Below are positions 1 to 64,000 of a stretch of 64,000 bases of DNA, one piece after another (the stretch's first letter is position 1; each line of letters starts with the position of its first letter). This stretch comes from Tidjanibacter sp. (GTDB taxonomy: Bacteria > Bacteroidota > Bacteroidia > Bacteroidales > Rikenellaceae): positions 916 through 64,915 of the forward strand of contig JAGBFH010000022.1 of assembly GCA_017936605.1 (NCBI GenBank), written 5' to 3'. Made by a program: the position numbers and the translations under genes. Below the pieces are notes generated by a model, which was given only the letters and a program-made list of their open reading frames with translations, was not told where the DNA came from and ran no database searches.

Positions 1-17
1 AAAACAGATGATACACT

Positions 18-344
18 ATGGAGAATAATAACCAGAGGTTCGACCAACTCATCGAACAAGCCATTGGGCATCAGAAACATAGCGAGCAGATGAACATCCG
101 CATAATGAAGGCCGTGAAGCGTTCTGCCCGCAGGCGCAAGGTGAAAATGTGGCTGCGAATGGTGGCCTTTGCCCTCTTCGTACCCCTTACGGCCATCGGC
201 TTCGCCGCCTGCATCCTGACGACCAAAGATGCTCTGGAGGCGGCCATCGGAGGGCTCTACATCGTTCCCGTGGTGCTCGTCGCAATCGTGGGCATCGCAA
301 CCGAAATAAGGCTCGTGAAGGATTTTTCGCCTCTGGATGTGTAA
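18..344 (+). CDS. Small membrane protein, possibly ECF anti-sigma-like (DUF5056-like)
   Basis: 108 aa; basic N-terminus and two hydrophobic helices; adjacent to a DUF6249-like gene as in Bacteroidetes ECF sigma loci (sigma gene would lie outside the window). Confidence 0.5.
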   Translation: MENNNQRFDQLIEQAIGHQKHSEQMNIRIMKAVKRSARRRKVKMWLRMVAFALFVPLTAIGFAACILTTKDALEAAIGGLYIVPVVLVAIVGIATEIRLVKDFSPLDV

Positions 345-411
345 TAATCCGCCCACCTCGGACTCTTAATAATGAAAAACAAAATTCAATAACCAAAAAC
401 ACTTTTGAGAT

Positions 412-813
412 ATGAATCCCGTTCAACTTGAAGGACTTATGGCAATCATACTATTCTTTGCCATCCCCATCGTGGCGATTACAATGGTCGCCGGCGTCAT
501 CATCAAACGCAACAGCCAGAGGAACGAACTCCGCTCGGAGATTATCCGCAACGGCACCTCACCCGAAATGGCCGAACTGCTGCTCAAACCCACCAACAAG
601 GAGCGCAGCAAAGTCGTGGCTCTGCGCTGGGGCATTACACTGGTGGGCGTAGGACTTGCAGCCCTGGTCTGCAACCTCGCAGGGCTCAGCACCGAGGACA
701 TCTACACCTGGCTCTATATTGCTCTCGGCGGCGGTGTAGGACTGATTGTGGCCTTTGTGCTGGAAATGCGACTCGCCTCGCGCCAGCCTGCCGACGGTGA
801 CGAAGCAAGATAG
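412..813 (+). CDS. DUF6249-like membrane protein
   Basis: 133 aa; N-terminal TM helix, short soluble segment, 'LRWGITLVGVGL' followed by further TM helices. Confidence 0.6.
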   Translation: MNPVQLEGLMAIILFFAIPIVAITMVAGVIIKRNSQRNELRSEIIRNGTSPEMAELLLKPTNKERSKVVALRWGITLVGVGLAALVCNLAGLSTEDIYTWLYIALGGGVGLIVAFVLEMRLASRQPADGDEAR

Positions 814-1009
814 GGCGACAGAGAGAAGATATACTTGTACGGTTGATTTGATTTCGAGCGGGCGGGGTCGACATTGTTGGCTCCGCTCCTCAATTTCAGG
901 GCACATTGCAATGCGACTTAATAGGGTTATTTACAACAACTTGCGCTATGGGATAAAATGTTTTTGCGATTTTTTGCACAAAAAAGTTGCATAATAAAAA
1001 AATGCATTG

Positions 1010-1017
1010 TACTTTTG
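1010..1017 (+). promoter_or_regulatory. Bacteroidetes housekeeping promoter -7 element for tRNA-Thr
   Basis: TACTTTTG matches TAnnTTTG; TTGC about 20 nt upstream. Confidence 0.7.
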
Positions 1018-1038
1018 TCCCGCTTTTAGGAAGTAAAT

Positions 1039-1110
<72 letters not shown>

Positions 1111-1126
1111 CAAAGCAAACAATGAG

Positions 1127-1155
1127 AAGGTGAAACGAAAGTTTCACCTTTTTTT
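1127..1155 (+). terminator. Intrinsic terminator after tRNA-Thr
   Basis: AAGGTGAAAC-GAAA-GTTTCACCTT followed by a T run. Confidence 0.85.
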
Positions 1156-1256
1156 GTTGCGATGGGCTTGGGAGCTTGCTCACAAAAGCCTCTTGTGACA
1201 AAAAAAGAAGAGGGCGACACTCGTTGTCGCCCTTACTCATTGTTTGCTTTGATGGC

Positions 1257-1545
1257 GCCCCTGCGGCAGCAGAAGAGGAAAAAGCCGCCGAATGGCGGGT
1301 TAATCCTCCTTGAAATGGCCCCTGCGGCAGCAGCAGAGGAAAGACAAGCGAAGCGCAGTCAATCCTCCTTGAAATGCCCCCCTGCGGCAGCAGCAGAGGA
1401 AAGACAAGCGGAGCGCAGTCAATCCTCCTTGAAACGGTGCCCGCGGCAGCGCAAGAGGAAAGGGCAACACGCAGTGTTGGCCAATCCTCATTGAAAAGCC
1501 CCTGCGCCATCAAAAGAGGAAAGTGCAATGCGCACTCTTCCTTTG
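1257..1545. repeat. Five tandem ~60-bp units with conserved flanks and variable hairpin cores
   Basis: Unit: GCCCCTGCGGCAGC..AGAGGAAAG-[hairpin]-AATCCTCCTTGAAA; 1321-1380 and 1381-1440 nearly identical. Confidence 0.85.
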
Positions 1546-1588
1546 CCAAAAGTCCCGATTTTGGCGTACTACAAATCCACAAAAGTGC

Positions 1589-1596
1589 TATATTTG
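1589..1596 (+). promoter_or_regulatory. Promoter -7 element for umuDC
   Basis: TATATTTG matches TAnnTTTG, 30 nt upstream of the ATG. Confidence 0.6.
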
Positions 1597-1626
1597 CATC
1601 AGTAAATCTACACAACAACTTACTAT

Positions 1627-2061
1627 ATGGAATCGGAGAAGTTTATACCCCACAGCATAGATGTCGAGAACTCCTATGAGAGCGAGATGATGGGTGAGGT
1701 CAAGGCGGGGTTTCCGAGCCCTGCCGAGGATATTCGCGAGAAGTTGGATTTGGTGAAGCTCCTGGTGAGGCACAAGGCCTCGACCTTCTTCTTCCGCGTG
1801 GATGGTGTTTCGATGGTGGACAGCGGGATGGACGAGGGCGACATCCTCATCGTGGACAGGGCCCTGGACCCCTACAACAACTGCAAGGCGGTCTGCTACA
1901 TAGATGGCGAGTACACCGTCAAGCGTGTAGAGATGCTCGATGGTCGCGTGCGCCTTATGCCCGCCAACGAGAAGAGCACCAAGTATCGCCCCATTGAGGT
2001 AACCCCCGAGAACAACTTTATCATCTGGGGCGTTGTAACCTACACCATAAAAAAGATGTAG
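1627..2061 (+). CDS. umuD: UmuD/RumA-like S24 peptidase (DNA polymerase V accessory subunit)
   Basis: KAGFPSPAED cleavage region, GVSM catalytic Ser, YTVKR catalytic Lys, IWGVVT C-terminus. Confidence 0.92.
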   Translation: MESEKFIPHSIDVENSYESEMMGEVKAGFPSPAEDIREKLDLVKLLVRHKASTFFFRVDGVSMVDSGMDEGDILIVDRALDPYNNCKAVCYIDGEYTVKRVEMLDGRVRLMPANEKSTKYRPIEVTPENNFIIWGVVTYTIKKM

Positions 2062-2078
2062 AACGAGAGAGAAATAAT

Positions 2079-3344
2079 ATGTTTGCCCTTGCCGACTGCA
2101 ATAACTTTTTTGCCTCCTGCGAGAGGGTCTTTCGCCCCGACCTGCAAGGCAGGCCCATCATTGTTCTCTCGAGCAATGACGGCTGCGCTGTGGCGCGAAG
2201 CAACGAGGCAAAGGCGCTGGGCATAAAGATGGGAGCCCCGCTGTTCCAAATCAAGGATATTGTCAAGCGTCACAATGTGGCTCTCTTTTCGGGCAATATG
2301 GCCCTCTATGGCGATATGTCGCAGAGGGTGCGCTGGGTGTTGGAGGAGTACGCCCCCTCGGTGGAGGTCTACTCCATCGACGAGTGCTTCTTGGACCTAC
2401 GGGGGATGACGGGCATCGACTTCGACGCCTACGCAAAGGAGATTTCGTCCCAGTGCTGGAGGCAGACCTCCATACCCGTTTCGGTGGGCATTGCCCCCAC
2501 CAAGACACTCGCCAAGATTGCCTCGAAACTCTGCAAGCAGTACCCCAAGCTCCGCGGAGGCTGCTATATGCACCGCCCCGAGGATATCGAAAAGGTACTC
2601 CGAAAATTCCCCATTGAGGATGTGTGGGGCATAGGTCGCCGCTCCACCCCGAAGCTCAAGGCCATAGGGGTCTGCACCGCCTATGACTTCACGCAACTAT
2701 CTCGCCCGACTGTTCAGTCAATGCTTGGCATTACGGGCCTGAGGACCTGGAACGAACTTCGTGGCGTAGCGTGCATAGAGTTTGAGGATGGTTTCGAGGC
2801 CAAGCAGTCCATCTGTGTGTCGCGCAGTTTTTCGAGCGAGATATACGATGTGGCGGAGCTTCAGGAGCAGATAGCCAACTTTGCGAGCACGGTAGCCGAG
2901 AAGCTGCGCGGTCAGAGGAGCGCCACAGCCGAGATGGTCGTCTTCGCCTACACCAACCGCTTCAAGGAGTCGCAGCCCCAGACCTACTCCAACTCCCTCA
3001 TCACCTTTGCCACCCCCACCGCCGACCACCGCACGATAGTCGCCGAGGCGGCCCACGCCACCCAAAAGTTGTTCAAGAGCGGCTATGGCTACAAGAAGGC
3101 TGGCGTTGTTGCCACCAAGATTCTGCCCGAGGGCGAGATTATGCGTTCACTCTTTGATGACACCGCAGCTCTGGAGCGGGAGCAGAAGATAACCTCGGCG
3201 CTGGACAGCATCAATGCCACCTTTGGTGCCGGCACAATCAAACTGGCCGTTCAGGGCAGCGGCAAGATAAAGTCTGCGAGCGAGAGCCAATCACCCCACT
3301 ACACCACCCGCTGGAGCGACATCCCCAAGGCGAGCGTGAAGTAA
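2079..3344 (+). CDS. umuC: Y-family DNA polymerase UmuC/RumB with DUF4113 tail
   Basis: MFALADCNNFFASCE, SNNDG-like SSNDGC, YSIDE motif, C-terminal SPHYTTRWSDIP. Confidence 0.93.
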   Translation: MFALADCNNFFASCERVFRPDLQGRPIIVLSSNDGCAVARSNEAKALGIKMGAPLFQIKDIVKRHNVALFSGNMALYGDMSQRVRWVLEEYAPSVEVYSIDECFLDLRGMTGIDFDAYAKEISSQCWRQTSIPVSVGIAPTKTLAKIASKLCKQYPKLRGGCYMHRPEDIEKVLRKFPIEDVWGIGRRSTPKLKAIGVCTAYDFTQLSRPTVQSMLGITGLRTWNELRGVACIEFEDGFEAKQSICVSRSFSSEIYDVAELQEQIANFASTVAEKLRGQRSATAEMVVFAYTNRFKESQPQTYSNSLITFATPTADHRTIVAEAAHATQKLFKSGYGYKKAGVVATKILPEGEIMRSLFDDTAALEREQKITSALDSINATFGAGTIKLAVQGSGKIKSASESQSPHYTTRWSDIPKASVK

Positions 3345-3350
3345 TCTTTC

Positions 3351-3395
3351 GGGCTATTCCAATCATATTTTGATGCGAATAGCCCTTTGTTTTTT
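3351..3395 (+). terminator. Probable intrinsic terminator after umuC
   Basis: GGGCTATT...AATAGCCC stem followed by T-rich tract. Confidence 0.6.
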
Positions 3396-3487
3396 CGTTA
3401 TTTAGTAGTTAGGGGCTGCCGTGTGGGTACAAAAGTTGCACTTTTATTCCAGATACTCCAAGTGCAACACCACAATCTCACAGACCT

Positions 3488-4426
3488 ATGAAAAACATCT
3501 CTCGCCTCAACAACGGGCCGAGTCACCCTCGGGCGACACTCTGGCCCTACATCGCAATCCTTACCTGCAACCTCCTCTGGGCGACCGACTATCCGCTCTA
3601 CCACATACTCCTGCCCCACTATATGCCACCCATTGTGCTGCTCAGTGCCGCCCTGTTGGCCACGGCTCTGCTGGCGCTCATTCCGGCTTTTATGGGGCGA
3701 GTGGGACGGGTTGAGGGCAAAGACATCCCCACCCTGATAGTCGCGGGCCTGCTTCTGGGTGTCATCCACAAGGGGGCGCTGATGATGGGCCTTGCACGCA
3801 CCTCGCCCATAGATGGCTCGATTATCAATGCTGCGGGGCCACTTGTGGTGCTCATTCTCTCGGTTGCAAGGGGTAGCGACCGCCTCACACCCATACGCAT
3901 TTTGGGATTGTTGGTGGGACTTTCGGGTGCGGTGGCTGTAATTCTTATGGGCGACCACTCCTCGCGGGCCACATCGACTATCGAGGGTGACTTGCTGATT
4001 GTTTGTGCCGTAGCCGCCACGGCCCTCTATACGGTTTTTCTCAAAGGGATGCTGACCAAATACAATGTCGCAACGGTGCTCCTGTGGGTCTATGCCACCT
4101 CTGCTATCGTCATTCTCCCCTTTGGCATTTCGCGTGCGGTGGAGTTCGACTTTAGCACCTGGGACCACCGAGCCACCCTGTCGCTTGTGGTCATCCTCTG
4201 CCTGCTGACATACCTGCCCAATGGGCTCTACAACTACGCGCTGAGCCATATTGAGCCCTTCCGCACAAGCATCTTCAGTTACCTGCAACCCGTTGCTGCT
4301 ATAGCTCTTTCGGCGGCCTTGCGACTCGACACCATAACGCCACCAATCCTACTGTTCACTCTCTTGGTATTCGTGGGCATAGGCATTGTTCTGTGGTCCT
4401 ACCACCGCCCACCAAAGGCAAAATAA
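3488..4426 (+). CDS. EamA/DMT family transporter
   Basis: About 10 TM helices in two EamA repeats; 'SIFSYLQPVAA' motif. Confidence 0.85.
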   Translation: MKNISRLNNGPSHPRATLWPYIAILTCNLLWATDYPLYHILLPHYMPPIVLLSAALLATALLALIPAFMGRVGRVEGKDIPTLIVAGLLLGVIHKGALMMGLARTSPIDGSIINAAGPLVVLILSVARGSDRLTPIRILGLLVGLSGAVAVILMGDHSSRATSTIEGDLLIVCAVAATALYTVFLKGMLTKYNVATVLLWVYATSAIVILPFGISRAVEFDFSTWDHRATLSLVVILCLLTYLPNGLYNYALSHIEPFRTSIFSYLQPVAAIALSAALRLDTITPPILLFTLLVFVGIGIVLWSYHRPPKAK

Positions 4427-4469
4427 CCAACAGATTGCAACATCCTTAATGTCAAAATTACACACAATA

Positions 4470-5210
4470 CTACCTAGTAAAACGTCGCCATTTTCTAACA
4501 AAGCGAGGCTCATAACTATATGTAGACTTATACTTACCTCTACTCGCCATTTGCGCTTTTCTTAAATGAGCCGATACTATATCATCATTGTAGCCATTGT
4601 ATGCCGATTGTTTCAACAAATTCATAACCTCCCACTTGTCGGTATATGGTGCTGGTGCCAACTCCGACATTGCATTCTTAATCAAATCAACCACCTGACG
4701 AGGATACACCACACGACAATTATAAGGCACATTGGAGATCTCTCTAATTTCGCTTGAGCCATCAAAGACAACGATTGAAAAGAAAGGTATGTTTTTTAGT
4801 TGTGGTAGTGCATTACGCAGTGCTTCAATATGCCTTTCATTTTGTTTAATTGGATTATAGAATTGGTGTTTTTCTTGACCATAAGCCAAAACTTTTGTCC
4901 ACTTATCGTGCAATCCATTACCAAATATCCAACCACTATAGTCTTTTACTTCAATAACAAATATTCCAACATTTGTTGTGACAACCAAATCTATTTGGGA
5001 ATGACCATTGGTAGTTGGAACATACAAATCGTGAAATATTGTATGAGGGGGAATACCTCCCCGTATTAGACGATACACGAGGTCTCTTTCAGAGTGCTCT
5101 CCTCTTGTCAAATCTGTAACCGTACTGATAACCTGCTGTTTTTGCTTTTCACGAGCACGGCTAACTATAAAGAGAATAAGTAGGGTGACAAATAGCAATA
5201 TCATTGTCAA
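4470..5210 (-). CDS. NERD (nuclease-related domain) protein with N-terminal membrane anchor
   Basis: GEHSE...HDLYVP...SQIDLVV...GIFVIEVKDYSGWIFG...FYNPIKQN; AT-rich relative to neighbours. Confidence 0.88.
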   Translation of the reverse strand: MTMILLFVTLLILFIVSRAREKQKQQVISTVTDLTRGEHSERDLVYRLIRGGIPPHTIFHDLYVPTTNGHSQIDLVVTTNVGIFVIEVKDYSGWIFGNGLHDKWTKVLAYGQEKHQFYNPIKQNERHIEALRNALPQLKNIPFFSIVVFDGSSEIREISNVPYNCRVVYPRQVVDLIKNAMSELAPAPYTDKWEVMNLLKQSAYNGYNDDIVSAHLRKAQMASRGKYKSTYSYEPRFVRKWRRFTR

Positions 5211-5220
5211 AATTTCATTT

Positions 5221-6660
5221 TTACCACAGCAGTGCGTCGATGGCGATGCCGAAAGTCAGGGGGCGTTGGTAGCCCGAGTGGCGGGTGGAGAGGCCACCGG
5301 AGTGGGCCGAGGCGGGAGCGGGGGCCGCTGCCACACCATTAGCCGCAGCCACACCCTCGGGGCAGGCCTCAATAGGAGGGATGCGCGTCAGGATGTAGTC
5401 GGTGCGGATGTAGTTGTAGTCGGCATAGAGCCTGAGGCCCAGGTTGTCGGCCACCACATACCTGAGCGAGAGGCCCACGGTGGCTGTGAGGTGCTCGGTA
5501 TTGTCGTGCTCGATGGTTGCCACCTCGCGGCCGTAGTCGTCAATGAGACTGTTCTTGAGGTAGTGGTTGCGCGAGGTGCCCACAAGGGCCTTGGCACCCA
5601 GATGGAGCCTCTCCCCAAGCGGGTGGTTGTAGTAGATACCGCCCATCACCGAGGTGCTGTTCAGCGGCTTGGGCTCGCTCACGCTTGCACCCTCCACCAC
5701 GCCGCGCTCCACAAGGTCGGCATAGCGCCCCACCTTCAAGAGGCCGCCCACACCCACCGAGGGGGTGAAGAACCAGGCGCCCTCCACACTGAAGCCAATG
5801 CTCGAGGGGGCCAGTCGTTCGTAGCGGTCGGCATCGTAGAGCAGCGCATTGTGGGCTATGCCCACGCCCACAAACGAGGGATTGCGCCCTATGCGCACAG
5901 GCTCCCACTCATCGCTTGGCAGGATGATGCCTCGCGAGCCGAGAATCTTGTCGGTTATCCAGTAGCCGAGCTCGGTGGAGAGTATGCCCACACCCGCACC
6001 CACCACTATATCACTGAGCCAGTGGCGGTTGTTGAGCGAGCGAGAGATGCCTGTGACGGTTGCCAGCGAGTAGCCCGCAACACTCCACCACGGGCTGAGG
6101 GTGGTGCCATACTCCTTGTGGAGAATGGTGGCCGCCGTGAAGGCCATAGCCGTATGGCCCGAGGGGAAGGAGTTGTAGGTGGAGCCGTCGGGTCGGAGCC
6201 TGCCGAGGCCATATTTTACAGCATAGACGGTCGAGAGCATCAGTCCCGCCGAGAGGCCGTTGGAGAGCGCCAGTCGCTCCCACGAGCTGCGCCCCTCAAC
6301 GCCACAGAGCTTCAGACCATAGGTCAATGCCAGTGGCGAGAACTGAAGATAGTCGTCGTAGTGGTAGCGGAACGAGGGGAGATAGTCGGTGCGCAGCTCT
6401 CGGGTCTGCAGGTCGGCTGCCGAGAGCACCACACCTGCACCCACAAGCCCTGCACCCATCTGTACGGTACGCAGCCCCCAGAATGTGTGGGGTCGCTCGG
6501 GAGTGGGGAGCGCGGGGAGAGTTGTGAGTGAGGAGGGCTCACCCACACCGTAGGTGCCTACGGTGCGCTCCAGCGCTCTCCTACTCCACTCCTCACCCTC
6601 AAGGGCCCACACTTGCCCTACACAGAGCAGTGCTATAATTATTGTTGTCAGTTTTTTCAT
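5221..6660 (-). CDS. PAP2 phosphatase with C-terminal outer-membrane beta-barrel-like domain
   Basis: Signal peptide; KxxxGRLRPD, SFPSGHT, SRxxxxRHWLSD motifs; C-terminus of alternating beta strands ending IDALLW. Confidence 0.8.
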   Translation of the reverse strand: MKKLTTIIIALLCVGQVWALEGEEWSRRALERTVGTYGVGEPSSLTTLPALPTPERPHTFWGLRTVQMGAGLVGAGVVLSAADLQTRELRTDYLPSFRYHYDDYLQFSPLALTYGLKLCGVEGRSSWERLALSNGLSAGLMLSTVYAVKYGLGRLRPDGSTYNSFPSGHTAMAFTAATILHKEYGTTLSPWWSVAGYSLATVTGISRSLNNRHWLSDIVVGAGVGILSTELGYWITDKILGSRGIILPSDEWEPVRIGRNPSFVGVGIAHNALLYDADRYERLAPSSIGFSVEGAWFFTPSVGVGGLLKVGRYADLVERGVVEGASVSEPKPLNSTSVMGGIYYNHPLGERLHLGAKALVGTSRNHYLKNSLIDDYGREVATIEHDNTEHLTATVGLSLRYVVADNLGLRLYADYNYIRTDYILTRIPPIEACPEGVAAANGVAAAPAPASAHSGGLSTRHSGYQRPLTFGIAIDALLW

Positions 6661-6674
6661 AGTTATTTTCATTC

Positions 6675-6790
6675 CAGGGGTTACAGGGGTTCCAGGGGTT
6701 CTCCCTAAATTCCTTAAGGTCCTTAAGGTCTTTAAGGTCCTTAAGGTCCTATAATCCTTTTGGCCCTTTTAGCCCTTTCGGCCCTTAAGG
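6675..6790. repeat. 9-bp-period intergenic mosaic repeat
   Basis: (CCAGGGGTT)n, (TAAGGTCCT)n, (GGCCCTTTT)n blocks. Confidence 0.85.
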
Positions 6791-6812
6791 AAATGCCCCT
6801 CGCGACACCCTA

Positions 6813-7499
6813 TCAACGAATGGAGTTCATACGGATACTCGCCTTCACAAAGGCCAGGGCCCTCACCTTCTCGATTTCGATATCCTTGTCGGCGTGGTGG
6901 GGATTCTGGCTCACGAGCTTTATGCACCCCGGGCGCTCGGACTTCTGGATGTACTTGACGGTCACATACTCCTCGCCCTCGAGGTCAATCGATAGGAGGT
7001 ACATATCGCCCCAGAAGATGTTGCTCCAGTCGTTCATCTGCTTGTAGAGCACAATATCGCCGCTCTTTAGGAGGGGGTACATACTGTCGCCCACAACATA
7101 AATCGCGCCATCGCACTTGGGCAGATTGGGGATGTGGATGTAGTCTATGGGCTGCACCTTCGTGGGGTCCATAAAGAGGGGCACAAGGCCCGCCGTACCC
7201 TCCATATTGTAGAGTGGAACGCTCTGCAAGGGCACAGTGTTGTCGGTGCGCTTGGTGAACTTCTGCCACTGCTCCTTGGGACAGTTGAACATCTCGCCCT
7301 TGCCGGTCTCGAGCCAGTCGGGATTGACATTCAAATCTTGAACAAGGATATTCTTGTTTCTCTCCGAGAGGGCAGCCTTGCCTGTCTCAATCATCGAGAG
7401 GGCACTCTTGCCCACTCCGAGCAGGGCAGCGAACTGCTCACCCGTCATTTCCAAATCTTTGCGAATTTTCTTTACGCGTACTCCCTTATTGTCAGCCAT
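6813..7499 (-). CDS. CI/LexA-like repressor: XRE HTH plus S24 autopeptidase
   Basis: HTH 'MTGEQFAALLGVGKSALSMIETG'; Ala-Gly site TAGL; GDSMYP catalytic Ser; VTVKY catalytic Lys. Confidence 0.9.
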   Translation of the reverse strand: MADNKGVRVKKIRKDLEMTGEQFAALLGVGKSALSMIETGKAALSERNKNILVQDLNVNPDWLETGKGEMFNCPKEQWQKFTKRTDNTVPLQSVPLYNMEGTAGLVPLFMDPTKVQPIDYIHIPNLPKCDGAIYVVGDSMYPLLKSGDIVLYKQMNDWSNIFWGDMYLLSIDLEGEEYVTVKYIQKSERPGCIKLVSQNPHHADKDIEIEKVRALAFVKASIRMNSIR

Positions 7500-7544
7500 A
7501 TACCTCGGGGTCTTAAAATTTTTATTCCGTTATGTGATACTAAA

Positions 7545-7559
7545 TTCAATTATTGAACA
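7545..7559. promoter_or_regulatory. Candidate repressor operator, copy 1
   Basis: Palindrome TTCAAT-T-ATTGAA(CA) abutting the + strand -7 element in the cI/terminase divergent region. Confidence 0.6.
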
Positions 7560-7604
7560 TATATTTGCACTGCAAAGTTAAGAAATTTATTTCTATTATA
7601 CAAA
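7560..7604. promoter_or_regulatory. Overlapping face-to-face promoters for the terminase unit (+) and cI (-)
   Basis: + strand TATATTTG at 7560-7567; - strand TAACTTTG at 7573-7580 with TTTG at 7601-7604 (20-nt spacing). Confidence 0.65.
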
Positions 7605-7623
7605 TATTTAATTAAATCCAACT

Positions 7624-8013
7624 ATGAAAAACACACCAGCAACCCCACAGCGACTGTTCGGTTTGGTGCCCAACGCCACCCATCCCGAGCAGGCAGAGAT
7701 TAGTTTCACCCCAACTCTCTACGCCGAGGTGCTCGAGTCGCTCTTGGAGCAGATTGCGGGCCTCAGCTACTTCAACGGCCGCATCTCAACCACCCACGAG
7801 GGCTTCAGTTCGGTGCTCACCGCCACACTCATCATCTACCACGACGACGAGGGGGACCTCCAAAGCCCCGTCAGGGACTTTGTGCCCATCTGGTGGGATA
7901 TGGAGAGTTTTCGTGACGATGAGTCGTCACCCCTTGCCCGCCCCGTCGGCAATGATTTCTCGCTCGCCCTGCTGCGCAAACTGCTCCGCGAGGGCGAACT
8001 ACCGCTGGATTAG
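7624..8013 (+). CDS. Hypothetical protein, first gene of the terminase transcription unit
   Basis: 129 aa, host-like codon usage, AACT-ATG start context; contains 'VPIWWD' and 'NDFS' segments. Confidence 0.7.
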   Translation: MKNTPATPQRLFGLVPNATHPEQAEISFTPTLYAEVLESLLEQIAGLSYFNGRISTTHEGFSSVLTATLIIYHDDEGDLQSPVRDFVPIWWDMESFRDDESSPLARPVGNDFSLALLRKLLREGELPLD

Positions 8014-8038
8014 TCGACCGACGACCGACTACCTACAA

Positions 8039-8146
8039 TAAGGTCCTTAGGGTCTTTAAGGTCCTTAAGGTCCTTAAAATCCTTTTTGCCCTTTTCGCCC
8101 TTTTCGCCCTTTTCGCCCTTTCTCAACTCTTAACCCTCAACCCTCA
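8039..8146. repeat. 9-bp and 7-bp period mosaic repeat between the orphan gene and terminase
   Basis: (TAAGGTCCT)n, (CGCCCTTTT)n, (AACCCTC)n. Confidence 0.85.
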
Positions 8147-8149
8147 ACT

Positions 8150-10207
8150 ATGACTTTTCTCGACTTTACCTCGCGGATGTTTCCTTCGTTCCGCACCACA
8201 CCATTCCACGCCCGCTACTATGCACTCCTTGAGGCCTTTGCCCAGGGGCGCATAAGGCGACTTATGATTACCATTCCGCCCCAGCACGGCAAATCGCTCG
8301 GCTCATCGGTGGCACTCCCCGCCTACCTCTTGGGCCTCAACCCCGACCTCCACATAGCCATTGCCTCCTATAGCGCCTCGCTGGCCCAGAAGTTCAACAA
8401 GCGTGTGCAGCGTCTTATAGACACTCCCGCCTATGCCGACATCTTCCCCGACACCACAATCAAGGCCGCAGGACGCTCGGGTGCCTACCAGCGCACAGCC
8501 GAGCTCACGGAGGTTGTGGGCCACACGGGCGACCTTGTGGCTGTGGGCAGAGAGGGCTCCCTGACTGGCAACCCTGTGGATGTGCTCATAATTGACGACC
8601 TCTACAAGGACGCAATGGAGGCCAACTCTCCCACCGTCAGGGAGAACTGCTGGGACTGGTACACCTCCGTTGTGCGCACCCGAGAGCACAACCTCTCGCG
8701 CGAACTTATTGTCTTCACCCGATGGCACAAGGAGGACCTGATTGGCCGCATCTACCAGAAAGAGAGGGTCGTGGAGCTCAAGAACTGGAGCGACATCGAC
8801 ACCCTCCCCGACGGCTGTTGGCTCCACCTGAACCTCGAGGCCCTCAAGACTACCCCCGCCACCGAGCTCGACCCTCGCGGGGTGGGCGAGCCACTCTGGG
8901 GCGAGCGCCACTCGGCCGAGCTGCTGAAGGAGAAACAGAGGCTCGACACGCTCCAATTCGAGGCTATGTATCAGGGGCGCCCGTCGGATGCTGCCGGCCT
9001 GCTCTATGGCGACAATTTTCAGACCTACTCGGCCCTGCCTGCTAAAAACGAAATCATCAGAAGGGCCAACTACACCGACACAGCCGATATGGGCGACGAC
9101 TACCTATGCTCGGTCTGCTACTCGGTGGGCACCGACGGCAACATCTACATCGAGGATGTGGTCTACTCGCGCGAGAAGATGGAGATAACCGAGCCTCTGG
9201 TGGCCGAGATGCTCACCCGCTGTGGCACTCCCGAGGCGACCATCGAGAGCAACAATGGCGGTCGCGGCTTTGCCCGCAACATCCAGCGCTTAGTACCCAA
9301 GTGCTCCATCGGGTGGTTCCACCAGAGCGCCAACAAGGAGTCGCGCATCCTTTCTAACGCCTCCACGGTGTTGCGTACGGTGCGTATGCCGGTGGACTGG
9401 AAGGAGCGGTGGGGCGATATGGCGGCCCACCTTATGGGATACAACCGCCGCTTCCGCACCAATCGCTGGCACGATGCAGCCGATGTGCTGACGGGCATCA
9501 TCGAGAGCGAGTGCAACCGCACCATTCGCAAACGCATCTACGGCACCTCCTTCTCCATACGCAACTATGTGCAGCCCAAGGAGCCCACCCCCACTCTCTC
9601 CTCGCGCCGCCTTACGGAGGCAGATTTTGAGGCTATGGCCGAGCGGTTGGGGGTGGAAAAGGCGGCCCTCAAGGCGGTTGTGGAGGTGGAGTGCTCCTCG
9701 CGTGGCGGCTTCCTCTTAGACGGCAGGCCACGCATACTCTTCGAGGGCCACATCTTCTGGCAACAGCTCCGCAAGAGGGGTTTCAGTCCCGAGAGTCTGC
9801 AAAAGGCCCACCCGTCAATCATCTATCCCAAGTGGGTGAGGACCCACTATCGTGGTGGTGCGGGCGAGTGGGAGCGCTTCTCGGAGGCGGCAGCCATCTC
9901 GCCCGAGGCGGCGGTGGAGTCGGCCAGCTGGGGTCTGTTCCAGATTATGGGCTTCCACTGGAGCACCTGCGGATGCGGCTCGGTGGAGGAGTTCAGAGAG
10001 CGTATGGAGAGGAGCGAGAGGGAGCAAATGGCCTTGGCAATGAATTTTCTTGAAAAAACGGGCATTGCAAAGTGGCTCAAAACAAAAGATTGGTGTAACT
10101 TTGCACTCAGATACAACGGCAGCGGCTACAAGGCCAATCGCTATGACCAGAAGCTCGCCGCCGCCTACAACAAGTTCAAACAACAAGAACAACACGCAAA
10201 GGAGTAG
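8150..10207 (+). CDS. Phage terminase large subunit fused to an N-acetylmuramidase (DUF3380-type endolysin)
   Basis: Walker A IPPQHGKS, Walker B LIIDD, TRWHKEDLIG, nuclease DTAD..GDDY, IESNNGG, HDAADV; from aa 488 LTEADF..LGVEKAALKAVVEVE..GGF...ILFEGHIF...SASWGLFQIMGFH...FALRYNGSGY. Confidence 0.9.
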   Translation: MTFLDFTSRMFPSFRTTPFHARYYALLEAFAQGRIRRLMITIPPQHGKSLGSSVALPAYLLGLNPDLHIAIASYSASLAQKFNKRVQRLIDTPAYADIFPDTTIKAAGRSGAYQRTAELTEVVGHTGDLVAVGREGSLTGNPVDVLIIDDLYKDAMEANSPTVRENCWDWYTSVVRTREHNLSRELIVFTRWHKEDLIGRIYQKERVVELKNWSDIDTLPDGCWLHLNLEALKTTPATELDPRGVGEPLWGERHSAELLKEKQRLDTLQFEAMYQGRPSDAAGLLYGDNFQTYSALPAKNEIIRRANYTDTADMGDDYLCSVCYSVGTDGNIYIEDVVYSREKMEITEPLVAEMLTRCGTPEATIESNNGGRGFARNIQRLVPKCSIGWFHQSANKESRILSNASTVLRTVRMPVDWKERWGDMAAHLMGYNRRFRTNRWHDAADVLTGIIESECNRTIRKRIYGTSFSIRNYVQPKEPTPTLSSRRLTEADFEAMAERLGVEKAALKAVVEVECSSRGGFLLDGRPRILFEGHIFWQQLRKRGFSPESLQKAHPSIIYPKWVRTHYRGGAGEWERFSEAAAISPEAAVESASWGLFQIMGFHWSTCGCGSVEEFRERMERSEREQMALAMNFLEKTGIAKWLKTKDWCNFALRYNGSGYKANRYDQKLAAAYNKFKQQEQHAKE

Positions 10208-10231
10208 CACCACTCTCCGACTCAAGTAGCA

Positions 10232-12046
10232 ATGAAGACCCTCGAACTCCTCGCCCCCGCCAAGGACCTCGCCACCGCCCGTGCCGCCATCGACTCGGGT
10301 GCCGATGCGGTCTATATGGGCGGGCCGCGCCTGGGCGCACGAGCCGCCGCCACCAACTCTATGGAGGACATCCGCCAGGCGGCACGCTATGCCCACCTCT
10401 ACGGCGCAAGGCTCTATATGACAATGAACACCATCGTCTATGAGCACGAGTTGGAGGAGGCCCGCAAAATAGCCCAAGAGGCCATCGAGGCGGGTGTGGA
10501 TGCGCTCATCGTTCAGGATATGGCCTACTGCCGTATGGGGCTCGAGGGTGCCGAACTCCACGCCTCCACTCAGATGTACAACGCCTCGCCCGAGAGGGTC
10601 CGTTTCCTCGGTCAGGCGGGCTTTTCGCGAATAGTCCTCGAGAGGGGGCTTACGGCCGACCAGATGAGGGAGATATGCAGTGCCACCGACAAGGAGATTG
10701 AGGTCTTCATTCACGGGGCCATCTGCGTATGTGGCAGTGGCAGGTGTTATATGAGCCGTTCGCTCTCCCACCGCAGTGGCAATCGTGGCGAGTGCAGTCA
10801 GCCTTGCCGCCAGCGCTACGACCTGAGGGATGGCAGCGGCAAAATCATACGCAAAGGGCTACACCTCCTGTCGGTCAAAGACCTCGACCTTTCGGCCCAC
10901 ATTGGTGAACTCATAGATATGGGCGTGGTGTCGTTCAAGATTGAGGGCCGCCTGAAGGATGAGGCCTATGTGAGAAACATCACAGCCCACTACAGCCGTC
11001 TGCTCGACGAGGCCATAGCCGCTCGCAAGTGTTGCCGCAGGGCCTCCCGAGGGCGTGTGAGCCTCGACTTTAGCCCCTCGCCAGCCAAGACCTTCACCCG
11101 CAGTGGTGGCGACTACATCTTCCGCGGAAAGCGTGCGGGCCTCGCCTCGTTTGACACCCCCAAGGCTATGGGCGAACGACTCGGCAGGGTGACAAAGATA
11201 GTGGGGCGCAGTTTTCTGCTCGACAAAAAGAGTGACCTCGCCTCGGGCGACGGCATCTGCTTCATAGCCGCGGGCGAACTCGTGGGCACAAACATCAACT
11301 CAGCCGAGGCCGGCGGCCGCATAACCCCCAACAGGATGGAGGGCATTGCGGTGGGCACCGACATCTATCGCAACTACCACAAGGCCTTCTATGACACCCT
11401 CGGTGCAACTCGCACACGCCGTTCGATGCCCGTTTGGGCCACGCTCTCGACCGACAAAAAAGGCTGCACGCTCTCGCTACGCAATGAGGAGGGGACCATT
11501 GTGGAGGCCACCACAGACACCCACTTTGAGCCCGCAACCAAAGGCGAGATGGCCATAGGCTCCATAACCTCTTCGCTCCGCAAGAGCGGCTCATCGCCCT
11601 TCGATGTGGTGGATGTGGAGTTCCAGTTCGATGGGCCCGTGCCCTTCATCCCCACAGGAGCACTCAACGCCCTGCGCCGAGAGGCCCTCGAGAGGCTCGA
11701 GGAGCTGTTGCGCAACAGTCAGCCGCCGAAGAATATCGCCCCCGAGGACCCCACAGTTCCCTATTCCCTACGCACCATAGGTGGCGACCACAATGTTGCC
11801 AACTCGCTCGCCCGCCGATTCTACACCGACCACGGCGTGGAACGCATAGACGAGGGCTACGACCTGCTGCCCGACCTGGAGGGTGTGGAGGTTATGCGCA
11901 CCCCCTACTGCATACGCCGCGAGATTGGCCAGTGTCTGAAGCAGGGCTCACGACTCAAGGAGCCCCTCACACTCATCCACGGCACCGAGGAGTACCGCCT
12001 GCGCTTCGACTGCAAGGAGTGCTCAATGCACATTGAGAAAATGTAA
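10232..12046 (+). CDS. U32 family protein with DUF3656 domain (RlhA-like)
   Basis: ELLAPA, GADAVYMGG, HASTQ, HGAICVCGSGRCYMS, NRGECSQPCR, SFKIEGR. Confidence 0.88.
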   Translation: MKTLELLAPAKDLATARAAIDSGADAVYMGGPRLGARAAATNSMEDIRQAARYAHLYGARLYMTMNTIVYEHELEEARKIAQEAIEAGVDALIVQDMAYCRMGLEGAELHASTQMYNASPERVRFLGQAGFSRIVLERGLTADQMREICSATDKEIEVFIHGAICVCGSGRCYMSRSLSHRSGNRGECSQPCRQRYDLRDGSGKIIRKGLHLLSVKDLDLSAHIGELIDMGVVSFKIEGRLKDEAYVRNITAHYSRLLDEAIAARKCCRRASRGRVSLDFSPSPAKTFTRSGGDYIFRGKRAGLASFDTPKAMGERLGRVTKIVGRSFLLDKKSDLASGDGICFIAAGELVGTNINSAEAGGRITPNRMEGIAVGTDIYRNYHKAFYDTLGATRTRRSMPVWATLSTDKKGCTLSLRNEEGTIVEATTDTHFEPATKGEMAIGSITSSLRKSGSSPFDVVDVEFQFDGPVPFIPTGALNALRREALERLEELLRNSQPPKNIAPEDPTVPYSLRTIGGDHNVANSLARRFYTDHGVERIDEGYDLLPDLEGVEVMRTPYCIRREIGQCLKQGSRLKEPLTLIHGTEEYRLRFDCKECSMHIEKM

Positions 12047-12101
12047 AACTCAAAATTGACATAACTAACGGCCAATGGCTAATAGCTAACAGCAAACAGA
12101 T

Positions 12102-13001
12102 ATGAATAGTCCTGAATTACTTTCGCCCGTGTGGCAAGATTATGAGCTCATAGACTCGGGTGACTTCGAGAAACTCGAGCGATTTGGTCGTTGGGTGACT
12201 CGCCGCCCCGAGCCACAGGCCATCTGGCACAAGTCCCTCAGCGAGGAGGAGTGGCAGCGCACCGCCACGGCCACCTTTCGTCGTGAGGCCGGCAGCGAGG
12301 AGCGCGGCCGTTGGTCGCTCTCGCCCAAGCAGCCCGAGCAGTGGCGCATATCCCAGAGGGTGGGCGACAGGCAAATTGTCTTCCGTCTGGGTCTGACCAG
12401 TTTCAAGCACTTAGGCATCTTCCCCGAGCAGGCCGAGAACTGGAATTTTATATATGAGAGTGTCAGGGAGCTTATCGTAAGGGGAGGGAAGGACTCCGAC
12501 CGCCCCAAGGTCCTCAATATGTTCGCCTATACGGGTGGTGCGTCGCTTGCAGCGGCAGCGGCCGGTGCCGAGGTGACCCATGTGGATAGCGTCAAGCAGT
12601 GCATATCGTGGGCGCGAGAAAATATGGAGGAGAGCCACCTTGAGGGCATACGCTGGGTTGTGGAGGATGCTCTGAAGTTCGCACGCCGCGAGGTGCGCCG
12701 AGGCCACCGCTACGACGGCATAATCCTCGACCCGCCCGCCTATGGTCGTGGTCCCGAGGGCGAAAAGTGGGTGCTCGAGCAGAACATCGCCGAGATGCTC
12801 GCCCTGTGTGCCGAGCTACTCGGTCCCAACGGTTTCCTTGTGCTGAACCTCTACTCTATGGGGCTCTCGGCCCTGCTGGCCAAGAGTGCCGTCAATCAAC
12901 TCATACCCTCGCCCCGCACCGAGCAGTTCGGCGAGCTCTACTTCACCGACCGTCAGGGCAAAAACCTGCCGTTGGGCGTCTACTATCGTTGCAAGAAATA
13001 A
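12102..13001 (+). CDS. Class I SAM-dependent methyltransferase (RlmI/RlmK-like)
   Basis: YELIDSGDFEKLERFG, KVLNMFAYTGGAS, YDGIILDPPAYGRG. Confidence 0.85.
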   Translation: MNSPELLSPVWQDYELIDSGDFEKLERFGRWVTRRPEPQAIWHKSLSEEEWQRTATATFRREAGSEERGRWSLSPKQPEQWRISQRVGDRQIVFRLGLTSFKHLGIFPEQAENWNFIYESVRELIVRGGKDSDRPKVLNMFAYTGGASLAAAAAGAEVTHVDSVKQCISWARENMEESHLEGIRWVVEDALKFARREVRRGHRYDGIILDPPAYGRGPEGEKWVLEQNIAEMLALCAELLGPNGFLVLNLYSMGLSALLAKSAVNQLIPSPRTEQFGELYFTDRQGKNLPLGVYYRCKK

Positions 13002-13630
13002 TGAGGCCGGAGATAGTCAGCTATATCGAGGAGTGCATCTTGCCTCGCTATGCGGAGTACGATGCGGCCCATCGTCGTGACCACATTGAGGGTGTCATTG
13101 AGCGCAGCCTCGCACTTGCCGAGCACTACCCCGAGCTACACAAAGAGATGGTCTATGTTGTGGCCGCCTACCACGACCTCGGACTTCCCGAGGGGCGTGA
13201 CACTCACCACATCTCCTCTGCACGACTTATGGCCGAGGATGAGAGGCTCAGGGAGTGGTTCTCCACCGAGCAGGTGCAGACTATGCGTGAGGCCATAGAG
13301 GACCACCGCGCCTCTGCCACACGCCCGCCCCGCTCGCTCTATGGGATGATTGTCGCCGAGGCCGACCGCCAGATAGTACCCGAGGTGGTTATGCGCCGCA
13401 CGGTGCAGTATGGCCTTGCCCACTACCCCCACCTCACTCGCGAGGAGCACTGGGAGCGCTTTGTGGGCCACCTCCACGAGAAGTATGACTACGGCGGCTA
13501 CCTCACGCTCTACATTCCCAACTCCGAGAACGCCCGCCAACTCGAGATTCTCCGCACCATCATAGCCGACAAAACAAGACTCCGCGATCTCTTTGAGGAG
13601 ATTTTTGAAGGGTTGAGAAGAGAGCATTGA
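13001..13630 (+). CDS. HD-domain phosphohydrolase
   Basis: True start at the ATG overlapping the upstream TAA; AAHRRDH, AAYHDLG, EDHRAS, IVAEADR. Confidence 0.85.
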   Translation: MRPEIVSYIEECILPRYAEYDAAHRRDHIEGVIERSLALAEHYPELHKEMVYVVAAYHDLGLPEGRDTHHISSARLMAEDERLREWFSTEQVQTMREAIEDHRASATRPPRSLYGMIVAEADRQIVPEVVMRRTVQYGLAHYPHLTREEHWERFVGHLHEKYDYGGYLTLYIPNSENARQLEILRTIIADKTRLRDLFEEIFEGLRREH

Positions 13631-13810
13631 AAGGGCCAAAAGGGCAAAAAGGGCAAAAAGGGCAAAAAGGATTTTAAGGTCATTAAGGACCTTAAAGACC
13701 TTAAGGACCTTATACTTCAAGTATCAATTCCCTTTTGGCCCTTTCGGCCCTTTCGGCCCTTCCCCTCCCCTAAGTTAGGGGAGGGTCCGCGAAGCGGGGG
13801 AGAGGTCTGT
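13629..13810. repeat. 9-mer mosaic plus REP-like palindrome
   Basis: (AAAAGGGCA)n, (TAAGGACCT)n, (GGCCCTTTC)n, then CCCTCCCCTAA-G-TTAGGGGAGGG at 13763-13785. Confidence 0.85.
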
Positions 13811-13842
13811 CGACGGTCGTCGGTTGTCGCCGAGTGCATATC

Positions 13843-13940
13843 GCGGAGGGAATTTTGTGCCAACAAGATGGGCGAGTCCGCAGCTTACTCGAGGTAAGTG
13901 AGGAACTCGCCCATTGTAGGTGGTGCAAAATTCACCCGCG
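13843..13940 (+). repeat. Dispersed ~100-bp hairpin element A, copy 1
   Basis: CCGCAG-CTTAC-loop-GTAAG-TGAGGA core with imperfect terminal inverted repeats. Confidence 0.85.
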
Positions 13941-13955
13941 AGATGTGCTCGCGAG

Positions 13956-15509
13956 CTATTCTCTGTGGAAAATGGCAACCTTACCATCCGCCACCTCGAG
14001 GTCGATGACACGCGGACCGCGATGGACACGGTCGCTGCCCCACTCGCGCCACGAGCCCTTCGGCAAACGCACCATACGGGTAGCACCCTTGCCCACAGGC
14101 GGAGCCACAAGCCACCTCTCACCAAACATATACTGGTCGTCACAATTGGTGAAACCCTTGCGTGGGAACTCATACTCCAAGTGTCGCACAATGGGCTCGG
14201 CCGTAGAGGCGCACTGAGCCACAAGTGCCGATATGTAATCCCTATTTTCCTCGCGCCACAGTAGCACATCCTTGAGCGGCTCCAAATCCTCGAGGCCCCA
14301 GACCGCATAGGGGATAATCGCAATGGGCATCAGGGCCGCACACTGGGCCGCACGCATAACAAGCTCCCTATCGCCACCAAAGTCTATGCCCGCAGCAAAC
14401 AGAGTGCGGGGGTAGCCGAGCAGCGAGGCGTTGATGCTACGCGCCACACTCCTCTCCAGCTCCTGCCACGAATAGCGGCGCGTGGTCGACACCGAACAAC
14501 AGAGCCCATTGTCGGGCTCGCCAAGTGGCGAAGAGTAGACCGCCTCACTGATGCCCTCGCTCACACTATGCCACGCCTCGAGGTACTTTTCGACCCTCGC
14601 CAAATCGTCACCCAGAAGGCTGGTGGCATCGAGCATATCGAAGTAGAAACCATCCACACCATACTCTTTCTGGAGCCTGCGGAGCGAGGTGTTCATCTCC
14701 TCCACACACTCGGAGCAGAGCGAGCGACAGGCGGTATAGCCCAGTCGGCTCTGGAAAACTATGGGCTCACCCTTGGCGTTGGTGAGCAGTTGTCCCTCCT
14801 TGCGGCACCTCTGGTAGTTGCGACCCGCCGCCATAATGTATGGCGAGACGGTGAGCATCACGCCCATACCCTCCGCGTGGAGTTTCTCAATCATCATCTC
14901 GGGGTCGGGATAGGCCACCGCATCGAAGGTGAGTGTTCCCGAGGGGGTGTGCCAACCGATGGGGAGCAAAATGGTCCCCTTGGGCATACCGAGCCTTTCG
15001 AGTCGGGCTGCAAAGTCGAGCACATCCTGCTGGGTGTAGAGCAGCGCATCGTCGCCGCCGAGTTCATAGATAGGGGCGGTGAATAGGAAGTCCGAACAAT
15101 TAACTGTAGTGCTGTCTGCCAGATACTTGTGGTAGTTCATAATGTAGCTTTCGCGCAGCGAGCGACCCGCCTTTTCGAGCTCCACCTGCTGGCCCTCGGC
15201 AGGGGTGACAATAAGTTTTGTGCCGTCATAGCTCACCGTCACGGGCTTCTCGCTATGCAGATAGCGGCCACGATTGGAGAGCAGATGATTGGCCCTGAAG
15301 GTATTGGCCGCCAGCTCGGAGGTGTTAATCACAAAGCCCCCCTCGAAGGGTAGAGTCACCCTACCCTCGCCGGCCACCACTCCCCACCAACGCTCACCGC
15401 TAACGATGGGAATCTCCACATTATCTCTCCTATTTGAGGCCTCCGCCCCAACCACCGCGAGGGTCAGAGCCACAAGGGCGAGTATTGTTGTCTTGAAATT
15501 CACACTCAT
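13956..15509 (-). CDS. GH31-like glycoside hydrolase homologue (secreted), possibly catalytically degenerate
   Basis: Start re-assigned to MSVNFKTT signal peptide; ERWWG, SNRGRY, GW..F....YPDP..MIEKLH, GVDGFYFD, LLGYP, YMFGERWLVAP. Confidence 0.8.
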   Translation of the reverse strand: MSVNFKTTILALVALTLAVVGAEASNRRDNVEIPIVSGERWWGVVAGEGRVTLPFEGGFVINTSELAANTFRANHLLSNRGRYLHSEKPVTVSYDGTKLIVTPAEGQQVELEKAGRSLRESYIMNYHKYLADSTTVNCSDFLFTAPIYELGGDDALLYTQQDVLDFAARLERLGMPKGTILLPIGWHTPSGTLTFDAVAYPDPEMMIEKLHAEGMGVMLTVSPYIMAAGRNYQRCRKEGQLLTNAKGEPIVFQSRLGYTACRSLCSECVEEMNTSLRRLQKEYGVDGFYFDMLDATSLLGDDLARVEKYLEAWHSVSEGISEAVYSSPLGEPDNGLCCSVSTTRRYSWQELERSVARSINASLLGYPRTLFAAGIDFGGDRELVMRAAQCAALMPIAIIPYAVWGLEDLEPLKDVLLWREENRDYISALVAQCASTAEPIVRHLEYEFPRKGFTNCDDQYMFGERWLVAPPVGKGATRMVRLPKGSWREWGSDRVHRGPRVIDLEVADGKVAIFHRE

Positions 15510-15582
15510 ACGACAATTTCTCAAAAAAATCTGCGCAAGGTAGCTATTTCTCGGCAGAATGTCAAATTCCGTGCCTATACCC

Positions 15583-16359
15583 TCAGCCACGAGGTCCCCT
15601 CGGAGAGCCCCCAAAGCGGGGAAAGCGGCGAACGCTCCAGAGGGTGTTGGTGGCCGCACGGCGCAGCGACATATCGGGCGCTTCGGAGAGGCGCGAGGCC
15701 ACCGCAGGCGCATCACCAACGCCCTCAACCTGAGCCATATAGAGCTCCAGCAGTTGGAGATTATAGCAGCTCGCACCATCCCACCTCGGCATCTCCAGCA
15801 CCCAGTTTCGCATTTTGAGGACCTCCACAACACGCCCCATCTGTTGCCACGAAAGCCTATGGGGGTGCATTTTCAAGAGCGAAGCCACCTGCGAGGGCTT
15901 GGCATAGAGGACCACCAAGAGCCGAGCAAGAGCCGCACGGGCTGTGCGGAATCGGCACTCCTCCACCCTGCCCGCCGCCTGCAATGAGGGGTGGAGCCCG
16001 AGGAGCAGTTCCATAGCCTCGGCGGCACGGCGCGAGGAGATGGGGTGCCCAATGGTGCGGAGCAACATCTGCTCCACGCCCCAAGCCTGCGAAAGCACCC
16101 TCACGCGCTCGGCCCTGCACTCCACAAAGCACCCCGCAAGGGTGGCGAGCACCCGACCCGCACGCCATAGTTGCCACCTGCCACGCGGCACCACACCGCG
16201 CAGCCCCTCGGGGCCCGAGGTTGCCGAGAGAAAACCGTAAATCTCCACCGTGTGGGCCACAAGGTGGGCGTAGGACCTTTGGTTGCGGCGGTGGCGTAGA
16301 GCCACAGCCAGAGCAAGAACCCCAAACGAGGCGACAACAAAGAGAAGAACTACCTGCAT
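15583..16359 (-). CDS. Hypothetical protein with N-terminal TM helix and helical-repeat-like body
   Basis: Start re-assigned to MQVVLLF; overlaps the upstream receiver-like gene by 10 nt. Confidence 0.55.
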   Translation of the reverse strand: MQVVLLFVVASFGVLALAVALRHRRNQRSYAHLVAHTVEIYGFLSATSGPEGLRGVVPRGRWQLWRAGRVLATLAGCFVECRAERVRVLSQAWGVEQMLLRTIGHPISSRRAAEAMELLLGLHPSLQAAGRVEECRFRTARAALARLLVVLYAKPSQVASLLKMHPHRLSWQQMGRVVEVLKMRNWVLEMPRWDGASCYNLQLLELYMAQVEGVGDAPAVASRLSEAPDMSLRRAATNTLWSVRRFPRFGGSPRGPRG

Positions 16360-16742
16360 AGTGGTCTGTATTTTTCGAGTTCCAGGCGCACCTTGCGCGC
16401 CAGTCGGCCGAGGCTCACCGGAAGCGACAAAAACTGGTTGGCGCCACGCTCGAGCAGAGTCACCACAATCTTCTCGTCGCGTGTGTGCGATAGTAGAAAG
16501 AGGTGGGTCGCACCACCCTCCCCACGCAACCTTCGGGCCTCCTCGGGCGAGGAGATAAGTGGGTGCAGAAAGCGGCTGATAATCAGTTGGTAGTGATGGT
16601 GGCGACACCTCTCAAGAAGCTCCCTGTGGGAGCGGGCAACATCGGCCCCTATGCCGTAGCTGTGGAGCGTGTGGCTCAAGAGCTCCAGGAGCGGCTCCTC
16701 GGAGGCGGCAATGATGACGGGGTGGTGGTCGTGGTGGTTCAT
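16350..16742 (-). CDS. Atypical response-regulator receiver domain (pseudo-receiver)
   Basis: Receiver fold pattern (..LLERGANQFLSLPVSL) but QLIISRF where DLIILD is expected and no conserved Lys-Pro. Confidence 0.65.
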   Translation of the reverse strand: MNHHDHHPVIIAASEEPLLELLSHTLHSYGIGADVARSHRELLERCRHHHYQLIISRFLHPLISSPEEARRLRGEGGATHLFLLSHTRDEKIVVTLLERGANQFLSLPVSLGRLARKVRLELEKYRPLCR

Positions 16743-16866
16743 AATGTCCCTATTTTACTCTGGGGGCCACAGACCAAAAAATAGACCAAAAAGCCAAAAC
16801 GATAGAAAAAAGAGCCAGAAAGGGAATAAAATTTAGCCGAGTGTTTGGTGATTAGATTTTTCTTTG

Positions 16867-16874
16867 TACATTTG
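16867..16874 (+). promoter_or_regulatory. Promoter -7 element for rplU-rpmA
   Basis: TACATTTG matches TAnnTTTG. Confidence 0.7.
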
Positions 16875-16909
16875 CGGGCTAATTTTAGCTAAAATATAAT
16901 TTATAAACT

Positions 16910-17224
16910 ATGTACGTAATAGTAGAAATCGCAGGCCAACAGTTTAAGGCTGAGAAAGGTAGGAAGCTCTACGTAAACCGTCTCCACGAGGATGTAGATG
17001 CCTCGGTGAGCTTCGACAAAGTCCTGCTGGTAGAAAACGACGGTCAGGTTTTGGTAGGCACACCTGTTGTAGAAGGCGCCTCTGTAAAAGCTAAAGTTCT
17101 TCGCCATCTGAGGGATGACAAAGTGCTCGTATTCAAGAAGAAACGCCGCAAAGGCTATCAGAAATTGAACGGTCACCGTCAGTACCTTACCCAGGTGGTA
17201 GTAGAGGACATTATTGTTGCATAA
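16910..17224 (+). CDS. rplU: 50S ribosomal protein L21
   Basis: [13 protein letters not shown]...[21 protein letters not shown]. Confidence 0.98.
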
Positions 17225-17243
17225 CTAAAAAAATTCACAGACA

Positions 17244-17504
17244 ATGGCACACAAGAAAGGTGTAGGTAGTTCAAAGAACGGCCGTGAGTCGGAGAGCAAA
17301 CGACTCGGCGTAAAATTGTTCGGCGGTGAATTTGCAAAAGCAGGCAACATTCTGGTCCGCCAGCGTGGTACCGTACACAACCCCGGTGAGAATGTGGGTA
17401 TGGGTAAGGATCACACTCTCTTCGCTCTGGTAGATGGCACCGTTACTTTCCGCAAGAAAGAGGGTGGCAAATCGTTCGTGAGCGTTACTCCCATCAGCGA
17501 GTAA
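17244..17504 (+). CDS. rpmA: 50S ribosomal protein L27
   Basis: [24 protein letters not shown]. Confidence 0.98.
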
Positions 17505-17525
17505 TCCCTGAAGAACTGAAAAGAA

Positions 17526-17561
17526 AAAGCGACTGTCCGTATGGGCGGTCGCTTTTTTTGT
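17526..17561 (+). terminator. Intrinsic terminator after rpmA
   Basis: AAAAGCGACTGTCC-GTAT-GGGCGGTCGCTTTTTTT. Confidence 0.85.
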
Positions 17562-17574
17562 TGGTGGCTGGCTT

Positions 17575-17950
17575 GGCTGGGAAAGAGCAAAAAGGGCCAA
17601 AAGGGCGAAAAGGGCGGAAAGGCAGAAAAGAGAGATGGGAGAGATGGGAGAAATGGGAGAAATGGGAGAACTTGGCCTCTCGCTAATTTCCTGGAACTCC
17701 CTAATTTCCCTAAGGTCCTTAAAGTCATTAAAGTCCTATGGGGCCTATAAGACTTATAAGACCTATGGGACCTATAAGCCCCATAATCCCCTTTGGCCCT
17801 TTTGGCCCCTTTTGCCCTTTTGGCCCTTTTTAACTCCTCCCCTACGAAAGGGGAGGTTGGGAGGGGTGCTCGAAAATTGCGTGCGCGTCCTCGCGCACAG
17901 GGAGGGTGCCCGAAGGGCGGGAGAGGTCTGTTCTCTGTTCTCTGTTCTCG
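17575..17950. repeat. Large 9-mer mosaic with REP-like palindrome
   Basis: Blocks (AAAAGGGCC)n, (AAATGGGAG)n, (CCCTAATTT)n, (TAAGGTCCT)n, (CTTATAAGA)n, (GGCCCTTTT)n; CCTCCCCT-ACGAA-AGGGGAGG at 17836-17856. Confidence 0.9.
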
Positions 17951-17978
17951 GTAGACGACCAACAAAAAACCCCAGGAA

Positions 17979-18251
17979 TCAGTGATTCTTGGGGTTTTCT
18001 ACTGCGCCGCAGGCGCCACACTCGCCGTTGCAGTTGGGATTGGTGTCGCACGACTCCAAGCCCATAGCCTCCATCTGGGCCTCCCTCTCCTGCTGCATAG
18101 CACACTTAATGCCGAGCCTCTTCATATTGGGATTGGTCGATATTTCCGACTCTATGGGGTGGCCTTTGAACATCTGAGTGAGCGAGAGGGCCAGCACAAA
18201 GAATGCCAAGACCACAACACTTATGACGATTACGGTAAGAATTGACAACAT
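17979..18251 (-). CDS. Small membrane protein with C-terminal Cys cluster
   Basis: 90 aa from MLSILTVIV; TM helix, KRLGIKC, C-x5-C-x3-C-x2-C tail. Confidence 0.7.
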   Translation of the reverse strand: MLSILTVIVISVVVLAFFVLALSLTQMFKGHPIESEISTNPNMKRLGIKCAMQQEREAQMEAMGLESCDTNPNCNGECGACGAVENPKNH

Positions 18252-18280
18252 TTCCTTAATTAATTTGGTTGATTTTCGTG

Positions 18281-18297
18281 CAAAAATAGTATTTTTG
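18281..18297. promoter_or_regulatory. Back-to-back bidirectional promoter
   Basis: Perfect palindrome CAAAAATA-G-TATTTTTG gives TAnnTTTG on both strands. Confidence 0.55.
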
Positions 18298-18386
18298 CAT
18301 AATATTGAGAACTCTGCGAGATGTTTTTTCGCAGTGGGGACAACTAAATTGTAGATTTTCCACAAGTTAAGCAAACAAAAAGAGTT

Positions 18387-19727
18387 ATGCGTATAGTCAT
18401 TGCAGGAGCAGGTGAGGTTGGTAGCCATCTGGCCTTTATGTTGGGCAAGAACAACCACGATATTACCGTCATCGACAGCGACCCCAAACTCCTCGAGAGT
18501 GTGACAGCCGTAGCCGATGTGGTCGCCATCGAGGGCGACTGCACAACCTTCGCAACCCTCAAGAAGGCCGCCGTACGCAAGGCCGACCTCTTCATCGCCG
18601 TCAACCGCGAGGAGAGCCCCAACATCATCTCGGCAATGCTCGCCAAGCAGCTCGGCGCACGCAAGACCATCGCACGCATCGACAACAACGAGTACCTCGA
18701 ACCCAACAACAAAGAGGTCTTCATCAATATGGGTATCGACTACCTCTTCTACCCCGAGAAGGTGGCAGCCCTCGAGGTTGTGAACCTGCTGGGCCACTCC
18801 TCCTCGACCGACTATGTGGACTTCTCGGGTGGCAAGCTGGCGATGTCCGTATTCAAGGTGGATGTCAGCTCGCCCTTTGTGGACCAGAGGGTGATGGATA
18901 TGAATGAGGCTGTGGTGGGCGTACCCTTCCGCACGGTGGCCATCCAGCGCGACGAGCAGACCCTCATCCCCCACGGCGAGGACACCTACCATCAGGGCGA
19001 CACCATCTATGTCATCTCCAATGTGGTGAACACCTCGCGTCTGGTGGAGTTCTGCGGTATGAGGGATATAGCCATTGAGAATGTGATGATTCTGGGCGGC
19101 AGCAAGGTGGGCGTGAGGATTGCCTACGAGTTGCAGGAGAGAATCAATGTGAAGATTGTCGAGTACAACGCCGAGAAGGCCTATCGCCTTGCAGAGCTTC
19201 TGGACAGCACCCTCATCATCAACGAGGATGGCCGCGATATGGAGGCTATGCTGGAGGAGGGTCTCCAGAGTATGGACGCCTTCGTGGCCGTCACGGGCCG
19301 CAGCGAGACCAACATTCTGGCCGCAATGCTCGCCAAGAAGATGGGCGTCAAGAAGGTTATCGCCGAGGTGGAGAACCTCAACTACATAAACCTCGCCGAG
19401 AGCATCGGCATCGACACCATCATCAACAAGAAGATGGTGACGGCCAACAACATCTTCCGCTTCACGATGAACACCGATGTGCAGGCCATACGCTGCCTGA
19501 GGGGCTCGCAGGCCGAGGTGCTGGAGTTCATCGTCAAACCCAACTCCCCCGCCACCAAGGTGCCCGTCTCGGGGCTCGGCTTCCCCTCCGATGCGACCAT
19601 CGGCGGCATCGTCAGGGCCGACAATGTATTCCTTGTGGACGGCTCAACACAGATTAACGCATACGACCGAGTGGTGGTCTTCTCGCTCCCCTCGGCCATA
19701 GACAGGATAGGTAAGTTTTTTAATTAG
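18387..19727 (+). CDS. trkA: Trk potassium uptake protein TrkA
   Basis: MRIVIAGAGEVG, two RCK_N/RCK_C repeats, ILGGSKVG. Confidence 0.95.
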   Translation: MRIVIAGAGEVGSHLAFMLGKNNHDITVIDSDPKLLESVTAVADVVAIEGDCTTFATLKKAAVRKADLFIAVNREESPNIISAMLAKQLGARKTIARIDNNEYLEPNNKEVFINMGIDYLFYPEKVAALEVVNLLGHSSSTDYVDFSGGKLAMSVFKVDVSSPFVDQRVMDMNEAVVGVPFRTVAIQRDEQTLIPHGEDTYHQGDTIYVISNVVNTSRLVEFCGMRDIAIENVMILGGSKVGVRIAYELQERINVKIVEYNAEKAYRLAELLDSTLIINEDGRDMEAMLEEGLQSMDAFVAVTGRSETNILAAMLAKKMGVKKVIAEVENLNYINLAESIGIDTIINKKMVTANNIFRFTMNTDVQAIRCLRGSQAEVLEFIVKPNSPATKVPVSGLGFPSDATIGGIVRADNVFLVDGSTQINAYDRVVVFSLPSAIDRIGKFFN

Positions 19728-19785
19728 AATCAGATCTCTACTCCAACCCTCAATGAAGAGATCCAAACACAGATGAAGAAAGATT

Positions 19786-21318
19786 ATGAATATTGTACCA
19801 AAAATTCTTCGCCTCTACTTTGCACCCCGCATAAAGGCCATTGAGTACTTCAAGGCCCACCCTATCGAGGTACAGCAGAAGCAGTATGCACGCCTGGTGA
19901 AGGCGGGTGCCAAGACAGCCTTCGGCAAGGAGAAAGGAATACAGGCGGGTATGCCCTACTCGGAGTTCCGCAAGAGGGTCCCCGTGATGGAGTATACCGA
20001 CTTCGCTCCCTACTCGGAGCGCATCCGCCGAGGCGAGAAGAATGTCACTTGGAATAGGCCCGTAGGGTGGTTCTGTAAATCCTCGGGCACCACAGGCAGT
20101 GCGAGCAAGTTCATCCCCCTGACCAAACAGGGCCTCAAGGACTCCCATATGAGGGGCCCGCTGGATATTGCCGCCATCTACACCTACCTCTACCCCAACA
20201 GCACCGCCTTCCTCGGCAAGATGCTCACCCTCGGAGGTAGCAAGAGGCTCGAGAAGAGTGGTGACACGATTCCCGTGGGCGACCTCTCGAGTGTGCTCAT
20301 CGACAACACCCCGAAGTTTGCGATGTTTTTCCGCGAGCCCAACAAAAAAATAGCCCTGCTTCCCAGCTTCGACGAAAAGGTAGATCTCATCTGCAAGACC
20401 TCCACACAGAAGAATGTGAAGGCCTTTACGGGTGTTCCCTCGTGGAACCTTGTGATGATGCAGCGCATATTGGAATACACGGGCAAGGAGAATCTCCTGG
20501 AGGTGTGGCCCAATATGGAGCTCTTCGTCTATGGCGGTATGAGCTTCAAGCCCTACAAGGCCCAGTACGAAAAGCTCTTCCCGAGCAACAATATGAAGTA
20601 CTTTGAGACCTACAACGCCTCGGAGGGTTTCTTCGGCATCGCAGAGCAGCCCTACACCGACGAGATGCTCCTGATGCTCGACTACAACTGCTTCTATGAG
20701 TTCCTGCCGACCGATTCGCTCGGCGACTACTCCAAGATTGTACCCCTCGAGGGTGTGGAGGTGGGCAAGAACTACGCCCTGATTATCACCTCCAGCAACG
20801 GACTCTGGAGGTACCTGATTGGCGACACCATATCGTTCACCCAGAAGACCCCCTACAAGTTCCGCTTCACGGGCCGCACCAAGCTCTTCGTGAACGCCTT
20901 TGGCGAGGAGGTCATCATCGACAACGCCGAGAGCGCAATTTATGAGGCCTGCCGTCAGACGGGTGCCGAGATTAAGGAGTACACGATGGCCCCCATCTTT
21001 ATGGGCGACATCGAGGGCGAAAGCAGCAAGGGTGCCCACGAGTGGGTAGTGAGCTTCCACCGCGAGCCCGAGGATATGGAGGCCTTCACCGACGCTCTCG
21101 ACAAGGCTCTTCAGGAGGCCAACACCGACTACGCCGCCAAGCGCAAAAACAACTTCACGCTGCTCCGACCCACCGTCACACGCGTGGCCCCCGACACCTT
21201 TGAGGCTCTGCTGAGGGCAGAGGGCCGACTGGGCGGTCAGATAAAGATTCCGCGCCTGAGTGGCGAGAGGAACTATGTCGAGAAGCTCAAGGCCTTCGAC
21301 CAGGCACGCAAGGGCTGA
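19786..21318 (+). CDS. GH3 (auxin-responsive promoter) family acyl-adenylate ligase-like protein
   Basis: KSSGTTGSASKFIP, ETYNASEGFFG, GLWRYLIGDT, FTGRTKLFVNAFGEE, GGQIKIPRL. Confidence 0.9.
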   Translation: MNIVPKILRLYFAPRIKAIEYFKAHPIEVQQKQYARLVKAGAKTAFGKEKGIQAGMPYSEFRKRVPVMEYTDFAPYSERIRRGEKNVTWNRPVGWFCKSSGTTGSASKFIPLTKQGLKDSHMRGPLDIAAIYTYLYPNSTAFLGKMLTLGGSKRLEKSGDTIPVGDLSSVLIDNTPKFAMFFREPNKKIALLPSFDEKVDLICKTSTQKNVKAFTGVPSWNLVMMQRILEYTGKENLLEVWPNMELFVYGGMSFKPYKAQYEKLFPSNNMKYFETYNASEGFFGIAEQPYTDEMLLMLDYNCFYEFLPTDSLGDYSKIVPLEGVEVGKNYALIITSSNGLWRYLIGDTISFTQKTPYKFRFTGRTKLFVNAFGEEVIIDNAESAIYEACRQTGAEIKEYTMAPIFMGDIEGESSKGAHEWVVSFHREPEDMEAFTDALDKALQEANTDYAAKRKNNFTLLRPTVTRVAPDTFEALLRAEGRLGGQIKIPRLSGERNYVEKLKAFDQARKG

Positions 21319-21362
21319 GAGCTGACGACGACCGACAACTGACAACTAAAAACTCAAGAGAT

Positions 21363-21998
21363 ATGTATATAGCAATCGCAGGTAACATCGGCAGCGGTAA
21401 GACTTCGCTCACCGAGATTCTTTCGGCCCACTACGGCGCAAAGGCATACTATGAGGATATCGACAATCCTTATATCGCCGACTTCTATGAGGATATGAAC
21501 CGCTGGTCGTTCAACTTCCAGATGTTCTTCCTCGGCAGCCGCATCAACCAGACACTCCAGATGCTCAGCGAGAGCACGGGTAATGTTGTGCAGGATAGGA
21601 CCATCCACGAGGATGCCCACATCTTCGCCGGCAACCTCCACCAGATGGGCCTTATGAGCTCGAGGGACTACGGCACCTATATGAAGATTTTTACTCTGGC
21701 TACAGACCTTGTGCCCGCACCCGACATCCTCATCTACCTCAAGGCGAGCGTTCCTACCCTCGTGCGTCAGATTCTCAAGCGTGGCCGCGAGTATGAGAAG
21801 AACATCGACCTCGAGTACCTCGAGAGGCTCAACAACCGCTACAACGAGTGGATTGCCTCCTACAAGGGCAAACTCCTCACCATAAACATCGACGAGATTG
21901 ACTTTGTGGGCAAACCCGAGATTGTGGATACCATCCTCGAGAACATCGAGGCACTCAACGCCGCCGAGGGTCGCGATAGCCGAATGATTGGATTCTAA
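21363..21998 (+). CDS. Deoxynucleoside kinase
   Basis: IAIAGNIGSGKTS, QDRTIHED, RGREYE. Confidence 0.92.
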   Translation: MYIAIAGNIGSGKTSLTEILSAHYGAKAYYEDIDNPYIADFYEDMNRWSFNFQMFFLGSRINQTLQMLSESTGNVVQDRTIHEDAHIFAGNLHQMGLMSSRDYGTYMKIFTLATDLVPAPDILIYLKASVPTLVRQILKRGREYEKNIDLEYLERLNNRYNEWIASYKGKLLTINIDEIDFVGKPEIVDTILENIEALNAAEGRDSRMIGF

Positions 21999-22032
21999 AA
22001 ATCTAATTCAAAATTGGCTGAAGGCCCAAACT

Positions 22033-23406
22033 ATGAACTCGGATTTTAGAGAACTGCTCAGGGAGCAACTGCCCGAAGGGGAGATTGCGGCACTACTGGA
22101 GGCCTTGGAGTCGGCACCCCAGCCCACCTCCATACGCCTCAATCCCCACAAGGCGTACCTCGCTCCCGAGGGTGCGCCTGTGCCTTGGTGCCACTGGGGC
22201 AGTTATCTCGCCGAGAGGCCCTCTTTCACCCGCGATGGTCACTTTCAGGCGGGCGGCTACTATGTGCAGGAGGCCTCCTCGATGTTCGTAGGCCACCTTC
22301 TGTGGCAGGCTCTTGGGGGCGAGGTCCCCGAGGGAATCAGGCTGCTTGATATGTGTGCCGCACCCGGTGGCAAATCGACCCTCTACAGCTCCATTGTGGG
22401 CACCAAGGGCACCGTTGTGGCCAATGAGGTCATCCGCCAAAGGGCGCTCACACTCTCCGACAACATCATCCGTTGGGGTGTGGGCAACACGGTTGTCACC
22501 TCCAACGACCCCGAGCACTTCGCCCGTTCGCTGGCGGGGTGGTTCGATGTGGTGGCGGTGGATGTTCCCTGCTCGGGCGAGGGTATGTTTCGCAAGAGCG
22601 AGGAGGCGAGGGAGAACTGGAGTCTGGAAAATGTAAATCTTTGCGCCGCACGCGGCCGTCGCATTATGGCCGAGGCGTGGGAGTCGCTCCGCGAGGGCGG
22701 CATCTTCATCTACTCCACCTGCACCTTCAACCGCCAGGAGAACGAGGATAATATGGAGTGGCTCTGCTCCCAGATGGAGTGTGAGCACATAGAGATTGAG
22801 TGCCCCGAGGAGTGGAACATCGCACGCACAAGGGCGGGCGAGGCCGAGTGTTTCCACTTCTACCCCCACAGGACCAAGGGCGAAGGACTCTTTGCGGCCA
22901 TCGTTCGCAAGGGTGGTTCCGAAAGCGGCCGGCGCAGAGCACCCAAGGCGCGCAAAAACCCCTTCTCGGAGGTGGAACGCAAACTCCTCAAAACCACCGG
23001 TCTGGAGAACTACCTTGCCACCAGTAATCAAAAATTTCACTTTGCGGCTATTGGGGAGAGCATCTACGCCTACCCCGAGGCCCACTGGGAGGATGTGCGC
23101 ACCGTGGCCGAGCAGATGAGCGTTCTCTTCTCGGGCGTGAAGGTGGGCGAACTCTTCGGCAAGAAGTTCAAGCCCGACCACTCGCTCGCACTCTCCGCGT
23201 GGCTCAACCGCGAGGCCTTTCCCACCGCGGAACTCACCGAGGAGGATATGCTCCGCTACTTGCGCCGCGAGGAGCTCTCGTGCGTGGCCTCACTCAAGGA
23301 GGGCATCAACCTGCTCCTCTGGGAGGGTCAGCCTCTGGGTTTTACCAAGCGCGTGGGCGCACGCACCAACTCACTGCTCCCCAAGGAGTGGCGAATCTTC
23401 ATTTAA
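22033..23406 (+). CDS. RsmF/RsmB (NOL1/NOP2/Sun) rRNA m5C methyltransferase
   Basis: YYVQEASSM, LDMCAAPGGKS, DVPCSGEGMFRK, YSTCTFN; start re-assigned to MNSDF. Confidence 0.9.
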   Translation: MNSDFRELLREQLPEGEIAALLEALESAPQPTSIRLNPHKAYLAPEGAPVPWCHWGSYLAERPSFTRDGHFQAGGYYVQEASSMFVGHLLWQALGGEVPEGIRLLDMCAAPGGKSTLYSSIVGTKGTVVANEVIRQRALTLSDNIIRWGVGNTVVTSNDPEHFARSLAGWFDVVAVDVPCSGEGMFRKSEEARENWSLENVNLCAARGRRIMAEAWESLREGGIFIYSTCTFNRQENEDNMEWLCSQMECEHIEIECPEEWNIARTRAGEAECFHFYPHRTKGEGLFAAIVRKGGSESGRRRAPKARKNPFSEVERKLLKTTGLENYLATSNQKFHFAAIGESIYAYPEAHWEDVRTVAEQMSVLFSGVKVGELFGKKFKPDHSLALSAWLNREAFPTAELTEEDMLRYLRREELSCVASLKEGINLLLWEGQPLGFTKRVGARTNSLLPKEWRIFI

Positions 23407-23424
23407 CCCCCCGACACGACAACT

Positions 23425-24738
23425 ATGAACAGAGCCATACTGCGACTTACCATCCCAAACATTGTGAGCAATGTGACCATCCCCCTGTTGGGAATGATTG
23501 ACATTGCCATCGCGGGACGCATAGGCGACGACACAACCATTGGCGCACTGGCCATCGGCACCGCCATCTTCAACTTCATCTACTGGAACTTCGCATTCCT
23601 GCGTATGGGCACAAGCGGTCTGGCCGCTCAAGCCTACGGCGCGGGCGACAAAAAGGCTACGGCCAACATCTTGGGCCGCTCAATGATAGCCTCGATAGGC
23701 ATAGCTCTCCTGCTCCTGCTCTTCAACAGACCCATAGGACGGCTCGCAATGAACATTATGGAGGGCTCGCCCGAGGTTATGAGCCTCGCGGCCGAGTACT
23801 TCTTTGCCCGCATCTGGGCCGCCCCCGCCGCCATCAGCATCTTCGCCCTGCACGGCTGGCTTACGGGTATGCAGGACTCGGTGACCCCTATGGTCGTTTC
23901 CATTCTTGGCAACATAGTGAACATCGCCTGCTCGCTCTGGTTTGTCTTTGGGATGGATATGGGCGTTGTGGGTATCGCCTGGGGTACGGTTGTGGCACAA
24001 TATACCTCACTACTGCTCACCCTCCTGATTCTCCTGGTGCGCTATAGTAACTACATCCGAGGCATTAGCCTCCGCGAGAGCCTTCGTATGGAGCCTCTGG
24101 CCCGATTCTTCCGCATCAACTCCGACGCTTTCCTGCGCACACTCTCGGTCTGCACCGTCTACACCTGTTTCACCGCCTTCTCGGCACGATTCGGAGATAC
24201 CATACTCGCCACCAACGAGCTCCTGATGCAGCTCTTTATGCTCTTTAGCTATATGCTCGACGGCTTCTGCTATGCTGCCGAGTCGCTCACGGGCCGCTTC
24301 ATAGGTGAGCGCAACCGCGAGAGCCTCCGTAGGTGCATACGCCTGCTGGCCATCTGGTGCGGTGGCGTGGCAGCACTCTACATCGTGGCCTACATCTTCT
24401 GGTGGGAGCCTATACTCGGCATCTTCACCTCGAGCCCCACGATTATGGCCTGCGCGGGCGAGTATATATGGTGGATTGTGATGGTGCCTCTGGTGGGCTT
24501 CATCCCCTTCCTCATAGACGGCATACTCATCGGTGCCACCAAGACACGCATTATGCGCAACACCACATTCTTTGCCCTCGTGGCCTTCTTCGTGCTCTTC
24601 TTTGCTCTGGAGTCACTGCTCGGCAATAGGGCACTGTGGATTGCCTTCATAGGCTTCATTGTGGTGAGGTTTGTGCTGATGTTGGTGGCCACCAAGGGCG
24701 TGAGCACCGACCTGCTGATGGACACCTCCAGAAGGTAA
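23425..24738 (+). CDS. MATE efflux transporter (DinF-like)
   Basis: IPNIVSNVTIPLLGMID, FLRMGTSGLAAQAYG, 12 TM helices. Confidence 0.9.
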   Translation: MNRAILRLTIPNIVSNVTIPLLGMIDIAIAGRIGDDTTIGALAIGTAIFNFIYWNFAFLRMGTSGLAAQAYGAGDKKATANILGRSMIASIGIALLLLLFNRPIGRLAMNIMEGSPEVMSLAAEYFFARIWAAPAAISIFALHGWLTGMQDSVTPMVVSILGNIVNIACSLWFVFGMDMGVVGIAWGTVVAQYTSLLLTLLILLVRYSNYIRGISLRESLRMEPLARFFRINSDAFLRTLSVCTVYTCFTAFSARFGDTILATNELLMQLFMLFSYMLDGFCYAAESLTGRFIGERNRESLRRCIRLLAIWCGGVAALYIVAYIFWWEPILGIFTSSPTIMACAGEYIWWIVMVPLVGFIPFLIDGILIGATKTRIMRNTTFFALVAFFVLFFALESLLGNRALWIAFIGFIVVRFVLMLVATKGVSTDLLMDTSRR

Positions 24739-24776
24739 AGCGAAAAGAGATGAAATAATAAAAACGACATAACGCT

Positions 24777-25673
24777 ATGGAAACAAAGAAGAATTTTAAG
24801 AGCGGTTTTGTGAATATCATTGGCAACCCCAATGTGGGCAAATCGACCCTTATGAACGCACTTGTGGGCGAAAGGCTGGCCATCATCACCGCCAAGGCAC
24901 AGACCACGCGCCACCGCATTATGGGCATCGTCGGTGGCGACGACTTCCAGATTGTCTACTCCGACACCCCCGGAATCCTCCGCCCCAACTACAAACTCCA
25001 GGAGAGTATGATGGGCTTCGTCAGGGGCGCGCTCAAGGATGCCGATGTGATTCTCTATGTGACCGACACCGTTGAGAAGGGCGATGAGGCCTCCGAAGAG
25101 ATTGTCGAGAAGATTAAACTCTCGGCCATCCCAACTATTGTGGTTATCAACAAGATAGACCTTTCGAATCAGCAGCAGCTCGAGGGCCTTGTGGAGCTCT
25201 GGCACCAGAGGCTGCCCGAGGCCAAGATTGTGCCTGTGTCGGCACTCGAGGGCTTCAATGTGGGTGGCGTGTTCGACACGATTATGACCCTGCTGCCCGA
25301 GGGTATGCCCTACTACGAGGAGGGCACCCTGACAGATAGACCTATGAGGTTCTTTGCAAGCGAGATTATCCGCGAAAAAGTCTTTCTCAACTACGACAAG
25401 GAGATTCCCTACTCGGTGGAGATTGTGATTGAGGAGTATAAGGAGGAGCCCACGATTGACCGCATAAGCGCCATAATCTATGTTGCGCGCGACTCCCAGA
25501 AGGGTATCATCATCGGCCGCCGCGGCGAGATGCTCAAGAAGGTGGGCACCGCGGCCCGCATCGAGCTGGAGAAGTTCATCGGCAAAAAGGTCTTCCTGCA
25601 ACTCCACGTGAAGGTCGACGAGGGTTGGCGCAACAGCAGCCGCCAACTCAAACGCTACGGGTATATGGAGTAG
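24777..25673 (+). CDS. era: GTPase Era
   Basis: GNPNVGKSTLMN, DTPG, NKID, KH domain GIIIGRRG. Confidence 0.97.
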   Translation: METKKNFKSGFVNIIGNPNVGKSTLMNALVGERLAIITAKAQTTRHRIMGIVGGDDFQIVYSDTPGILRPNYKLQESMMGFVRGALKDADVILYVTDTVEKGDEASEEIVEKIKLSAIPTIVVINKIDLSNQQQLEGLVELWHQRLPEAKIVPVSALEGFNVGGVFDTIMTLLPEGMPYYEEGTLTDRPMRFFASEIIREKVFLNYDKEIPYSVEIVIEEYKEEPTIDRISAIIYVARDSQKGIIIGRRGEMLKKVGTAARIELEKFIGKKVFLQLHVKVDEGWRNSSRQLKRYGYME

Positions 25674-25680
25674 CGGTCAA

Positions 25681-25780
25681 CGCGGTGGAAATTTTGCGCG
25701 AAATGAGAAAGCGGCTCCGCAGTTTGCTTGAGGCAAATGAGGAAGCCGCTTTTGAAATTTGGTGCAAAATTTACCCGCGA
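25681..25780 (+). repeat. Hairpin element A, copy 2, between convergent era and obgE
   Basis: GCGGCT-CCGCAG-TTTGC-loop-GCAAA-TGAGGA-AGCCGC. Confidence 0.85.
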
Positions 25781-25785
25781 GAGTG

Positions 25786-26772
25786 CTATTTATTCAGTAC
25801 GCTCCACAGGGCGTCTTTGAGTTCGGTGATACCCTGCATCGCTACCGAGGAGATGAAGTAGGCGGGGATTCCGGCGGGGAGGGTTGTCTTGAGGTGGTCG
25901 ATAATCTCCTGGTCGACCATATCGCACTTGGTGATGGCCAGAAGCCTATCCTTATCGAGCAGTTCGGGGTTATACTCGCGCAGCTCGCCCAGCAGAATCT
26001 CATACTCCCTGGTGATATCATCCGAGTCGGCGGGCACCATAAAGAGCAGCACCGAGTTGCGCTCGATGTGGCGCAAGAACCTCATACCGAGGCCTCTACC
26101 CTCGTGGGCACCCTCGATAATGCCGGGGATGTCGGCCATAACGAACGAGTGGCCATCCCTCACTTCCACAATGCCGAGGTTGGGCTCGAGTGTCGTGAAG
26201 GCGTAGTTGGCAATCTTGGGTTTGGCGGCCGAAACAACGCTCAGGAGGGTCGACTTGCCCGCATTGGGGAAGCCCACAAGGCCCACATCGGCCAGCACCT
26301 TGAGCTCCAAGATGAAGGCACCCTCAAGGCCCTCCTCGCCGGGCTGTGCGTAGCGGGGAGCCTGATTGGTGGCCGTCTTGAAGTGCCAGTTGCCCAGACC
26401 ACCGCGGCCGCCCTTGAGGAGCACGAGTTCCTCGCCGTGGGCCGTAACCTCGCCCACAATCTCGCCCGTCTCGGCATCGCGTGCGACCGTACCGAGGGGC
26501 ACCTCGATAATCTGGTCCTCGGCGCTCTTGCCCGACATACGCGAGCCGCCACCCGCCTCGCCATTCTTGGCGAAGACATGGCGGGCATACTTCAGGTGGA
26601 TGAGGGTCCAATACTGGCTATTGCCGCGCAGAATGACGCTACCACCCGAGCCGCCATCGCCACCATCGGGGCCGCCATAGGCGACGAATTTCTCCCTGCG
26701 GAAGTGGGCACTACCCGCACCGCCCGCACCCGAGCGGCAAAATATCTTCACATAATCGACAAAGTTCGACAT
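25786..26772 (-). CDS. obgE: GTPase ObgE/CgtA
   Basis: [39 protein letters not shown]. Confidence 0.97.
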
Positions 26773-26821
26773 ACTCTTCTCTACGGTTTACTTATTAGGC
26801 CACAAAGATAGTTATTTTTGC

Positions 26822-27562
26822 TCATTGCTCCAAAAAGCCCATTGGCGAGGAGAGTTGCAGTTGGTAGCGGCCCGCAAAATAGTCGGCCACGCCCACTACA
26901 TCCACAATCCCAATAGGCAGCACCTCGTCGGCCAACTCCTTATGGCCCACGATGCGCACCAGGAGGGTGTCAGTAGGGCTTGCGACATCCACGACGGCCA
27001 CATTGAGTGCCTCGCCCGAGGCGGGCCAGAGCTCTCCGGCCGCAATGACCCTCACACCGCACACCCTTACAAGTCGGCCCATATCGTCGGCCGAGAGAGA
27101 GGCAATCGTTCTCGTTATGCTCCCCACCTCCTCGCGGTGGCCCACAACTCGGCTGCACCTCTGCCACTCGGCACGGCCCAGGCGGCTGACCTCCCAATCT
27201 CTCTCGGGCCCCGCGCCCAACCTCACCGAGCCGCCGTAGCCGCCAAGGGTAAGGCCGCGGCACCACACCCTCACAAGGTCGCCCACAGAGTAGCTTCGGT
27301 GGAGTGCCGGGTTGTCTATCATTATCGAGATGCCACCCGTGGGGTCCTGGATGACGAGTTGATTGAGGAAGGCGCCATAGCGGTCGCTGCTTATCACCTC
27401 GCCCTCAATCACATAATCCTCCGTAAGGGTCCGAGGGTAGCCGCCATAGAGCCCACGAAGGTAGCCAATGGACACGCTCTGCTGCTCGGCCACAGGCTCA
27501 CTGCATCCCACAAGCAGCAGGAGCGCCATCGTGGCTATTCCTCTTATAATCCTACTCCACAT
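26822..27562 (-). CDS. DUF5689-like lipoprotein (OB-fold)
   Basis: Lipobox LLVGC; IEGEVISSD..G.F..QLVIQDPTGGI, GLTLGGYGG. Confidence 0.75.
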   Translation of the reverse strand: MWSRIIRGIATMALLLLVGCSEPVAEQQSVSIGYLRGLYGGYPRTLTEDYVIEGEVISSDRYGAFLNQLVIQDPTGGISIMIDNPALHRSYSVGDLVRVWCRGLTLGGYGGSVRLGAGPERDWEVSRLGRAEWQRCSRVVGHREEVGSITRTIASLSADDMGRLVRVCGVRVIAAGELWPASGEALNVAVVDVASPTDTLLVRIVGHKELADEVLPIGIVDVVGVADYFAGRYQLQLSSPMGFLEQ

Positions 27563-28361
27563 CGCCCAAATCTCTCATCTTTAGCACATAGACCTCCTCG
27601 CCCTCGTAGCGGTCGAGATAGAGCACACCCGTGATGGCCACCTCGCGCTCGGGCACAAGGGCAGAGGCGAAGTCGGCATAGATGCTTGTGCGGACCAACA
27701 AGTGCTCTCCACTCGCCGTGGCAAACAGCCTGTCGCAACTGCTTCCATAGTTACTCTCGCCCCATTGGAGTCGGCCATCGGTCTGCTCCTCGGCGCATCG
27801 CAGCCCCTTGATCCGCACCAACCGACCACACATCTCGCTCCCGAGTTGCTCTATCGTGACCACCTCGGGCTCCAAGGCCTCGACCTCGCGTGCAACCCTC
27901 ACACGCTCGGCTATCTCGCGGCGGGTGGCCACCGGCTCCACGCGATAGTCGTCCCACTCATAGACCACACGCCCCACCTGCAAAACCCCGTCGTAGTAAT
28001 TGCCCGCCAGCCCCGAGAGGTCGGCCACAACGGTTGAACCCACAGGGTAGAGGCTCTCCAGGTCGTAGCTATCAAGGCGCAGCTCCACAGCTCCCGTCGG
28101 GTCCTCCACGACGATACTCTTGTGGAAGTTGCCCGCAATATCATTTGCCGTCACCCTGCCCATCACCACCACATCTTCTCCAAAGTGTCCCATCTCCACA
28201 AGGCGATGCAGCTCCTGGGTGGATGTCGTGCAGTGCTCCTCGGCAAGCAAAAAGGGCGGCTCTCGGTGGCTATCGTAGCCACAGCCCACCCCCAAGAGGA
28301 GTGTCACACAAAGGAGTGGCACCCTGAAAATCTGACCGTATGTGGCAAATCTAAAACTCAT
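27552..28361 (-). CDS. DUF5689-like lipoprotein (OB-fold), paralogue
   Basis: Start re-assigned to MSFRF; lipobox LGVGC; GRVTANDIAGNFHKSIVVEDPTGAVEL, VRTSIYADFAS. Confidence 0.75.
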   Translation of the reverse strand: MSFRFATYGQIFRVPLLCVTLLLGVGCGYDSHREPPFLLAEEHCTTSTQELHRLVEMGHFGEDVVVMGRVTANDIAGNFHKSIVVEDPTGAVELRLDSYDLESLYPVGSTVVADLSGLAGNYYDGVLQVGRVVYEWDDYRVEPVATRREIAERVRVAREVEALEPEVVTIEQLGSEMCGRLVRIKGLRCAEEQTDGRLQWGESNYGSSCDRLFATASGEHLLVRTSIYADFASALVPEREVAITGVLYLDRYEGEEVYVLKMRDLGDVE

Positions 28362-30696
28362 AGCCGATGGTAAGATAGAAGTGGCGTGGGTAGATGTGTT
28401 GGTAGCGGGCATCGTGGGGCATAACGATACTAATCGTTTCATTCTCACGCATCTTCAGGCGCGAGGGTTGGTAGCCGCCACGATAGGCCGAGGTCGAAGA
28501 GAGGAGGTTGCGCACCGACAGCGAGAGGCTCCAATGGTGGCCAAAGGAGCGGTGGACAAATAGGTTCAACGACGAGGCCGTACCGAGCGAGTGTTGGGCC
28601 GAGAGGGCCGCCTGCTCCTCGGGAGTGGTCGCCAGTGAGTGTATGTGGTCGCTCGAAAGTGCCAACGAGGGCTCCACAACCCTCCCCGAGGCAAAGACCC
28701 ACTCGGCACCCATCAGCCAGCCGCGCTCGGTAAAATACTTGGCCACAAGGGCCGAGGTGAGTGCAGGCGAGGAGCTCGAAGTGAGCCCGCGAAGCCGTAG
28801 CCGAGTGGAGCCGACAATATCGGCCCCGGTGTCGTAATCGACAATCTGCGCCACCGCATCGGAGGTGTAGGCCCAGCGCCCCAAGGCCAAGTGGCCCTCG
28901 ATACTGAGTCCAGAGGCTATCTCTGCTCTCACAGAGAGTTCCGCACCCACCGAGAGGCTCTCAAGGCCGCCTGCCATAAGGGCCGCATATTGGTCCGTGG
29001 GGTCGTGCCAGAAGTGCTCCACAGCGCTACCACCCAGGCGGTGGGAGGCGTACATCTGCATCGAAACCCTCCCCCGTTCAAAGAGCATCTCGCCCCAAAG
29101 CGCCAGGCTCATAGTCTTCTCCTCCGAGGCCCAAGGGTTGCGCGTAACAGCCCCCTCGGTAGCGCCCAGAAGGTCCTCAACAAAGGGTGCCGAGCGCTCA
29201 TATCGCACCGTGGCTCCCACCCTATGGCGAGTGCCCAACGCACGCAACCAAGCCCCCTTGAGGGTGAGGGTGGTAAAGTGTTGGGCACCGAGCGAGCGGC
29301 CACTATGGGCCGAGCGATAACCTACCCTCTCTCCGCCAAACTCCACAGCGCCGTAGAGCCTATTGGCCCCCACATCGCCATAGAGCCATCCGTAGAGTTC
29401 CCACCGAGGGAGCAGTAGTCGGTAGTCATAGAGGTCGAAGCCCTCGCCCACACTCTCGGCGCCGAGCATATCGCGCGGCAGCTGGTAGTCGTGGGCACTA
29501 TGCACTCCGCCACGCACACCCACTCTGCCGCCCTGCATACCGAGCAGTGCCGCCGAGGCATCCACCTCGGCCGAAAGCAGTTCACGCCGAGAGTCCACAA
29601 GCAGATAGTGGGCTCCCGAGGTGGAGAGGCGGTTAATCTCATAGAGTCGTTCCCAGTCAATCTGGGTGTAGTCCGTATCCCCCTCCATCCACACGCTCTC
29701 GGCCAGCACTCCCACCTCGGGGTCGCTCTGGCCATCGGGCAGGTAGCCCCAATAGTCGGGCGAGGGGTTTGGGGCCTCGCTCCAGTCGAGCGACGAGCTG
29801 CTGCGGCGACCCGCACGCACGAGTGCCGAAACATTTATGTGGGAGAGAATATAGGCATCCCTGAGGTCCCAGCTCGCATAGAGCGTAGGCACCGCCTCGC
29901 GCCTCAGGCGCGATGAGCGCACGCGCCCCTGCTGGTAGCCCCAGTAGGAGTTATAATGTCTATTGCCTGCTAAATCGAAGACCTCCGCGCTATTCCAACT
30001 GCGCCCCGAGCGCATCTGGGGAGCGAGCATCAGGGCGGCTTGGAAGCTACTCGTGAGCCCCTCGCGCACCTCCCTGCGCCACTGGCCCGAGAGCCACAAG
30101 TAGGCCTCACTGCTAAAGAGCCCCTCCACTACTCTATCGCGGCCCCAACGCCCTCCAAGAGCCAGCGAGTAGGCCGCACTATCGCCCCTCTGGTGGACCA
30201 TCTTATAGCCCACGCCCGCACGATAGCCCCGCGAGGCGAGTTGCAGGCGCAACGAGGAGCCCTCCTCCAAGCCGAGCGGCGAGGTGTCGTAGAGCTCGGT
30301 GCGTTGGTCGCCACCGTGGCCACGAATGGAGATGGTGGGGTGAAAGGTGCTCTCGGAGGGCACACGCCTTAGCAGCGAGAGAAGAGCATAGTCGGGGTAG
30401 CGCTCAAGTGGGCTGGAGAGCTCCATCTGCCCAAGGCGCGTGGTAAGCGAAGGGCGGTGTTCGCCCCTGAAGGAGTAGTCGACAAAACCGAAGCCGTAGA
30501 TTGCAAACCGCTCAAAGGGGGAGTAACTATCGGCCTGCAGGGTGTAGTAGTCGCCATCGGAGGCCCACAGCTCGGCATCGAGCCACGAGGGATTCTCGCG
30601 GTAGTAGCTGTCGCTCAACGGTTGGGCCACCACTCTCCACGAGCAGAGAAGCAAAAGGAGTGTAAAAAGCGCTCCTCTATGCTTAATCTCTCTCAT
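28351..30696 (-). CDS. Outer-membrane TonB-dependent-receptor-like protein (diverged)
   Basis: Signal peptide from MREIK; NSYWGYQQGRVRSSR, PSPDYWGYLP, TQIDWERLYEIN; terminal YLTIGYEF. Confidence 0.7.
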   Translation of the reverse strand: MREIKHRGALFTLLLLLCSWRVVAQPLSDSYYRENPSWLDAELWASDGDYYTLQADSYSPFERFAIYGFGFVDYSFRGEHRPSLTTRLGQMELSSPLERYPDYALLSLLRRVPSESTFHPTISIRGHGGDQRTELYDTSPLGLEEGSSLRLQLASRGYRAGVGYKMVHQRGDSAAYSLALGGRWGRDRVVEGLFSSEAYLWLSGQWRREVREGLTSSFQAALMLAPQMRSGRSWNSAEVFDLAGNRHYNSYWGYQQGRVRSSRLRREAVPTLYASWDLRDAYILSHINVSALVRAGRRSSSSLDWSEAPNPSPDYWGYLPDGQSDPEVGVLAESVWMEGDTDYTQIDWERLYEINRLSTSGAHYLLVDSRRELLSAEVDASAALLGMQGGRVGVRGGVHSAHDYQLPRDMLGAESVGEGFDLYDYRLLLPRWELYGWLYGDVGANRLYGAVEFGGERVGYRSAHSGRSLGAQHFTTLTLKGAWLRALGTRHRVGATVRYERSAPFVEDLLGATEGAVTRNPWASEEKTMSLALWGEMLFERGRVSMQMYASHRLGGSAVEHFWHDPTDQYAALMAGGLESLSVGAELSVRAEIASGLSIEGHLALGRWAYTSDAVAQIVDYDTGADIVGSTRLRLRGLTSSSSPALTSALVAKYFTERGWLMGAEWVFASGRVVEPSLALSSDHIHSLATTPEEQAALSAQHSLGTASSLNLFVHRSFGHHWSLSLSVRNLLSSTSAYRGGYQPSRLKMRENETISIVMPHDARYQHIYPRHFYLTIGYEF

Positions 30697-30746
30697 AGCC
30701 TCGCTTTTTACACTCCCTAAAAACATTTCACACCTCGCCTTACTAT

Positions 30747-31532
30747 CTACCCTTTGAGTTCTTTGGGGAGGATGCAGGTGGGGATGGGTTCCATCTTGTG
30801 GCGGTTGGCGCGGTTGCGGCGGGTGAAAATCTCGAAGACCTCCCGCTGGCGCCCCTCGAAGTCCGAAGCCATTGCGCCCCTCTCCCACTCGGCCATAGCC
30901 CACTCCAGCTCGGGATAGGTGGCACCAATCTGGTCCTCGTCGCTCCTATCATCGCCAAAGAGTCCGTCGGTGGGCTTGGCCCCGAGGATGGAGCCACACA
31001 CGCCGAGGTGCTCACTAAGGGCAAAGACCTCCGTCTTCGTTAGGTCGGCTATGGGGCTTATATCCACGCCGCCATCGCCCCACTTGGTGTAGAAACCTAT
31101 GCCGAAGTCCTCAATCTTATTGCCCGTACCCACTACCAGCGCCCCACGAAGACCCGCATAGAAGTAGAGGGTGGTCATACGCAGGCGTGCGCGTGTGTTG
31201 GCAGTGGTGAGTTCGTAGTTTGCCCCCTGGCGAGGAAGAGTGCCAATGAGGGCCTCATAGGGCTCCGTAAGGTCGGCCGTAGCACGCTCCACATTGGGGA
31301 AGCGGGCCATAAGATTCTCTATATGCTCCGCCGCACGGCTCACCTGCGAGGCGGCCTGATGGATGGGGAGTTCCACACACAGCGTCGGGAGCCCCGTAAG
31401 GGCACAGAGGGTCGAGACGAGTGCCGAATCCACACCGCCCGAGATGCCCACAACAAAACCCTTGGAGCCACACCCCGCGGCGTAGCCCGAAAGCCAACTC
31501 ACGATATAATCTACTATCTCCTGTTTTTTCAT
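30747..31532 (-). CDS. nadE: NH3-dependent NAD+ synthetase
   Basis: VVGISGGVDSALVS, NTRARLRM, GTGNKIE, KPTDGL. Confidence 0.95.
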   Translation of the reverse strand: MKKQEIVDYIVSWLSGYAAGCGSKGFVVGISGGVDSALVSTLCALTGLPTLCVELPIHQAASQVSRAAEHIENLMARFPNVERATADLTEPYEALIGTLPRQGANYELTTANTRARLRMTTLYFYAGLRGALVVGTGNKIEDFGIGFYTKWGDGGVDISPIADLTKTEVFALSEHLGVCGSILGAKPTDGLFGDDRSDEDQIGATYPELEWAMAEWERGAMASDFEGRQREVFEIFTRRNRANRHKMEPIPTCILPKELKG

Positions 31533-31553
31533 TATTTGACTCCTTTACTTTCA

Positions 31554-33224
31554 CTAAAAACTCATCTTCACGCCGCCGCGCACACCGATACCCAAGGCGC
31601 GGTAGGTGGCCCACTCATAGATGGGTTGGCAGAGCAGGTTGTCGGCCCTCATCCAGAGGTCTATGCGCTCCGAGTAGTTCCAATCGAGCCTCAGCCCCAA
31701 GTCCACATAGGCGGGCATCCTCACAACCGTAGATGTGCCCGCAATGCCCCTCTGGGTAACCTCCAGAGCGCTTGCAAACTGCGTGCTCACCGTAAGCACG
31801 GTGCTCTTATAGCCCTCGGGGCGGAGTTGCAACTCCAGACCACCTCGCCACGAGCGGGGCTTGTAGTAGTCCGTCGTGCTATCGGCGTGGCCGAGGCCCA
31901 TATACTTTAGGTCGCCCTTGAAGCTCAACCCCTCGGCAGGTCGCCACTGGCCTTCGGCCTCCAGATACCACACTCGCTGACCATTGCTGCGGCCATAGGT
32001 GAGGATGGGCGAGCCCTCCCTGAGGGCCTCATAGAAGTAGCTCGAGAACCAGCGGGTGGCACCCGCAAGCCTATAGCTCACCTTACCGACCTCGCCCCTG
32101 AAGCCCACCTCCGCAAGCATAATCTTGCGCGAATCGACGGGCAGCATCTCCATAAAGGGGTTGTTCCACAGCCCGTTGCGGGTCACCTGGGTCTGCACAT
32201 CGTTGGCCACCTTCAGGTAGGGCACCAACTCCGAGTAGCGGTCATAGGCCGTCGAGATGCTCGCAATCACACCGTTGAGTGTGTTATTTGCACCCTTGTA
32301 GACCATATAGTCGTAGCCCGCCAGAATATCCACAGGCACCCACCTGCCAATCCTCAGCGACCACTCGGGCACAAAGGTTACCGAGGTGTCGTAGTAGGGC
32401 TCCGCGCAGCGCGACTGCACGCCCGAGTAGTGAAGCGTCACACGCCCGGGCAGCCAAGGGCTCACTTTACTGAGGCCCAAGAAGCCGAAGTTCACATTGA
32501 AGCGCCAAACATCCTCGCCCAGCGCATTGGAGGCGTAGAGGCCCATAAGGTTGGCGTCGTAGCCAAAGGGCGAATACTCCCCAAAGCGACCCCTCAAGGA
32601 GGCTTTGGCCTCCAGGTCGTTGGCCGCCATCAAGCCCCTCTCCTCGGTGACATCCACACCACCATAGTAGCTACCCAGCGAGCCGCGATACTTCACATAG
32701 CTCTCCAGCTGCATAAGTGGGTTAATATCGTAGAGGAACCTCACGCCCGCCTGATTGCGAGCCAGCCTCACCCTGCGACGCTCGCCATCCAGAGCGCGAG
32801 CCTTGCCCAGCTCGCCCTCGTGGTTGGCCCACAGAGTCAGCTGCATATCGTCATTGTGTATGGGGCTCCAGTAGGTATCCATTTCGCTCTGCAAGGGCAG
32901 ACCGCCACCCACCTTCAGGTAGAAACTCGAGGGGCGCGACCAGCGGGCCGCACTCATCTCCACGGGTGTGAGCGACTGCACCGTAAACTCGGTCCTATGG
33001 GCAACGGGGAAGATGCGGTAGTCGAGCGTGGGGCGCTGGATGGTCGTATCGAGCTGCTCCACTTCGCGCTCTATGCGCTCGCGGTTATCGGCACCCACAT
33101 AGACACTCTTCTGGATGACTATCGTCTTGGCAATCTTCTCGTCCTCCGTCTCCTGTGCTGTGGCCACCGTCGTAAGGCCACACAGCAAAGCAAGGGTTGC
33201 AATTATATGTCGGTTTCTCTTCAT
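31554..33224 (-). CDS. Outer-membrane beta-barrel/TonB-receptor-like protein co-located with the TPR protein
   Basis: Signal peptide, beta-strand pattern, terminal GVKMSF; Bacteroidetes TPR plus OMP gene pair. Confidence 0.7.
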   Translation of the reverse strand: MKRNRHIIATLALLCGLTTVATAQETEDEKIAKTIVIQKSVYVGADNRERIEREVEQLDTTIQRPTLDYRIFPVAHRTEFTVQSLTPVEMSAARWSRPSSFYLKVGGGLPLQSEMDTYWSPIHNDDMQLTLWANHEGELGKARALDGERRRVRLARNQAGVRFLYDINPLMQLESYVKYRGSLGSYYGGVDVTEERGLMAANDLEAKASLRGRFGEYSPFGYDANLMGLYASNALGEDVWRFNVNFGFLGLSKVSPWLPGRVTLHYSGVQSRCAEPYYDTSVTFVPEWSLRIGRWVPVDILAGYDYMVYKGANNTLNGVIASISTAYDRYSELVPYLKVANDVQTQVTRNGLWNNPFMEMLPVDSRKIMLAEVGFRGEVGKVSYRLAGATRWFSSYFYEALREGSPILTYGRSNGQRVWYLEAEGQWRPAEGLSFKGDLKYMGLGHADSTTDYYKPRSWRGGLELQLRPEGYKSTVLTVSTQFASALEVTQRGIAGTSTVVRMPAYVDLGLRLDWNYSERIDLWMRADNLLCQPIYEWATYRALGIGVRGGVKMSF

Positions 33225-33241
33225 AGTTCCTATCTGTCTGA

Positions 33242-36200
33242 CTAATTGGTAGTTTCGGGATTATTGAGGCTCTCAACGCGGGCCTTGGCTTCGGCAATGA
33301 TGCCATCCTTTTGGTTGGCGTAGCCGTCGACCACACTCTGGTAGGTGGCGCGTGCCTGGAACAGGTTGCCCTTGATGACAAACATATCGCCCAGCAGCAA
33401 GAACGACTTGGCAAGCCAATACTGGTGGGGGGTGCTCTTGGAGGCAAACTCATAGACGAGCTCCTCGGCCCTCGAGTAGTTGCCGCTCTCGTAGGCTATC
33501 TCCACAACCCTATAGGCACTCTCGGCGCCCTCGATGTTGGCCACATTGCGCCTGAGGAGGTTGTATATCTCTACGGCCTCATTCCTATTTCCACGCTGCT
33601 CCTCCACCTTGGCCCTCTCGAACCTTGCGCGGCGCACCAGTGCGGCAGGGGCATCGCCCTGGGCCTCAACATATTGTGCGGCATCCACAATGAGGCCGCC
33701 ATCGCCACTATTCATCGCACTCGCAAAGTAGTCTGCCATCACCTCGCGCCTCTCGGAGGGGCTATTGCTCTCCTCCAACAGCCAGTGGTAGGCGGTGGTC
33801 ATCGTGGCCCAATCTCCATTGTCGGCCGCCACGCGCGCCATCTTCTCATAGCCACGACGGGTGTACTTGTTGTGGCCCATCTGGGAGAGCATCTTCAGCT
33901 GCTCCTGTGCGCCACCCTTGTCGCCAAGTTCGGCACGGCAGTCGGCCGAGTAGTAGAGAGCCGCATCGGAGTAGATGCCCGAGGGGTAGTCCTTCAGGTA
34001 CTTATCAAACGAGGCTGCGGCGGTCTTCTTGTCGCCCAAGATGTAGACCCTCTGTGCGGCCACAAAGCTGAGTGAGTCGCGCTGAACGGCTCCCAGGTCG
34101 CTATTCATACCCACCTGGTCGGCATAGGCGAAGAAGCCCTCAATATTGTTGCGCTCGAGGTAGATGGTGCGAATCTCGCCAAGGGCGTTGTGGGCAGCCA
34201 TAGAGCCGTGGCCCTCGGCCACAATGTTCTTATAGATAGCCAGTGCCGAGTCCGTATCGCCCGTATTGCGGTAGGCCAGTGCAAGGTTGCCCTGAGCGAT
34301 GGCTCTCTCACGCGAACGGGGGTATCTCTTGAGGTAGCTGCCAATGACCTCCTGTGCCGCCCCAAACTGGCCGTCGCTGATGAGCGTTGCACCCCACTCA
34401 TAGTGTGCATCCTCCACATAGGGACCCTCATCGAGGGTGACAATCTCCTCGAGGGCCGCAAGGCGTGAGGGCACATCCTTGCTGAGGCCATACATCTGGG
34501 CTATGCGATAGGCGGCATAGTAGCGGCTATGGAACTCCTCGCCGGTAATCTTCTTGTAGTCCTCAATGGCCCTCTTATACTTGCCCGCCGCGGCCATAGC
34601 GTCACCCATACAGCTATAGGAATCCTCGTAGAACTCATCCTTGGCGGAGCGCAGGTCGAGGAACGAGAGGAAGTCCTTGTGGGCACCGTTATAGTCGCCA
34701 CGCGCATACTTAGCATAGGCCATATTATAGTAGGCATAGGGGTAATCCTCGTGGTGAGTCATCTTCATCGAGAGGTACTCCTTATACATCGCTGCGGCCA
34801 TCTTATACTCCCCCGAGCGGTAGTCCAGGTGGCCCAGCAGGAAGAGTGTGCGGGCGGCAATATCACGATTCTTGTGAGAGAGGTCCAGAGCGATTTCGGC
34901 ATACTCCTTGGCCTCCTCGTAGCGCTCCAGTTCGTAACACTCGACGGCGTAGTAGTAGGCCACACTCTGCATAGCCTTGCCTATATTACCCTTGGTTGTG
35001 CCAAAAGCCTCGAGGGTTTCGTAGGCCAGTTTCAGGTCGTTGGCGGCATAGCACACCGACACGAGGTAACCCTCAATCTCTTGGCGGTTCTCCGAGGCGG
35101 GATAGCGCTCAATGAAGCTGCGCAGGGTGAGAATCTCCTCGTCGAAGTTGGCACCCCCAAGCTCCACAAGCAGCTTGCAGTAGTTATACAGAGCGTCCTC
35201 GCTCAAGGGGTCGTTGCCCTCGGGCAGGTAGGACATCGAAAAGCTCTTCATTGCCCCCAGTTTGTCGCCCTCCCTAAGCAGGCAGTCGGCCAGGTGGTAG
35301 GCGGCATTGCGGGTCATCGAGTCCTCGGCACCACAGGCGGCCTGAAGGTAGCCCGCAGCCTTGCTCGTCTGGCCCAAGCGGTAGAGCGAGTAGCCCGCTA
35401 TGTAGTTCTCCTCGCGCGAGATGGCGTCGCCTATCTCGCTCTCCAGAGCGGCAATATGCTTGTAGGCCTCCTCCCAGTTCTCCACACGGAACTGACACTC
35501 GGCACCCATCCTGTGGAGCTCCTGATGGCGGCTGCCCCCCACACCGGTGAGCACCTGGTCCACATTGGCCACCACATAGTCGTAGTTCTTCATACGATAC
35601 TCCACGTGGAGCAGATAGTAGGCGATGACACCCGAGTAGAGCTCATCGTCGGCAAACGACAAGAAGATATGGCGTGCCGTGGGGTAGTCCTCCTCCTGGT
35701 AGGCGAAATAGCCCAACATATAGCGTGCGTGGGAGCCGTAGGTTTCGGAGTGGACAACCTTCGAGAGCCACTTGCGGCTCTCGGCCACACGCGAGAGGTT
35801 GTAGTGGGCGTGGCCACACTCAAAGGCCATACGCTCCAACTGCGAGGCCGACAAGAGCTCCGTATCGACCCTCTCGAAGCACTCCACAGCATCCTCCCAC
35901 ATCTCCTTCTCGTAGTATTCGGTACCCAGAGCCATCAGCGCCTCGTTCCTGTAGGGCGAGGTTGGGCGGTGGGCCAGAAAGCCCTCCAGTGCCTCGGTGC
36001 CGTCGCCCAGGCGGGCATCGCAGATGGCCGAGAGGAACTCCACCTCACCCAGCGTGACCTCATCTACGCTGCTGAGCCTGACGGCTGCGGCTGCGGCCCT
36101 CTGGAGCTCCATCTTCGCCTCCCTATAGAGGCCCAAATTGTAGAGCTCCTCGGAGCGGCCGAGGTACTCCTCGACGGAGCGTTCCTGTGCGGATGCACCC

Positions 36201-36259
36201 AGGAGGGTCACACCCATCACAAAGGCCAATATCGTGGTTCTCAAAAAGTCTCTTCGCAT
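33242..36259 (-). CDS. Large tetratricopeptide-repeat protein
   Basis: 1005 aa with many TPR-like helical repeats; C-terminal YWLAKSFLLLGD..QARATYQSV. Confidence 0.88.
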   Translation of the reverse strand: MRRDFLRTTILAFVMGVTLLGASAQERSVEEYLGRSEELYNLGLYREAKMELQRAAAAAVRLSSVDEVTLGEVEFLSAICDARLGDGTEALEGFLAHRPTSPYRNEALMALGTEYYEKEMWEDAVECFERVDTELLSASQLERMAFECGHAHYNLSRVAESRKWLSKVVHSETYGSHARYMLGYFAYQEEDYPTARHIFLSFADDELYSGVIAYYLLHVEYRMKNYDYVVANVDQVLTGVGGSRHQELHRMGAECQFRVENWEEAYKHIAALESEIGDAISREENYIAGYSLYRLGQTSKAAGYLQAACGAEDSMTRNAAYHLADCLLREGDKLGAMKSFSMSYLPEGNDPLSEDALYNYCKLLVELGGANFDEEILTLRSFIERYPASENRQEIEGYLVSVCYAANDLKLAYETLEAFGTTKGNIGKAMQSVAYYYAVECYELERYEEAKEYAEIALDLSHKNRDIAARTLFLLGHLDYRSGEYKMAAAMYKEYLSMKMTHHEDYPYAYYNMAYAKYARGDYNGAHKDFLSFLDLRSAKDEFYEDSYSCMGDAMAAAGKYKRAIEDYKKITGEEFHSRYYAAYRIAQMYGLSKDVPSRLAALEEIVTLDEGPYVEDAHYEWGATLISDGQFGAAQEVIGSYLKRYPRSRERAIAQGNLALAYRNTGDTDSALAIYKNIVAEGHGSMAAHNALGEIRTIYLERNNIEGFFAYADQVGMNSDLGAVQRDSLSFVAAQRVYILGDKKTAAASFDKYLKDYPSGIYSDAALYYSADCRAELGDKGGAQEQLKMLSQMGHNKYTRRGYEKMARVAADNGDWATMTTAYHWLLEESNSPSERREVMADYFASAMNSGDGGLIVDAAQYVEAQGDAPAALVRRARFERAKVEEQRGNRNEAVEIYNLLRRNVANIEGAESAYRVVEIAYESGNYSRAEELVYEFASKSTPHQYWLAKSFLLLGDMFVIKGNLFQARATYQSVVDGYANQKDGIIAEAKARVESLNNPETTN

Positions 36260-36295
36260 AAGTCCTATATTAGTTTTTTGTTTGTTATCTCTTCT

Positions 36296-37390
36296 CTACT
36301 CCTCCACCCCGAGTGCCCACAGCGAGGCTTTGTGGATGATGGTGCCCTTGCTCACACTGACCATACCCGCGGGGGCACGCAGCAGTGCCCTCAGGACCAC
36401 GGGGTCCATATTGCAGAACTCCAGTTCGGGGAACATCGTCTGGGCCTCAATCAGCGGCGAGGAGGTCACAACCACAACCCTATTGCCCCTCGAGAGGCAA
36501 TCCTTGGCAATCATCCTCATCTTCCTCTGCTCCTCGAGGCTCAGCCTATCCAGGCGCTCGGCACACAGCAGGCGGCACATAGGGACCAACATAAGTTGGG
36601 GTGTGAGGTTATAGCCGCCCGAGTGGAGCACAAACTCGCTTGCCCTCACCTTGGCCTGAGTCTTGGTTGTCTTAAGCTCCACGAACTCCCACTCCTGCTC
36701 GTTCCACCAAGTAGAATCGTCGGATGCAAACTCCGTCATCTGGCCCGTCTGAAGGTTGCGGCAGACCACAACACTCTGGTCGGCCGCTCCCACAAGGTCC
36801 TCCTCGATAGCCTCGGGCAAGTTCACGCCCACGCCAAAGGGGAACTTCTCCACAACGGGGAGTTTTATGAGCGAATAGATGGCGAAGGCCAGCGTCAGAG
36901 CCGTAAGCACCAGTGTAGCCACCGTGCTCCACGCCCTACCTGACGACTCTTTGCGGCGCCATAGAATGGGGAGTGTGAGGAGTGTGAGCACCACATTCTT
37001 GCCGAAGGTCTGCCAGTTGCTCAGGATGACCACATCGCCAAAGCAGCCACACTCGGCCACAGGGTCTGCCACCGCCACCCAGAGGGTCAGCAGCAGGTAG
37101 AACCCATTGAACACCACAGCCGCCCAAGCCATCAGGCGGGGCCACGCCCTGAGCAGAAGAGCCACACCAAGGAGCATCTCCAGTGCGATGAGGCCCACGG
37201 CGAGCACCACGCCCGCGCCCGAGAGCCACTCCAGCCCCATAGCCACAAAGTACTCGTCCATCTTGAGGACCGTCCCGTAGGGGTCAATAGCCTTCACAGC
37301 CGACGAGAAGATGAATACCACGCCTATCACCACGCGGGCCACCCACTCTGTCCAACCGTGAGCCAAAATATATTTCGTAATCTTCGACAT
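36296..37390 (-). CDS. DoxX/MauE-domain membrane protein (BT_3928-like)
   Basis: VFIFSSAVKAIDP.G...KMDEYF, ECGCFGDVVILSNWQTFGKNV. Confidence 0.82.
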   Translation of the reverse strand: MSKITKYILAHGWTEWVARVVIGVVFIFSSAVKAIDPYGTVLKMDEYFVAMGLEWLSGAGVVLAVGLIALEMLLGVALLLRAWPRLMAWAAVVFNGFYLLLTLWVAVADPVAECGCFGDVVILSNWQTFGKNVVLTLLTLPILWRRKESSGRAWSTVATLVLTALTLAFAIYSLIKLPVVEKFPFGVGVNLPEAIEEDLVGAADQSVVVCRNLQTGQMTEFASDDSTWWNEQEWEFVELKTTKTQAKVRASEFVLHSGGYNLTPQLMLVPMCRLLCAERLDRLSLEEQRKMRMIAKDCLSRGNRVVVVTSSPLIEAQTMFPELEFCNMDPVVLRALLRAPAGMVSVSKGTIIHKASLWALGVEE

Positions 37391-37399
37391 AATCTTCGT

Positions 37400-37432
37400 A
37401 TAATTGACAATTGACAATTGACAATTGACAAT
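37400..37432. repeat. (AATTGAC)n heptamer array
   Basis: About four tandem AATTGAC; also at 38274-38297, 43424-43475, 45405-45437 and 61885-61918. Confidence 0.8.
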
Positions 37433-37477
37433 GATTCTCTAACTACTACTAAAATCACCACACATTTTTCATTTTTA

Positions 37478-37573
37478 GGCGGGGATTTCAAGGCTTGCGC
37501 AGTGTGAGAAACCGCAGTTTACTATAAGTAAATGAGGATTTCGAGCACAAGCATAACGCCGAAATCACCCCTA
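37478..37573 (+). repeat. Hairpin element A, copy 3
   Basis: GAAA-CCGCAG-TTTAC-TATAA-GTAAA-TGAGGA-TTTC; 14 nt from the tmk stop. Confidence 0.8.
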
Positions 37574-37586
37574 AAAATGGAAAATA

Positions 37587-38264
37587 CTACAAGAGGGGTT
37601 TCACATACTCTGCCACCCTCGCAAATATCTCCTCGGGCGAGGCCATAGCACCCTCCGAGGTGGAGCAATCCACCACCAGGAGCTCCTTATCCTCGCGTGC
37701 GGCCTCAAGGTAGACCTCCCTCACGCGGCGTTGCAGGTCGAGCGACTTCTCGTGGATATCCTGCCCGCCCGAGAGGTAACTCCTATCCTCGCCCTCGCGC
37801 TGCGCTGTAAGTTTGGCCTCCGTAAAGCCAAAGGGCACATCCAGGAAGAGCGACAGCGTGGGCTGGGGGATGGCAAACTTCTTATACTCCGTATCCAATA
37901 TCCACTCCCTCAGAGCCTTGCGCTCCTCGGCGGAGTCCACCTTGGCGCACTGGTAGCCTATGTTGGAGTAGACATACCTATCGACAATCACGCACTTGCC
38001 CTCGGCCAGCCACCCGCGAATCTGCGCGGCCGCGTCGGCCCTATCGCCCGCATACAGCAAGGCCACAAGGTAGGGGTTCACCTGCTCCACGGAGCCGAAC
38101 TCGCCCCTGAGGAAGCGGGCAATCATCTCGCCATAGACGGGCGCATCGAACCTCGGGAAGTGGAGATACTCACACTCGCGGCCCGTGGCCTCGACCATCT
38201 GGCGCAAAAGTTTAATCTGTGTGGATTTACCGGCTCCATCCAAGCCCTCAAGCACTATAAACAT
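37587..38264 (-). CDS. tmk: Thymidylate kinase
   Basis: FIVLEGLDGAGKSTQ, HFPR, LLYAGDR, VDRYVYSN. Confidence 0.95.
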   Translation of the reverse strand: MFIVLEGLDGAGKSTQIKLLRQMVEATGRECEYLHFPRFDAPVYGEMIARFLRGEFGSVEQVNPYLVALLYAGDRADAAAQIRGWLAEGKCVIVDRYVYSNIGYQCAKVDSAEERKALREWILDTEYKKFAIPQPTLSLFLDVPFGFTEAKLTAQREGEDRSYLSGGQDIHEKSLDLQRRVREVYLEAAREDKELLVVDCSTSEGAMASPEEIFARVAEYVKPLL

Positions 38265-38350
38265 ACCTTAAAATTTGACAATTGACAATTGACAATTGAA
38301 AGTTATTTCTTCCTCTTTTTTTATTTATTTTTCCTTTTTTCTTTTTCTTT

Positions 38351-38407
38351 CGCAGCTTTTTGTAAAAAGCTGCACCAAAAACTTTTAGGAGATACTCCGT
38401 ATCTCTC
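38351..38407 (+). repeat. Double-hairpin element B, copy 1
   Basis: GCAGCTTTTT-GT-AAAAAGCTGC, spacer, GAGATAC-TCC-GTATCTC. Confidence 0.85.
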
Positions 38408-38449
38408 TATTGGCACTACCCTACTTTAGAACCACCATCACTCGCTGTC

Positions 38450-38526
38450 GCCGTTGCGACCCGCAGTTTACTTTGGGGTAAATGAGGGACTCGCTATCGG
38501 GAATTTGGTGCGAAAAGCACCCACGA
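38450..38526 (+). repeat. Hairpin element A, copy 4 (partial)
   Basis: CCGCAGTTTAC-TTTGGG-GTAAATGAGG...GGTGCGAAAAGCACCCAC. Confidence 0.75.
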
Positions 38527-38538
38527 GATTGATTCAAT

Positions 38539-39756
38539 CTATCTCAACATTCTTATTGCTTTCCTTACTGCTGCCACAAGTGCATCCACCTCTGCCATAG
38601 TATTATAGAGCGCAAAGGAGGCCCTTGCCATACCCTGCACGCCATAGTGGGCCATAACGGGGTCGGCGCAGTGGGCACCCGTGCGGATGGCCACACCGCT
38701 TCGGTCCAAAACGGAGCCGAGGTCGAAGTTATGCACCCCCTCCACATTGAAGCTCACGATGCTACACTTATCCTCTGCCGAGCCATATATCCTGAGTCCC
38801 TCTATCTTGGAGAGCTCCTCGGTGGCGTAGTCCAAGAGCGCCCTCTCGTGGGCCAGGACCTCATCACCGTTGAGCTCCCTCAGGAATTTGATGGCCTCAG
38901 CCAAGCCTATGGCGTCGATATAGTTGGCCGTGCCCGCCTCGAACTTCAGGGGCACATCGGCATAGGTGGTCTTCTCGAAGGTGACCTTCCTGACCATATC
39001 GCCGCCGCCCAAGAAGGGGGGCATCTGCTCCAACCACTCCCTCTTGCCGTAGAGCACGCCCACACCATTGGGGCCGTAGAGTTTATGGCTCGAGAAGGCG
39101 TAGAAGTCGCAGTCCAGCTCCTTGACATCCACTCCGCCGTGCACAAAGCCCTGGCAGCCGTCAACCACCACAACAGCACCCACAGCGTGGGCCCTATCGA
39201 TAATAGGCCTCAGGTTGGGCCTCGTGCCGAGAGTATTGCTCGCCTGAGTGACAGCCACGACCTTCGTATTACCGTCCACCAGCCTCTCCAAATCCTCCAA
39301 CACAAGGTTACCCTCATCATCGAAGGGAATAACCCTCAGCGATGCGCCCTTGCGCTCGCACATCATCTGCCAGGGGACAATGTTGGAGTGGTGCTCCATC
39401 TCTGTGACGACCACATTGTCGCCATCCGCGAGGAACCTCTCCGAGAAGCTATAGGCCACCGTATTGAGAGCCGCCGTAGCACCCGCCGTGAAGATTACCT
39501 CGCCGCTATCCGTCGTGCCGAGAGCCTCGGCAACAACCCCACGCGCCTCCTCATAGAGTGCCGTGCAGCGCTCCGAGAGGTAGTGGACACCGCGGTGGAT
39601 ATTGGCGTTCTCCTCCCTGTACAGACGCGCCACACACTCGATAACGCACCTTGGCTTTTGGGCCGTAGCGCCATTATCAAGGTAGACCAGAGGTTTGCCA
39701 TAGACCCTCTGCTCCAATATCGGAAACTCCGCTCTTATTTTTTCTACTTCAAACAT
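38539..39756 (-). CDS. sufS: Cysteine desulfurase SufS
   Basis: VYLDNGATAQKP, NIHRGVH, EHHSNIVPW, FSSHKLYGP, RTGAHCA. Confidence 0.96.
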   Translation of the reverse strand: MFEVEKIRAEFPILEQRVYGKPLVYLDNGATAQKPRCVIECVARLYREENANIHRGVHYLSERCTALYEEARGVVAEALGTTDSGEVIFTAGATAALNTVAYSFSERFLADGDNVVVTEMEHHSNIVPWQMMCERKGASLRVIPFDDEGNLVLEDLERLVDGNTKVVAVTQASNTLGTRPNLRPIIDRAHAVGAVVVVDGCQGFVHGGVDVKELDCDFYAFSSHKLYGPNGVGVLYGKREWLEQMPPFLGGGDMVRKVTFEKTTYADVPLKFEAGTANYIDAIGLAEAIKFLRELNGDEVLAHERALLDYATEELSKIEGLRIYGSAEDKCSIVSFNVEGVHNFDLGSVLDRSGVAIRTGAHCADPVMAHYGVQGMARASFALYNTMAEVDALVAAVRKAIRMLR

Positions 39757-39793
39757 TGCAATTGCAAATTGACAGTATTATTTAATTCTTGTT

Positions 39794-39849
39794 CGCAGCT
39801 TTTTGTAAAAAGCTGCACCAAAAACTTTTAGGAGATACTCCGTATCTCT
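39794..39849 (+). repeat. Double-hairpin element B, copy 2
   Basis: Near-identical to 38351-38407; lies between sufD and sufS. Confidence 0.85.
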
Positions 39850-39893
39850 ATACCTTATCTCGTGTTTCTACCTACCGTTTAGCTTCGGAGGTA

Positions 39894-40574
39894 CTACAGG
39901 CCTACAACCCTCTCGAACTCCTCGCGGAGAGCATCGTCGGTGACCTTATCCACAATCTCCTGCATAAAGCCTCCGAGTTGCAGGCGGCGTGCGTCCTCCT
40001 CCGAGAGGCCGCGCTGGCGCATATAGTATATCTGCTCCTCGTTCATCTGGCCCACCGTTGCGCCGTGGGAGCACTTGACATCATCGGCGTAAATCTCCAA
40101 CTGGGGCTGGGTCTGAATCCTCGCCGTGGGCGCCAAGAGCACATTGCGGCTCTGCTGGTAGGCCTCGGTCTTCTGGGCATCGGGGGCAACATAGACAAGG
40201 CCATCAAAAAGGCCATAGCCCCTCTCGCCTGCAATGCCTCTTACTTGCTGGTCACTATGACAACCGGGGGCATTGTGGCGCATCTCTGTGTGGACCCTCA
40301 CGCGGCCCTCTCCGCGAGCCACAAAGACTCCGTAGAGCTCCACCTCGGCACCCTCGCCACAGAGCTCAATCTGGTAGTCGTAGCTGAGCTCACCCTCGGT
40401 CGCGGCCGCAAAGACCACCTTGGCGTGGGCCCCCGCCTCGAGGCTGAGGCGCACACTGTGGGTGCCCTCACTGCACAGCTGGTACAACTCAAGGCTCTGG
40501 CCACCGGCTACCTGCCACTCTCCGCCGCACCCTGCGCACCCCTCTCTCAATATTATCGTTCTCTTATCCGACAT
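39894..40574 (-). CDS. sufD: SufD (short, C-terminal beta-helix region only)
   Basis: FDGLVYV..DAQKTEAYQQSRNVLL, PQLEIYADDVKCSHGATVGQ, YYMRQRG; only 226 aa. Confidence 0.9.
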   Translation of the reverse strand: MSDKRTIILREGCAGCGGEWQVAGGQSLELYQLCSEGTHSVRLSLEAGAHAKVVFAAATEGELSYDYQIELCGEGAEVELYGVFVARGEGRVRVHTEMRHNAPGCHSDQQVRGIAGERGYGLFDGLVYVAPDAQKTEAYQQSRNVLLAPTARIQTQPQLEIYADDVKCSHGATVGQMNEEQIYYMRQRGLSEEDARRLQLGGFMQEIVDKVTDDALREEFERVVGL

Positions 40575-40599
40575 AAAAAGCAATTTTCAGTTCAAACTC

Positions 40600-41352
40600 C
40601 TACTCCTTGTAGTCGCTAATGAGCCAGTCGTAGCCCTCCTTCTCGAGCTTCAGAGCCAACTCCTTGCCGCCCGAGTAGATGATGCGGCCCTTATAGAGCA
40701 CATGCACAAAGTCGGGCACGATGTAGTCCAGCAGGCGCTGATAGTGGGTGATGAGCACCGTGGCGTTATTCTCCGAGCGCAACTTATTAACACCCGTAGC
40801 CACAATCCTCAGCGCGTCGATATCAAGACCACTATCGGTCTCGTCGAGCAGCGACAGCCTTGGCTCCAACATAGCCATCTGGAAAATCTCGTTCTTCTTC
40901 TTCTCGCCGCCCGAGAAGCCCTCGTTCACCGCCCTATTCATAAGCTTGGCGTCAAGCTCCACAACGGCAGCCTTCTCCCTCATATACTTGAGCATCTGGC
41001 CCGCGGTGAGGGGCTCCAAGCCCTGGGCCTTGCGGCGCTCGGCAACCGCCAGCTTCATAAAGTTGGCCATACTCACACCCGGAATCTCCACAGGATACTG
41101 GAAGCCGAGGAACAAGCCCTCACGAGCCCTCTCCTCGATGCTCATCTCCAGCAGGTTCTTGCCGTCATACTCGACCTCGCCCGCCGTAACCTCAAACTTC
41201 TCATTGCCGGCCAACACCGACGCAAAAGTGCTCTTACCCGAGCCGTTGGGACCCATTATGGCGTGTACCTCGCCCGCCTTGACCTCGAAGTCAATGCCGC
41301 GAAGTATCTCTTTGCCATCTACCGATGCGTGTAAATTCTTTACTTTTAACAT
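40600..41352 (-). CDS. sufC: Fe-S assembly ATPase SufC
   Basis: HAIMGPNGSGKST, FQYPVEIPGV, GFSGGEKKKNEIFQ, LDETDSGLDIDAL. Confidence 0.97.
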   Translation of the reverse strand: MLKVKNLHASVDGKEILRGIDFEVKAGEVHAIMGPNGSGKSTFASVLAGNEKFEVTAGEVEYDGKNLLEMSIEERAREGLFLGFQYPVEIPGVSMANFMKLAVAERRKAQGLEPLTAGQMLKYMREKAAVVELDAKLMNRAVNEGFSGGEKKKNEIFQMAMLEPRLSLLDETDSGLDIDALRIVATGVNKLRSENNATVLITHYQRLLDYIVPDFVHVLYKGRIIYSGGKELALKLEKEGYDWLISDYKE

Positions 41353-41418
41353 ACTCTATTCAAGTTGAAAGTTGAGAGTTCTTTCTTCCTCTCTCTTTAT
41401 TTATTTTTCCTTTTCTTT

Positions 41419-41780
41419 CGCGCCTTTTTATAAAAAGGCGCCCCAAAAATTTTTAGGAGATACTTCGTATCTCTGTATTTGCTCTACCCTATTTCGGAGC
41501 CACCCTCACTCGCAGCCGCCGTTGCGGCCGATACTGCGTATCGCTGCAACCTTAAGTCGTAGTTCTACCTACTGCCTTGCTTCGGAGCCACCCTAACAAA
41601 AGTGCCATTCTGGCACAAAAGGCGCCCCAAAAATTTTTAGGAGATACTATGTATCGCTATTAGCGTCTGCCAGGGCTCCTGGGGTTACTAAAGTCCTTAA
41701 AGTCCTTAAGGTCATTAAGGTCCTTAAGGTATTTTACCCTCCAAAAATTTTCAATTTTCAATTCTCAATTTTCAATTCCC
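41419..41780. repeat. Composite intergenic element: B copies 3 and 4 plus 9-mer and 7-mer arrays
   Basis: GCGCCTTTTT-AT-AAAAAGGCGC...GAGATACTTCGTATCTC at 41419-41474, partial copy at 41617-41660, (TAAGGTCCT)n at 41690-41730. Confidence 0.85.
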
Positions 41781-41794
41781 CAAGAGCGGGTTTT

Positions 41795-41895
41795 GTGGAG
41801 GGATTTTTGTGCCAAATTTCTGGAGTGACTCCGCAGTTTACTAAAGGTAAATGAGGAAGGCACTCTCGGGAATTTGGTGCAAAAAGCACCCACAA
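41795..41895 (+). repeat. Hairpin element A, copy 5
   Basis: GAGTGACT-CCGCAGTTTAC-TAAAG-GTAAATGAGGA-AGGCACTC. Confidence 0.85.
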
Positions 41896-41914
41896 GGCAC
41901 GCTCGCAACGCTCG

Positions 41915-43360
41915 CTATCCGACGGAGCCCTCGAGCGATATGGAAAGCAACTTCTGCGCCTCCACCGCAAACTCCATAGGCAGCTTGGCCAGGACCTCCT
42001 TGGCATAGCCGTTGACGATGAGCCCAACGGCCTCCTCGGTGCCGATGCCGCGCTGGTTGCAGTAGAAGAGCTGGTCGTCGGAAATCTTGGAGGTTGTAGC
42101 CTCGTGCTCCACAACGGCCGAGGTGTTCTGGCAGTCGATGTAGGGGAAGGTGTGGGCGCCACACTTGTCGCCAATCAGCAGCGAGTCGCACTGCGAGTAG
42201 TTCCTCGCGCCCTCGGCTGCGGGCACCACCTTCACCAGTCCGCGGTAGCTATTCTCGCTGCGGCCTGCCGAGATACCCTTCGACACTATGCGCGAGCGGG
42301 TATTGCGGCCTATGTGAATCATCTTTGTGCCCGTGTCGGCCTGCTGGTAGTTGTTAGTCAGGGCCACCGAGTAGAACTCGCCCACCGAGTTGTCACCCTT
42401 GAGGATGCAGCTGGGGTACTTCCAGGTGATGGCCGAGCCGGTCTCCACCTGTGTCCACGAGAGCCTTGCGTTGTCGCCACGGCAGATGCCGCGCTTGGTC
42501 ACGAAGTTGTAGATGCCACCCTTGCCCTCGGCGTCGCCCGGATACCAGTTCTGCACTGTGGAGTACTTCACCTCGGCATCCTTCTCCACGATAATCTCCA
42601 CAACGGCGGCGTGGAGTTGATTCTCGTCACGCATAGGTGCGGTGCAACCCTCCAGGTAGCTCACATAGGCGCCCTCATCGGCCACGATGAGCGTGCGCTC
42701 AAACTGGCCTGTGCCTGCGGCATTGATGCGGAAGTAGGTCGAGAGCTCCATAGGGCAGCGCACACCCTTGGGGATGTAGCAGAACGAGCCGTCGGAGAAG
42801 ACCGCAGCGTTGAGTGCCGAGTAGAAGTTGTCGCCATAGGGCACCACCGAGCCGAGGTACTTCCTCACAAGCTCGGGATACTCCCTGATGGCCTCGCTCA
42901 TAGAGCAGAAGATGATGCCCTTCTCGGCGAGGGTCTCGCGGAAGGTGGTCTTCACCGACACCGAGTCCATAACGGCATCCACAGCAACACCCGCCAGAGC
43001 CATCTGCTCCTCGAGCGGAATGCCGAGTTTGTCGAATGTTTCGCGCAGTTTGGGGTCGACCTCATCCATAGATTTTTTGTCGGGCTCCTTCTTGGGGGCG
43101 GCAAAATAGATGACATCCTGGAAGTCGATGGGGGGTATTCTCAGGTGGGCCCACTCGGGCAGCGGCATAGTGAGCCACTTGCGGTAGGCCTCGAGGCGAT
43201 ACTCGAGCATCCACTCGGGCTCCCCCTTGAGGGCCGAAATCTGACGCACAATATCCTCGTTCAGTCCCTTGGGCAGAGTGTGGGTTTCGATGTCGGTCAC
43301 GAAGCCGTACTCATACTCGCGGGAGGTAATATCGTCTAATATCTTCTTTTCGTCTGACAT
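41915..43360 (-). CDS. sufB: Fe-S assembly protein SufB
   Basis: [56 protein letters not shown]. Confidence 0.97.
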
Positions 43361-43419
43361 ATCTTGAGTGTTTAATTCACAAATATACAAAATTTATTTT
43401 GTATAACAACACAAATGCC

Positions 43420-43600
43420 GAAAATTGAAAATTGAAAATGGACAATTGAAAATTGACAATGGACAATTGACAATTGGGAGAAATGGGAGAAATGAGAGAA
43501 ATGAGAGGAATGGGAATTTTCCTTAAAAACATTAATGACATTAAAGACCTTAAGGTCCTTAAATTCCCTAATTTCCCTACCCCCCTAATAATTTTGAATT
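43420..43600. repeat. 7-mer and 9-mer mosaic
   Basis: (AATTGAA/C)n, (AAATGGGAG)n, (TAAGGTCCT)n, (TTTCCCTAA)n. Confidence 0.85.
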
Positions 43601-43634
43601 TTGCACTTCTTTTTAGAGCAATGACTCTGACAGC

Positions 43635-43674
43635 ACAACAAGGGCCGACCTGAAGCGGTCGGCCCTTGTTGTGG
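43635..43674 (-). terminator. Hairpin terminator of lipoprotein copy 1 (identical at 45641-45680)
   Basis: CACAACAAGGGCCGAC-CTGAAGCG-GTCGGCCCTTGTTGTG. Confidence 0.7.
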
Positions 43675-43691
43675 GTTTGTAGCACACTCTG

Positions 43692-44120
43692 CTACGAGCG
43701 GATGAAGGTCATCTTCCCACTGATTATTCCGGCATCCTCAGTCTGTTCATTGTATAGAACGAGGTTGTCATCGTCGAGGGTCAGGATGTCGAAGTTGGAT
43801 GTTTCGCCATCAGTCGTCATACTCAAAATCTGCTTATCGCCACTTGTGAGGACCATATAGGTAAAAGTAGCCTCCGCACTCTCATCTGCATCAGATTCAT
43901 AAGCGTAGCCTGTGCCGTCGGCCTTGAAAGTATAGCTAACATTCATACCCATCTCTGAGGGATTAACATTAAGCGTTATACCGTCATAACTAACACACAT
44001 TTCAATCATAGTCCACTTGCCAACGATAAGGTCTGCTGGCTCCTTCTCACACGAGGTGAGCGCAAACAGCGACACGAGGGCCGCCACCATCATAGTAAAA
44101 ATGTTTCTTTTCATAGTCAT
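43692..44120 (-). CDS. Lipocalin-like lipoprotein, copy 1
   Basis: Lipobox LTSC; LIVGKW lipocalin-like motif; beta-rich. Confidence 0.8.
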   Translation of the reverse strand: MTMKRNIFTMMVAALVSLFALTSCEKEPADLIVGKWTMIEMCVSYDGITLNVNPSEMGMNVSYTFKADGTGYAYESDADESAEATFTYMVLTSGDKQILSMTTDGETSNFDILTLDDDNLVLYNEQTEDAGIISGKMTFIRS

Positions 44121-44456
44121 TGGGTTATAGAAATTAATAATGTGGTTTTTAATGTTTTTAGTCTAATTCGTCACGCGCCATCGGCCCGCTCTACTCTATT
44201 AGACACACGAAGATACGAATTTGTTGCACAAGTTGCAAATTTTTTGTGGTTTTTTGTAATAATTACAGAAGTGGGAGAAATGAGAGGAATGAGAGGAATG
44301 GGAGAGATGGGAGGTTAGGGGCCTTAAGGGTTTTAAGGACATTAAGGGCTTTAAGGACCTTAAGGACCCTAATTCGACAGACCGCTCTCGCCCTTCGGCC
44401 AAACAAAAAGCCCCTCCTTGGGTGGGAGGGGCCTATGGTGTTTGGGAATTGTGGCA

Positions 44457-45359
44457 CTAACCGAGGCTGCCGACAACCAGCAGCGCGAGGGCGCACAGCA
44501 GGAAGTAGAGCGCCATAGTCTTGGACTTCAAGTTGCGCTCCTTGAAGAAGATAGCACCGAGGGTGAAGGAGACGATGACCGAGCCACGGCGCATAAGCGA
44601 GATGACCGCCAGGAGGGCTCCCTCGCCCGCCAGAGCGTTGAAGTAGCAGAAGTCGGCGATGGAGAGGAATACCGAGATGAGCACAATGCTCCAGTGCCAC
44701 TCGAAGCGTTCGGTTTTGCGTTTGGGAAGCCAGATGAAAAGCATCAGAACTCCATAGAGCAGAGCCACATAGAGGCCACACCACGCCTGCACCGATGCGG
44801 GCTGTATGCCCTTCATCAGAATCTTGTCGCAGAAGGCACTACCCACACCCAGCAACACCGCCATCATAAGGTAGAAAATACCCTTGTTTTTGGTGAAACG
44901 GATGCCCTCCTTATGGCTCGACTGATTCATCATAAAGAACGCGCCAAAGGCCACCGCCACACCTATCCATTGCACCGCATTGAGGCTCTCGCCAAAGAAG
45001 ACCAACGAGCCCAACAGCACCAATACGGGGCGCAGGGCGTAGATGGGCGATACGATGGTGAGTGGCAGATACTTAACCGCCAGATAGCCAAAGAGCCAGG
45101 TGGCCGCCACGATGGTCGCCTTGAGGGCAATAAGCAGATGCTCGCCAAGCGAAATGGGGGTCACATAGAACATCGAGCCCTCCGAAAACCAGCCCAGCGA
45201 GAACTCCGAAGAGAGTATCACAGGGAGAAAAAACAGGGCCGAAATTGAGGTTGCTACCGTCAGCACGGGAAGCACAGCGTTGCCTTCCACAGAACGCTTC
45301 TTGGCCACATCATAGAAGCCAAGCAACACCGACGAAATAAGCGCAAGCCAAATCCACAT
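44457..45359 (-). CDS. EamA/DMT family transporter
   Basis: LLGFYDVAKKRS, LPLTIVSP, two EamA repeats; own promoter TATCTTTG at 45390-45397 (-). Confidence 0.85.
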   Translation of the reverse strand: MWIWLALISSVLLGFYDVAKKRSVEGNAVLPVLTVATSISALFFLPVILSSEFSLGWFSEGSMFYVTPISLGEHLLIALKATIVAATWLFGYLAVKYLPLTIVSPIYALRPVLVLLGSLVFFGESLNAVQWIGVAVAFGAFFMMNQSSHKEGIRFTKNKGIFYLMMAVLLGVGSAFCDKILMKGIQPASVQAWCGLYVALLYGVLMLFIWLPKRKTERFEWHWSIVLISVFLSIADFCYFNALAGEGALLAVISLMRRGSVIVSFTLGAIFFKERNLKSKTMALYFLLCALALLVVGSLG

Positions 45360-45697
45360 AATAGAGTTACAACTTTATGGTTAGGGCGGCAAAGATACCT
45401 ATTAAAATTGAGAATTGAAAATGGACAATTGACAATTGGGAGAAATGGGAGAAATGGGAGAAATGAGAGAAATGAGAGGAATGGGAGAAATGAGAGGAAT
45501 GGGAATTTTCCTTAAAGACATTAAGGACATTAAAGACCTTAAGGTCCTTAAATTCCCTAATTTCCCTAATTTCCCTAATTTCCCTACCCCCTAATAATTT
45601 TGAATTTTGCACTTCTTTTTAGAGCAATGAATCTAACAGCACAACAAGGGCCGACCTGAAGCGGTCGGCCCTTGTTGTGGGTTTGTAGCACACTCTG

Positions 45698-46126
45698 CTA
45701 CGAGCGGGTGAAGGTCATCTTCATACTTACAGTCTGACCATCCTGATTCTCCTCCCTGTATAGAACGAGGTTGTTGTCATCGAGGGTCAGAATGTCGAAG
45801 TTGGCTGTATCGCCATCAATCGTCATACTCAAAATCTGTTTATCGCCACTTGTGAGGACCATATAGGTAAAGGCAGCCTCATTACTCTCATCTGCATCAC
45901 CCTCATAGGCGTAGCCGGTACCGTCGGCATTGAAGGTATAGGTAGCTTCCATACCCGCCTCCGAGGGGTCGATATCCATCGAAATACCGCCATAGCTAAC
46001 ACTCATAGCAGTTACAGTCCACTTGCCAACGATAAGGTCTGCTGGCTCCTTCTCACACGAGGTGAGCGCAAACAGCGACACGAGGGCCGCCACCATCATA
46101 GTAAAAATGTTTCTTTTCATAGTCAT
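45698..46126 (-). CDS. Lipocalin-like lipoprotein, copy 2
   Basis: Paralogue of 43692-44120 at an offset of 2006 nt; first 37 aa identical. Confidence 0.8.
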   Translation of the reverse strand: MTMKRNIFTMMVAALVSLFALTSCEKEPADLIVGKWTVTAMSVSYGGISMDIDPSEAGMEATYTFNADGTGYAYEGDADESNEAAFTYMVLTSGDKQILSMTIDGDTANFDILTLDDNNLVLYREENQDGQTVSMKMTFTRS

Positions 46127-46269
46127 TGGGTTTTAGAAATTAATATTGTGGTTTTTAATGTTTTTAGTCTAATTCGTCACGCGCCATCGGCCCGCTCTAC
46201 TCTATTAGACACACGAAGATACGAATTTGTTGCAAGAGTTGCAAATTTTTTCGCAGTTTTTTGTAATAA

Positions 46270-46455
46270 TTACAGAAATGAGAGAAATGGGAGGAATGAG
46301 AGGAATGGGAGATTAGGGAGATTAGGGACTTTAAGGACTTTAAGGTCTTTAGGGTCCTTAAGGATTCTCCTCATTAACCTCACTAAATTCACTAAATTCC
46401 CTTTTTGCCCCTTTGGCCCTTTTAGCCCTTAAGGACCTTAGGGACCTTAAGGAGT
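46270..46455. repeat. 9-mer mosaic
   Basis: (AATGAGAGG)n, (TTAGGGAGA)n, (TTTAAGGAC)n, (GCCCTTTTA)n. Confidence 0.85.
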
Positions 46456-46492
46456 TTAGGTCGGATAGACCGTAGACAAAAAAATCAAAATA

Positions 46493-46593
46493 ACGGAGGG
46501 AATTTTTTGCCAAACAAAGTAGCGGACTCCGGAGTTTGCTTGACGCAAATGAGGAAGTCCGCTATCTGAAGTTTGGTGAAAAATTCACCCGCT
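46493..46593 (+). repeat. Hairpin element A, copy 6
   Basis: TAGCGGACT-CCGGAG-TTTGC-TTGAC-GCAAA-TGAGGA-AGTCCGCTA; abuts the infB stop. Confidence 0.85.
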
Positions 46594-49390
46594 ATTTTGT
46601 TTTTTTCACTTCGACCTGGTCGTAGGACTCAATTATATCACCAATCTTAATATCGTTGTAGGACTCGATGTTAAGACCGCACTCCATATTGGTCAGCACC
46701 TCCTTGGCGTCGTCCTTGAAGCGTTTGAGCGAGCCGAGGCGGCCGGTGTAGATAACGATACCGTCGCGGATGACGCGGATGGGCGAGGTGCGGGTAATCT
46801 TACCCTCACGCACAATACCGCCGGCGATAGTACCCACCTTGCTAATCTTGAAGGTCTCGAGCACCTCGACGGTACCCATAATCTCCTCCTTCATCTCGGG
46901 CTCCAACATACCCTCGATTGCATCCTTGATGTCGTTGATGGCGTCGTAGATGATGGAGTACATACGAATCTCGATGGCCTCATTCTCGGCGAGCTTGCGG
47001 GCACCCGCGCTGGGACGCACCTGGAAGCCCACGATGACGGCATTGGAGGCGGCAGCCAAGAGCACATCGCCCTCGGTAATCTGGCCCACAGCCTTGTGGA
47101 TGACATTCACCTGTACGGTCTCGGTGGAGAGCTTCAGGAGCGAGTCGGTCATAGCCTCAATCGAGCCGTCAACATCACCCTTCACGATGATATTCAGCTC
47201 CTTGAAGTTACCGATGGCGATACGGCGACCAATCTCATCGAGGGTCACATGCTTCTGGGTCTTGATGCCCTGGATGCGCTGCAACTGCTCGCGCTTGGTG
47301 GCAATCTCGCGTGCACTCCTATCGTCGTCCATAACATTGAACTTGTCGCCTGCCTGGGGTGCGCCATTAAGACCGAGCACCAGCACAGGTGTTGCGGGGC
47401 CTGCCGAGGCCACCTTCTTGCCGTGCTCGTTGAACATAGCCTTCACGCGGCCTGTGTGGGTACCCGAGAGGATGACATCACCGGTGCGGAGGGTGCCGCT
47501 CTCAACCAGCACGGTGGCCACATAGCCACGGCCCTTGTCGAGCGACGACTCGATGACCGTACCCACAGCCTTCTTGTTGGGGTTGGCCTTCAGGTCCAAA
47601 AGCTCGGCCTCGAGGAGTACCTTCTCCAAGAGTTTGTCGAGGTTGATACCCTGCTTTGCGGAGATCTCCTGCGACTGGTACTTACCGCCCCAGTCCTCCA
47701 CAAGGTAGTTCATATTTGCCAACTGCTCCTTGATAGCGTCGGGGTTGGCCGAGGGTTTATCAATCTTGTTGATGGCGAAGACCATAGGCACGCCCGCAGC
47801 CACAGCGTGGTTGATAGCCTCCACAGTCTGGGGCATAACCTTATCGTCGGCTGCCACGATGATGATGGCCACATCGGTAACCTGGGCACCACGCGCACGC
47901 ATCGCCGTGAAGGCCTCGTGACCGGGGGTGTCGAGGAAGGTGATGGTCTTGCCGTCGAGCTGCACACTGTAGGCACCGATGTGCTGGGTGATACCACCCG
48001 CCTCACCGGCAGTCACATTGGTCTTGCGGATGTTGTCCAGCAGCGAGGTCTTACCGTGGTCCACGTGGCCCATAACGGTAACAATGGGGGGACGGGGCAG
48101 CATATCCTCTTCGCTGTCGGCCGACTCCTCGATGGCCTCCTGAATGTCGACGCTCACGAACTCCACCTTGAAGCCATACTCCTCGGCGACAATCACGAGT
48201 GCCTCGGCATCCAGACGCTGGTTGATGGACACCATCAGACCCAAGTTCATACAGGTCATAATAACCTCCGTAACGGCCACATTCATCATTGTTGCCAGGT
48301 CGCTAACGGTCACGAACTCGGTCAGCTTGAGAGTCTTGCTCTCATTCATCGACTGCTCAAACTCGGCCTCCATACGCTCGGCCACAGCCTGGCGTTTCTC
48401 CTTGCGGTGAACCGAGCCCTTGCTCTTGGCACCCTTGGCGGTGAGCCTTGCGAGGGTGTCCTTAATCTGCTTCTGCACCTCCTCGTCGCTCACCTCGGGG
48501 CGAACTACGGGCTTGGGTGCAGGCTTGTTGTGTTTGTTCTTCTTGTCCTTCTTGGAGGAGGGCTGCTGGCCGTTCTGGCCACCACCCTGACCGCCCTGCT
48601 GGGGCTTGCCGCCACCCTGCTGGGGCTTGGTCACATCGACCTTATCTTTGATGCGTTTGCGCTTCTCGCGGTGCGAAGGCTCCGAGCTCTTGCGCAGGCT
48701 GTCCACATCAATCTTGCCGAGCACCTTGGGACCCGAGAGGCTGTTGTTCTCCAGACGGAACACCTCGCTGCTCTCGGCCAGACGCTCGTCGTAGGTCTTG
48801 TGCTGAGCCTCGCTGTCGGCCACGGGCACCTCCTGCTTCTTGGGCTCCACGGGTTTGGGTGCGGGAGCGGGCGCAGGCTTAGGCTCGGGCTTGGGAGCGA
48901 CCTTCGCGGGCTCCTCCTTGGCCTTCTTGGGCTCGGGTTTCACTTCGGGTTCAGGTTTGGTTTCAGGCTGAGGCTTGGGTGCGGGTTGCTCGCTCCTAAC
49001 CTCCTCCTTGGGGGCTGCCTTGGGCTCCTCGGCCTTGGGGGCTGTGGCAGGCTCGAGGTCTATCTTGCCGACCACCTTGGGGGTGGGCACCTCGGTACGA
49101 ATGAAGCTACTATTCTTGATAATAACCTCCTTCTCCTCCGCGCCGCTCTCCTTGCGGTCACCAAGCGACACACTCTCCTGCTTGAGGTTCATACGCTCAC
49201 GCACATTGGCCCTCTCGCCGCCAAGATGATTGCCACCAAACTCCTTCTCCAGAAGAGCATAGACATCGCTCTCAACAAGCGTGTTGGGTGCTACATCCTT
49301 GATTCCTTTCTTCTCGAGAAATTCGGTAATGGTGCCCAGACCAACCTTGAACTCTCTTGCAACCTGTACGAGTCTCAGTTTCTTCTCCAT
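46592..49390 (-). CDS. infB: Translation initiation factor IF-2
   Basis: [55 protein letters not shown]. Confidence 0.98.
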
Positions 49391-49457
49391 TTGCTCTATT
49401 TTTTCTGTTTTTACTTATTATTTCCTTCTTCTACGCCCTATGGGCGTTCCTTTTCTT

Positions 49458-49730
49458 CGCAGCTTTTTGTAAAAAGCTGCACCAAAAACTTTTAGGAGAT
49501 ACTTTGTATCTCTGTATTTGCTCTACCAGGGATTCCAAGGGTCTTGTTCCTTAATCTCCTTAAGGTCATTAAGGTCCTTAAGGTCTTTAAGGTCTTTCTC
49601 TCTGCCTTACGACCCCAATTTGCTGTAGATTGCGGAGGGATTTTTGTGCCGCGCAAGGTAGCAAGTCCGCAGTTTACTGGGGTAAATGAGGAACTTGCTA
49701 TCCGCAGGGCGGTGCAAAAATCACCCGCAA
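49458..49730. repeat. Composite element between nusA and infB: B copy 5 (49458-49513), 9-mers, A copy 7 (49631-49730)
   Basis: Same motifs as the other A and B copies. Confidence 0.85.
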
Positions 49731-49741
49731 GATGCAGCAAA

Positions 49742-50965
49742 TTACTCGAACTCGGCACGCAAAATCTTCACAACCTCCTCAATAGTCTCCTCCTCGAGGT
49801 CGGTGCGCTTGGCGAGCTCCTCGTTGGATAGCTCCAGAACGCTCTTGGCGGTGTCGCAACCGATGCGCTTAAAGGCATCGATAATCCACTGCTCGATCTC
49901 GTCGTTGAACTCGTCGAGGTCTACATCCTCCTCGTCGGCATCGCGGAATACATCAATATCGTAGCCGGTGAGCATAGTGGCCAGACGGATATTGAGGCCA
50001 CCCTTACCAATGGCGAGCGACACCTCGCTGGGCTTGAGGTAGACCGAAGCGGTCTTCTTGGCCTCGTCGAGCGAGATGGAGGTAATCTTCGCGGGGTTCA
50101 GGGCACGCTGGATGAGCAGCGAGGTGTTGGCGGTCCAGTTCACAACATCGATATTCTCGTTGCGGAGCTCCTTCACGATGGAGTAGATGCGCGAGCCTTT
50201 AACACCCACACAAGCACCCACGGGGTCAACCCTATCGTCGTAGGACTCAACAGCCACCTTGGCCCTCTCGCCGGGGATGCGGACAATCTTCTTGATGGTG
50301 ATGAGGCCATCGAAAATCTCGGGCACCTCCTGCTCGAAGAGCCTCTGCAAGAACTCGGGAGCAGTACGAGACAGGATAATCACAGGGGTGTTGTTGCGCA
50401 TCTCCACCTTGGTGACGATGGCCTTGATGGCGTCGCCCTTGCGGAAGAAATCGCTGGGAATCTGCTCGCTCTTGGGCAGCACGAGCTCATTGTCATCGTC
50501 GTCGAGCACCAAGATCTCCTTCTTCCACACCTGGTAAACCTCACCGGTGATGATATCGCCCACCTTCTCGCTATACTTCTCGAAGAGGTTGGCCTTCTCC
50601 AGGTCGAGGATGCGCGAAGCCAAGTTCTGACGGAGCGACAACACCGCACGGCGACCGAACGACGACATCTCAATCTGGTCGGAAACCTCCTCACCTACCT
50701 CATAGGTGGGGTCCAAAAGGCGAGCCTCCGAGAGGGAAATCTGCTGATTCTCGTTCTCCACAGCACCATCCTCTACAATGATTCTGTTGCGCCAAATCTC
50801 CAAGTCACCCTTCTCGGGGTTGATGATGACATCGAAGTTCTCATCGGTCTCGTAGGTCTTCTGAAGGTGGTGACGGAATACATCCTCCAACACACCAATC
50901 ATAGTACTCTTGTCAATGTTCTTAAGCTCTTTGAACTCTGCAAAGTTGCTAATCAAATTCTCCAT
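49742..50965 (-). CDS. nusA: Transcription termination factor NusA
   Basis: FGRRAV, RIPGERAKVAV, DPVGACVGVKGSRI, AIGKGGLN. Confidence 0.98.
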   Translation of the reverse strand: MENLISNFAEFKELKNIDKSTMIGVLEDVFRHHLQKTYETDENFDVIINPEKGDLEIWRNRIIVEDGAVENENQQISLSEARLLDPTYEVGEEVSDQIEMSSFGRRAVLSLRQNLASRILDLEKANLFEKYSEKVGDIITGEVYQVWKKEILVLDDDDNELVLPKSEQIPSDFFRKGDAIKAIVTKVEMRNNTPVIILSRTAPEFLQRLFEQEVPEIFDGLITIKKIVRIPGERAKVAVESYDDRVDPVGACVGVKGSRIYSIVKELRNENIDVVNWTANTSLLIQRALNPAKITSISLDEAKKTASVYLKPSEVSLAIGKGGLNIRLATMLTGYDIDVFRDADEEDVDLDEFNDEIEQWIIDAFKRIGCDTAKSVLELSNEELAKRTDLEEETIEEVVKILRAEFE

Positions 50966-51012
50966 TTGTCCTTTTTGTTTTTATGTTTTGTTCCTTTTGT
51001 TTCCCTTTTTTT

Positions 51013-51410
51013 CGCAGCTTTTTATAAAAAGCGAAACTTCTTAGTCGCTTTTTTATAAAAAAGCTCCGCAAAAAATTTTTAGGAGATACTTCGTATCTCT
51101 GTATCCCAATGCAATAATTCTACCTTCGGCCTTGCTTCGGAATCCCAGTACTCGCTGGCACCGTTGTGCCCGATACTGCGTATCGCTGTGTTTACCAGGG
51201 GCTCTATGCTCCTTAATCTCCTTAAGGTCATTAAGGTCTTTAGGGTCTTTAAGGTCCTTAGGGTATTTTCTACCATCCCCAAAAAATCAACTGCCCCTGA
51301 AAATTCGTATTGCGAGGGGATTTCAAGGCTTGGTTTTGATTTTGCTCCGCAGTTTACTGGGGTAAATGAGGAAGCAAAATCGAAAGCGTAACGAAGAAAT
51401 CACCCGCAAG
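51013..51410. repeat. Composite element between rimP and nusA: B copy 6 (51013-51100), 9-mers, A copy 8 (51311-51410)
   Basis: Same motifs as the other A and B copies. Confidence 0.85.
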
Positions 51411-51418
51411 ACGGATTT

Positions 51419-51886
51419 TTATTTGAAGTCGAGATACTCCTTGACCGCCTTTATCTGGTCGAAAGTATAACTCTCCACAACCTCAACCTCCACTTTGCGT
51501 TTCTTGCCCTCTACGGCCTTGCGCTCGGTGTAGGTGATGGTGATGGCGGTGGGGTCCACCTCCTTGAGGGTCGCCAGAATCTTCTCGCCGCTGCAAAGCA
51601 CCACCTCAACACTCTTGCCAATGAGCTTGTAGTACTGGCGCAAAAGTTTCAGGGGCTGGCCCACGCCTGCCGAGTAGACGGAGAGCTCGAAGTCCTCCTC
51701 GTCCCTATCGAAGGCCGACTCCACAGCGCGACTGAAGGCCACGCAGGCATCCAGGTCCACAGCGCTGTCGGCATCAATAACAATCTCTATCTCGTTGGCG
51801 GGCGAGCACTTAAGGTCCACAATAAAGCGATCTGTACCCTCAAGAGCGGCCTCGGCCACCTGGCGTATTTTCTCGATATCCATCAT
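51419..51886 (-). CDS. rimP: Ribosome maturation factor RimP
   Basis: FDRDEEDFELSVYSAGVGQPLK; first gene of rimP-nusA-infB. Confidence 0.93.
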   Translation of the reverse strand: MMDIEKIRQVAEAALEGTDRFIVDLKCSPANEIEIVIDADSAVDLDACVAFSRAVESAFDRDEEDFELSVYSAGVGQPLKLLRQYYKLIGKSVEVVLCSGEKILATLKEVDPTAITITYTERKAVEGKKRKVEVEVVESYTFDQIKAVKEYLDFK

Positions 51887-52002
51887 AGTTTGTAAGCTGT
51901 TATCTCTTAGCCGTCAGCCATTAGCTATTGGCCTTGGGCTCAAGTAATTACTCTCTAATTGACGGTGCCACAGGAGGGCATCCATCGTCGTTATACTACG
52001 AA

Positions 52003-52076
52003 ATTCGGGGACTCATCTGGTCCCCGAATCGCTTTCTTTGCACCGCAAAGATACAACTTTTGCCGCACTTTGCAAA
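52003..52076 (-). promoter_or_regulatory. rimP promoter and leader hairpin
   Basis: - strand TATCTTTG at 52046-52053 with TTTG about 20 nt upstream; leader stem ATTCGGGGAC-N7-GTCCCCGAAT at 52003-52029. Confidence 0.7.
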
Positions 52077-52105
52077 TTTTTACATATAATTTATAGAGTT
52101 TTTCT

Positions 52106-52522
52106 CTACTCCGCCCTTCCAAAAAGGTTCTTTAGGCGACGGCCGAAGAGGAGCATAACATCCACAAAACGCCTTTCGCCCGTAACCACCGAGGCGTTCT
52201 CGAGATAGCTCCAGAACTCCACACCACAGACAAAGCCTGTGAAGAGGTTGGCAAGTCGCAGTTCGACAAAGGGTGAGGCGATGCCGTCGAGCAGCCAGGC
52301 CAGAACGATGCCCGCCATCACGAACGACAGTTTGCGGATAGTTTTCCAAGCCTTGCGGCTCTCGAAGCGCCAAGTGCGCCCCTCGGTGCGGGCCCTGCGA
52401 CGGTCTGCCAGAACTCCCGTGAGGAAGTCCACCGCCACGAACGCCATCGCACACACAAGCAAAGGCTCTACGGGTGCAAAGAGTGAGAGCACCCCCGTAA
52501 CGATTCCAGTCAAATACTTCAT
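52106..52522 (-). CDS. Phage holin (family 4-like)
   Basis: TM helices; VDFLTGV and EFWSYLEN motifs. Confidence 0.8.
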   Translation of the reverse strand: MKYLTGIVTGVLSLFAPVEPLLVCAMAFVAVDFLTGVLADRRRARTEGRTWRFESRKAWKTIRKLSFVMAGIVLAWLLDGIASPFVELRLANLFTGFVCGVEFWSYLENASVVTGERRFVDVMLLFGRRLKNLFGRAE

Positions 52523-52569
52523 TTTTTAGTTTTTAGTTTTCAGTTTTAAGTTCGTCAGTTTTCAGTTTG

Positions 52570-53049
52570 TCAGAGGACAATGCCGCCCGAGAGTGAGGTG
52601 CGGGAGCGCACATTCTCCTCGGGGGAGTAGAGGGGGCCGAGGGTGGGCAGCAGGGCGAGTTGCTCGGTGGCGGCATCGATGAGTGCCTCGGCGTCGTGGC
52701 GCAGTCGTCGTAGGGCCGCACGCATCGCCGCACTATCGGCCACCTCGAAGCTCTCGCCCGAGAGCCTCACGACACCCGCCGTGCCTACCTGTACGGCCAG
52801 CGAGGGCAAAACTACCGAGGCTACATAGAGTGCCAAGGGTACTTTAAGAAACTCCTCGGTAAACTTTGTGCACTCCTCCGAGGGGTTTTCGGCAACAAGC
52901 AGGTCGAAGAGCTCTCGGCCCACCACAGGGCGCAGAAAGCGTCGTTGGGCGGCAAGGATGGTGTGGGCGGGCACCGCCTCCTCGCGGAGGGTGTTGGTTG
53001 TGCCGAAGGCAATGGAGATGACCTCGGCAGAGGTGATGAGTTGTTTCAT
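52570..53049 (-). CDS. Putative head-tail adaptor/connector protein
   Basis: 159 aa, helical; directly downstream of the portal; AQRRFLRPVVGRELFD and KVPLALYV resemble Bacteroidetes phage adaptors. Confidence 0.55.
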   Translation of the reverse strand: MKQLITSAEVISIAFGTTNTLREEAVPAHTILAAQRRFLRPVVGRELFDLLVAENPSEECTKFTEEFLKVPLALYVASVVLPSLAVQVGTAGVVRLSGESFEVADSAAMRAALRRLRHDAEALIDAATEQLALLPTLGPLYSPEENVRSRTSLSGGIVL

Positions 53050-53055
53050 AGCTTC

Positions 53056-54300
53056 TTAGTCTACATTTTTGAGTCCATACTTGGTTACCTGTGCCACATA
53101 GTACTGCTCCTCGGGGTTTGTGGGGTCGTAGTCGAGGCCGTCGGCCTTGCGGGCCTCCCAAACACGCATATAGAGGGGCTTGGAGCGCGAGGGCGGGCGG
53201 TTGACAATCTCCAGTCGTGAGCCATCCTCACCCAGGATGGTGCTCACCAACGAGCGTATGGGCTCCATAAGCTCCTCCTGCTCGCCGAGGATGACCGTAT
53301 TGAGGGCCACCTCCCACTCGTGCAGGATGCGCTCCGAGGAGAAACCGCCGGCATAGTCGAGGCCGCTGAGGCTGCGGAACCACGAGTGGGCAATGACGAT
53401 GTCACCCGTAGCCTGGTCGTGGAGCTCGCGCCAGTCGCCCTCGTTGGTGGAGGTGATGGGGATGAAGCGCGAATTGTCGCCGTCGTCGCACTCCTTGACC
53501 ATAAACATCACCTGACCGGGCTTGCCCGAGAACTTGCGCTGTGCTGCGGCGGCCAGCTTCTCGGCCTCCTCCTCACTCTCCACGCCACCATCGAGGAGCA
53601 TCACACCCGAGAGCTGAAAGGAGTTATCCAGACGCGAGATGTTCCAGTTGTCGGTCTTGTAGGCGATGGTCGACACATTCATACCTGCAATGTAGGGCGG
53701 CACGCCATAGTGGGAGAACATAGGCTCGTAGTCCTTGTAGTGAATCATCGTGTGGAGGTTGCCATCGGCCCCCTGCTCGAAGAGCGGATAGAGTGGCACG
53801 CTAACCGCCTCGGAGCGCTGATAGCGGGTCCAGTCGTGGTGGAGCACCACGCGGCCTGAATCCTTGGCCAGTCGGCAACGCGAGGCATCCTGATGGAAGA
53901 GTGCCAGAAAGGAGTGGGCCGAGTCGGTCACTACCTCCACGAAAGCGTTGCCAAAGAGGCACTTATCGAAGGCCAGCTTATTGAGCACCTGACGCAACGA
54001 CTCGCCCTGAGAGTTGGCCTCCTCCACGAAGGCCTTGGTGCGGATGGCCTCATCGGGCAGGCTGAAGCCCGCACCCGAAATGTAGTCGGCCTTGTCGTTG
54101 ATGATGCGGCGGTGGGTTGTCGAGCAGCGCGACAGAAGCGAGAGGGCCAGGGGAAAGAGGTTGTCGCTACCCCAGTTCCAGACCTCGCCCTGCTTTGCGC
54201 CGGAGCCACCCACCTGAATGGGCAACCCGAGGCCCCCTATGGAGCTCTCGGCTCGAGGGGAGAAGATTTTGGGGGTATAGTTGATTTTTGATTTTTCCAT
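53056..54300 (-). CDS. Phage portal protein
   Basis: WGSDNLFP, STTHRRIINDKADYISG, FGNAFVEV, YGVPPY, NSFQLSGV, IVIAHSW. Confidence 0.8.
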   Translation of the reverse strand: MEKSKINYTPKIFSPRAESSIGGLGLPIQVGGSGAKQGEVWNWGSDNLFPLALSLLSRCSTTHRRIINDKADYISGAGFSLPDEAIRTKAFVEEANSQGESLRQVLNKLAFDKCLFGNAFVEVVTDSAHSFLALFHQDASRCRLAKDSGRVVLHHDWTRYQRSEAVSVPLYPLFEQGADGNLHTMIHYKDYEPMFSHYGVPPYIAGMNVSTIAYKTDNWNISRLDNSFQLSGVMLLDGGVESEEEAEKLAAAAQRKFSGKPGQVMFMVKECDDGDNSRFIPITSTNEGDWRELHDQATGDIVIAHSWFRSLSGLDYAGGFSSERILHEWEVALNTVILGEQEELMEPIRSLVSTILGEDGSRLEIVNRPPSRSKPLYMRVWEARKADGLDYDPTNPEEQYYVAQVTKYGLKNVD

Positions 54301-54331
54301 TTTTCGCTTGAAGGTTAATGGGTTAAAGATG

Positions 54332-54360
54332 AAAAAGGGGCCCGAAACGAGAGGCCCCTT
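54332..54360 (-). terminator. Internal terminator after the capsid and putative major tail genes
   Basis: On - strand AAGGGGCC-N10-GGCCCCTT followed by TTT. Confidence 0.7.
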
Positions 54361-54374
54361 AGGATTCTTTTGCG

Positions 54375-54863
54375 CTACAGTTCGAGGGGACTAAAGGGGG
54401 TCGCACTCCAACCATCCTTCGAGCCGAGGAGCATCCTCACCGTAGGGTTGTCGCTACGCTTTGTGGCGCTGTCGCCCTCGGCCTCCAGCAGCCTCAGGGG
54501 ATAATCGGCACCACCGCGGGGCGAGCACCCAACAACAAAACTCCTACCCGAGGTGAGAGTGAGTACGGCGACCACACCCTGACGGCTGAGGGCTCTTACC
54601 TGTCCGAGCAACTCGGTCCTTAGACCACTCACGACCATCTCGAGGTGGTGCTCCACCCCACCCTCGGAGTCTATGCGCTCGAGATAGCGGGCTCCGCCAT
54701 CGGCAAAATAGACCTCCAGAGGGGTCGCCTCGGGCGCCAGACTACAGTTCGTAAAGCCCGCCGAGGAGCGGTAGCCCCCGAAGCTCACATCGTCCACCTT
54801 GTAGAGGACCACCGAGCGCAAGCCCCCGAAATTACGAGAGCACGATGCAGAGGAGCCTTCCAT
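54375..54863 (-). CDS. Putative major tail (tube) protein
   Basis: 162 aa right after the capsid gene; N-terminal CSRNFGGLRSVVLY pattern typical of Bacteroidetes siphovirus tube-like proteins. Confidence 0.5.
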   Translation of the reverse strand: MEGSSASCSRNFGGLRSVVLYKVDDVSFGGYRSSAGFTNCSLAPEATPLEVYFADGGARYLERIDSEGGVEHHLEMVVSGLRTELLGQVRALSRQGVVAVLTLTSGRSFVVGCSPRGGADYPLRLLEAEGDSATKRSDNPTVRMLLGSKDGWSATPFSPLEL

Positions 54864-54865
54864 AA

Positions 54866-56089
54866 CTACTCAATCGGGAACAACATCTCGCCAGCCTTGA
54901 CAAGAGTCAGTCTATACATCGTTGCGCCCTCCACCGAGAACTCAATCTCATTGTGACCCTCATAGAGGCACAGGGACTCACCTTCAATGATGGGCTCGTA
55001 GTTGTCGTCATAGGCAAAGGCCCAAATCTCTTCTGCCCAGGGCTCAGGGGTGTTGCAGTTGCACTCAATCTTCAGCACATCGCCATCAAGAGAGCTCTCC
55101 AGATGGCCAAGGGGAGCACCCACAGCAAAGGAGAGAAGCTCGGGCAGGAGGTAGTCGCAACCGGCCATAAAGATTGCCCTCTGGCGGTTCTCCATAAGGT
55201 CGGGGTTGTACCACATACGCACCTCGGTGCCGGGCATATCGTTGGTGTTGACAGCCAGGGCGAGGTTGCGGCGGTCGGTGAGCAGTGCGAAGGAGCCGGG
55301 CAGGTCGAGGGCCTGCTCCTTGTAGCCGTTGAGCTGCACATCTACCACGGGGATGCCGCGATAGAAGAGCCCGTCACGGCCCTGCTGCTTGGCCAGATAG
55401 GCGGCCTCAATGGCCACACCATCGAGCTCCTCCTCGTAGGCATTGTAGACATCGGTGGTCACAAAGAATGCCAACTGGCCCTCCGAGCGCAAGGAGCGCA
55501 ACTCCTCGGTGGCGTTATCCCAGAGCCTCTTCAGAACGGCCTCGGCCCAACCGCTCTTGCCTTCATTCACATAGGCAAAGCGGCGAATCTCCTCCTCGTT
55601 GCAGTCGTAGACAATCTGCTTGACGAAGCCGTCGAAGGTGTCCAATACGCCATTGTCACGATCTCGGTTGCCATACCACATTGTGGCCCTCACGCTCTCG
55701 GCAATGGAGGCTCTGAAGAGCGAGGTCTCGGCCTCCTCGAGCTCGGTGCCCGAGAGGTCGTCGAGGTTCACATCCGCACGACCTGTGATGAGCTCATAGA
55801 CGGTCGAGAAGTAGTTGTCGGCCGCATAGGCCATCTCGGCCTTGACCTTGTGGAGCTTCATCTCCTTCTGGAACTTGTCGGCAGGCGCACCGCCGCTCCA
55901 GCCACTGGAGGTGAAGCGATTGAGGATGTTGCCGTCGCGCTTCCAGAAGTGGAGCGTGGTGGGCACGGGCATATTGTACATCACTTTGATGCCGAGCTGC
56001 TCGGCGTTGCTACCGGTGAGCATAGGGCGGAAAAAGATGTTGTCGAGCCTCTGTCCCGAGTAGGTCTTGATACTTTCGATTTTACTCAT
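54866..56089 (-). CDS. Major capsid protein with ~80-aa C-terminal extension
   Basis: Follows the ClpP-type protease; capsid-like segments MWYGNR..TFDGFVKQI, FFVTTDVYNAYEE, YRGIPVV, NLALAVNT, RAIFMAG. Confidence 0.7.
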   Translation of the reverse strand: MSKIESIKTYSGQRLDNIFFRPMLTGSNAEQLGIKVMYNMPVPTTLHFWKRDGNILNRFTSSGWSGGAPADKFQKEMKLHKVKAEMAYAADNYFSTVYELITGRADVNLDDLSGTELEEAETSLFRASIAESVRATMWYGNRDRDNGVLDTFDGFVKQIVYDCNEEEIRRFAYVNEGKSGWAEAVLKRLWDNATEELRSLRSEGQLAFFVTTDVYNAYEEELDGVAIEAAYLAKQQGRDGLFYRGIPVVDVQLNGYKEQALDLPGSFALLTDRRNLALAVNTNDMPGTEVRMWYNPDLMENRQRAIFMAGCDYLLPELLSFAVGAPLGHLESSLDGDVLKIECNCNTPEPWAEEIWAFAYDDNYEPIIEGESLCLYEGHNEIEFSVEGATMYRLTLVKAGEMLFPIE

Positions 56090-56124
56090 TGTTGTCTTGT
56101 TGTTTTTTTAGTGATTAATTGGTT

Positions 56125-56400
56125 GTTTTTGGGGGATTGCAAGGGGGGTAAGGGGTTGCAAAGGGTTGTAGGGGAATTTAGGGAGTTTAGGGAGTTTAGG
56201 GAGTTTAAGGTCCTTAAGGTCTTTAAGGTCTTTAAGGTCCTTAAGGTCCTTAGGGTCCTTAAGGAAAACTCCCATTTCTCTCATTTCTCTCATTTCTCCC
56301 ATCTCTCCCATCTCTCCCATTTCTCCCATTTCTCCCATTTCTCCCATTTCTCCCATTTTCTGCCGAGGCAAAACCCTCTACAATCAACCCTCAACTCCTC
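56125..56400. repeat. Host 9-mer mosaic inside the phage-like operon
   Basis: (TTAGGGAGT)n, (TAAGGTCCT)n, (TTCTCCCAT)n between the protease and capsid genes. Confidence 0.9.
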
Positions 56401-57352
56401 TTCTTATGGCCTCTCGGAGGCTCTCCATATCGGCTGCATAGGCTCCGCTGTTGCCCGAGAGTTTGGGCACACCGTTGGGTGCGGGGTCGTCGCACTCCTT
56501 CACGCGGGTGGGCTCGGCCGTATGGAGTCTCGAGGGTGGCATTGGGGGGCTCTGCTGCTCACTCTTCTCGGCCTGCGAAGGGGCCACTGAGGGACCACCG
56601 TTGGCGGAGGTGGCATTGACGGGTAGGGGGTTGTTCTTTGCAAGGCCCACACGCTTTAGGACCCTACCCCACGCCTCCGAAAGACGCTCAGCGAGGGGCT
56701 TGGGAGGTAGGGGTGTGAGCCCCAGGAGGGCAATCTGGCCACGAGCGTCGTCGGTGATGGGCGAGGAGGCTATGATGCTGTCCACCAATCCCGCCTCCAG
56801 ACACTCCTCGGGCGAGAGCCACACACCCTTGCCACCATTGCGGTTCATCAGCTGGCGATACTCCTCGGGGGTGCGACCCGCAGCAAGGGCATATATCTCC
56901 GCCAGACGCTCGTCGCTCTTGTCGAGAAGCTCTTTGGTGGCGGCCAGTGAGTGGCTGTTGCCCTCCACGGCGCTCTCGCAGCAGTGTATGAGGTAGAGTG
57001 CGTTGGCCGAGATTTCGCGGCACCCCTTGGAGGCGGCCTGAGCGATGATGGTTGCGGCCGAGGCCACATAGCCGTAGCAGCGGGTGATGACCTCCACGCC
57101 CAGCTCGCGTGCCGCATCGTAGATGAGTAGTGCATCGGCCAGACAGCCGCCCGTCGAGCGGATATTGAGCACCAGTCGGTCCACACCGCCACTCTGGCGA
57201 ATCTCCTCCAGCGCACTCTCGAAGCGCTCGTAGGTGGCCACGCGGCCATCTTCGGTGCCGAACTGTTCCACCTCGGGGGTGCCGAGTATGCCGTCGATGT
57301 CGATGGTGGCGACCCTCAGCGAGGTGGCGATTTTGTTGTTTGATTCTTCCAT
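56384..57352 (-). CDS. ClpP-type prohead protease with C-terminal scaffold-like tail
   Basis: IDIDGILG, LNIRSTGG, GYVASAATII (catalytic Ser), YLIH (His), WLSPEECLEAGLVDSI; Pro-rich tail. Confidence 0.88.
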   Translation of the reverse strand: MEESNNKIATSLRVATIDIDGILGTPEVEQFGTEDGRVATYERFESALEEIRQSGGVDRLVLNIRSTGGCLADALLIYDAARELGVEVITRCYGYVASAATIIAQAASKGCREISANALYLIHCCESAVEGNSHSLAATKELLDKSDERLAEIYALAAGRTPEEYRQLMNRNGGKGVWLSPEECLEAGLVDSIIASSPITDDARGQIALLGLTPLPPKPLAERLSEAWGRVLKRVGLAKNNPLPVNATSANGGPSVAPSQAEKSEQQSPPMPPSRLHTAEPTRVKECDDPAPNGVPKLSGNSGAYAADMESLREAIRRGVEG

Positions 57353-57378
57353 AATCTTTCTTTTCTTAATCGGTTTTC

Positions 57379-57639
57379 TTATCGGTAGATGTAGCCTACG
57401 ACCGTTCCGTAGGAGCAGTTTACGGCCTCGGCGACCAGGTGCATAGCCTCTATCTTGGGCACCCCCTGCCGCTGGAGCTGAGCCACTCGCTCACGCACAA
57501 CAAAGGCCTTGGCGGCCGAGGGGGCTATAAGGCCGTTGGAGATGAGGAACTCTATGGTCCCACACGAGGTCATCCCCCTGCAACGGGAGAGCAACAGGGC
57601 CTCCACATCACGATCCAACTTGGTTTGCGCGGCTGCCAT
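57379..57639 (-). CDS. Small protein with a possible C-terminal HTH
   Basis: 86 aa; VPKIEAMHLVAEAVNCSYGTVVGYIYR; ATG overlaps the upstream TGA. Confidence 0.65.
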   Translation of the reverse strand: MAAAQTKLDRDVEALLLSRCRGMTSCGTIEFLISNGLIAPSAAKAFVVRERVAQLQRQGVPKIEAMHLVAEAVNCSYGTVVGYIYR

Positions 57640-57806
57640 CACTCCACAATGTTTGCTTGTTCCACAACGGCCCTGACGGCCTGCTGAGCTGCTGTTATCT
57701 CGCTCTCCAGGACATAGACCTTCACTTGTCTAAGGGCCGAGGCGATGGCCGAGGCGAGCTCCTCGATGGTGAGGCTCACGGTTTTGGTTTCGGGATTGTA
57801 ATTCAT
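57639..57806 (-). CDS. 55-aa protein resembling a tape-measure C-terminus (not in the ORF track)
   Basis: Manual translation MNYNPETKTVSLTIEELASAIASALRQVKVYVLESEITAAQQAVRAVVEQANIVE; host codon bias; TGA overlaps the next ATG. Confidence 0.7.
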   Translation of the reverse strand: MNYNPETKTVSLTIEELASAIASALRQVKVYVLESEITAAQQAVRAVVEQANIVE

Positions 57807-57839
57807 AACGCTTGCAATGTTTTCTTCTCATTCTTCACA

Positions 57840-60221
57840 CTAAATTGTCGTCAGCACAACCTTGGTCGAGGGGCTCGCGGGGTTGTAGTCCACAATCTCC
57901 TCCAGTCGGCAGAGCACGGGCTCACCGTCAATCTTCACCAGGTAGTGGGCCCTAAAGTCGTGCTTTGTGCTGTTGGGGACCACAATCTGCTCCACCTCAT
58001 CTGGGCGCAGAGATACATAAAGAGAGAGGCGACGCGAGTGGTTGAGCGTATCTACACGCTGCCTCCAGTAGCGCTCGAGCCCCTCGACCCCCTCGCGGTC
58101 ACAGAAGAGCAGCGAGGAGGGCTCGCCCGCAAGGGACCCATCGTCGAAGAAGGTCAGAAGCGGATACTCTCGCCCCATACCCGAGGGGTACTCTAAGCTC
58201 TCGCCCACAGGGAGGGTCTTGAGTCCGCGGTAGTGGACAATCTTGGGCAGGAAGTTGTGGTAGTGGAGCGCCTCGGTCGCGGAGCTCTGCTTGTCGCCCA
58301 CCATCAGCAGTGAGGCCGAGGGCGAGGCCGAGAGGGTGCCCGAGGTGGTGAGGGAGGCTGTAAAGAGGCTGTTTTCGACCCTGCGGGTGCCCTCGGTGGC
58401 GAAGATGTTCTCTATGGCTGCACTCCACGCGCCATACTCCTCACCCGCCTCACTCTGCTCCTCGAGCTCTTCGACCGCCCTATCACCCTGACGATAGGTT
58501 AGCTGGAGCCTCTGGTGGTGGTCGCCACCAAGTTCCTCAACCACAATACCCTTTGTCACATCCACCCTCTCGGACCAATCTACCACCACCCGCGGGTCGC
58601 ACCACTCGCTGCGGGGCTCAATGCAGACCTTTCTGTCGAGCGGGTCGGTGTAGATTTGTAGGTCGAAGAGCTCCTTGAGGGCGGTGAGCAGGTCGAGCCC
58701 CGTGAAGGGGTAGTTCATAACATCGCGCCAGGAGAGTTCCGCACCCTCGGCAGGATGGGGTATGAAGATGGGGCGCAGGCTACTACCCCTGAGGAGCCTC
58801 ACCTCCAGCGGCTCTGCGGGGCCCATAAAGCAGAACATATCGAAGTACTTGGGCTCCTCGGGCGAGCACTCGCGGGCCTTGGAACGCAGGGTCACATCAA
58901 TCATCGTGTCGCCATACTCGTGGACATTGCCATCATAGATGGCCCAGTCCGACATAGGGAAGTAGGCGATGCCATCTCGGACCATCTCCAGACGCGCTCC
59001 GATGACGGGCCCAGAGAAGGAGTGAGAGAAGGTACCCTCACGGAAGGTTGTGGAGAGCAGTCGGTGCTCCTCGTAGTCGTCGGGGGTGAGGTTTGCGGGG
59101 TTGGCATTGGGATTGGTGATAACCTTGGCGTAGAGGTTATACTCGGCCCCCTCCACCATATCGAACACTATCAGCGTGTAGGTGTGATTGGCCTCCAGAG
59201 GGTACTTGCGATGGTCGGTGAAGGTGTTGCGGATGGGCACCACCACCCTATCTCCAAAGGAGGGCTGTATGGTCGAGAGGCCCTCGAGCAGCTCACGGCT
59301 CTTTATGCGGTAGCCGGTTTGGAGGCGCAGTCGGTGCTCAAAGGCCACCCACACCGGAGTGGTGGGGGTGAAGCAGATGCGCCCTGTGGAGTCCACCCCG
59401 AAGCAGCCACGATTGTAGCTCCCGTGCTCACCGTCGGGCACATCGACCAGATTGCCCACAGTCGCAAAATTGGCCAAGTGGTCGGCGTAGACCCTGCCGA
59501 ACTCATCGGCAAGAGCCACCGCCGAGTCCTCCTTCTTGAAGGCCAGGAAGTCCATCTTCTCACCCCACCCCTCATAGCTCCGCTCGCTCCATCGGCCGCT
59601 CATATAGAGCCCTCTGAAGAAGTCCGAGTCCATAAATTCCGACTCAACGGCATAGCCTGCCTTGGCGAAGATGGCCCTCACAAGCAGACCGATATTAACG
59701 AACGGGTGGTAGCTATCGGGCAGGAGGCGGTTGTGGTGGCCCTCGTCGCACACCCTACCCTCGTGCTCCACGGGAAAGAACTTCAGCATCGACTCCCCTC
59801 CTTGCAGTCCCTCACGGATAGCATCCTCGGTGTAGCTGAAACTCTCCTCGGGCAGCAGAGCCTGAATACTCTCGGCGGCGACCTTCACCCACTCGCGAGC
59901 ATTGCCGATGATATTGAAGCGATAGAAGCCCTCGGGGCCCAGTTGCGAGGCTGTGAGATAGATTGTGCCCTCCAGAATCACACACCCATCCTCCTCCACG
60001 CGTCCGGTGTGGAGCGTGTGGTTGAACATCCCAGCCGTCAGCGGTTGTTCGCAATCCCCCATAAGGCTGCGGTTGAGCGGTGTAGAGGGAATGGTGATAC
60101 TCTTGGAGTAGCCCGCACGGCCCCACGAAGTAGAGGTGAGCGAGGCCATAGAGAGCGAGATGGATATCTCCGAGGAGGTGTCCATATCGGCCTCCACATT
60201 GTCTATAAAGAGTTTTATCAT
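57840..60221 (-). CDS. Phage tail protein (baseplate/hub-like)
   Basis: MIKLFID..ADMD...RAGYSKSITIPSTPLN N-terminus and PLDRKVCIEPRSEW...VVDWSERVD, as in Bacteroidetes siphovirus tail proteins. Confidence 0.7.
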   Translation of the reverse strand: MIKLFIDNVEADMDTSSEISISLSMASLTSTSWGRAGYSKSITIPSTPLNRSLMGDCEQPLTAGMFNHTLHTGRVEEDGCVILEGTIYLTASQLGPEGFYRFNIIGNAREWVKVAAESIQALLPEESFSYTEDAIREGLQGGESMLKFFPVEHEGRVCDEGHHNRLLPDSYHPFVNIGLLVRAIFAKAGYAVESEFMDSDFFRGLYMSGRWSERSYEGWGEKMDFLAFKKEDSAVALADEFGRVYADHLANFATVGNLVDVPDGEHGSYNRGCFGVDSTGRICFTPTTPVWVAFEHRLRLQTGYRIKSRELLEGLSTIQPSFGDRVVVPIRNTFTDHRKYPLEANHTYTLIVFDMVEGAEYNLYAKVITNPNANPANLTPDDYEEHRLLSTTFREGTFSHSFSGPVIGARLEMVRDGIAYFPMSDWAIYDGNVHEYGDTMIDVTLRSKARECSPEEPKYFDMFCFMGPAEPLEVRLLRGSSLRPIFIPHPAEGAELSWRDVMNYPFTGLDLLTALKELFDLQIYTDPLDRKVCIEPRSEWCDPRVVVDWSERVDVTKGIVVEELGGDHHQRLQLTYRQGDRAVEELEEQSEAGEEYGAWSAAIENIFATEGTRRVENSLFTASLTTSGTLSASPSASLLMVGDKQSSATEALHYHNFLPKIVHYRGLKTLPVGESLEYPSGMGREYPLLTFFDDGSLAGEPSSLLFCDREGVEGLERYWRQRVDTLNHSRRLSLYVSLRPDEVEQIVVPNSTKHDFRAHYLVKIDGEPVLCRLEEIVDYNPASPSTKVVLTTI

Positions 60222-60250
60222 AGCGATTTCTTATCAGTTATTGTTGGGTT

Positions 60251-61243
60251 CTACCATAGTTGACTCTTTCTCGAGGGGCGCAGGGTCACATCTATCGACA
60301 TAGCCCCCTCGCCACTACATCTACACACCGACTCCTCAATGGTGCAGGGCCTCCACTCATCGCCCTCGAGCCTCCAGAGGCGGGGTGCCGAAGTAAGCCC
60401 CCTCACAAAGTCCATCTCGCCACGCGAGAGCAGACCGCTACGGAGCCTCAGGCGACTCCAACTCTCCACCGCGAGTGTGTGGGTGCCACTCAGGGTGTCG
60501 CTCTCGCGCCTCTCCACCTGCTGGTGCTCCTCGGGCTGCGAGCGGAAGGTGTAGTGGCGCACAGCACCATAGGCATCGAGCCACGCCACACGACAATCCC
60601 CCTTTGCCGACGGCACCACAAGGTAGTCAATGACACCCTTGAGCAGGCCGCCAATCCACACCCTCAGATCCAACTCCACACTCTCCTCCTGCTGGTCGAG
60701 TGCCGAGCGCAAATCCTCAAACGAGTAGGTCAGCGTATAGAGGCCCGAGGAGGGGCACACATAGCGCAGCAGACGCTCGGAGGTGTCGCTCTGGGGGGTT
60801 GTAACATCCACAATGACACCATCATCCTCCTTCAGATAGAGCGACAATTCGTCAAACTCGTCGGGAGAAATGACCCTTCGCTGTCGGGCAGGACCCACCA
60901 TTGCCGAGGGCTCCAAGGCCACCACATTGGCCCCAAACCTCGCCAGAGCACTTCGCTCTCCATCCTCACCCACGGCAACACTCAGTGCCACCTGGCGACC
61001 CGCGGGCTGCTCCAACCTCAGAGAGCCTCGCACCACTGGCTGGGGGTCCAACATACGACGAATGATTGCTCGGGGCGAGGAGTCAATCACCGAACGCCCC
61101 GCATAGCGACGAGCACCCAACCTCTGGCCCTCGCTGTCGAAGAAGTATATCTCGGTACTCTCCGCAGGGTCCACCTCCTCGAAATGGAAATAGTTGTCGG
61201 CCAAAATGGGGCTAAAGTCGGCCGGAATAGATATCAATTTCAT
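60251..61243 (-). CDS. Phage tail protein (distal-tail-like)
   Basis: C-terminal VAWLDAYGAVRHYTF...LRSGLLSRGEMDFVRGLTSAPRLW pattern. Confidence 0.6.
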   Translation of the reverse strand: MKLISIPADFSPILADNYFHFEEVDPAESTEIYFFDSEGQRLGARRYAGRSVIDSSPRAIIRRMLDPQPVVRGSLRLEQPAGRQVALSVAVGEDGERSALARFGANVVALEPSAMVGPARQRRVISPDEFDELSLYLKEDDGVIVDVTTPQSDTSERLLRYVCPSSGLYTLTYSFEDLRSALDQQEESVELDLRVWIGGLLKGVIDYLVVPSAKGDCRVAWLDAYGAVRHYTFRSQPEEHQQVERRESDTLSGTHTLAVESWSRLRLRSGLLSRGEMDFVRGLTSAPRLWRLEGDEWRPCTIEESVCRCSGEGAMSIDVTLRPSRKSQLW

Positions 61244-61261
61244 AAGTTCAGTATTTTAACT

Positions 61262-61672
61262 TTAGTTCATACACTCCACACACTCCATCCTCAAACTGAG
61301 GCTCACGGCACACTCGCCCGCAATGGTGAGCATACGCTCCTCGGGCTTGAGCTCCAGAAGCTCCACCGCGGCCACAGATGAGGCCTCACCCAAGAGCGCC
61401 ACAAAACTCCCTGCCGAGTCCATCAGCGAGGCCATAGCCTCACGCCTCGACTTAGCACCTATTACATTGTCGCTCATTAGTTTAATTGTGACATCATACT
61501 GCACCCTGCGCTCCTTTTCGCCCTCCATAGAGCCGGCTTCCGCCCAGGCAAAAGAGGCCATCGGAAAGCCTTTGGATAGTAGCGTTTGATGAAGGTCCGA
61601 CTCGAGGGTCGGATTGTACCCGAGGCTCTCGGCAATGGACCATAGGGCCGTAAATAAGGATTTGTAACTCAT
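61262..61672 (-). CDS. Putative tail completion/terminator protein
   Basis: 136 aa, first gene of the operon; size and alpha/beta pattern fit, no firm motif. Confidence 0.45.
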   Translation of the reverse strand: MSYKSLFTALWSIAESLGYNPTLESDLHQTLLSKGFPMASFAWAEAGSMEGEKERRVQYDVTIKLMSDNVIGAKSRREAMASLMDSAGSFVALLGEASSVAAVELLELKPEERMLTIAGECAVSLSLRMECVECMN

Positions 61673-61702
61673 AGTTCAGAAACTTGTTTTCGTTGTTTAT
61701 TA

Positions 61703-61718
61703 GTTCAATTTCTGAACA
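61703..61718. promoter_or_regulatory. Candidate repressor operator, copy 2
   Basis: GTTCA-ATTTC-TGAAC(A); 13/15 identical to 7545-7559; overlaps the predicted transcription start. Confidence 0.6.
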
Positions 61719-61747
61719 AAGGTAGTGCAAGCAGCGCCGCTTGTCAA
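61717..61747 (-). promoter_or_regulatory. Promoter of the phage-like structural operon
   Basis: - strand TTGA (61744-61747), 19 nt, TACCTTTG (61717-61724). Confidence 0.7.
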
Positions 61748-61879
61748 GCACTATTTTCCCTACGGATGACACATTTTTCCTCTTTTCTTGAATACAAACG
61801 AGCACAATAGACAGTGCACCAACAAGATAAGAATAGTGCAATTTTTCAACTTTTATTGAACTTTTTGCCGAAAGCAGAA

Positions 61880-62160
61880 AGTTGAAAGTTGACAATTGAA
61901 AATGGAAAATTGAAAATTAAGGTCCTTAAGGTCCTTAAAGTCCCTAAGGACTTATAGGGCTTATAGGACATATAGGGCATATAGGCCCTTTTGGCCCTTT
62001 TAGCCCTTTGGGCCCTTTGGGCCCTTTATTCCCTCCCCTAAGTTAGGGGAGGGTGAGCGAAGCTCGGGAGAGGTCTGTTGGCGGGCAGAGAGTTGAAAGT
62101 GAGTATAGGGCTTATGGGGCTTATAGGTCTTATAGGTCTTATAGGTCCCATTGTCGGTCG
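61880..62160. repeat. 7-mer and 9-mer mosaic plus REP-like palindrome
   Basis: (AATTGAA)n, (TAAGGTCCT)n, (CTTATAGGG)n, (GGCCCTTTT)n; CCCTCCCCTAA-G-TTAGGGGAGGG at 62031-62053. Confidence 0.9.
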
Positions 62161-62171
62161 TCGGCCAACAA

Positions 62172-62211
62172 AAAACCTCACGGGTATCAGAAACGATACC
62201 CGTGAGGTTTT
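62172..62211 (-). terminator. groEL terminator
   Basis: AAAACCTCACGGGTATC-N6-GATACCCGTGAGGTTTT; T run on the - strand. Confidence 0.85.
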
Positions 62212-62232
62212 GCTATGTATGTTGCGCCGCGA

Positions 62233-64000
<1,768 letters not shown>

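Follow-up and report, generated by a model that had tools for sequence, protein, structure and literature searches.

The short tandem arrays in the intergenic DNA of a 1.88-Mb Tidjanibacter-like MAG are real, lineage-specific simple-sequence mosaics of one sub-clade of a Rikenellaceae genus of Tidjanibacter-like gut bacteria. We give a probability of about one half to the reading that they are slippage arrays, hypermutable and inheriting their period, which occupy spacer DNA that is under no constraint and are pruned by selection, being largely non-specific and self-renewing.

Arrays in the window and across the genome

A 64,000-nt stretch of this genome (the window) was analyzed by TRF. A previous sequence-only reading had described 13 regions of the window as built from 9- and 7-bp tandem words, and each of them was found to be a period-9 or period-7 array. 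As shown in Table 1, that reading had understated the arrays, and seven further regions were detected. TRF returned 52 period-9 rows and 13 period-7 rows for the window, compared with 0-3 and 0-2, respectively, for ten dinucleotide shuffles of it in 500-bp blocks, which excludes chance. The words that had been named (TAAGGTCCT, AAATGGGAG, TTTCCCTAA-type, CTTATAAGA-type, GGCCCTTTT, and AATTGAC) were correct, and period-9 matches inside window CDS were 2-3-copy units outside this vocabulary. Moreover, three independent assemblies reproduced the arrays and differed only in unit number; the arrays therefore are not assembly artefacts.

Table 1. TRF arrays of the window. "New" marks regions absent from the sequence-only reading.
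Position	Strand	Array	Setting and remarks
6672-6786	.	mosaic (TTCCAGGGG)x3.3 - (TCCTTAAGG)x4.4 - (CCTTTTGGC)x3.4	between PAP2 gene start and XRE/S24 repressor gene end; weak fold, z -2.2
8015-8148	.	all-array spacer (CGACCGA)x2.7, (TAAGGTCCT)x4.3, (TCCTTAAAA)x2.6, (CCTTTTCGC)x4.6, (CTCAACC)x3.9	spans whole gap from stop codon (8013) to terminase gene ATG (8150); unstructured, z -0.10
13630-13761	.	mosaic (AAAGGGCAA)x4.6 - (TTAAGGACC)x4.3 - (CCCTTTCGG)x3.6	between convergent genes; long hairpin, dG -39.1, z -6.95; among the few with complementary arms
17582-17830	.	double mosaic (AAAGGGCGA)x5.4, (GAGAAATGG)x4.6, (TAAAGTCAT)x2.8, (CCTATAAGA)x4.8, (CCCTTTTGG)x4.8	followed by hairpin element (Element A variant, ~17836-17926)
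17927-17949	.	(TCTGTTC)x3.3, private 7-mer array	new; duplicates GGTCTGT tail of adjoining hairpin element
37402-37432	.	(AATTGAC)x4.4	new; just 5' of a suf-cluster gene start; 7-mer arrays likewise present in orthologous spacers of relatives
38275-38299	.	(TTGACAA)x3.6	new; directly upstream of start of gene 37587-38264(-)
41362-41380	.	(AAGTTGA)x2.7	new; upstream of sufC start
41689-41777	.	(TAAGGTCCT)x4.7 + (AATTTTC)x4.6	sufB-sufC spacer; 41746-41777 new
43420-43579	.	mosaic (GAAAATT)x8.1 - (TGGGAGAAA)x4.6 - (TTAAAGACA)x3.4 - (TCCCTAAAT)x2.7	
44267-44372	.	mosaic (AGAAATGGG)x5.2 - (TTAAGGGCT)x5.7 - (CCTTAAGGA)x5.7	
45406-45586	.	mosaic (AATTGAC)x4.7 - (TGGGAGAAA)x7.6 - (CCTTAAAGA)x4.8 - (TCCCTAATT)x4.7	textbook order: 7-mer, purine word, near-palindrome, pyrimidine word
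46274-46453	.	six-word mosaic including (GGGAGATTA)/(TCCCTAATC) block	downstream of infB; begins after terminator-like hairpin and T-run
49548-49594	.	(TCCTTAAGG)x5.2	nusA-infB spacer, 351 bp here vs ~110 bp in array-free relative L048
51219-51268	.	(TTAAGGTCT)x5.2	
52518-52573	.	(TTCAGTT)x7.7 heptamer array	new; unit one base off the TAACTGA repeat unit on the opposite strand
56172-56358	.	mosaic (GGGAGTTTA)x4.0 - (TTAAGGTCC)x6.7 - (CTCCCATTT)x10.0	inside phage-like structural operon; local pairing only on folding
61877-62027	.	mosaic (GAAAATT)x6.0 - (TTAAGGTCC)x3.7 - (AGGACATAT)x4.3 - (GGCCCTTTG)x4.9	abuts copy of hairpin Element A
62104-62147	.	(TATAGGTCT)x4.9	new

When periodicity was examined genome-wide, 883 period-9 and 440 period-7 rows were obtained, with 9-mers dominating, and 791 array clusters were counted. 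Arrays covered 13.5% of non-coding bp vs 0.6% of coding bp, and made up 19%, 10.6%, or 7.5% of convergent, tandem, or divergent spacer DNA, respectively; among convergent spacers, 90 carried an array and 127 were at least 100 bp long. Arrays were mostly located on the 3' side of genes, and the same words and order recurred at hundreds of loci. The arrays occupy signal-free stretches between terminator-type hairpins, promoters, and start codons.

Mosaic grammar and folding

Perfect tandem duplications in non-coding DNA numbered 382 at k=7 and 479 at k=9, but 27 at k=8 and 8 at k=10. Different words were built on a common template (an A/T block of 4 nt and a G/C block of 5 nt) that was kept in phase from one word to another. 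At junctions between adjacent blocks, the in-phase reading was best in 91 of 188 cases, and readings at ±1 in 58 more; adjacent blocks thus keep period and phase, and an array morphs stepwise, word to word. The 9-bp period previously seen to be shared by different words was hence borne out as a mosaic in which many words obey a common period and grammar. The similar word order noted across regions was also recovered and could be quantified: 7-mers lay outside, followed by polar 9-mers, with near-palindromic 9-mers in the center. Along the mosaic, the purine fraction of the + strand fell from 0.64 to 0.50 to 0.36 (126 of 135 mosaics, p ~1e-20), and this purine-to-pyrimidine polarity was independent of flanking-gene orientation (convergent, divergent, and both tandem contexts). 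C and G fractions in the right third of the mosaic were 0.283 and 0.147, respectively, with the mirror image on the left.

Complementary end blocks that could fold back had also been pointed out. They were real at 13629-13760, where a long hairpin is formed on folding, and complementary words (AAAAGGGC / GGCCCTTTT) were visible by eye at 17585-17830, but fold-back did not hold as a general property. Genome-wide, same-word complementary arms were observed 4 times vs 13.4 expected, native mosaics folded no better than arm-flipped controls, and the flanks of Element A were less complementary than permuted pairs. Complementary arms are thus under-represented, and fold-back is the exception.

Turnover between strains and species

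As a check on copy-number variation, near-identical strains were compared and found to differ by whole units at arrays. Over ~40 kb compared with ERZ28654132, the window showed 2 substitutions, together with +27 bp and +9 bp indels that both fell within arrays; over 6.6 kb compared with ERZ28018701, there were 3 substitutions, all clustered at a rearrangement joint near 41520, and two +9 bp array indels. In the mosaic at 43420-43579, the TGGGAGAAA block had gained one 9-bp unit (CTCTCATTT, ~43508) in two other assemblies, L113 and L114, and the (GGGAGATTA)/(TCCCTAATC) block at ~46329 was longer by 27 bp in L113/L115 and by 9 bp in L114 (+3 and +1 units, respectively). The previous statement that this is not ordinary slippage of one microsatellite therefore stands with regard to the multi-word mosaic, but not with regard to turnover, which proceeds by whole units between near-identical strains and is slippage-like.

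Between G017 and G014, identity was 94.2% in coding DNA, 86.5% in other intergenic DNA, and 70.8% in arrays, showing that arrays are the fastest-evolving sequence class between species; array gap lengths included 7, 14, 21, and 27 as well as other lengths. At one array, TTCAAAA was present in 5 copies in G017 and 3 in G014, with none in G000/G013, and the TCTGTTC array at 17927-17949 shows local duplication in 7-bp steps. Both cases showed that new arrays can arise from local sequence. Where G017/G014 carry TAG(AATTGAG)x4ATG, G003/G013 have only TAG-AG-ATG. Orthologous spacers downstream of infB contained arrays in 6 of 7 species, and in the suf cluster arrays were found at the same orthologous spacers throughout, across species; word content differed at orthologous sites even of close species. 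Some arrays were nevertheless better conserved than the surrounding genes: G003 and G013, 83% identical overall, have an identical leader array (CAATTTTGAATTTTGAATTTTGCATTTTGAATT-ATG), and a GTTAGAC array beside a terminator is also common to both.

Distribution, candidate machinery, and neighboring elements

(AAAATTG)x3 was found in 32 of 47 species of the Rikenellaceae genus, mostly with tens to several hundred matches each, and gave 0-5 matches in the 27 other genera of the family, except for one genome with 18. The 9-mer word AAGGNCCTT was confined to 5 species. IMG/VR viral contigs of unchecked origin carry the same 7-mer arrays. A repair defect was sought in MutS and RecJ among array-rich and array-free species, and none was found; both genes were intact here and present alike in the two groups. 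RAYT/IS200-type (Y1) transposase was absent from every array-bearing species checked, and no IS4/IS5 DDE transposase was found in array-rich species, only array-poor G010 having one. A single reverse transcriptase (RT), of generic type, was encoded on a low-GC contig of this genome, whereas several array-rich relatives, including G009 and G011, gave no RT match; on these grounds, templated addition by RT was not supported. Rho was encoded by a 599-aa open frame.

The dispersed hairpin Element A was present in ~147 copies, and 130 of 150 tails (87%) lay no more than 60 bp from an array, vs 7.4% of the genome. Its neighborhood was stereotyped, with (GGCCCTTTT)n on the side of the first hairpin (HP1) and, on the tail side, either 7-mers or TTGTGCTTCGGTAG plus (AAATGGGAG)n or (AAAGGGCC)n. 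Repeats of the 7-mer type flanked each of the 14 Element M copies, and within 7-mer arrays this element showed 7-bp flank identity.

Restriction-site content was also measured. Arrays contained 4-6 GGWCC/GGSCC sites and 5.3 CTTAAG sites per kb, compared with 0.6-1.3 and 0.05 per kb, respectively, in coding DNA. Coding-DNA O/E was 0.83-0.89 for GGWCC, 0.69-0.71 for GGSCC, and 0.64 for CTTAAG, a mild under-representation compared with the sites that are truly avoided in this genome (GATC, 0.11; CTAG, 0.01; GAATTC, 0.24). In 36.5 kb of arrays, GATC occurred three times and CTAG once. Because genes do not avoid the palindromes found in arrays, the earlier suggestion of decoys for a restriction-modification (R-M) or methylation system gained no support. 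Overall, the interpretation offered with the sequence-only reading was partly supported.

Discussion

If the arrays are hypermutable slippage arrays, their engine would be replication slippage or unequal sister-strand exchange, and the period would be inherited because slippage at an array edge duplicates flanking bases in register. Given that identical words are found at hundreds of loci, the vocabulary must in some way have spread or come from a common source, and to that extent the earlier idea of a recombination-spread mosaic survives; ectopic exchange between arrays, or co-dispersal with Element A, might have provided it. Selection would only prune, removing arrays from coding DNA, keeping them scarce in divergent promoter spacers, and also eliminating long complementary arms and GATC/CTAG. 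The outcome would be purine-rich words on the strand running 5' to 3' into the spacer, with near-palindromic words in the center. Such arrays may be exploited at most as unstructured insulating spacers, and we do not take them to be hairpins, R-M decoys, transposon scars, or RT products. Several observations count against this reading. The 7/9 step size is too sharp for generic slippage, the polarity and the fixed order of 7-mers, polar words, and near-palindromes are without explanation in a purely neutral model, the G003/G013 arrays are better conserved than their surroundings, and useless DNA would be expected to be deleted from a 1.9-Mb genome. The persistence of arrays at orthologous spacers downstream of infB and across the suf cluster, and the lack of a defect in MutS or RecJ, count against it as well.

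The polarity, being alike in all gene contexts, is what a putative bidirectional, structure-free transcription insulator would display. A transcript would meet purine-rich words first and then a periodic tract with much C, little G, and no structure, onto which Rho or another RNA-binding terminator/insulator would be loaded before the next gene, and the dyad polarity would make the device work from both sides. The base composition of the outer thirds, the avoidance of arm complementarity (as a rut-like tract requires), the peak of enrichment between convergent genes, the placement of mosaics between a terminator-like hairpin and the next promoter, and the presence of Rho all agree with this proposal. 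However, C-containing 7-mer arrays (AATTCTC) lie between suf cistrons in relatives, where Rho loading would be polar; several pyrimidine-side words retain G (GGCCCTTTT, GAATTTT); rut sites have C residues about every 11-13 nt, rather than 7 or 9; and arrays evolve faster than other intergenic DNA. We thus regard it as possible but doubtful. Order and polarity could alternatively derive from the master copy of a dispersed, non-autonomous composite element (BOX- or MITE-like), with Element A and its flanking arrays spreading jointly and the internal arrays later expanding or contracting. The close association of Element A with arrays, the recurrence of words and order, a vocabulary array in a spacer that is just 2-4 bp long in sister species, and the viral contigs would fit. 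Yet 791 clusters compared with ~147 copies leave most arrays without an adjoining element, the mosaics examined by eye showed neither terminal inverted repeats nor target duplications, the relevant transposases are missing from array-rich species, and the divergent word content at orthologous sites is as in-situ turnover predicts; joint dispersal appears unlikely.

The in-phase template and the sharply fixed period would also suit putative arrays of binding sites, each 7-9 nt in size, for some abundant protein that binds DNA or RNA (HU-like nucleoid, OB-fold, S1, or Csp-type); words would then be interchangeable because only a WWWW+GGNCC-type pattern and the period matter. Conservation of some leader arrays exceeds that of coding DNA, and heptamer arrays close to start codons elsewhere have been put forward as sites for S1, Csp, or CsrA (PMC4679880). 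But the array-bearing clade yielded no clade-specific candidate protein, two periods need two binders or one flexible binder, words and copy numbers turn over rapidly, and 7 and 9 bp mismatch the DNA helical repeat, making this explanation quite improbable. Discrete steps of 7 and 9 might instead be scars of a fixed-stagger enzymatic process, either insertion-excision with 7-/9-bp target duplication or RT 3'-end addition at breaks (head-to-head, telomere-like). The symmetry of the central 9-bp word AAGGNCCTT is like that of typical staggered-cut targets, Element M shows its 7-bp flank identity, and the purine/G-rich strand runs 5' to 3' toward the center, as in fused telomeres. Nevertheless, the distribution of transposases and RT described above speaks against such a process, the flank identity is expected anyway within an array, and the strain differences, by +1 and +3 units, are more readily explained by slippage than by single events of insertion and excision; we consider it very improbable. 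Least credible are decoy or sink sites for an R-M or methylation system recognizing word palindromes (GGNCC, CTTAAG, CCTTAAGG): arrays are indeed rich in such sites, but these are barely avoided in coding DNA, the truly avoided GATC and CTAG are near-absent from arrays too, polar words and 7-mers lack such palindromes, and words differ between sister species.

Known repeat systems resemble the slippage arrays that we favor only in part. Pneumococcal BOX elements and REP/REPIN-RAYT are modular intergenic repeats, with boxes of 40-60 bp; like the arrays, they are dispersed in spacers, vary in module copy number, and are associated with hairpins (here, Element A). However, the modules here are 7- or 9-bp unit arrays with no conserved termini seen, most mosaics do not fold, and array-bearing species have no RAYT. 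STRR heptamers of heterocystous cyanobacteria are reportedly dispersed, intergenic, lineage-specific tandem repeats with many copies per genome (Mazel et al. 1990). They belong to another phylum with other words (no STRR unit is known to be among the 40 commonest 7-mers here), and they are not known to have the mosaic order and polarity; here, moreover, 9-mers dominate. TAACTGA heptamer direct repeats occur in Beggiatoaceae, Cyanobacteria, and a few Bacteroidetes (MacGregor 2015, PMC4679880), and are likewise intergenic, often just upstream of start codons, often filling the spacer, and strain-specific in copy number; a TAACTGA-type array, (CAGTTAT)n, occurs in relative G003, and (TTCAGTT)x7.7 in the window. 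There, essentially one word is used in one orientation relative to the gene, whereas here dozens of words, two periods, and a dyad polarity independent of genes are found, mostly on the gene 3' side. Prokaryotic long simple sequence repeats (LSSR) with 5-11-nt units (Mrazek, Guo & Shah 2007, as summarized in PMC4679880) come close, according to that summary, in having short tandem units far longer than chance, a sporadic phylogenetic distribution, prominent heptamers, a mostly non-coding location where unit length is not a multiple of 3, and variable copy number for which slippage was proposed. As far as the summary goes, they differ from the combination of 7 and 9 units here in phase-locked multi-word mosaics with fixed order and intrinsic polarity, amounting to 13.5% of non-coding DNA. 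No description of such a mosaic grammar was found in the literature, in which LSSR were represented by that summary. The mosaics are thus an undescribed, unusually ordered variant of a poorly understood class of bacterial short repeats.

Results

Tandem Repeats Finder (TRF) returned 98 rows in the window, 52 with period 9 and 13 with period 7, whereas ten dinucleotide-preserving shuffles of the window in 500-bp blocks gave 0-3 period-9 and 0-2 period-7 rows. Every array region listed by the sequence-only reading was covered by period-9 or period-7 rows, and direct reading of 6600-6860, 7980-8200, 13580-13820 and 17540-17980 recovered the words exactly as it had described them. Arrays that had been overlooked are listed in the table below. 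Period-9 matches within the genes of the window consisted of non-vocabulary units in 2-3 copies. A 60-bp unit repeated 3.4 times (TRF score 255) was also found at 1258-1462, between tRNA-Thr and umuD; its class is unrelated to the 7/9-bp arrays.

Positions of additional arrays and of dispersed elements (window coordinates unless a contig, C, of the source genome is named)
Feature	Position	Source
7-mer arrays previously overlooked	17927, 37402, 38275, 41362, 41746, 52518	Tandem Repeats Finder
9-mer array previously overlooked	62104	Tandem Repeats Finder
Element A (dispersed hairpin element), copies in window	13761-13800, 17836-17926, 62028-62075	
Element M (second small dispersed element)	C3:60661, C4:89629, C4:94287, C14:59469, C19:88748, others	
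Post-stop element of ~100-130 bp	46466-46600, 41780-41900, 38400-38530, 37440-37580	

The window corresponds to C11:916-64915 of a source assembly of 1.88 Mb in 25 contigs (99.6% complete), whose IF-2 is 95-83% identical to that of Tidjanibacter sp.-labelled MAGs from yak, goat and other guts, and 60-70% identical to that of Alistipes/other Rikenellaceae. Over the whole genome, 883 rows of period 9 and 440 of period 7 were counted, 9-mer rows being twice as frequent as 7-mer rows; both far outnumbered periods 8, 10 and 11 (78, 88 and 59 rows). The vocabulary is limited, with AAAAGGGCC, AAGGACCTT, AAGACCTAT and AAATGGGAG the top 9-mers and AAAATTG, AAAATTC and AATTGAC, then AAAGTTG and AAAGTCT, the commonest 7-mers. 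Arrays are restricted to non-coding DNA, where they cover 13.5% of bp, compared with 0.6% in coding DNA; for period 7 alone, counting multiples of 14/21 bp, the figures are 4.6% and 0.17%. Arrays account for 19% of convergent, 10.6% of tandem and 7.5% of divergent spacer DNA, the gene map behind these coding and spacer figures coming from a crude ORF and codon-usage caller that may misplace starts by a few codons next to arrays. Stop-to-ATG spacers are in some cases filled by 7-mer arrays; overall, arrays are enriched 3' of genes, with orientation following spacer geometry. In the (AATTGAC)n/(AAAATTG)n arrays at 43420-43476, 45406-45438 and 37402-37432, TTGACA/TTGAAA recurs at 7-bp intervals, and GACAAT/GAAAAT lies 17 bp downstream of it. 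Because these hexamers recur, such arrays score as serial sigma-70-type promoters by a consensus that may not be the host's; the primary sigma factor of Bacteroidota is not known to use it.

Perfect tandem duplications in non-coding DNA were then counted for each unit length as numbers of 2-, 3-, 4- and 5-or-more-copy runs, with shuffled 2-copy counts as the expectation. There were 307, 58, 15 and 2 such runs for 7-bp units (total 382; 17 expected) and 359, 73, 26 and 21 for 9-bp units (total 479; 0.3 expected), compared with 22, 4 and 1 for 8-bp units (3 expected), 8 for 10-bp units (0.7 expected) and 4 for 11-bp units (0.0 expected). The duplication process, or its survivors, is sharply confined to 7- and 9-bp units. 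Period and phase are inherited from word to word. At 188 junctions between differing neighbouring 9-mer blocks, the best match was in phase at 91 and shifted by ±1 at 58, and the mean Hamming distance was 4.8 in phase and ~7.5 out of phase. Because junctions match in phase, a mosaic is best described as a single continuous period-9 array whose unit morphs blockwise, as in CCTATAAGA > CCCATAGGC > CCTATATGC > CCTTTTGGC. Most words have a common template, in which four A/T positions precede a G/C block of 5 nt (GGNCC or GGGAG).

Mosaics also have an intrinsic dyad polarity. On the + strand, purine-rich words with their 7-mers lie to the left and their reverse complements to the right: AAAAGGGCC was counted 49 times on the left and 4 on the right, and GGCCCTTTT 49 times on the right and twice on the left. 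The near-palindromic words AAGGNCCTT, AAGACCTAT and ATGGGGCCT are central and have no strand preference, and 7-mers are outermost. When words were not classified at all, the purine fraction was 0.64, 0.50 and 0.36 in the left, central and right thirds, and it was higher on the left than on the right in 126 of the 135 mosaics (Wilcoxon p ~1e-20). The rule was obeyed by 50/54 mosaics in convergent, 12/12 in divergent, 34/34 in - strand tandem and 25/30 in + strand tandem contexts; polarity is independent of neighbouring gene orientation. A tie between array orientation and transcription was rejected, tandem spacers holding 157 sense vs 145 antisense arrays.

The sequence-only reading had proposed that complementary ends of a region could fold back. 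The region at 13625-13765 does fold, with a dG of -39.1 (z -6.95), and is one of a minority to do so; 8014-8149 is unstructured (z -0.1), and 56190-56330 has local pairing only. A hairpin or cruciform formed by whole mosaics was rejected: mean MFE was -45.9 kcal/mol for native sequences vs -45.0 kcal/mol with the right half reverse-complemented, the native form being better in 67/135, and no spacer class gained in folding over the arm-flipped control. Complementary arms are in fact avoided, since both-armed polar mosaics with one word family on both arms numbered 4, against 13.4 +- 2.9 expected. An intrinsic (Rho-independent) terminator is a G+C-rich hairpin followed by a U-run; arrays were rejected as such terminators, as few of them fold and terminator-like hairpins adjoin arrays rather than lying in them.

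Independent assemblies of near-identical strains, obtained through exact protein look-up, were compared with the window. Over ~40 kb, ERZ28654132 differed by 2 substitutions and by two indels within arrays, one of +27 bp (3 units) at ~46329 and one of +9 bp at ~43508. Over 6.6 kb, ERZ28018701 differed by 3 substitutions, clustered at a rearrangement joint near 41520, and otherwise only in those two arrays, by +9 bp each. No difference from the window was seen in ERZ28654387 (20.9 kb) or in three short Logan contigs. Because assemblies 0-3 substitutions apart differ by whole units (+9/+27 bp), the arrays are real and their unit number varies far faster than bases are substituted; the copy-number variation sought between strains was found, and reproduction of the arrays in independent assemblies disposes of an assembly artefact. 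Past ~41520, the gene content of ERZ28018701 (locus L114) switches, with fumarase in place of sufC and onward, and the switch falls within the sufB-sufC spacer, which is rich in repeats, beside GATACGCAGTATC-type hairpins; because of this location, such spacers may be recombination break-points.

Turnover was also evident between species. Genomes G017 and G014 are 94.2% identical in coding DNA, 86.5% in other intergenic DNA and 70.8% in array columns, where 12 gap events had lengths including 7, 14, 21 and 27, plus others. Array positions are nevertheless retained: the spacer 3' of infB carries arrays in 6/7 Tidjanibacter MAGs, with differing words, and in several of these the arrays start with GTCTAxx-type 7-mers directly after a terminator-like hairpin and T-run. 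The nusA-infB spacer is 351 bp here vs ~110 bp in an array-free relative, so that arrays represent extra DNA. Many stop-to-start spacers of the suf cluster are filled by 7-mer arrays in G017, G014, G013 and G003. Array birth could be followed for TTCAAAA, repeated 5 times in G017 and 3 times in G014 but missing from G000/G013, and for TAG(AATTGAG)x4ATG, which in G017/G014 takes the place of TAG-AG-ATG in G003/G013. G003 and G013 are 83% identical overall, yet their leader array and their terminator-adjoining GTTAGAC array are identical, so that some arrays, at least, are under constraint.

Arrays are associated with dispersed hairpins. Element A (~147 copies genome-wide) is made up of CCTCCCCTAAGTTAGGGGAGG, another small hairpin and, as its tail, GGGAGAGGTCTG; 130/150 (87%) of its tails lie <=60 bp from an array, compared with 7.4% of the genome. 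The first-hairpin side is usually occupied by (GGCCCTTTT)n and the tail side by 7-mers or purine-rich 9-mers; the array at 17927, TCTGTTC x3, repeats the element's own tail. Stems formed between the arrays flanking Element A were rejected, same-locus pairs being less complementary than permuted loci (duplex energy -23.5 vs -27.2 kcal/mol). Element M (GCAAATGCGAGTAAGCGAG...CATTTTAGACAAAACTTCAGTTTTGTC, ~80-100 bp) has 14 genome copies, all flanked by 7-mer-type repeats and none in the window, and is also inserted within 7-mer repeats in suf spacers of G003 and G014; these 7-bp look-alike flanks could be target duplications or merely array. A third dispersed element of ~100-130 bp, with the core ..CCTCATTTRCS..AAACTGCGG.. 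and then a T-run, directly follows stop codons. BLAST matched it dozens of times in at least 12 species of the genus, and it looks like a terminator hairpin family. An Rfam search over the window gave tRNA only and no family match to arrays.

The arrays are limited to one clade. (AAAATTG)x3 with <=2 mismatches occurred in 32/47 species of the genus, mostly tens to several hundred times per genome (maximum 344), and in none of the remaining 15; the family's 27 other genera gave 0-5 matches, with one genome at 18, and a reversed-pattern control gave ~0. AAGGNCCTT x3 was found only in G000 (171), G164 (106), G146, G013 and G152. TRF on 20-kb samples showed the 9-mer vocabulary to be species-specific and 7-mers such as AAAATTG to be common between species. 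In IMG/VR, nine contigs had (AAAATTG)x4, three of them with many 7-mer arrays, and (AAGGTCCTT)x3 had no match. Viral or proviral IMG/VR contigs (L129, L130 and L135; 52-59% GC) bear many AAAATTG/AATTTTC-type 7-mer arrays, 14 in 14 kb in L129, and may be phages or prophages of the array-bearing clade, in which case mobile DNA is also subject to the process or signal that forms the repeats. (AAATGGGAG)x3 was found in 27 metagenome contigs, each time as a lone array, in unrelated DNA with a GC content of 24-59%. Word identity across phyla was rejected, since 27 matches were judged not to exceed the yield of a single 9-mer class in a collection of this size.

Discussion

STRRs (short tandemly repeated repetitive sequences) are cyanobacterial heptanucleotide tandem repeats dispersed in the non-coding DNA of heterocystous cyanobacteria. 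The heptamer arrays described here are likewise tandem and dispersed in non-coding DNA; they differ in host (Rikenellaceae), and their commonest 7-mers are not known as STRR units. As summarised in PMC4679880, LSSRs (long simple sequence repeats, with 5-11-nt units) are head-to-tail repeats of 1-11-nt units, longer than expected by chance in their genome, with strain-variable, slippage-type copy number; the window arrays resemble LSSRs thus delimited in exceeding chance and in differing by whole units between near-identical assemblies. In the TAACTGA system (PMC4679880), related heptamers are rarely repeated, and the unit lies in forward orientation a few nt upstream of start codons. Here, TAACTGA is outside the 40 commonest 7-mers and many related and unrelated heptamers are repeated; the nearest window array is TTCAGTT x7.7, and sister species G003 carries (CAGTTAT)x4.7 (locus L127, 9147-9179), an other-strand TAACTGA repeat (PMC4679880). 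Full-text literature searches gave no account of such arrays in Alistipes, Tidjanibacter or Rikenellaceae. What has been described comes closest in the LSSR class, the TAACTGA heptamers (both PMC4679880) and the cyanobacterial STRR. The mosaics are a real and striking variant of a known, unexplained bacterial repeat class, and an apparently undescribed one.

Several candidate machineries were rejected. Loss of mismatch repair does not fit, MutS scoring above the family cut-off in 12/13 genus members searched (G008 gave a paralogue match only), nor does loss of ssDNA exonuclease, RecJ being present in 46/47 genomes, array-bearing and array-free alike. Templated addition, which the sequence-only reading had offered, fared poorly: the genome has one RVT_1 gene (C10:16866-18200, 444 aa; best PADLOC model, generic 'RT') on a low-GC (50.6%) contig; this gene, to which no array link was found, probably belongs to a mobile or defence island, and no reverse transcriptase was detected in several array-rich relatives. 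REP/REPIN-RAYT systems and MITEs combine a folding structure of palindromes or terminal inverted repeats with a cognate transposase (RAYT/Y1 or DDE). The mosaics show no fold gain, complementary arms are under-represented, and no cognate transposase was found: RAYT/Y1 (PF01797) was detected in 0/32 array-bearing species and, within the genus, in one array-free species, and IS4/IS5 (PF01609) was absent from the source genome and array-rich species, in MAGs that can miss insertion sequences. CRISPR arrays have 23-55-bp repeats, unique spacers between them and cas genes; here, units of 7 or 9 bp abut directly, without spacers.

We favor, at a probability of about 0.5, the reading that the mosaics are hypermutable spacer DNA shaped by filters. 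The engine would be slippage or unequal exchange. Slippage at array borders would duplicate flanking bases in register, and new words would for that reason retain period and phase; the shared vocabulary may have spread by ectopic exchange or by co-dispersal with Element A, and selection would prune arrays. This reading does not explain why steps are exclusively of 7/9 bp, why word classes come in their order or why mosaics are polar. A bidirectional unstructured insulator, for example one whose pyrimidine-rich second half would serve to load Rho, would account jointly for polarity, independence from gene orientation, convergent enrichment and avoidance of complementarity, and Rho is encoded in the genome; it fits poorly with C-containing arrays inside the suf cluster, and we consider it unlikely, if the foremost of the alternatives. 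On the same tentative footing, the mosaics would be functional, orientation-free boundary elements of transcription units, built of interchangeable 7-/9-nt words. With a grammar running from purine-rich through near-palindromic to pyrimidine-rich words and arm complementarity actively avoided, transcripts crossing from either side would expose an unstructured, C-rich periodic pad. Such a landing pad would serve Rho or another multimeric RNA/DNA binder, and the fixed 7/9 step would be the binder's site size or the product of a dedicated duplication mechanism.

It is somewhat more doubtful that the shared grammar stems chiefly from a composite dispersed element, and protein-binding arrays are a candidate of still lower probability. 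Fixed-stagger enzymatic scars and restriction-modification decoys jointly take what little is left. The decoy idea, raised from the sequence, is disfavored because genes show scarcely any avoidance of the array palindromes GGWCC, GGSCC and CTTAAG (O/E 0.64-0.89) and the truly avoided sites, GATC (O/E 0.11), CTAG (0.01; 38 sites in 1.58 Mb coding) and GAATTC (0.24), are also missing from arrays. The avoidance of these three sites suggests restriction systems or repair biases aimed at them.

Short-read assemblies break at the arrays, with 14 of the 50 contig ends stopping inside one, and gene callers are misled, since a period-9 array leaves reading frames open. In gut metagenomics the arrays could act as strain markers of very high resolution. 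STRR, LSSR and TAACTGA repeats have been known for decades in scattered bacteria, with no accepted function or mechanism. Within a family of gut commensals, the present arrays are unusually clear-cut, and models of them are constrained by steps of 7 and 9 bp only, phase inheritance between words, a purine-to-pyrimidine polarity independent of gene orientation and avoidance of complementary arms. With about 30 sister species that have the trait and about 15 congeners that lack it, the genus lends itself to comparisons that could trace the gene or selective pressure responsible. If the boundary-element reading and the polarity rule held generally, the mosaics would represent a widespread bacterial intergenic class and would give the STRR/heptamer-repeat puzzle a testable function.

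Follow-up and report, generated by a model that had tools for sequence, protein, structure and literature searches.

A CI-like repressor and a terminase–muramidase gene as the candidate control, packaging and lysis arm of an inherited phage-derived particle system in Rikenellaceae

The window analysed here is a 64,000-nucleotide stretch of a Tidjanibacter sp. genome (assembly GCA_017936605.1, contig JAGBFH010000022.1). At positions 6813-10207 (locus A) it carries an XRE-HTH/S24 repressor (Rep) on the minus strand and, divergently on the plus strand, a 129-residue orphan gene and a large terminase (TerL) fused in frame to a PF11860 muramidase. A preliminary description had placed a CI-like repressor, a divergent orphan and a terminase-endolysin gene here, between a PAP2 phosphatase and a U32 gene; the orphan and the fused gene lie where it put them (Pfam, PHROG), and Pfam searches confirmed both flanks (PAP2 at 5221-6672, peptidase U32 at 10232-12046). 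These neighbours are host genes, separated from locus A by gaps of 24 and 140 bp. The features of locus A are:

6813..7499, minus strand: Rep, XRE-type HTH and S24 self-cleaving peptidase domain (Pfam, PHROG)
6954-6956, minus strand: codon of Rep catalytic Lys182 (TVK), read from sequence
7083-7085, minus strand: codon of Rep catalytic Ser139 (GDSM), read from sequence
7188-7193, minus strand: codons of Rep cleavage site Ala103-Gly104 (EGTAGLVP), read from sequence
7330..7343, unstranded: operator-like palindrome TTCAAATCTTGAAC within the rep coding sequence, 215 bp from O_A
7545..7558, unstranded: predicted operator O_A, TTCAATTATTGAAC, with the start codon of rep on one side and the orphan/terminase -7 box on the other
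7560..7580, unstranded: two overlapping divergent promoters, read from sequence
7560-7567, plus strand: rightward -7 box TATATTTG, orphan/terminase promoter
7573-7580, minus strand: leftward -7 box TAACTTTG, rep promoter side
7624..8013, plus strand: orphan, 129 aa, first gene of the putatively repressed operon; conserved core VPVWWE, NDFSF
8150..9583, plus strand: TerL domain, residues 1-478 (PHROG 38, Pfam Terminase_6N, T7 RNaseH-like)
9584..9610, plus strand: linker PTPTLSSRR in place of the terminase stop codon, from comparison with the sister clade
9611..10207, plus strand: PF11860 N-acetylmuramidase (endolysin) domain, residues 488-685 and stop (Pfam E 3.2e-66)

Rep joins an HTH to a Peptidase_S24 domain in the manner of self-cleaving repressors of the CI/LexA type (Pfam HTH_3, E 2.4e-9; Peptidase_S24, E 2.9e-13; PHROG 4 'transcriptional repressor', E 7e-34), with an Ala-Gly site some 35 residues ahead of a Ser/Lys dyad. 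These residues, which we take to correspond to the cleavage and catalytic residues of LexA, had been described as intact; read directly, Ala103-Gly104, Ser139 and Lys182 are indeed invariant in 34 orthologues. As judged from its sequence, Rep keeps every feature that self-cleavage needs, and the invariance argues that self-cleavage itself is under selection. Comparison with the PDB matched only the HTH region, to one regulator, and gave no match for the S24 part. Across the family Rikenellaceae its orthologues (60-92% identity) are found in divergent orientation, 0.7-2 kb away from TerL.

The 685-residue product of the ORF at 8150-10207 (plus strand) matches PHROG 38 over residues 3-460 (E 1.6e-84) and PF11860 over residues 504-677. 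Its terminase part has the Walker A (G47-K48-S49) and Walker B (D149-D150) motifs and the acidic residues of the RNaseH-like nuclease (D310/D313) expected of a large terminase; all are invariant in 41 orthologues, and it is the only TerL of this family in the genome. Its closest phage kin are Bacteroides fragilis B40-8-like siphoviruses (46-50% identity), and a synteny comparison with the nearest phage, B40-8, found nothing in common beyond TerL. The muramidase part matches its family over 174 of 175 positions and resembles the solved endolysins 7q4s, 5nm7 and 7rum (E 2e-38 to 9e-33), as a member of the PF11860 endolysins should. In the alignment with 7q4s its VEVE(C)S motif, which holds candidate catalytic glutamates, falls opposite V.KVES, and none of the 12 fused copies read shows a change in it; lytic activity is predicted.

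The fusion is confined to about 13-17 Tidjanibacter genomes, those closest to this one. In a sister clade TerL terminates with NYVKPKE(N) followed by a stop codon, and the muramidase is encoded separately, on the far side of PAP2. The 12 fused relatives that were read across the junction all carry a Pro-rich linker, whose length varies (about 8-35 aa) and which keeps the frame. A whole-genome scan marked a single TAG within the matched span of two of them; the junction window is open there, so the TAG probably sits at the extreme end of the match. The PF11860 muramidase family itself occurs in only part of the genus Tidjanibacter; in other genera a PHROG 873 or SLT lysin directly follows the holin. 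On these comparisons the fusion is young and the endolysin a recent addition.

The orphan gave no match in Pfam, PHROG or NCBIfam, and a search of 5.8 billion proteins returned only three relatives. Its orthologues hold the same position in every examined genus with the split form, a position that we take to be that of cro in phage lambda. The AlphaFold2 model (pLDDT 82.8) shows a helix, three long strands and a helix, with no match reaching E 0.001 in the PDB or BFVD; as modelled, the protein is not an HTH, and it may be a small terminase, a Cro or an activator.

The preliminary description had also paired locus A with an operon at 52-62 kb said to hold a holin and a portal and to lack a terminase and an endolysin, and family searches agree on all four points. 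This structural operon (locus B), flanked by rimP/groEL, comprises:

52106..61672, minus strand: partner structural operon, from family matches; gene order 136 aa, 330 aa, 793-aa tail-tip hub, 87 aa, ClpP-type protease, capsid, 162 aa, portal, DUF6712, holin
61245-61261, unstranded: weaker operator-like site inside the operon (PWM scan)
61703..61717, unstranded: predicted operator O_B, GTTCAGAAATTGAAC on the operon strand, directly after the -7 box TACCTTTG
61717-61724 and 61742-61747: -7 box TACCTTTG and TTGACA box of the O_B promoter

The operon thus holds a capsid-like protein, a ClpP-type prohead protease, a portal and a holin (PF05105), and the 793-aa protein is predicted to fold like the lambda gpJ, Mu gp44 and VgrG hubs. 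The 87-aa ORF (56108-56371) was rejected as a gene; it matches tandem 9-bp intergenic words elsewhere in the genome. Apart from this spurious frame and the holin, for which a single distant paralogue occurs in an unrelated prophage, the structural genes are single-copy in the genome. No tail tube or tape measure was recognised among the genes of the system, and annotation of both loci revealed no integrase, att site or replication module.

Locus A lies 44 kb from the head/tail-tip cluster, with about 40 kb of ordinary genes in between. That distance, together with the many phage functions that are missing, is what one would see if the two loci were unrelated decaying prophage remnants sharing one window by chance, and the distribution of the genes makes this barely credible. 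Among 201 Rikenellaceae genomes TerL is found in 176 and the capsid in 167; co-occurrence of the loci, suggested earlier as a check, is borne out by 166 genomes with both and 24 with neither, and the same seven genera lack both TerL and capsid. Two 99%-complete genomes retain Rep and TerL without capsid and portal. In two genera TerL, protease, capsid and portal are contiguous, and in two there is a head-only version without the tail-tip protein. Similarity values of the system genes group by genus across the 201 genomes, and the capsid was not found in about 298 other Bacteroidales genomes. The frames are intact and the genes are under purifying selection: dN/dS is 0.05-0.13 for Rep in most comparisons, 0.09-0.23 for TerL and 0.11-0.27 for the muramidase, as low as or below that of a housekeeping neighbour (host U32, 0.17-0.21), and 0.27-0.56 for the orphan; the values are rough because dS is near saturation. 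Neither independent distributions nor frequent frame disruptions were seen. Co-occurrence across the family, contiguity in two genera and a common operator in Tidjanibacter (below) argue that the two loci are parts of one system, as had been proposed. GC3 of locus A and the structural operon is 0.7-0.8, host-like.

Contig C10 of the same genome carries a true prophage, with a GC3 of 0.5-0.6.

Capsid-forming satellites (cf-PICI) carry a small set of head, portal, protease and terminase genes under a repressor, with few or no tail genes, and the present system resembles them in this. Phage satellites of the PICI/cf-PICI kind, however, move as a unit with an integrase, att sites and a replication module; here these are lacking, and the genes are split between two sites and chromosomally fixed across a bacterial family. 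Distribution, selection and the lack of mobility genes led us to reject both the satellite and the remnant readings.

That locus A complements the head/tail-tip/holin operon at 52-62 kb is strongly supported by these genomic comparisons. The claim that it supplies 'exactly' the missing parts needs trimming. It does supply the terminase and a muramidase; a small terminase was found neither at locus A, nor in the structural operon, nor anywhere else in this genome, so 'exactly' is too strong. In three other genera a TerS-like gene lies between the orphan and TerL, and a profile built from four such genomes found no match in this genome (best E 9). For the endolysin, too, the complement is real in this lineage but recent, since other genera place a different lysin after the holin.

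The promoters of both loci carry a palindrome, TTCA-N5-TGAAC, that adjoins or overlaps their -7 box. The Bacteroidetes -7 consensus is TAnnTTTG; both divergent boxes of locus A fit it, and both blocks are kept across genera. O_A is the top PWM match of the genome (26.3 bits) and is present in 24 of 26 Tidjanibacter genomes (exact in 22, one mismatch in 2), always at the same position; sites of this type in cultured Alistipes score 25-30 bits. Chance would give 0.32 such sites per window, and none of 100 shuffles reached the observed count. O_B is the second-best match (24.3 bits). Exactly one such site per 2-3 kb examined was found in 17 of 18 Tidjanibacter genomes, arranged in those 17 as TTGACA-N17-TAnnTTTG-operator about 25-45 bp ahead of the first gene, and it is conserved though that gene is only 24-43% identical within the genus. 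The palindrome inside rep ranks third (21.2 bits); the GTT (Val) and TTG (Leu) codons that form it are retained in most orthologues despite a dS of about 1 and a GC3 of about 0.75, which is suggestive only of a possible auxiliary operator. The four best matches in the 1.88-Mb genome all fall within the particle system, after which scores drop to 16 bits or less. S24 repressors bind palindromes that overlap the promoters under their control, and the conserved palindromes on both promoters here are predicted binding sites of Rep.

Outside Tidjanibacter, a search for the structural-operon operator found it with a single mismatch in one genus, and also in 2 of the 19 Alistipes-like genomes; most Alistipes-like genomes and several other genera gave no site. 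Control of the whole family through a shared operator was consequently dropped. As the Alistipes-like operons mostly lack the operator, direct double control can be read from the sequence in Tidjanibacter alone; a single further genus gives weaker indications of it.

Lambda CI, LexA and Pseudomonas PrtR have an HTH, an Ala-Gly site, a Ser/Lys dyad and palindromic operators overlapping promoters in a self-regulated divergent arrangement. Rep resembles the CI/LexA-type repressors in its N-terminal HTH, Ala-Gly site, dyad, predicted palindromic operators and divergent arrangement, and PrtR of the pyocins in its predicted control of a domesticated phage-derived particle. It differs from CI in having one main operator per promoter in place of a triple array, with a possible extra site inside its own gene, and in a divergent partner that is not an HTH protein of the Cro type; RecA dependence of Rep is putative.

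XRE-S24 proteins also serve as SOS regulators in Bacteroidetes, where they are suggested to have arisen from phage repressors and where non-canonical LexA operators take the forms CTAA-N5-TTAG, TTAC-N5-GTAA and GGA-N5-TCC (PMC8565304). Rep could in principle be such a regulator, governing the general SOS response of the cell with the particle genes as one part of a wider DNA-damage regulon. It shares with those proteins an XRE-type HTH joined to S24 and a dyad-N5-dyad operator (TTCA-N5-TGAA here) in its own promoter (PMC8565304); it is the only XRE-S24 protein of the genome, the remaining S24 matches being UmuD and a weak sub-threshold match; and it is very strongly conserved, more so than TerL. 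The predicted regulon, however, consists of particle genes only, with none of the repair or translesion genes that an SOS master regulator controls: no operator match from outside the particle system ranks among the four best, and none was found upstream of umuDC, which lies in the same window. Moreover, the Rep orthologue is missing exactly in the genera without the element (absent or distant in such genomes), and NCBIfam LexA does not match Rep. We consider a general SOS role very improbable and rejected it because sites scoring above 16 bits are lacking outside the system; Rep looks, from its sequence and predicted targets, like a phage-type repressor rather than a cellular SOS master regulator.

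The closest known systems are the multi-locus gene transfer agents RcGTA of Rhodobacter capsulatus (PMC5026251), CcGTA of Caulobacter (PMC9632790) and FpGTA of Faecalibacterium (PMC12946183). Like them, the Rikenellaceae system has head, packaging and lysis genes of phage origin but neither integrase nor replication genes. Also shared are the scatter of the genes over more than one chromosomal site, with lysis set apart from the head genes, vertical descent under purifying selection throughout a clade, and control linked to a repressor; the structural operon is about 10 kb, as in FpGTA. The likeness is one of gene content and organisation, and the host is a member of the Bacteroidota with a terminase nearest to Bacteroides siphoviruses. 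In contrast to those agents the Rikenellaceae system has retained an S24 repressor of phage type and does not depend on host regulators only, has no recognisable small terminase or tail tube and, in one subclade, has TerL fused to a lysin. A gene transfer agent is defined by packaging random host DNA, in pieces too short to hold its own gene set, and by transferring it to recipient cells; both abilities are putative here. Absence of a small terminase is compatible with such packaging and proves nothing, and of a delivery apparatus only the tail-tip hub-like protein was recognised. Rep, the terminase-lysin and the head/tail-tip cluster are best described as one old inherited phage-derived particle system and a candidate gene transfer agent.

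The reading we favour, with a probability of roughly 0.7, is that locus A serves a domesticated phage-particle system, inherited vertically and limited to Rikenellaceae, as its control, packaging and lysis arm, with Rep in control as follows. Rep would be the system's own CI-like repressor, binding TTCA-N5-TGAAC as a dimer. O_A falls within the orphan/terminase promoter, between its -33 and -7 regions, and within the predicted rep transcript, at about +10 to +22, a position from which Rep would shut the packaging and lysis genes and limit its own level; in Tidjanibacter, O_B overlaps the -7 box and start point of the strong TTGACA-N17-TAnnTTTG promoter predicted to drive the head/tail-tip/holin operon. 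Once Rep is lost, most likely because RecA stimulates its Ser139/Lys182 dyad to cut at Ala103-Gly104, both operons would fire together. Procapsids would assemble and be filled with DNA by TerL, the holin would open the membrane, and the TerL-fused muramidase, whether whole or after being cut, would reach the wall and lyse the cell, releasing the particles. Particle production would then be inducible by DNA damage, and the particles may deliver DNA in the manner of a gene transfer agent.

Rep might repress the system and yet answer to a trigger other than DNA damage, such as phage infection, a protease of stationary phase or stress, or an anti-repressor, for which the orphan is a possible candidate, with abortive-infection lysis or helper-dependent capsids, not gene transfer, as a possible output. 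In most known gene transfer agents the controlling host signal is something other than damage, and an orphan without a known fold at what is presumably the cro position would suit such a scheme, as would the missing tail tube, tape measure and small terminase and the head-only version in two genera; the two genomes that keep locus A without capsid and portal hint at stand-alone use. We nevertheless think it unlikely, given the Ala-Gly, Ser and Lys residues invariant in 34 orthologues and the want of the integrase, att and replication genes that satellites carry.

On the favoured reading, Rep is predicted to be a phage repressor that still governs only phage-derived genes, the kind of ancestor proposed for the Bacteroidetes XRE-S24 SOS regulators (PMC8565304). 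Unusual as a protein architecture is the terminase-endolysin fusion, which many species keep in frame; if the scheme is right, welding motor to endolysin might give packaging and lysis in fixed proportion from a single repressed promoter. No domesticated phage-particle system in Bacteroidota was found described in the literature searchable here. We advance, with rather more doubt than belief, the wider proposal that Rikenellaceae, including cultured human-gut Alistipes, may hold the first gene-transfer-agent-like system of the Bacteroidota, with a CI-type repressor, a DNA-damage branch and, in one lineage, a motor welded to an endolysin. One repressor, one 14-bp operator and two promoters offer an experimental handle, and the module is also present in cultured Alistipes strains. 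Alistipes and its relatives are abundant gut bacteria, and if their particles move host DNA, the system would let genes be exchanged in the gut in response to DNA-damaging drugs.

The genome carrying the window (its contig C11) is 1.88 Mb in size and 99.6% complete, and its close relatives are Tidjanibacter MAGs from ruminant guts, with Alistipes next. Two loci are considered here: locus A, which holds the repressor Rep and the large terminase TerL, and locus B, a structural operon.

Locus A:
6813-7499, minus strand: Rep, 228 aa, XRE-type HTH and Peptidase_S24 domain
Between rep and the orphan: divergent control region, 124 bp
7624-8013, plus strand: orphan, 129 aa, without family match
Between the orphan and the terminase: spacer of 136 bp, built of 9-bp tandem words
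8150-10207, plus strand: terminase-muramidase, 685 aa; first ~470 residues large terminase, last ~190 PF11860 N-acetylmuramidase
Locus B:
52106-61672, minus strand: eleven open frames between groEL and rimP-nusA-infB, listed as 136 aa; 330 aa; 793 aa; 87-aa protein; ClpP-type prohead protease; 87-aa frame; capsid-like; 162 aa; portal; DUF6712; holin

The preliminary description of locus A, as a repressor with Ala-Gly, Ser and Lys residues in place, transcribed divergently from an orphan and a terminase-endolysin gene, was confirmed in the sequence and by family matches. The Rep residues are Ala103-Gly104, Ser139 (GDSM) and Lys182 (TVK), and the flanking PAP2 phosphatase and U32 peptidase genes lie 140 bp and 24 bp away, respectively. 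The muramidase part resembles the solved endolysins 7q4s, 5nm7 and 7rum. For the orphan, a confident model (pLDDT 82.8) predicts three long strands flanked by one helix at each end, and searches of the PDB and BFVD gave no matching fold. The protein may act as an activator, as an anti-repressor or in place of a small terminase. A NERD-domain nuclease gene adjoins PAP2 (window 4470-5210); it has a GC3 of 0.32 against ~0.75 in its neighbours and was therefore probably acquired recently.

Locus B had been described as having a holin and a portal and as lacking an endolysin and a terminase. Its gene content bears this out, as neither a terminase nor a lysin was found among its genes. Nothing in the system was recognised as a tail tube or a tape measure. 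Modelled with AlphaFold2 (pLDDT 79), the 793-aa protein resembles tail-tip hubs, namely lambda gpJ, Mu gp44 and VgrG. The 87-aa frame in the protease-capsid gap (56108-56371) is spurious and not a gene, its translation matching tandem arrays of 9-bp intergenic words elsewhere in the genome. Such words (AAGGTCCTT, GCCCTTTTC and similar, of the same families) occur at window 6675-6800, 8039-8149 and 61880-62140; the arrays border the repressor-orphan unit on either side and also precede the operon B promoter.

Genes of both loci are nearly all single-copy in the genome, the exception being the holin. A paralogue 39% identical to the locus B holin sits in a true prophage on contig C10 of this genome (~12.4-52 kb, outside the window), together with an integrase, a HicA/HicB pair, tail-fibre-like genes, a portal-like protein (PHROG 22277) and a reverse transcriptase, possibly that of a diversity-generating retroelement. 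GC3 is host-like in loci A and B (0.7-0.8) and low in this prophage (0.5-0.6).

Selection was assessed against same-genus orthologues. The resulting dN/dS values, which are rough because dS was about 1 and near saturation, were 0.05-0.13 for Rep in most comparisons, 0.09-0.23 for TerL, 0.11-0.27 for the muramidase domain and 0.27-0.56 for the orphan, with 0.17-0.21 for the housekeeping neighbour U32. The terminase Walker A, Walker B and nuclease acidic residues are invariant in 41 orthologues, and the HTH, cleavage site and dyad of Rep in 34. As read from sequence, the locus A genes are working genes and not remnants.

The palindrome TTCA-N5-TGAA is present in 12 copies genome-wide, three of them intergenic, and two of these three lie at the promoters of loci A and B (O_A and O_B). 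With a flanking C, three distinct sites fall in the window against 0.32 expected, a count reached by none of 100 shuffles. The genome was scanned with a weight matrix built from Tidjanibacter sites that included O_A and O_B themselves, so that the rank of these two in the following list is partly built in.

Top four sites in the weight-matrix genome scan:
7545 (7545-7558): O_A, 26.3 bits
61703 (61703-61717): O_B, 24.3 bits
7330 (7330-7343): intragenic rep site, 21.2 bits
61245: site at the junction of operon B's first two genes, 16.8 bits

All further matches scored 16 bits or less, and none fell at the umuD/umuC pair (window 1627-3344, 3.5 kb from rep; UmuD confirmed by NCBIfam), which is without a Rep operator. 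O_A sits immediately next to the rightward -7 box TATATTTG and downstream of the leftward one, TAACTTTG; a Rep dimer bound there would shut off the orphan/terminase promoter and also stand in the way of the transcript of rep itself. The intragenic rep palindrome, 215 bp from O_A, is created by GTT (Val) and TTG (Leu) codons, which most orthologues retain in spite of the GC3 bias; it hints at a second operator that may serve in looping. O_B is directly 3' of the -7 box of a TTGACA-N17-TAnnTTTG promoter. The TTGACA box (window 61742-61747) stands exactly 17 nt before TAnnTTTG in all 18 Tidjanibacter genomes with the operator site (loci L054-L071), and similar cTTGACAA boxes precede operon B in three other genera. 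As TTGACA is not known as the customary -33 element of Bacteroidetes, this promoter may be recognised by a dedicated factor.

The position of O_A is the same in 24 of 26 Tidjanibacter genomes. In the 2-3 kb around the start of operon B exactly one operator site was found in 17 of 18, in a constant arrangement, despite the first protein of the operon being only 24-43% identical. In cultured Alistipes O_A scores 25-30 bits, and the strains A. timonensis DSM 25383 and A. montrealensis kh20 carry the module. The majority of Alistipes-like genomes, and several further genera, have no such site at operon B. Direct double control may therefore be specific to Tidjanibacter, or have been lost elsewhere, and a relay via a locus A product is possible in the other genera.

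The same 201 Rikenellaceae genomes were searched with TerL, capsid and Rep. TerL was found in 176 and the capsid in 167; both were present in 166, TerL alone in 10, the capsid alone in one and neither in 24, and the genera without TerL and those without the capsid are the same seven. The distributions of two loci proposed to be complementary thus largely coincide and are not independent. Genomes with TerL only are mostly incomplete. Two Alistipes-like genomes that are 99% complete (G110 and G151) have Rep and TerL intact and capsid and portal nowhere, reflecting either a recent loss of the structural operon or a separate use for locus A. Copies occur almost always singly, and similarity groups by genus, which fits what vertical inheritance predicts. 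A search of about 298 genomes from other families of Bacteroidales did not find the capsid.

Two genera have TerL, protease, capsid, portal and DUF6712 side by side on a single strand, and in one of these genera a divergent repressor adjoins TerL; the tail-tip protein is absent from both. Their DUF6712 homologues (L043:5841-6824, L052:2373-3521) are two to three times longer and contain a long stretch of inserted low-complexity sequence with many Ser, Thr, Glu and Asp residues. Outside these genera loci A and B are separated by 10 kb to about 750 kb. In gene order operon B starts where operon A stops, and the simplest reading of the layouts would be a single ancestral operon, split after TerL. 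We put the probability that the two loci are one system, with Rep as that system's own repressor, at about 0.85.

XRE-S24 proteins with dyad-N5-dyad operators are known as SOS regulators in Bacteroidetes, and an origin from phage repressors has been proposed for them (PMC8565304). Rep shares their build and operator form and is the sole XRE-S24 protein in this genome, as would suit the cell's general SOS regulator. That role is nevertheless very unlikely: the regulon predicted by the genome operator scan comprises the particle system alone, and the Rep orthologue vanishes together with the element across the 201 genomes. From this restricted regulon and joint loss, Rep is better read as a dedicated phage-type repressor.

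The full 685-aa terminase-muramidase has matches only in the closest Tidjanibacter (13 genomes of the family sample including this one, and about 17 contigs in the species collection). The sister clade has a TerL with NYVKPKE(N) before its stop, and a free muramidase gene of 200-220 aa on the far side of PAP2. At all 12 junctions read in fused relatives, a Pro-rich linker of varying length (about 8-35 residues) replaces the stop and the frame is open. The genome scan gave a single TAG in the match of two fused relatives; the junction is open in both, and the TAG is probably the terminal stop. No PF11860 gene was found in more distant members of the genus or in any other genus. Instead, five other genera have a PHROG 873 endolysin directly 3' of the holin and one has an SLT transglycosylase there, neither of which occurs in this genome; such differing lysins indicate that the lysis cassette was rebuilt more than once. 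Complementarity in the endolysin stands for locus A as it is here, but is confined to part of the genus. By its sequence, the sole recognisable lysin of this lineage rides on the terminase. Holin lesions pass endolysin fusions much bigger than this protein, so being fused need not stop a lysin from acting; alternatively, the protein may be cut at the linker.

Three genera have a conserved TerS-like gene (PHROG 309, E 2.6e-8) placed between the orphan and TerL (L041:4619-5248, L038, L046, L048); this gene is absent from Tidjanibacter, the Alistipes loci examined and one further genus. Its profile gave no match in this genome. Locus A, described as supplying exactly what the operon lacks, does supply a terminase and a lysin, but no small terminase was found.

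No account of a system of this kind in Rikenellaceae or Alistipes came up in a literature search. Its nearest known counterparts are gene transfer agents encoded at several loci, the gut FpGTA among them, and, for the predicted control of particle genes by Rep, PrtR-type pyocin control. Rep would keep the promoters of both operons shut until DNA damage activates RecA and Rep cleaves itself; both operons would then fire, heads would be assembled and filled, and the holin and the terminase-borne muramidase would lyse the cell. We consider this mechanism probable as a whole, and favour RecA as the trigger of Rep loss by a small margin. That the particles produced in this way may transfer genes is a more tentative proposal, to which we give somewhat less than even odds.

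Follow-up and report, generated by a model that had tools for sequence, protein, structure and literature searches.

The 15-base palindrome RTTCA-N5-TGAAY (also written RTTCA-W5-TGAAY), present at two phage-derived loci of a Tidjanibacter genome (Rikenellaceae, Bacteroidales), probably serves as operator for a CI-type repressor whose chromosomal gene lies at 6813-7499, and through it this repressor would control both loci. The loci are 54 kb apart in the analyzed stretch of 64,000 nucleotides (the window), whose positions are used throughout. Judged by sequence comparison, the match between the two sites is real and not a product of chance, and the evidence from related genomes is decisive. 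The two 15-mers of the original prediction, TTCAATTATTGAACA at 7545-7559 and TTCAATTTCTGAACA at 61704-61718, were recovered with exactly these sequences and coordinates. The dyad symmetry is best one base leftward, giving O1 (site 1) and O2 (site 2), which are identical at 12/15 positions in this register. Both claimed copies stand as sites of the putative regulon; the number of sites does not, as the genome contains four, including the secondary dyads O1' and O2'. The features of the two loci are listed below.

6813-7499, minus strand: repressor gene; N-terminal HTH_3 (XRE) and S24 peptidase, with Ala103-Gly104, the Ser of GDSM and the Lys of VKY
7329-7343: O1', secondary dyad, ATTCAAATCTTGAAC; 215 bp from O1, over codons 53-57 (VQDLN) of the repressor gene
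7544-7558: O1, predicted main operator dyad, ATTCAATTATTGAAC; top PWM match genome-wide
7560-7567, plus strand: -7 box of the rightward promoter (ORF129 and terminase), TATATTTG, adjoining site 1
7573-7604, minus strand: repressor promoter; -7 box TAACTTTG (7580 to 7573), -33 TTTG (7604 to 7601), 20-nt spacer
7624-8013, plus strand: ORF129, first gene under O1; conserved alpha+beta fold, no known relative, no HTH
8150-10207, plus strand: large terminase fused to N-acetylmuramidase (endolysin), from Pfam and PHROG matches
52106-61672, minus strand: structural and lysis operon under O2, from Pfam and PHROG matches
61246-61260: O2', secondary dyad, GTTAAAATACTGAAC on the minus strand; 457 bp from O2, in the 18-nt gap that separates the 136-aa gene from the 330-aa gene
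61703-61717: O2, predicted main operator dyad, GTTCAATTTCTGAAC; second PWM match genome-wide
61717-61747, minus strand: structural-operon promoter; TTGACA (61747 to 61742), 17-nt spacer, TACCTTTG (61724 to 61717)

Promoters and genes at the two loci

As seen in the list, O1 is placed between the -33 and -7 elements of the ORF129/terminase promoter, in its spacer, and it is also found at about +7 to +22 of the repressor promoter, that is, in its leader. The rightward -7 box is kept as TATnTTTG throughout the genus and family, TAnnTTTG being the -7 consensus of Bacteroidota promoters, and the repressor-promoter block AAATAAATTTCTTAACTTTG is conserved across the genus. Copy 1 had been described as adjoining the -7 element of the terminase promoter and lying just downstream of the cI promoter, and the boxes TATATTTG and TAACTTTG bear this out. 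O2 begins on the last base of the structural -7 box and spans the position at which transcription of the structural operon is predicted to start; site 2 shares one base with TACCTTTG, in agreement with the overlap proposed for copy 2. The structural promoter, TTGACAA-N17-TAnnTTTG, is conserved in the genus and across the family.

The 228-aa repressor is composed of PF01381 (residues 9-63) and PF00717 (residues 125-216) in Pfam, and its PHROG match is phrog_4, transcriptional repressor (E = 7e-34). In the translation, the cleavage-site TAG occupies residues 102-104, accompanied by the GDSM and VKY motifs. The cleavage and catalytic residues are invariant in 24 repressor orthologues, with the exception of one that has AAAG at the cleavage site. 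The HTH and S24 domains, the bond between Ala and Gly, and the Ser/Lys dyad are together those of a CI/LexA-type switch. This protein is the sole CI/LexA-type regulator in the genome, in which recA is also present.

The terminase gene adjoins the repressor in 30/31 genus genomes, and its fusion to the muramidase is seen in the closest clade only. For ORF129, a confident AF2 model (pLDDT 83) gave no fold match in the PDB and no DNA-binding fold; this, together with the lack of an HTH, speaks against a role as a Cro-like or activator protein. The first part of the O2 operon encodes unknown proteins of 136, 330 and 793 aa, two small ORFs and a ClpP-type prohead protease, and the remainder encodes a 407-aa capsid-like protein, a 162-aa ORF, portal, DUF6712 and holin. 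The half-site centres of the dyad are spaced by 10 bp, which fits a repressor dimer.

Genome-wide rarity, conservation and turnover of the dyad

In the whole 1.88-Mb assembly, TTCAATTNNTGAAC(A) occurs twice, at O1 and O2 only, and the exact form GTTCA-N5-TGAAC is found at site 2 only. A PWM was constructed from the orthologous sites of other genomes, with the Tidjanibacter genome under study left out. Across 3.8 million positions, O1 and O2 took ranks 1 and 2 (25.4 and 24.3 bits), and ranks 3 and 4 fell to O2' and O1', both inside the same two loci. With a symmetrised PWM the four sites scored 25.1, 22.8, 19.2 and 18.2 bits, compared to 16.7 for the best position elsewhere in the genome. No site above 17 bits was found outside the two phage-derived loci in the whole-genome scan, and the motif is restricted to these loci rather than frequent in AT-rich intergenic DNA. 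The upstream regions of umuDC and recA contain no site (best scores of 2.8 and 1.9 bits), the former as originally reported. A host SOS regulator with a wider regulon was rejected on the lack of any non-element promoter site above 17 bits, including at umuDC and recA.

With the strictly independent PWM that leaves the Tidjanibacter genome out, the secondary sites stood only slightly above the best background (18.9 and 18.5 bits against 18.4); their support is their positional conservation. The form GTTAA-N5-TGAAC, with a variable spacer, is present at the O2' junction in about 17 genus genomes; what had been suspected to be mere start-codon context is instead a real, position-conserved site. 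About 16 genomes of the genus have O1' at these very codons, where the synonymous positions of GTT/GAA/TTG are unusually fixed and variation is confined to the free positions of the motif.

Conservation in orthologous promoters is seen at both loci across many species. Site 1 comes after one and the same -7 box in 20/24 Tidjanibacter species, its position relative to the ATG of the repressor being -53 to -68 in 20/24 genomes of the genus, and it also follows a -7 box in 15 or more other genera of Rikenellaceae, with repressor identities of 54-78%. Site 2, between variable flanks, is kept unchanged or almost unchanged by at least 16 Tidjanibacter species. High information content at the structural promoter is limited to TTGACA, TAnnTTTG and the dyad, in the manner of a footprint. 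The strict 14-mer GTTCANWWWTTGAA gave 42 matches in 31 genus genomes, whereas its reversed control gave 7. Of these 42 matches, about 37 stand at the two loci, including a second pair at the structural locus of genome G015. Additionally, genome G010 has a 24.4-bit site, with no adjoining -7 box, 283 bp upstream of a stand-alone muramidase gene, which may be a third operator.

From one lineage to another, the sequence and position of the dyad have changed. In the outgroup G047, ATCCA-AAAAT-TGGAT is found at the same position; its half-sites have changed symmetrically, suggesting that dyad symmetry was maintained through the change. The recognition helix of G047 is unchanged despite the altered half-sites, and the correlation between protein and site is thus imperfect. 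In four species, the right half-site has been lost at both loci and the recognition helix reads KGAISMVE in place of KSALSMIE, so that protein and site vary in a correlated way there. At the structural promoter, the dyad is placed after the -7 box in clades A and B, over the -33 element in G001, G006 and G074, and, in two genera besides, 8 nt upstream of -33. The predicted operator has been relocated between lineages, always in association with this promoter, and a site moving round a conserved promoter offers a clean natural example of operator turnover.

The dyad exists at the structural promoter in Tidjanibacter and two other genera. This promoter is conserved without a recognizable dyad in at least 5 other Rikenellaceae genera, and that of G047 also has none, indicating that direct control of the operon is not universal. 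Within the family, the predicted operator thus ties in the structural operon in certain lineages only. A second ATCCA-N5-TGGAT in G047 was rejected as the structural-operon operator, as its location is within the coding sequence of something unrelated and the real promoter is dyad-free.

The genes themselves are distributed widely. The repressor occurs in 23/24 genomes of the genus and in 26/31 genera of the family, and the portal gene in 24/31 family genera, being single-copy in 62/81 family genomes. Both exist in 56 family genomes and neither in 11. The neighbors of the loci are housekeeping genes, namely groEL and rimP-nusA-infB, which flank the structural operon, and a U32 peptidase gene. 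Rather than two prophages, the phage-like loci form the two halves of a single domesticated element that is inherited vertically. Particle genes inherited vertically across a taxon and set amid housekeeping genes are also a mark of GTA-like elements.

Proposed control and rival explanations

In 16 or more genera the site stands at the promoter of the repressor itself, a signature of autoregulation. The earlier reading of an autoregulated two-locus regulon has in silico support, since every computational test named with it gave a favorable outcome. In the predicted arrangement, the dyad overlaps the core promoters of the target genes and of the repressor's own gene, as is typical of CI/LexA-type operators. 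From sequence features we infer that the repressor binds the dyads, that it represses by binding, and that RecA-dependent cleavage is the inducing event. On O1, the repressor would fill the spacer of the rightward promoter and turn off ORF129 and the terminase-endolysin gene; as O1 also lies in the early transcribed region of the overlapping divergent promoter of the repressor, the same binding would provide autoregulation. On O2, it would cover the start site of the capsid/portal/protease/holin operon. The weaker O1' and O2' probably contribute cooperativity, looping or a roadblock. Since the Ala-Gly bond and Ser/Lys dyad are kept and recA is present, DNA damage would be expected to trigger self-cleavage of the repressor, turning on both loci together and supplying packaging, particle and lysis functions at once.

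A wider proposal is offered tentatively. The dyad could be the master switch of a split, DNA-damage-inducible particle system (GTA-like, or serving lysis and particle release) that is inherited vertically in Rikenellaceae, with the repressor-ORF129-terminase module and the capsid/portal/holin operon as the halves of one machine. Because repair genes carry no sites for the sole CI/LexA-type regulator, these gut bacteria might then have an 'SOS response' that consists mainly of particle-making and lysis.

The rival explanation that survives best, although it is unlikely, is that the dyad is a real operator of another protein, be it a regulator of the host or an unrecognized DNA-binding protein of the element, and that the S24 repressor acts elsewhere or only at its own promoter. 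The recognition helix of G047, which is kept though both half-sites differ, speaks for this explanation, as do the several small structural-operon ORFs without assigned function. However, the dyad is present at the repressor's own promoter in the 16 or more genera noted above, no other HTH or sequence-specific DNA-binding protein is recognizable at either locus by Pfam or PHROG, and the predicted structure of ORF129 has no DNA-binding fold match. The dyad-N5-dyad geometry is also that of the operators of related XRE-S24 regulators (PMC8565304). With regard to two-step control of the PrtR/PrtN type, ORF129 is the first gene under O1 and its model resembles no DNA-binding fold; the genera whose structural promoter is dyad-free leave room for an intermediate activator.

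It is very unlikely that the palindrome acts through nucleic-acid structure, or as an element intrinsic to the promoter or leader, such as a 5' stem-loop of both transcripts. The dyad is transcribed at O2 and, on the repressor strand, at O1; the ATCCA...TGGAT change of G047 would keep a stem; and in the Tidjanibacter genome an arm of O2 can pair (-11.3 kcal/mol) with 9 complementary nt that immediately precede the start codon. This long leader hairpin is not conserved in relatives, however, and the isolated hairpins are very weak (0 to -3.4 kcal/mol). Conserved variants of the form GTTAA-N5-TGAAC (O2' and the O1 of G023) are unable to fold, one copy lies within a coding region, and the position of the site relative to the start varies to the extent of being untranscribed, upstream of -33. 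An RNA or DNA hairpin was rejected on the weak energies and the variants that cannot fold. Finally, a chance match of two AT-rich promoter regions has a negligible probability: when AT-rich 120-nt segments of the genome are paired at random, about 1.1% of the pairs share a comparable dyad, making coincidence only moderately unlikely from the Tidjanibacter genome alone, but O1 and O2 are the two best genome-wide matches to a matrix built without them, and the conservation of both sites in the orthologous promoters of many species already refutes it.

Relation to known repressors and particle systems

Rikenellaceae, which include Alistipes and its relatives, are abundant in the gut, and both LexA and non-canonical LexA are reportedly lacking in Bacteroidales. 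For the one CI/LexA-type repressor that these genomes keep, a concrete and testable operator, the predicted RTTCA-W5-TGAAY, is now defined. In Tidjanibacter the same predicted operator is shared by the terminase/endolysin locus and the distant capsid/portal/holin operon, and this argues directly, on regulatory grounds, for joint work of the structural operon and the 'orphan' terminase module seen across the family. The operator can also serve as a handle for asking whether Rikenellaceae make DNA-carrying particles upon DNA damage.

The dyad and its probable repressor add a new case to the operators of CI/LexA type. Similar to lambda CI and P22 C2, the repressor joins an HTH to an S24 domain for autocleavage, in which Ala-Gly and Ser/Lys are present; the predicted dyad operators overlap divergent core promoters, one site is at the repressor's own promoter, and auxiliary operators lie hundreds of bp off. 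Induction by RecA would be a further likeness, here expected only. In contrast to these phages, no prophage is present, the repressor is a vertically inherited chromosomal gene found family-wide, and its predicted targets are two distant loci among housekeeping genes. There is one 15-bp dyad per promoter instead of tripartite OR/OL, with no recognizable Cro-like gene.

Chromosomal phage-type repressors such as PrtR/PrtN of Pseudomonas aeruginosa pyocins and Xre of Bacillus subtilis PBSX silence domesticated particle and lysis genes until DNA damage. Dispersed pyocin loci are co-induced, with PrtR working via the activator PrtN, which binds the dispersed loci; here the repressor's own predicted operator is at both loci. 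Xre has no S24 domain, and PBSX is a single contiguous cluster. In RcGTA, head, packaging and lysis genes of phage origin are inherited vertically at multiple loci and co-regulated (CtrA/GafA), being turned on by activators and host signalling without a dedicated S24 repressor. The Rikenellaceae element is likewise split and is predicted to be co-regulated, while host-DNA packaging is hypothetical for it. A recent gut virome study reported no GTA-like packaging for Rikenellaceae (PMC12946183), and nothing relevant came from the literature on repressor-controlled gene transfer agents in Bacteroidota.

The non-canonical LexA proteins of Bacteroidota are chromosomal, autoregulated proteins of phage origin with an XRE-type HTH and S24 domain (Sanchez-Osuna et al. 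2021, PMC8565304). Their operators, demonstrated by EMSA, have the motifs CTAA-N5-TTAG, GGA-N5-TCC and TTAC-N5-GTAA, and both ortholog groups are reportedly absent from Bacteroidales (PMC8565304). Only the dyad-N5-dyad geometry is common to them and the dyad described here, whose half-sites are RTTCA/TGAAY; they control repair genes, whereas the putative targets here are phage-particle genes, with no site at umuDC or recA. Membership in this family was rejected, as neither its motif (CTAA-N5-TTAG or GGA-N5-TCC) nor SOS targets were found. FddR of Francisella is also a co-opted, genus-conserved phage S24 repressor, controlling itself and a divergent gene from a palindrome at its own promoter (PMC13148647). 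Its motif is GTG-N11-CAC (PMC13148647), in contrast to RTTCA-N5-TGAAY with a distant second locus bearing the same operator, and the cargo in Tidjanibacter consists of terminase, endolysin and capsid genes. The closest phage repressors, at 46% identity, belong to Mu-like prophages of Porphyromonas gingivalis. The same operator was rejected for these prophages, in which the dyad is absent and the upstream region carries a repeated, direct-repeat-like TTATGGAC..TTTTCTA.

The two putative operator dyads and their rarity in the genome

The two 15-mers that the original prediction read as operators of the repressor were both found exactly at 7545-7559 and 61704-61718, and a better dyad register (RTTCA-W5-TGAAY) lies one base leftward. 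The resulting main dyads, O1 and O2, and the secondary dyads, O1' and O2', are placed among the features of the two loci as follows.

Predicted features of locus 1 and locus 2
6813-7499, minus strand: repressor (HTH_3 and Peptidase_S24), locus 1
7329-7343: O1', in repressor codons 53-57 (VQDLN)
7544-7558: O1, ATTCAATTATTGAAC, locus 1
7560-7567, plus strand: -7 box of the rightward promoter, TATATTTG
7604 to 7573, minus strand: repressor promoter, TTTG (7604 to 7601), 20-nt spacer, TAACTTTG (7580 to 7573)
7624-8013, plus strand: divergent 129-aa ORF129, locus 1
8150-10207, plus strand: large terminase fused to N-acetylmuramidase, locus 1
61672 down to 52106, minus strand: locus 2, with three unknown proteins, ClpP-type prohead protease, capsid-like protein, portal, DUF6712 and holin
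61246-61260: O2', minus strand GTTAAAATACTGAAC, between the 136-aa stop and the 330-aa ATG
61703-61717: O2, GTTCAATTTCTGAAC, locus 2
61717-61747, minus strand: structural promoter, TTGACA-17 nt-TACCTTTG

The assembly searched comprises 1.88 Mb in 25 contigs, with the window in contig 11. In the whole assembly, TTCAATTNNTGAAC occurs only twice, as O1 and O2, and exact GTTCA-N5-TGAAC occurs only at O2. A genome-wide motif scan agreed with the original prediction: using a weight matrix of orthologous sites from other genomes only, with this genome left out, O1 (25.4 bits) and O2 (24.3 bits) took ranks 1 and 2. The next two distinct sites, O2' (18.9 bits) and O1' (18.5 bits), also lie within these loci, and the top site outside them scored 18.4 bits. 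With a symmetrised matrix, the four sites scored 25.1, 22.8, 19.2, and 18.2 bits, and the best site elsewhere 16.7 bits. The regions upstream of umuDC (2.8 bits) and recA (1.9 bits) hold no site in this scoring, as had been claimed for the umuDC promoter.

Bacteroidota promoters carry TTTG at -33 and TAnnTTTG at -7, and the promoter elements were assigned from the sequence via this consensus. The repressor promoter and the rightward promoter are divergent and overlapping. O1 lies at about +7 to +22 of the former, and because the -7 box of the latter directly adjoins its 3' side, the -33/-7 spacer is taken up by O1. O2 begins with the last G of the structural -7 box and therefore covers the start site. 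Both placements are repressor positions, as originally proposed.

Conservation and movement of the predicted operator

At locus 1, the footprint expected in orthologous promoters was recovered, with the dyad 53-68 nt upstream of the repressor ATG in 20 of the 24 genus genomes. The sequence AAATAAATTTCTTAACTTTGCnnnACAAAkATAnGTTCAwwwwTTGAAy is kept 5' of the repressor gene genus-wide; the half-sites are constant and the spacer is variable (AATAA, AAAAA, TTTTT, GTTTT, ATATT). Outside the genus, at least 15 genera of the family show the same arrangement, with repressors 54-78% identical, and in one genus a pair of dyads is spaced by 32 bp. In one outgroup (66% identity), ATCCA-AAAAT-TGGAT occupies the dyad position, both half-sites having changed symmetrically.

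At locus 2, high information content in the structural promoters of 16 genus genomes is confined to TTGACA, TAnnTTT, and the 15-bp dyad, with the 17-nt spacer and leader variable. In four species (G007, G012, G020, and G024), the right half-site is gone at both loci and the recognition helix reads KGAISMVE instead of KSALSMIE. A further Tidjanibacter clade (G001, G006, G074) has the dyad over the -33 TTGACA, and in two other genera it is located 8 nt upstream of the structural -33. In at least 5 further genera and the outgroup G047, no recognisable dyad was found at the conserved TTGACAA-N17-TATATTTG promoter. The predicted direct control of the structural operon through the dyad is therefore lineage-specific, and it is robust in the lineage of the window.

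In 31 genomes, the pattern GTTCANWWWTTGAA gave 42 matches, compared to 7 for the reversed control, and the loci of the element account for about 37 of the 42. Two matches in genome G015 lie upstream of structural genes that the protein search had not recovered, and genome G010 has a 24.4-bit site 283 bp upstream of a stand-alone muramidase gene.

Evidence for the secondary sites is suggestive rather than decisive. The original prediction allowed that 61246-61260 may be start-codon context; GTTAA-N5-TGAAC is kept at this junction with a varying spacer in about 17 species, and O2' is therefore more than that. About 16 species have O1' at identical codons, with synonymous choice unusually fixed at constrained bases (GTT in 14/15, GAA in 18/18, and TTG in 14/18 sequences) and variation at the free motif positions 6 and 15.

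Several other observations concern the region of O2. The -35 hexamer of the structural promoter is sigma-70-like, whereas its -7 box is of the Bacteroidota type, and TTGACAA-N17-TATATTTG (61717-61747; orthologous loci L118-L144) is strikingly conserved in many Rikenellaceae genera; a special sigma factor or activator may be needed, especially in genera without a nearby dyad. Just 5' of the 136-aa start codon, GTTCAGAAA (61674-61682) is the exact complement of the O2 right arm and spacer (61709-61717), and a hairpin of -11.3 kcal/mol could bury the start region; this complement is confined to this genome, with no conservation in relatives. The minus-strand block AAAAAGTTCAATAAAAGTTGAAAAATTGCAC (61835-61875), situated about 120-140 nt upstream of O2, contains one or two half-sites of the GTTCA type; many relatives have it in the form AAAAGTTCAAAAATTT (14-17 bits), and it could be a distal auxiliary site or a piece of another promoter.

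A split phage-derived element and its proposed switch

Locus 1 is flanked by PAP2 phosphatase and U32 peptidase genes, and locus 2 by groEL and rimP-nusA-infB. The repressor exists in 23 of 24 genus genomes (70-93% identity), and the terminase stands beside it in 30 of 31. Across the family (81 genomes, 31 genera), a repressor homologue was found in 64 genomes of 26 genera and a single-copy portal homologue in 62 genomes of 24 genera; 56 genomes have both, 11 neither, 6 only the portal, and 8 only a repressor-like match, mostly below about 52% identity. The two loci, 54 kb apart here, are adjacent in some species. They therefore form the two halves of a single domesticated element of phage origin that is inherited vertically; two separate prophages are ruled out by the genus- and family-wide distribution of repressor, terminase, and portal. 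The terminase-muramidase fusion (8150-10207; G004:C29, G009:C31, G010:C18, and others) exists only in the closest clade; the next clade has a separate muramidase gene on the opposite side of the repressor, and no homologous muramidase was found in more distant species. The 136-aa first structural gene (61262-61672) evolves very fast, with 35-42% identity where the repressor is about 90% identical.

The 228-aa repressor combines an HTH of the XRE type with the Ala103-Gly104 bond and the motifs GDSM and VKY; all of these are invariant or nearly so in 24 orthologues. recA is present in the genome, and UmuD and the repressor are its only S24 proteins above threshold. No further DNA-binding domain is detectable at either locus. 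ORF129 occurs and is conserved wherever the repressor-terminase pair does; its confident alpha+beta model (pLDDT 83) shows a helix, a four-stranded sheet, and a helix, with no PDB fold relative and no HTH. Y33, V36, F50, G52, S63, L65, P88, W90, W91, and F112 are invariant in a 16-sequence alignment.

A switch resembling lambda CI in its mode of working is the best-supported reading, with binding, repression, and cleavage predicted. A repressor dimer on RTTCA-W5-TGAAY would block the terminase/endolysin and structural/holin promoters and would also be positioned in the leader of its own gene; upon DNA damage, RecA-stimulated self-cleavage would release both loci together. In the clade of the window, locus 1 supplies the endolysin, as a fusion with the terminase, and locus 2 supplies the holin; therefore, lysis requires both loci and co-regulation is functionally sensible. 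The sites, their promoter positions, and their conservation are established, and the original interpretation is supported, with four predicted sites in place of two and the structural-operon operator limited to certain lineages.

A less likely reading is that a different protein binds the dyad; an outgroup keeps the recognition helix despite altered half-sites. A nucleic-acid hairpin is unlikely: the energies are 0 to -3.4 kcal/mol, conserved dyad variants are unable to fold, and the dyad also occurs 5' of -33 or within a coding region in some cases. Chance resemblance of O1 and O2 is excluded, a verdict based on comparative evidence because the within-genome coincidence by itself is only moderately improbable (a comparable dyad is common to about 1.1% of random AT-rich 120-nt segment pairs in this genome).

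PrtR/pyocin and Xre/PBSX represent control of domesticated phage particles, and RcGTA is a multi-locus regulon. The proposed CI-type switch resembles them in logic; unlike in them, the repressor's own predicted operator is at both dispersed loci. Among the repressors of a phage collection, the nearest are those of Mu-like Porphyromonas gingivalis prophages (46% identity), and their operator is not the one predicted here. Non-canonical LexA of Bacteroidota, with dyad-N5-dyad motifs (PMC8565304), and FddR of Francisella (PMC13148647) are similar as co-opted phage repressors. Membership of the non-canonical LexA family, as defined, was rejected: the motif differs, no SOS gene has the dyad here, and both groups are reported to be absent from Bacteroidales (PMC8565304). 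The predicted operator-repressor pair would switch a split particle system of phage origin that is spread through a family of abundant gut bacteria. It also reveals turnover of the operator next to a promoter that is itself conserved, and it opens the function of the system to direct tests.

Repeats elsewhere in the window

Directly upstream of umuD (1627-2061; umuC 2079-3344), five tandem units of about 60 nt (1238-1523; common ...CCTCCTTGAAA..GCCCCTGCGGCAGCAGCAGAGGAAAG) contain no repressor operator. Most intergenic regions consist of tandem 9-bp words (AAGGTCCTT, TAGGGCTTA, GGGAGAAAT, CCCTTTTGG, and others) and 7-bp words (AATTGAC/AATTGAA), in both orientations, and these arrays flank both operator-bearing regions. 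In a repeat about 75 nt long (63-91% identity), AAAAACTTTTAGGAGATACTCCGTATCTCT comes after the GC-rich hairpin CGCAGCTTTTTGTAAAAAGCTGC; it resembles a terminator after genes, with an additional small hairpin. A dispersed 59-72-nt repeat, GGAATTTTGTGCCAA...CTCCGCAGTTTGCT..GAGGCAAATGAGGAAG...GGTGCAAAA.T.ACCCGC.AGA, has hairpin potential.

Positions of the repeats
9-bp/7-bp word arrays: 6697-6800, 8014-8135, 13630-13770, 17600-17845, 41673-41762, 43449-43600, 44228-44390, 45411-45600, 46235-46460, 49527-49616, 51187-51272, 56154-56375, 61866-62170
About 75-nt repeat: 38335-38409, 39778-39852, 41403-41477, 41617-41658, 49442-49516, 51029-51103
59-72-nt repeat: 13848-13943, 25687-25782, 41801-41859, 46499-46557, 49661-49732
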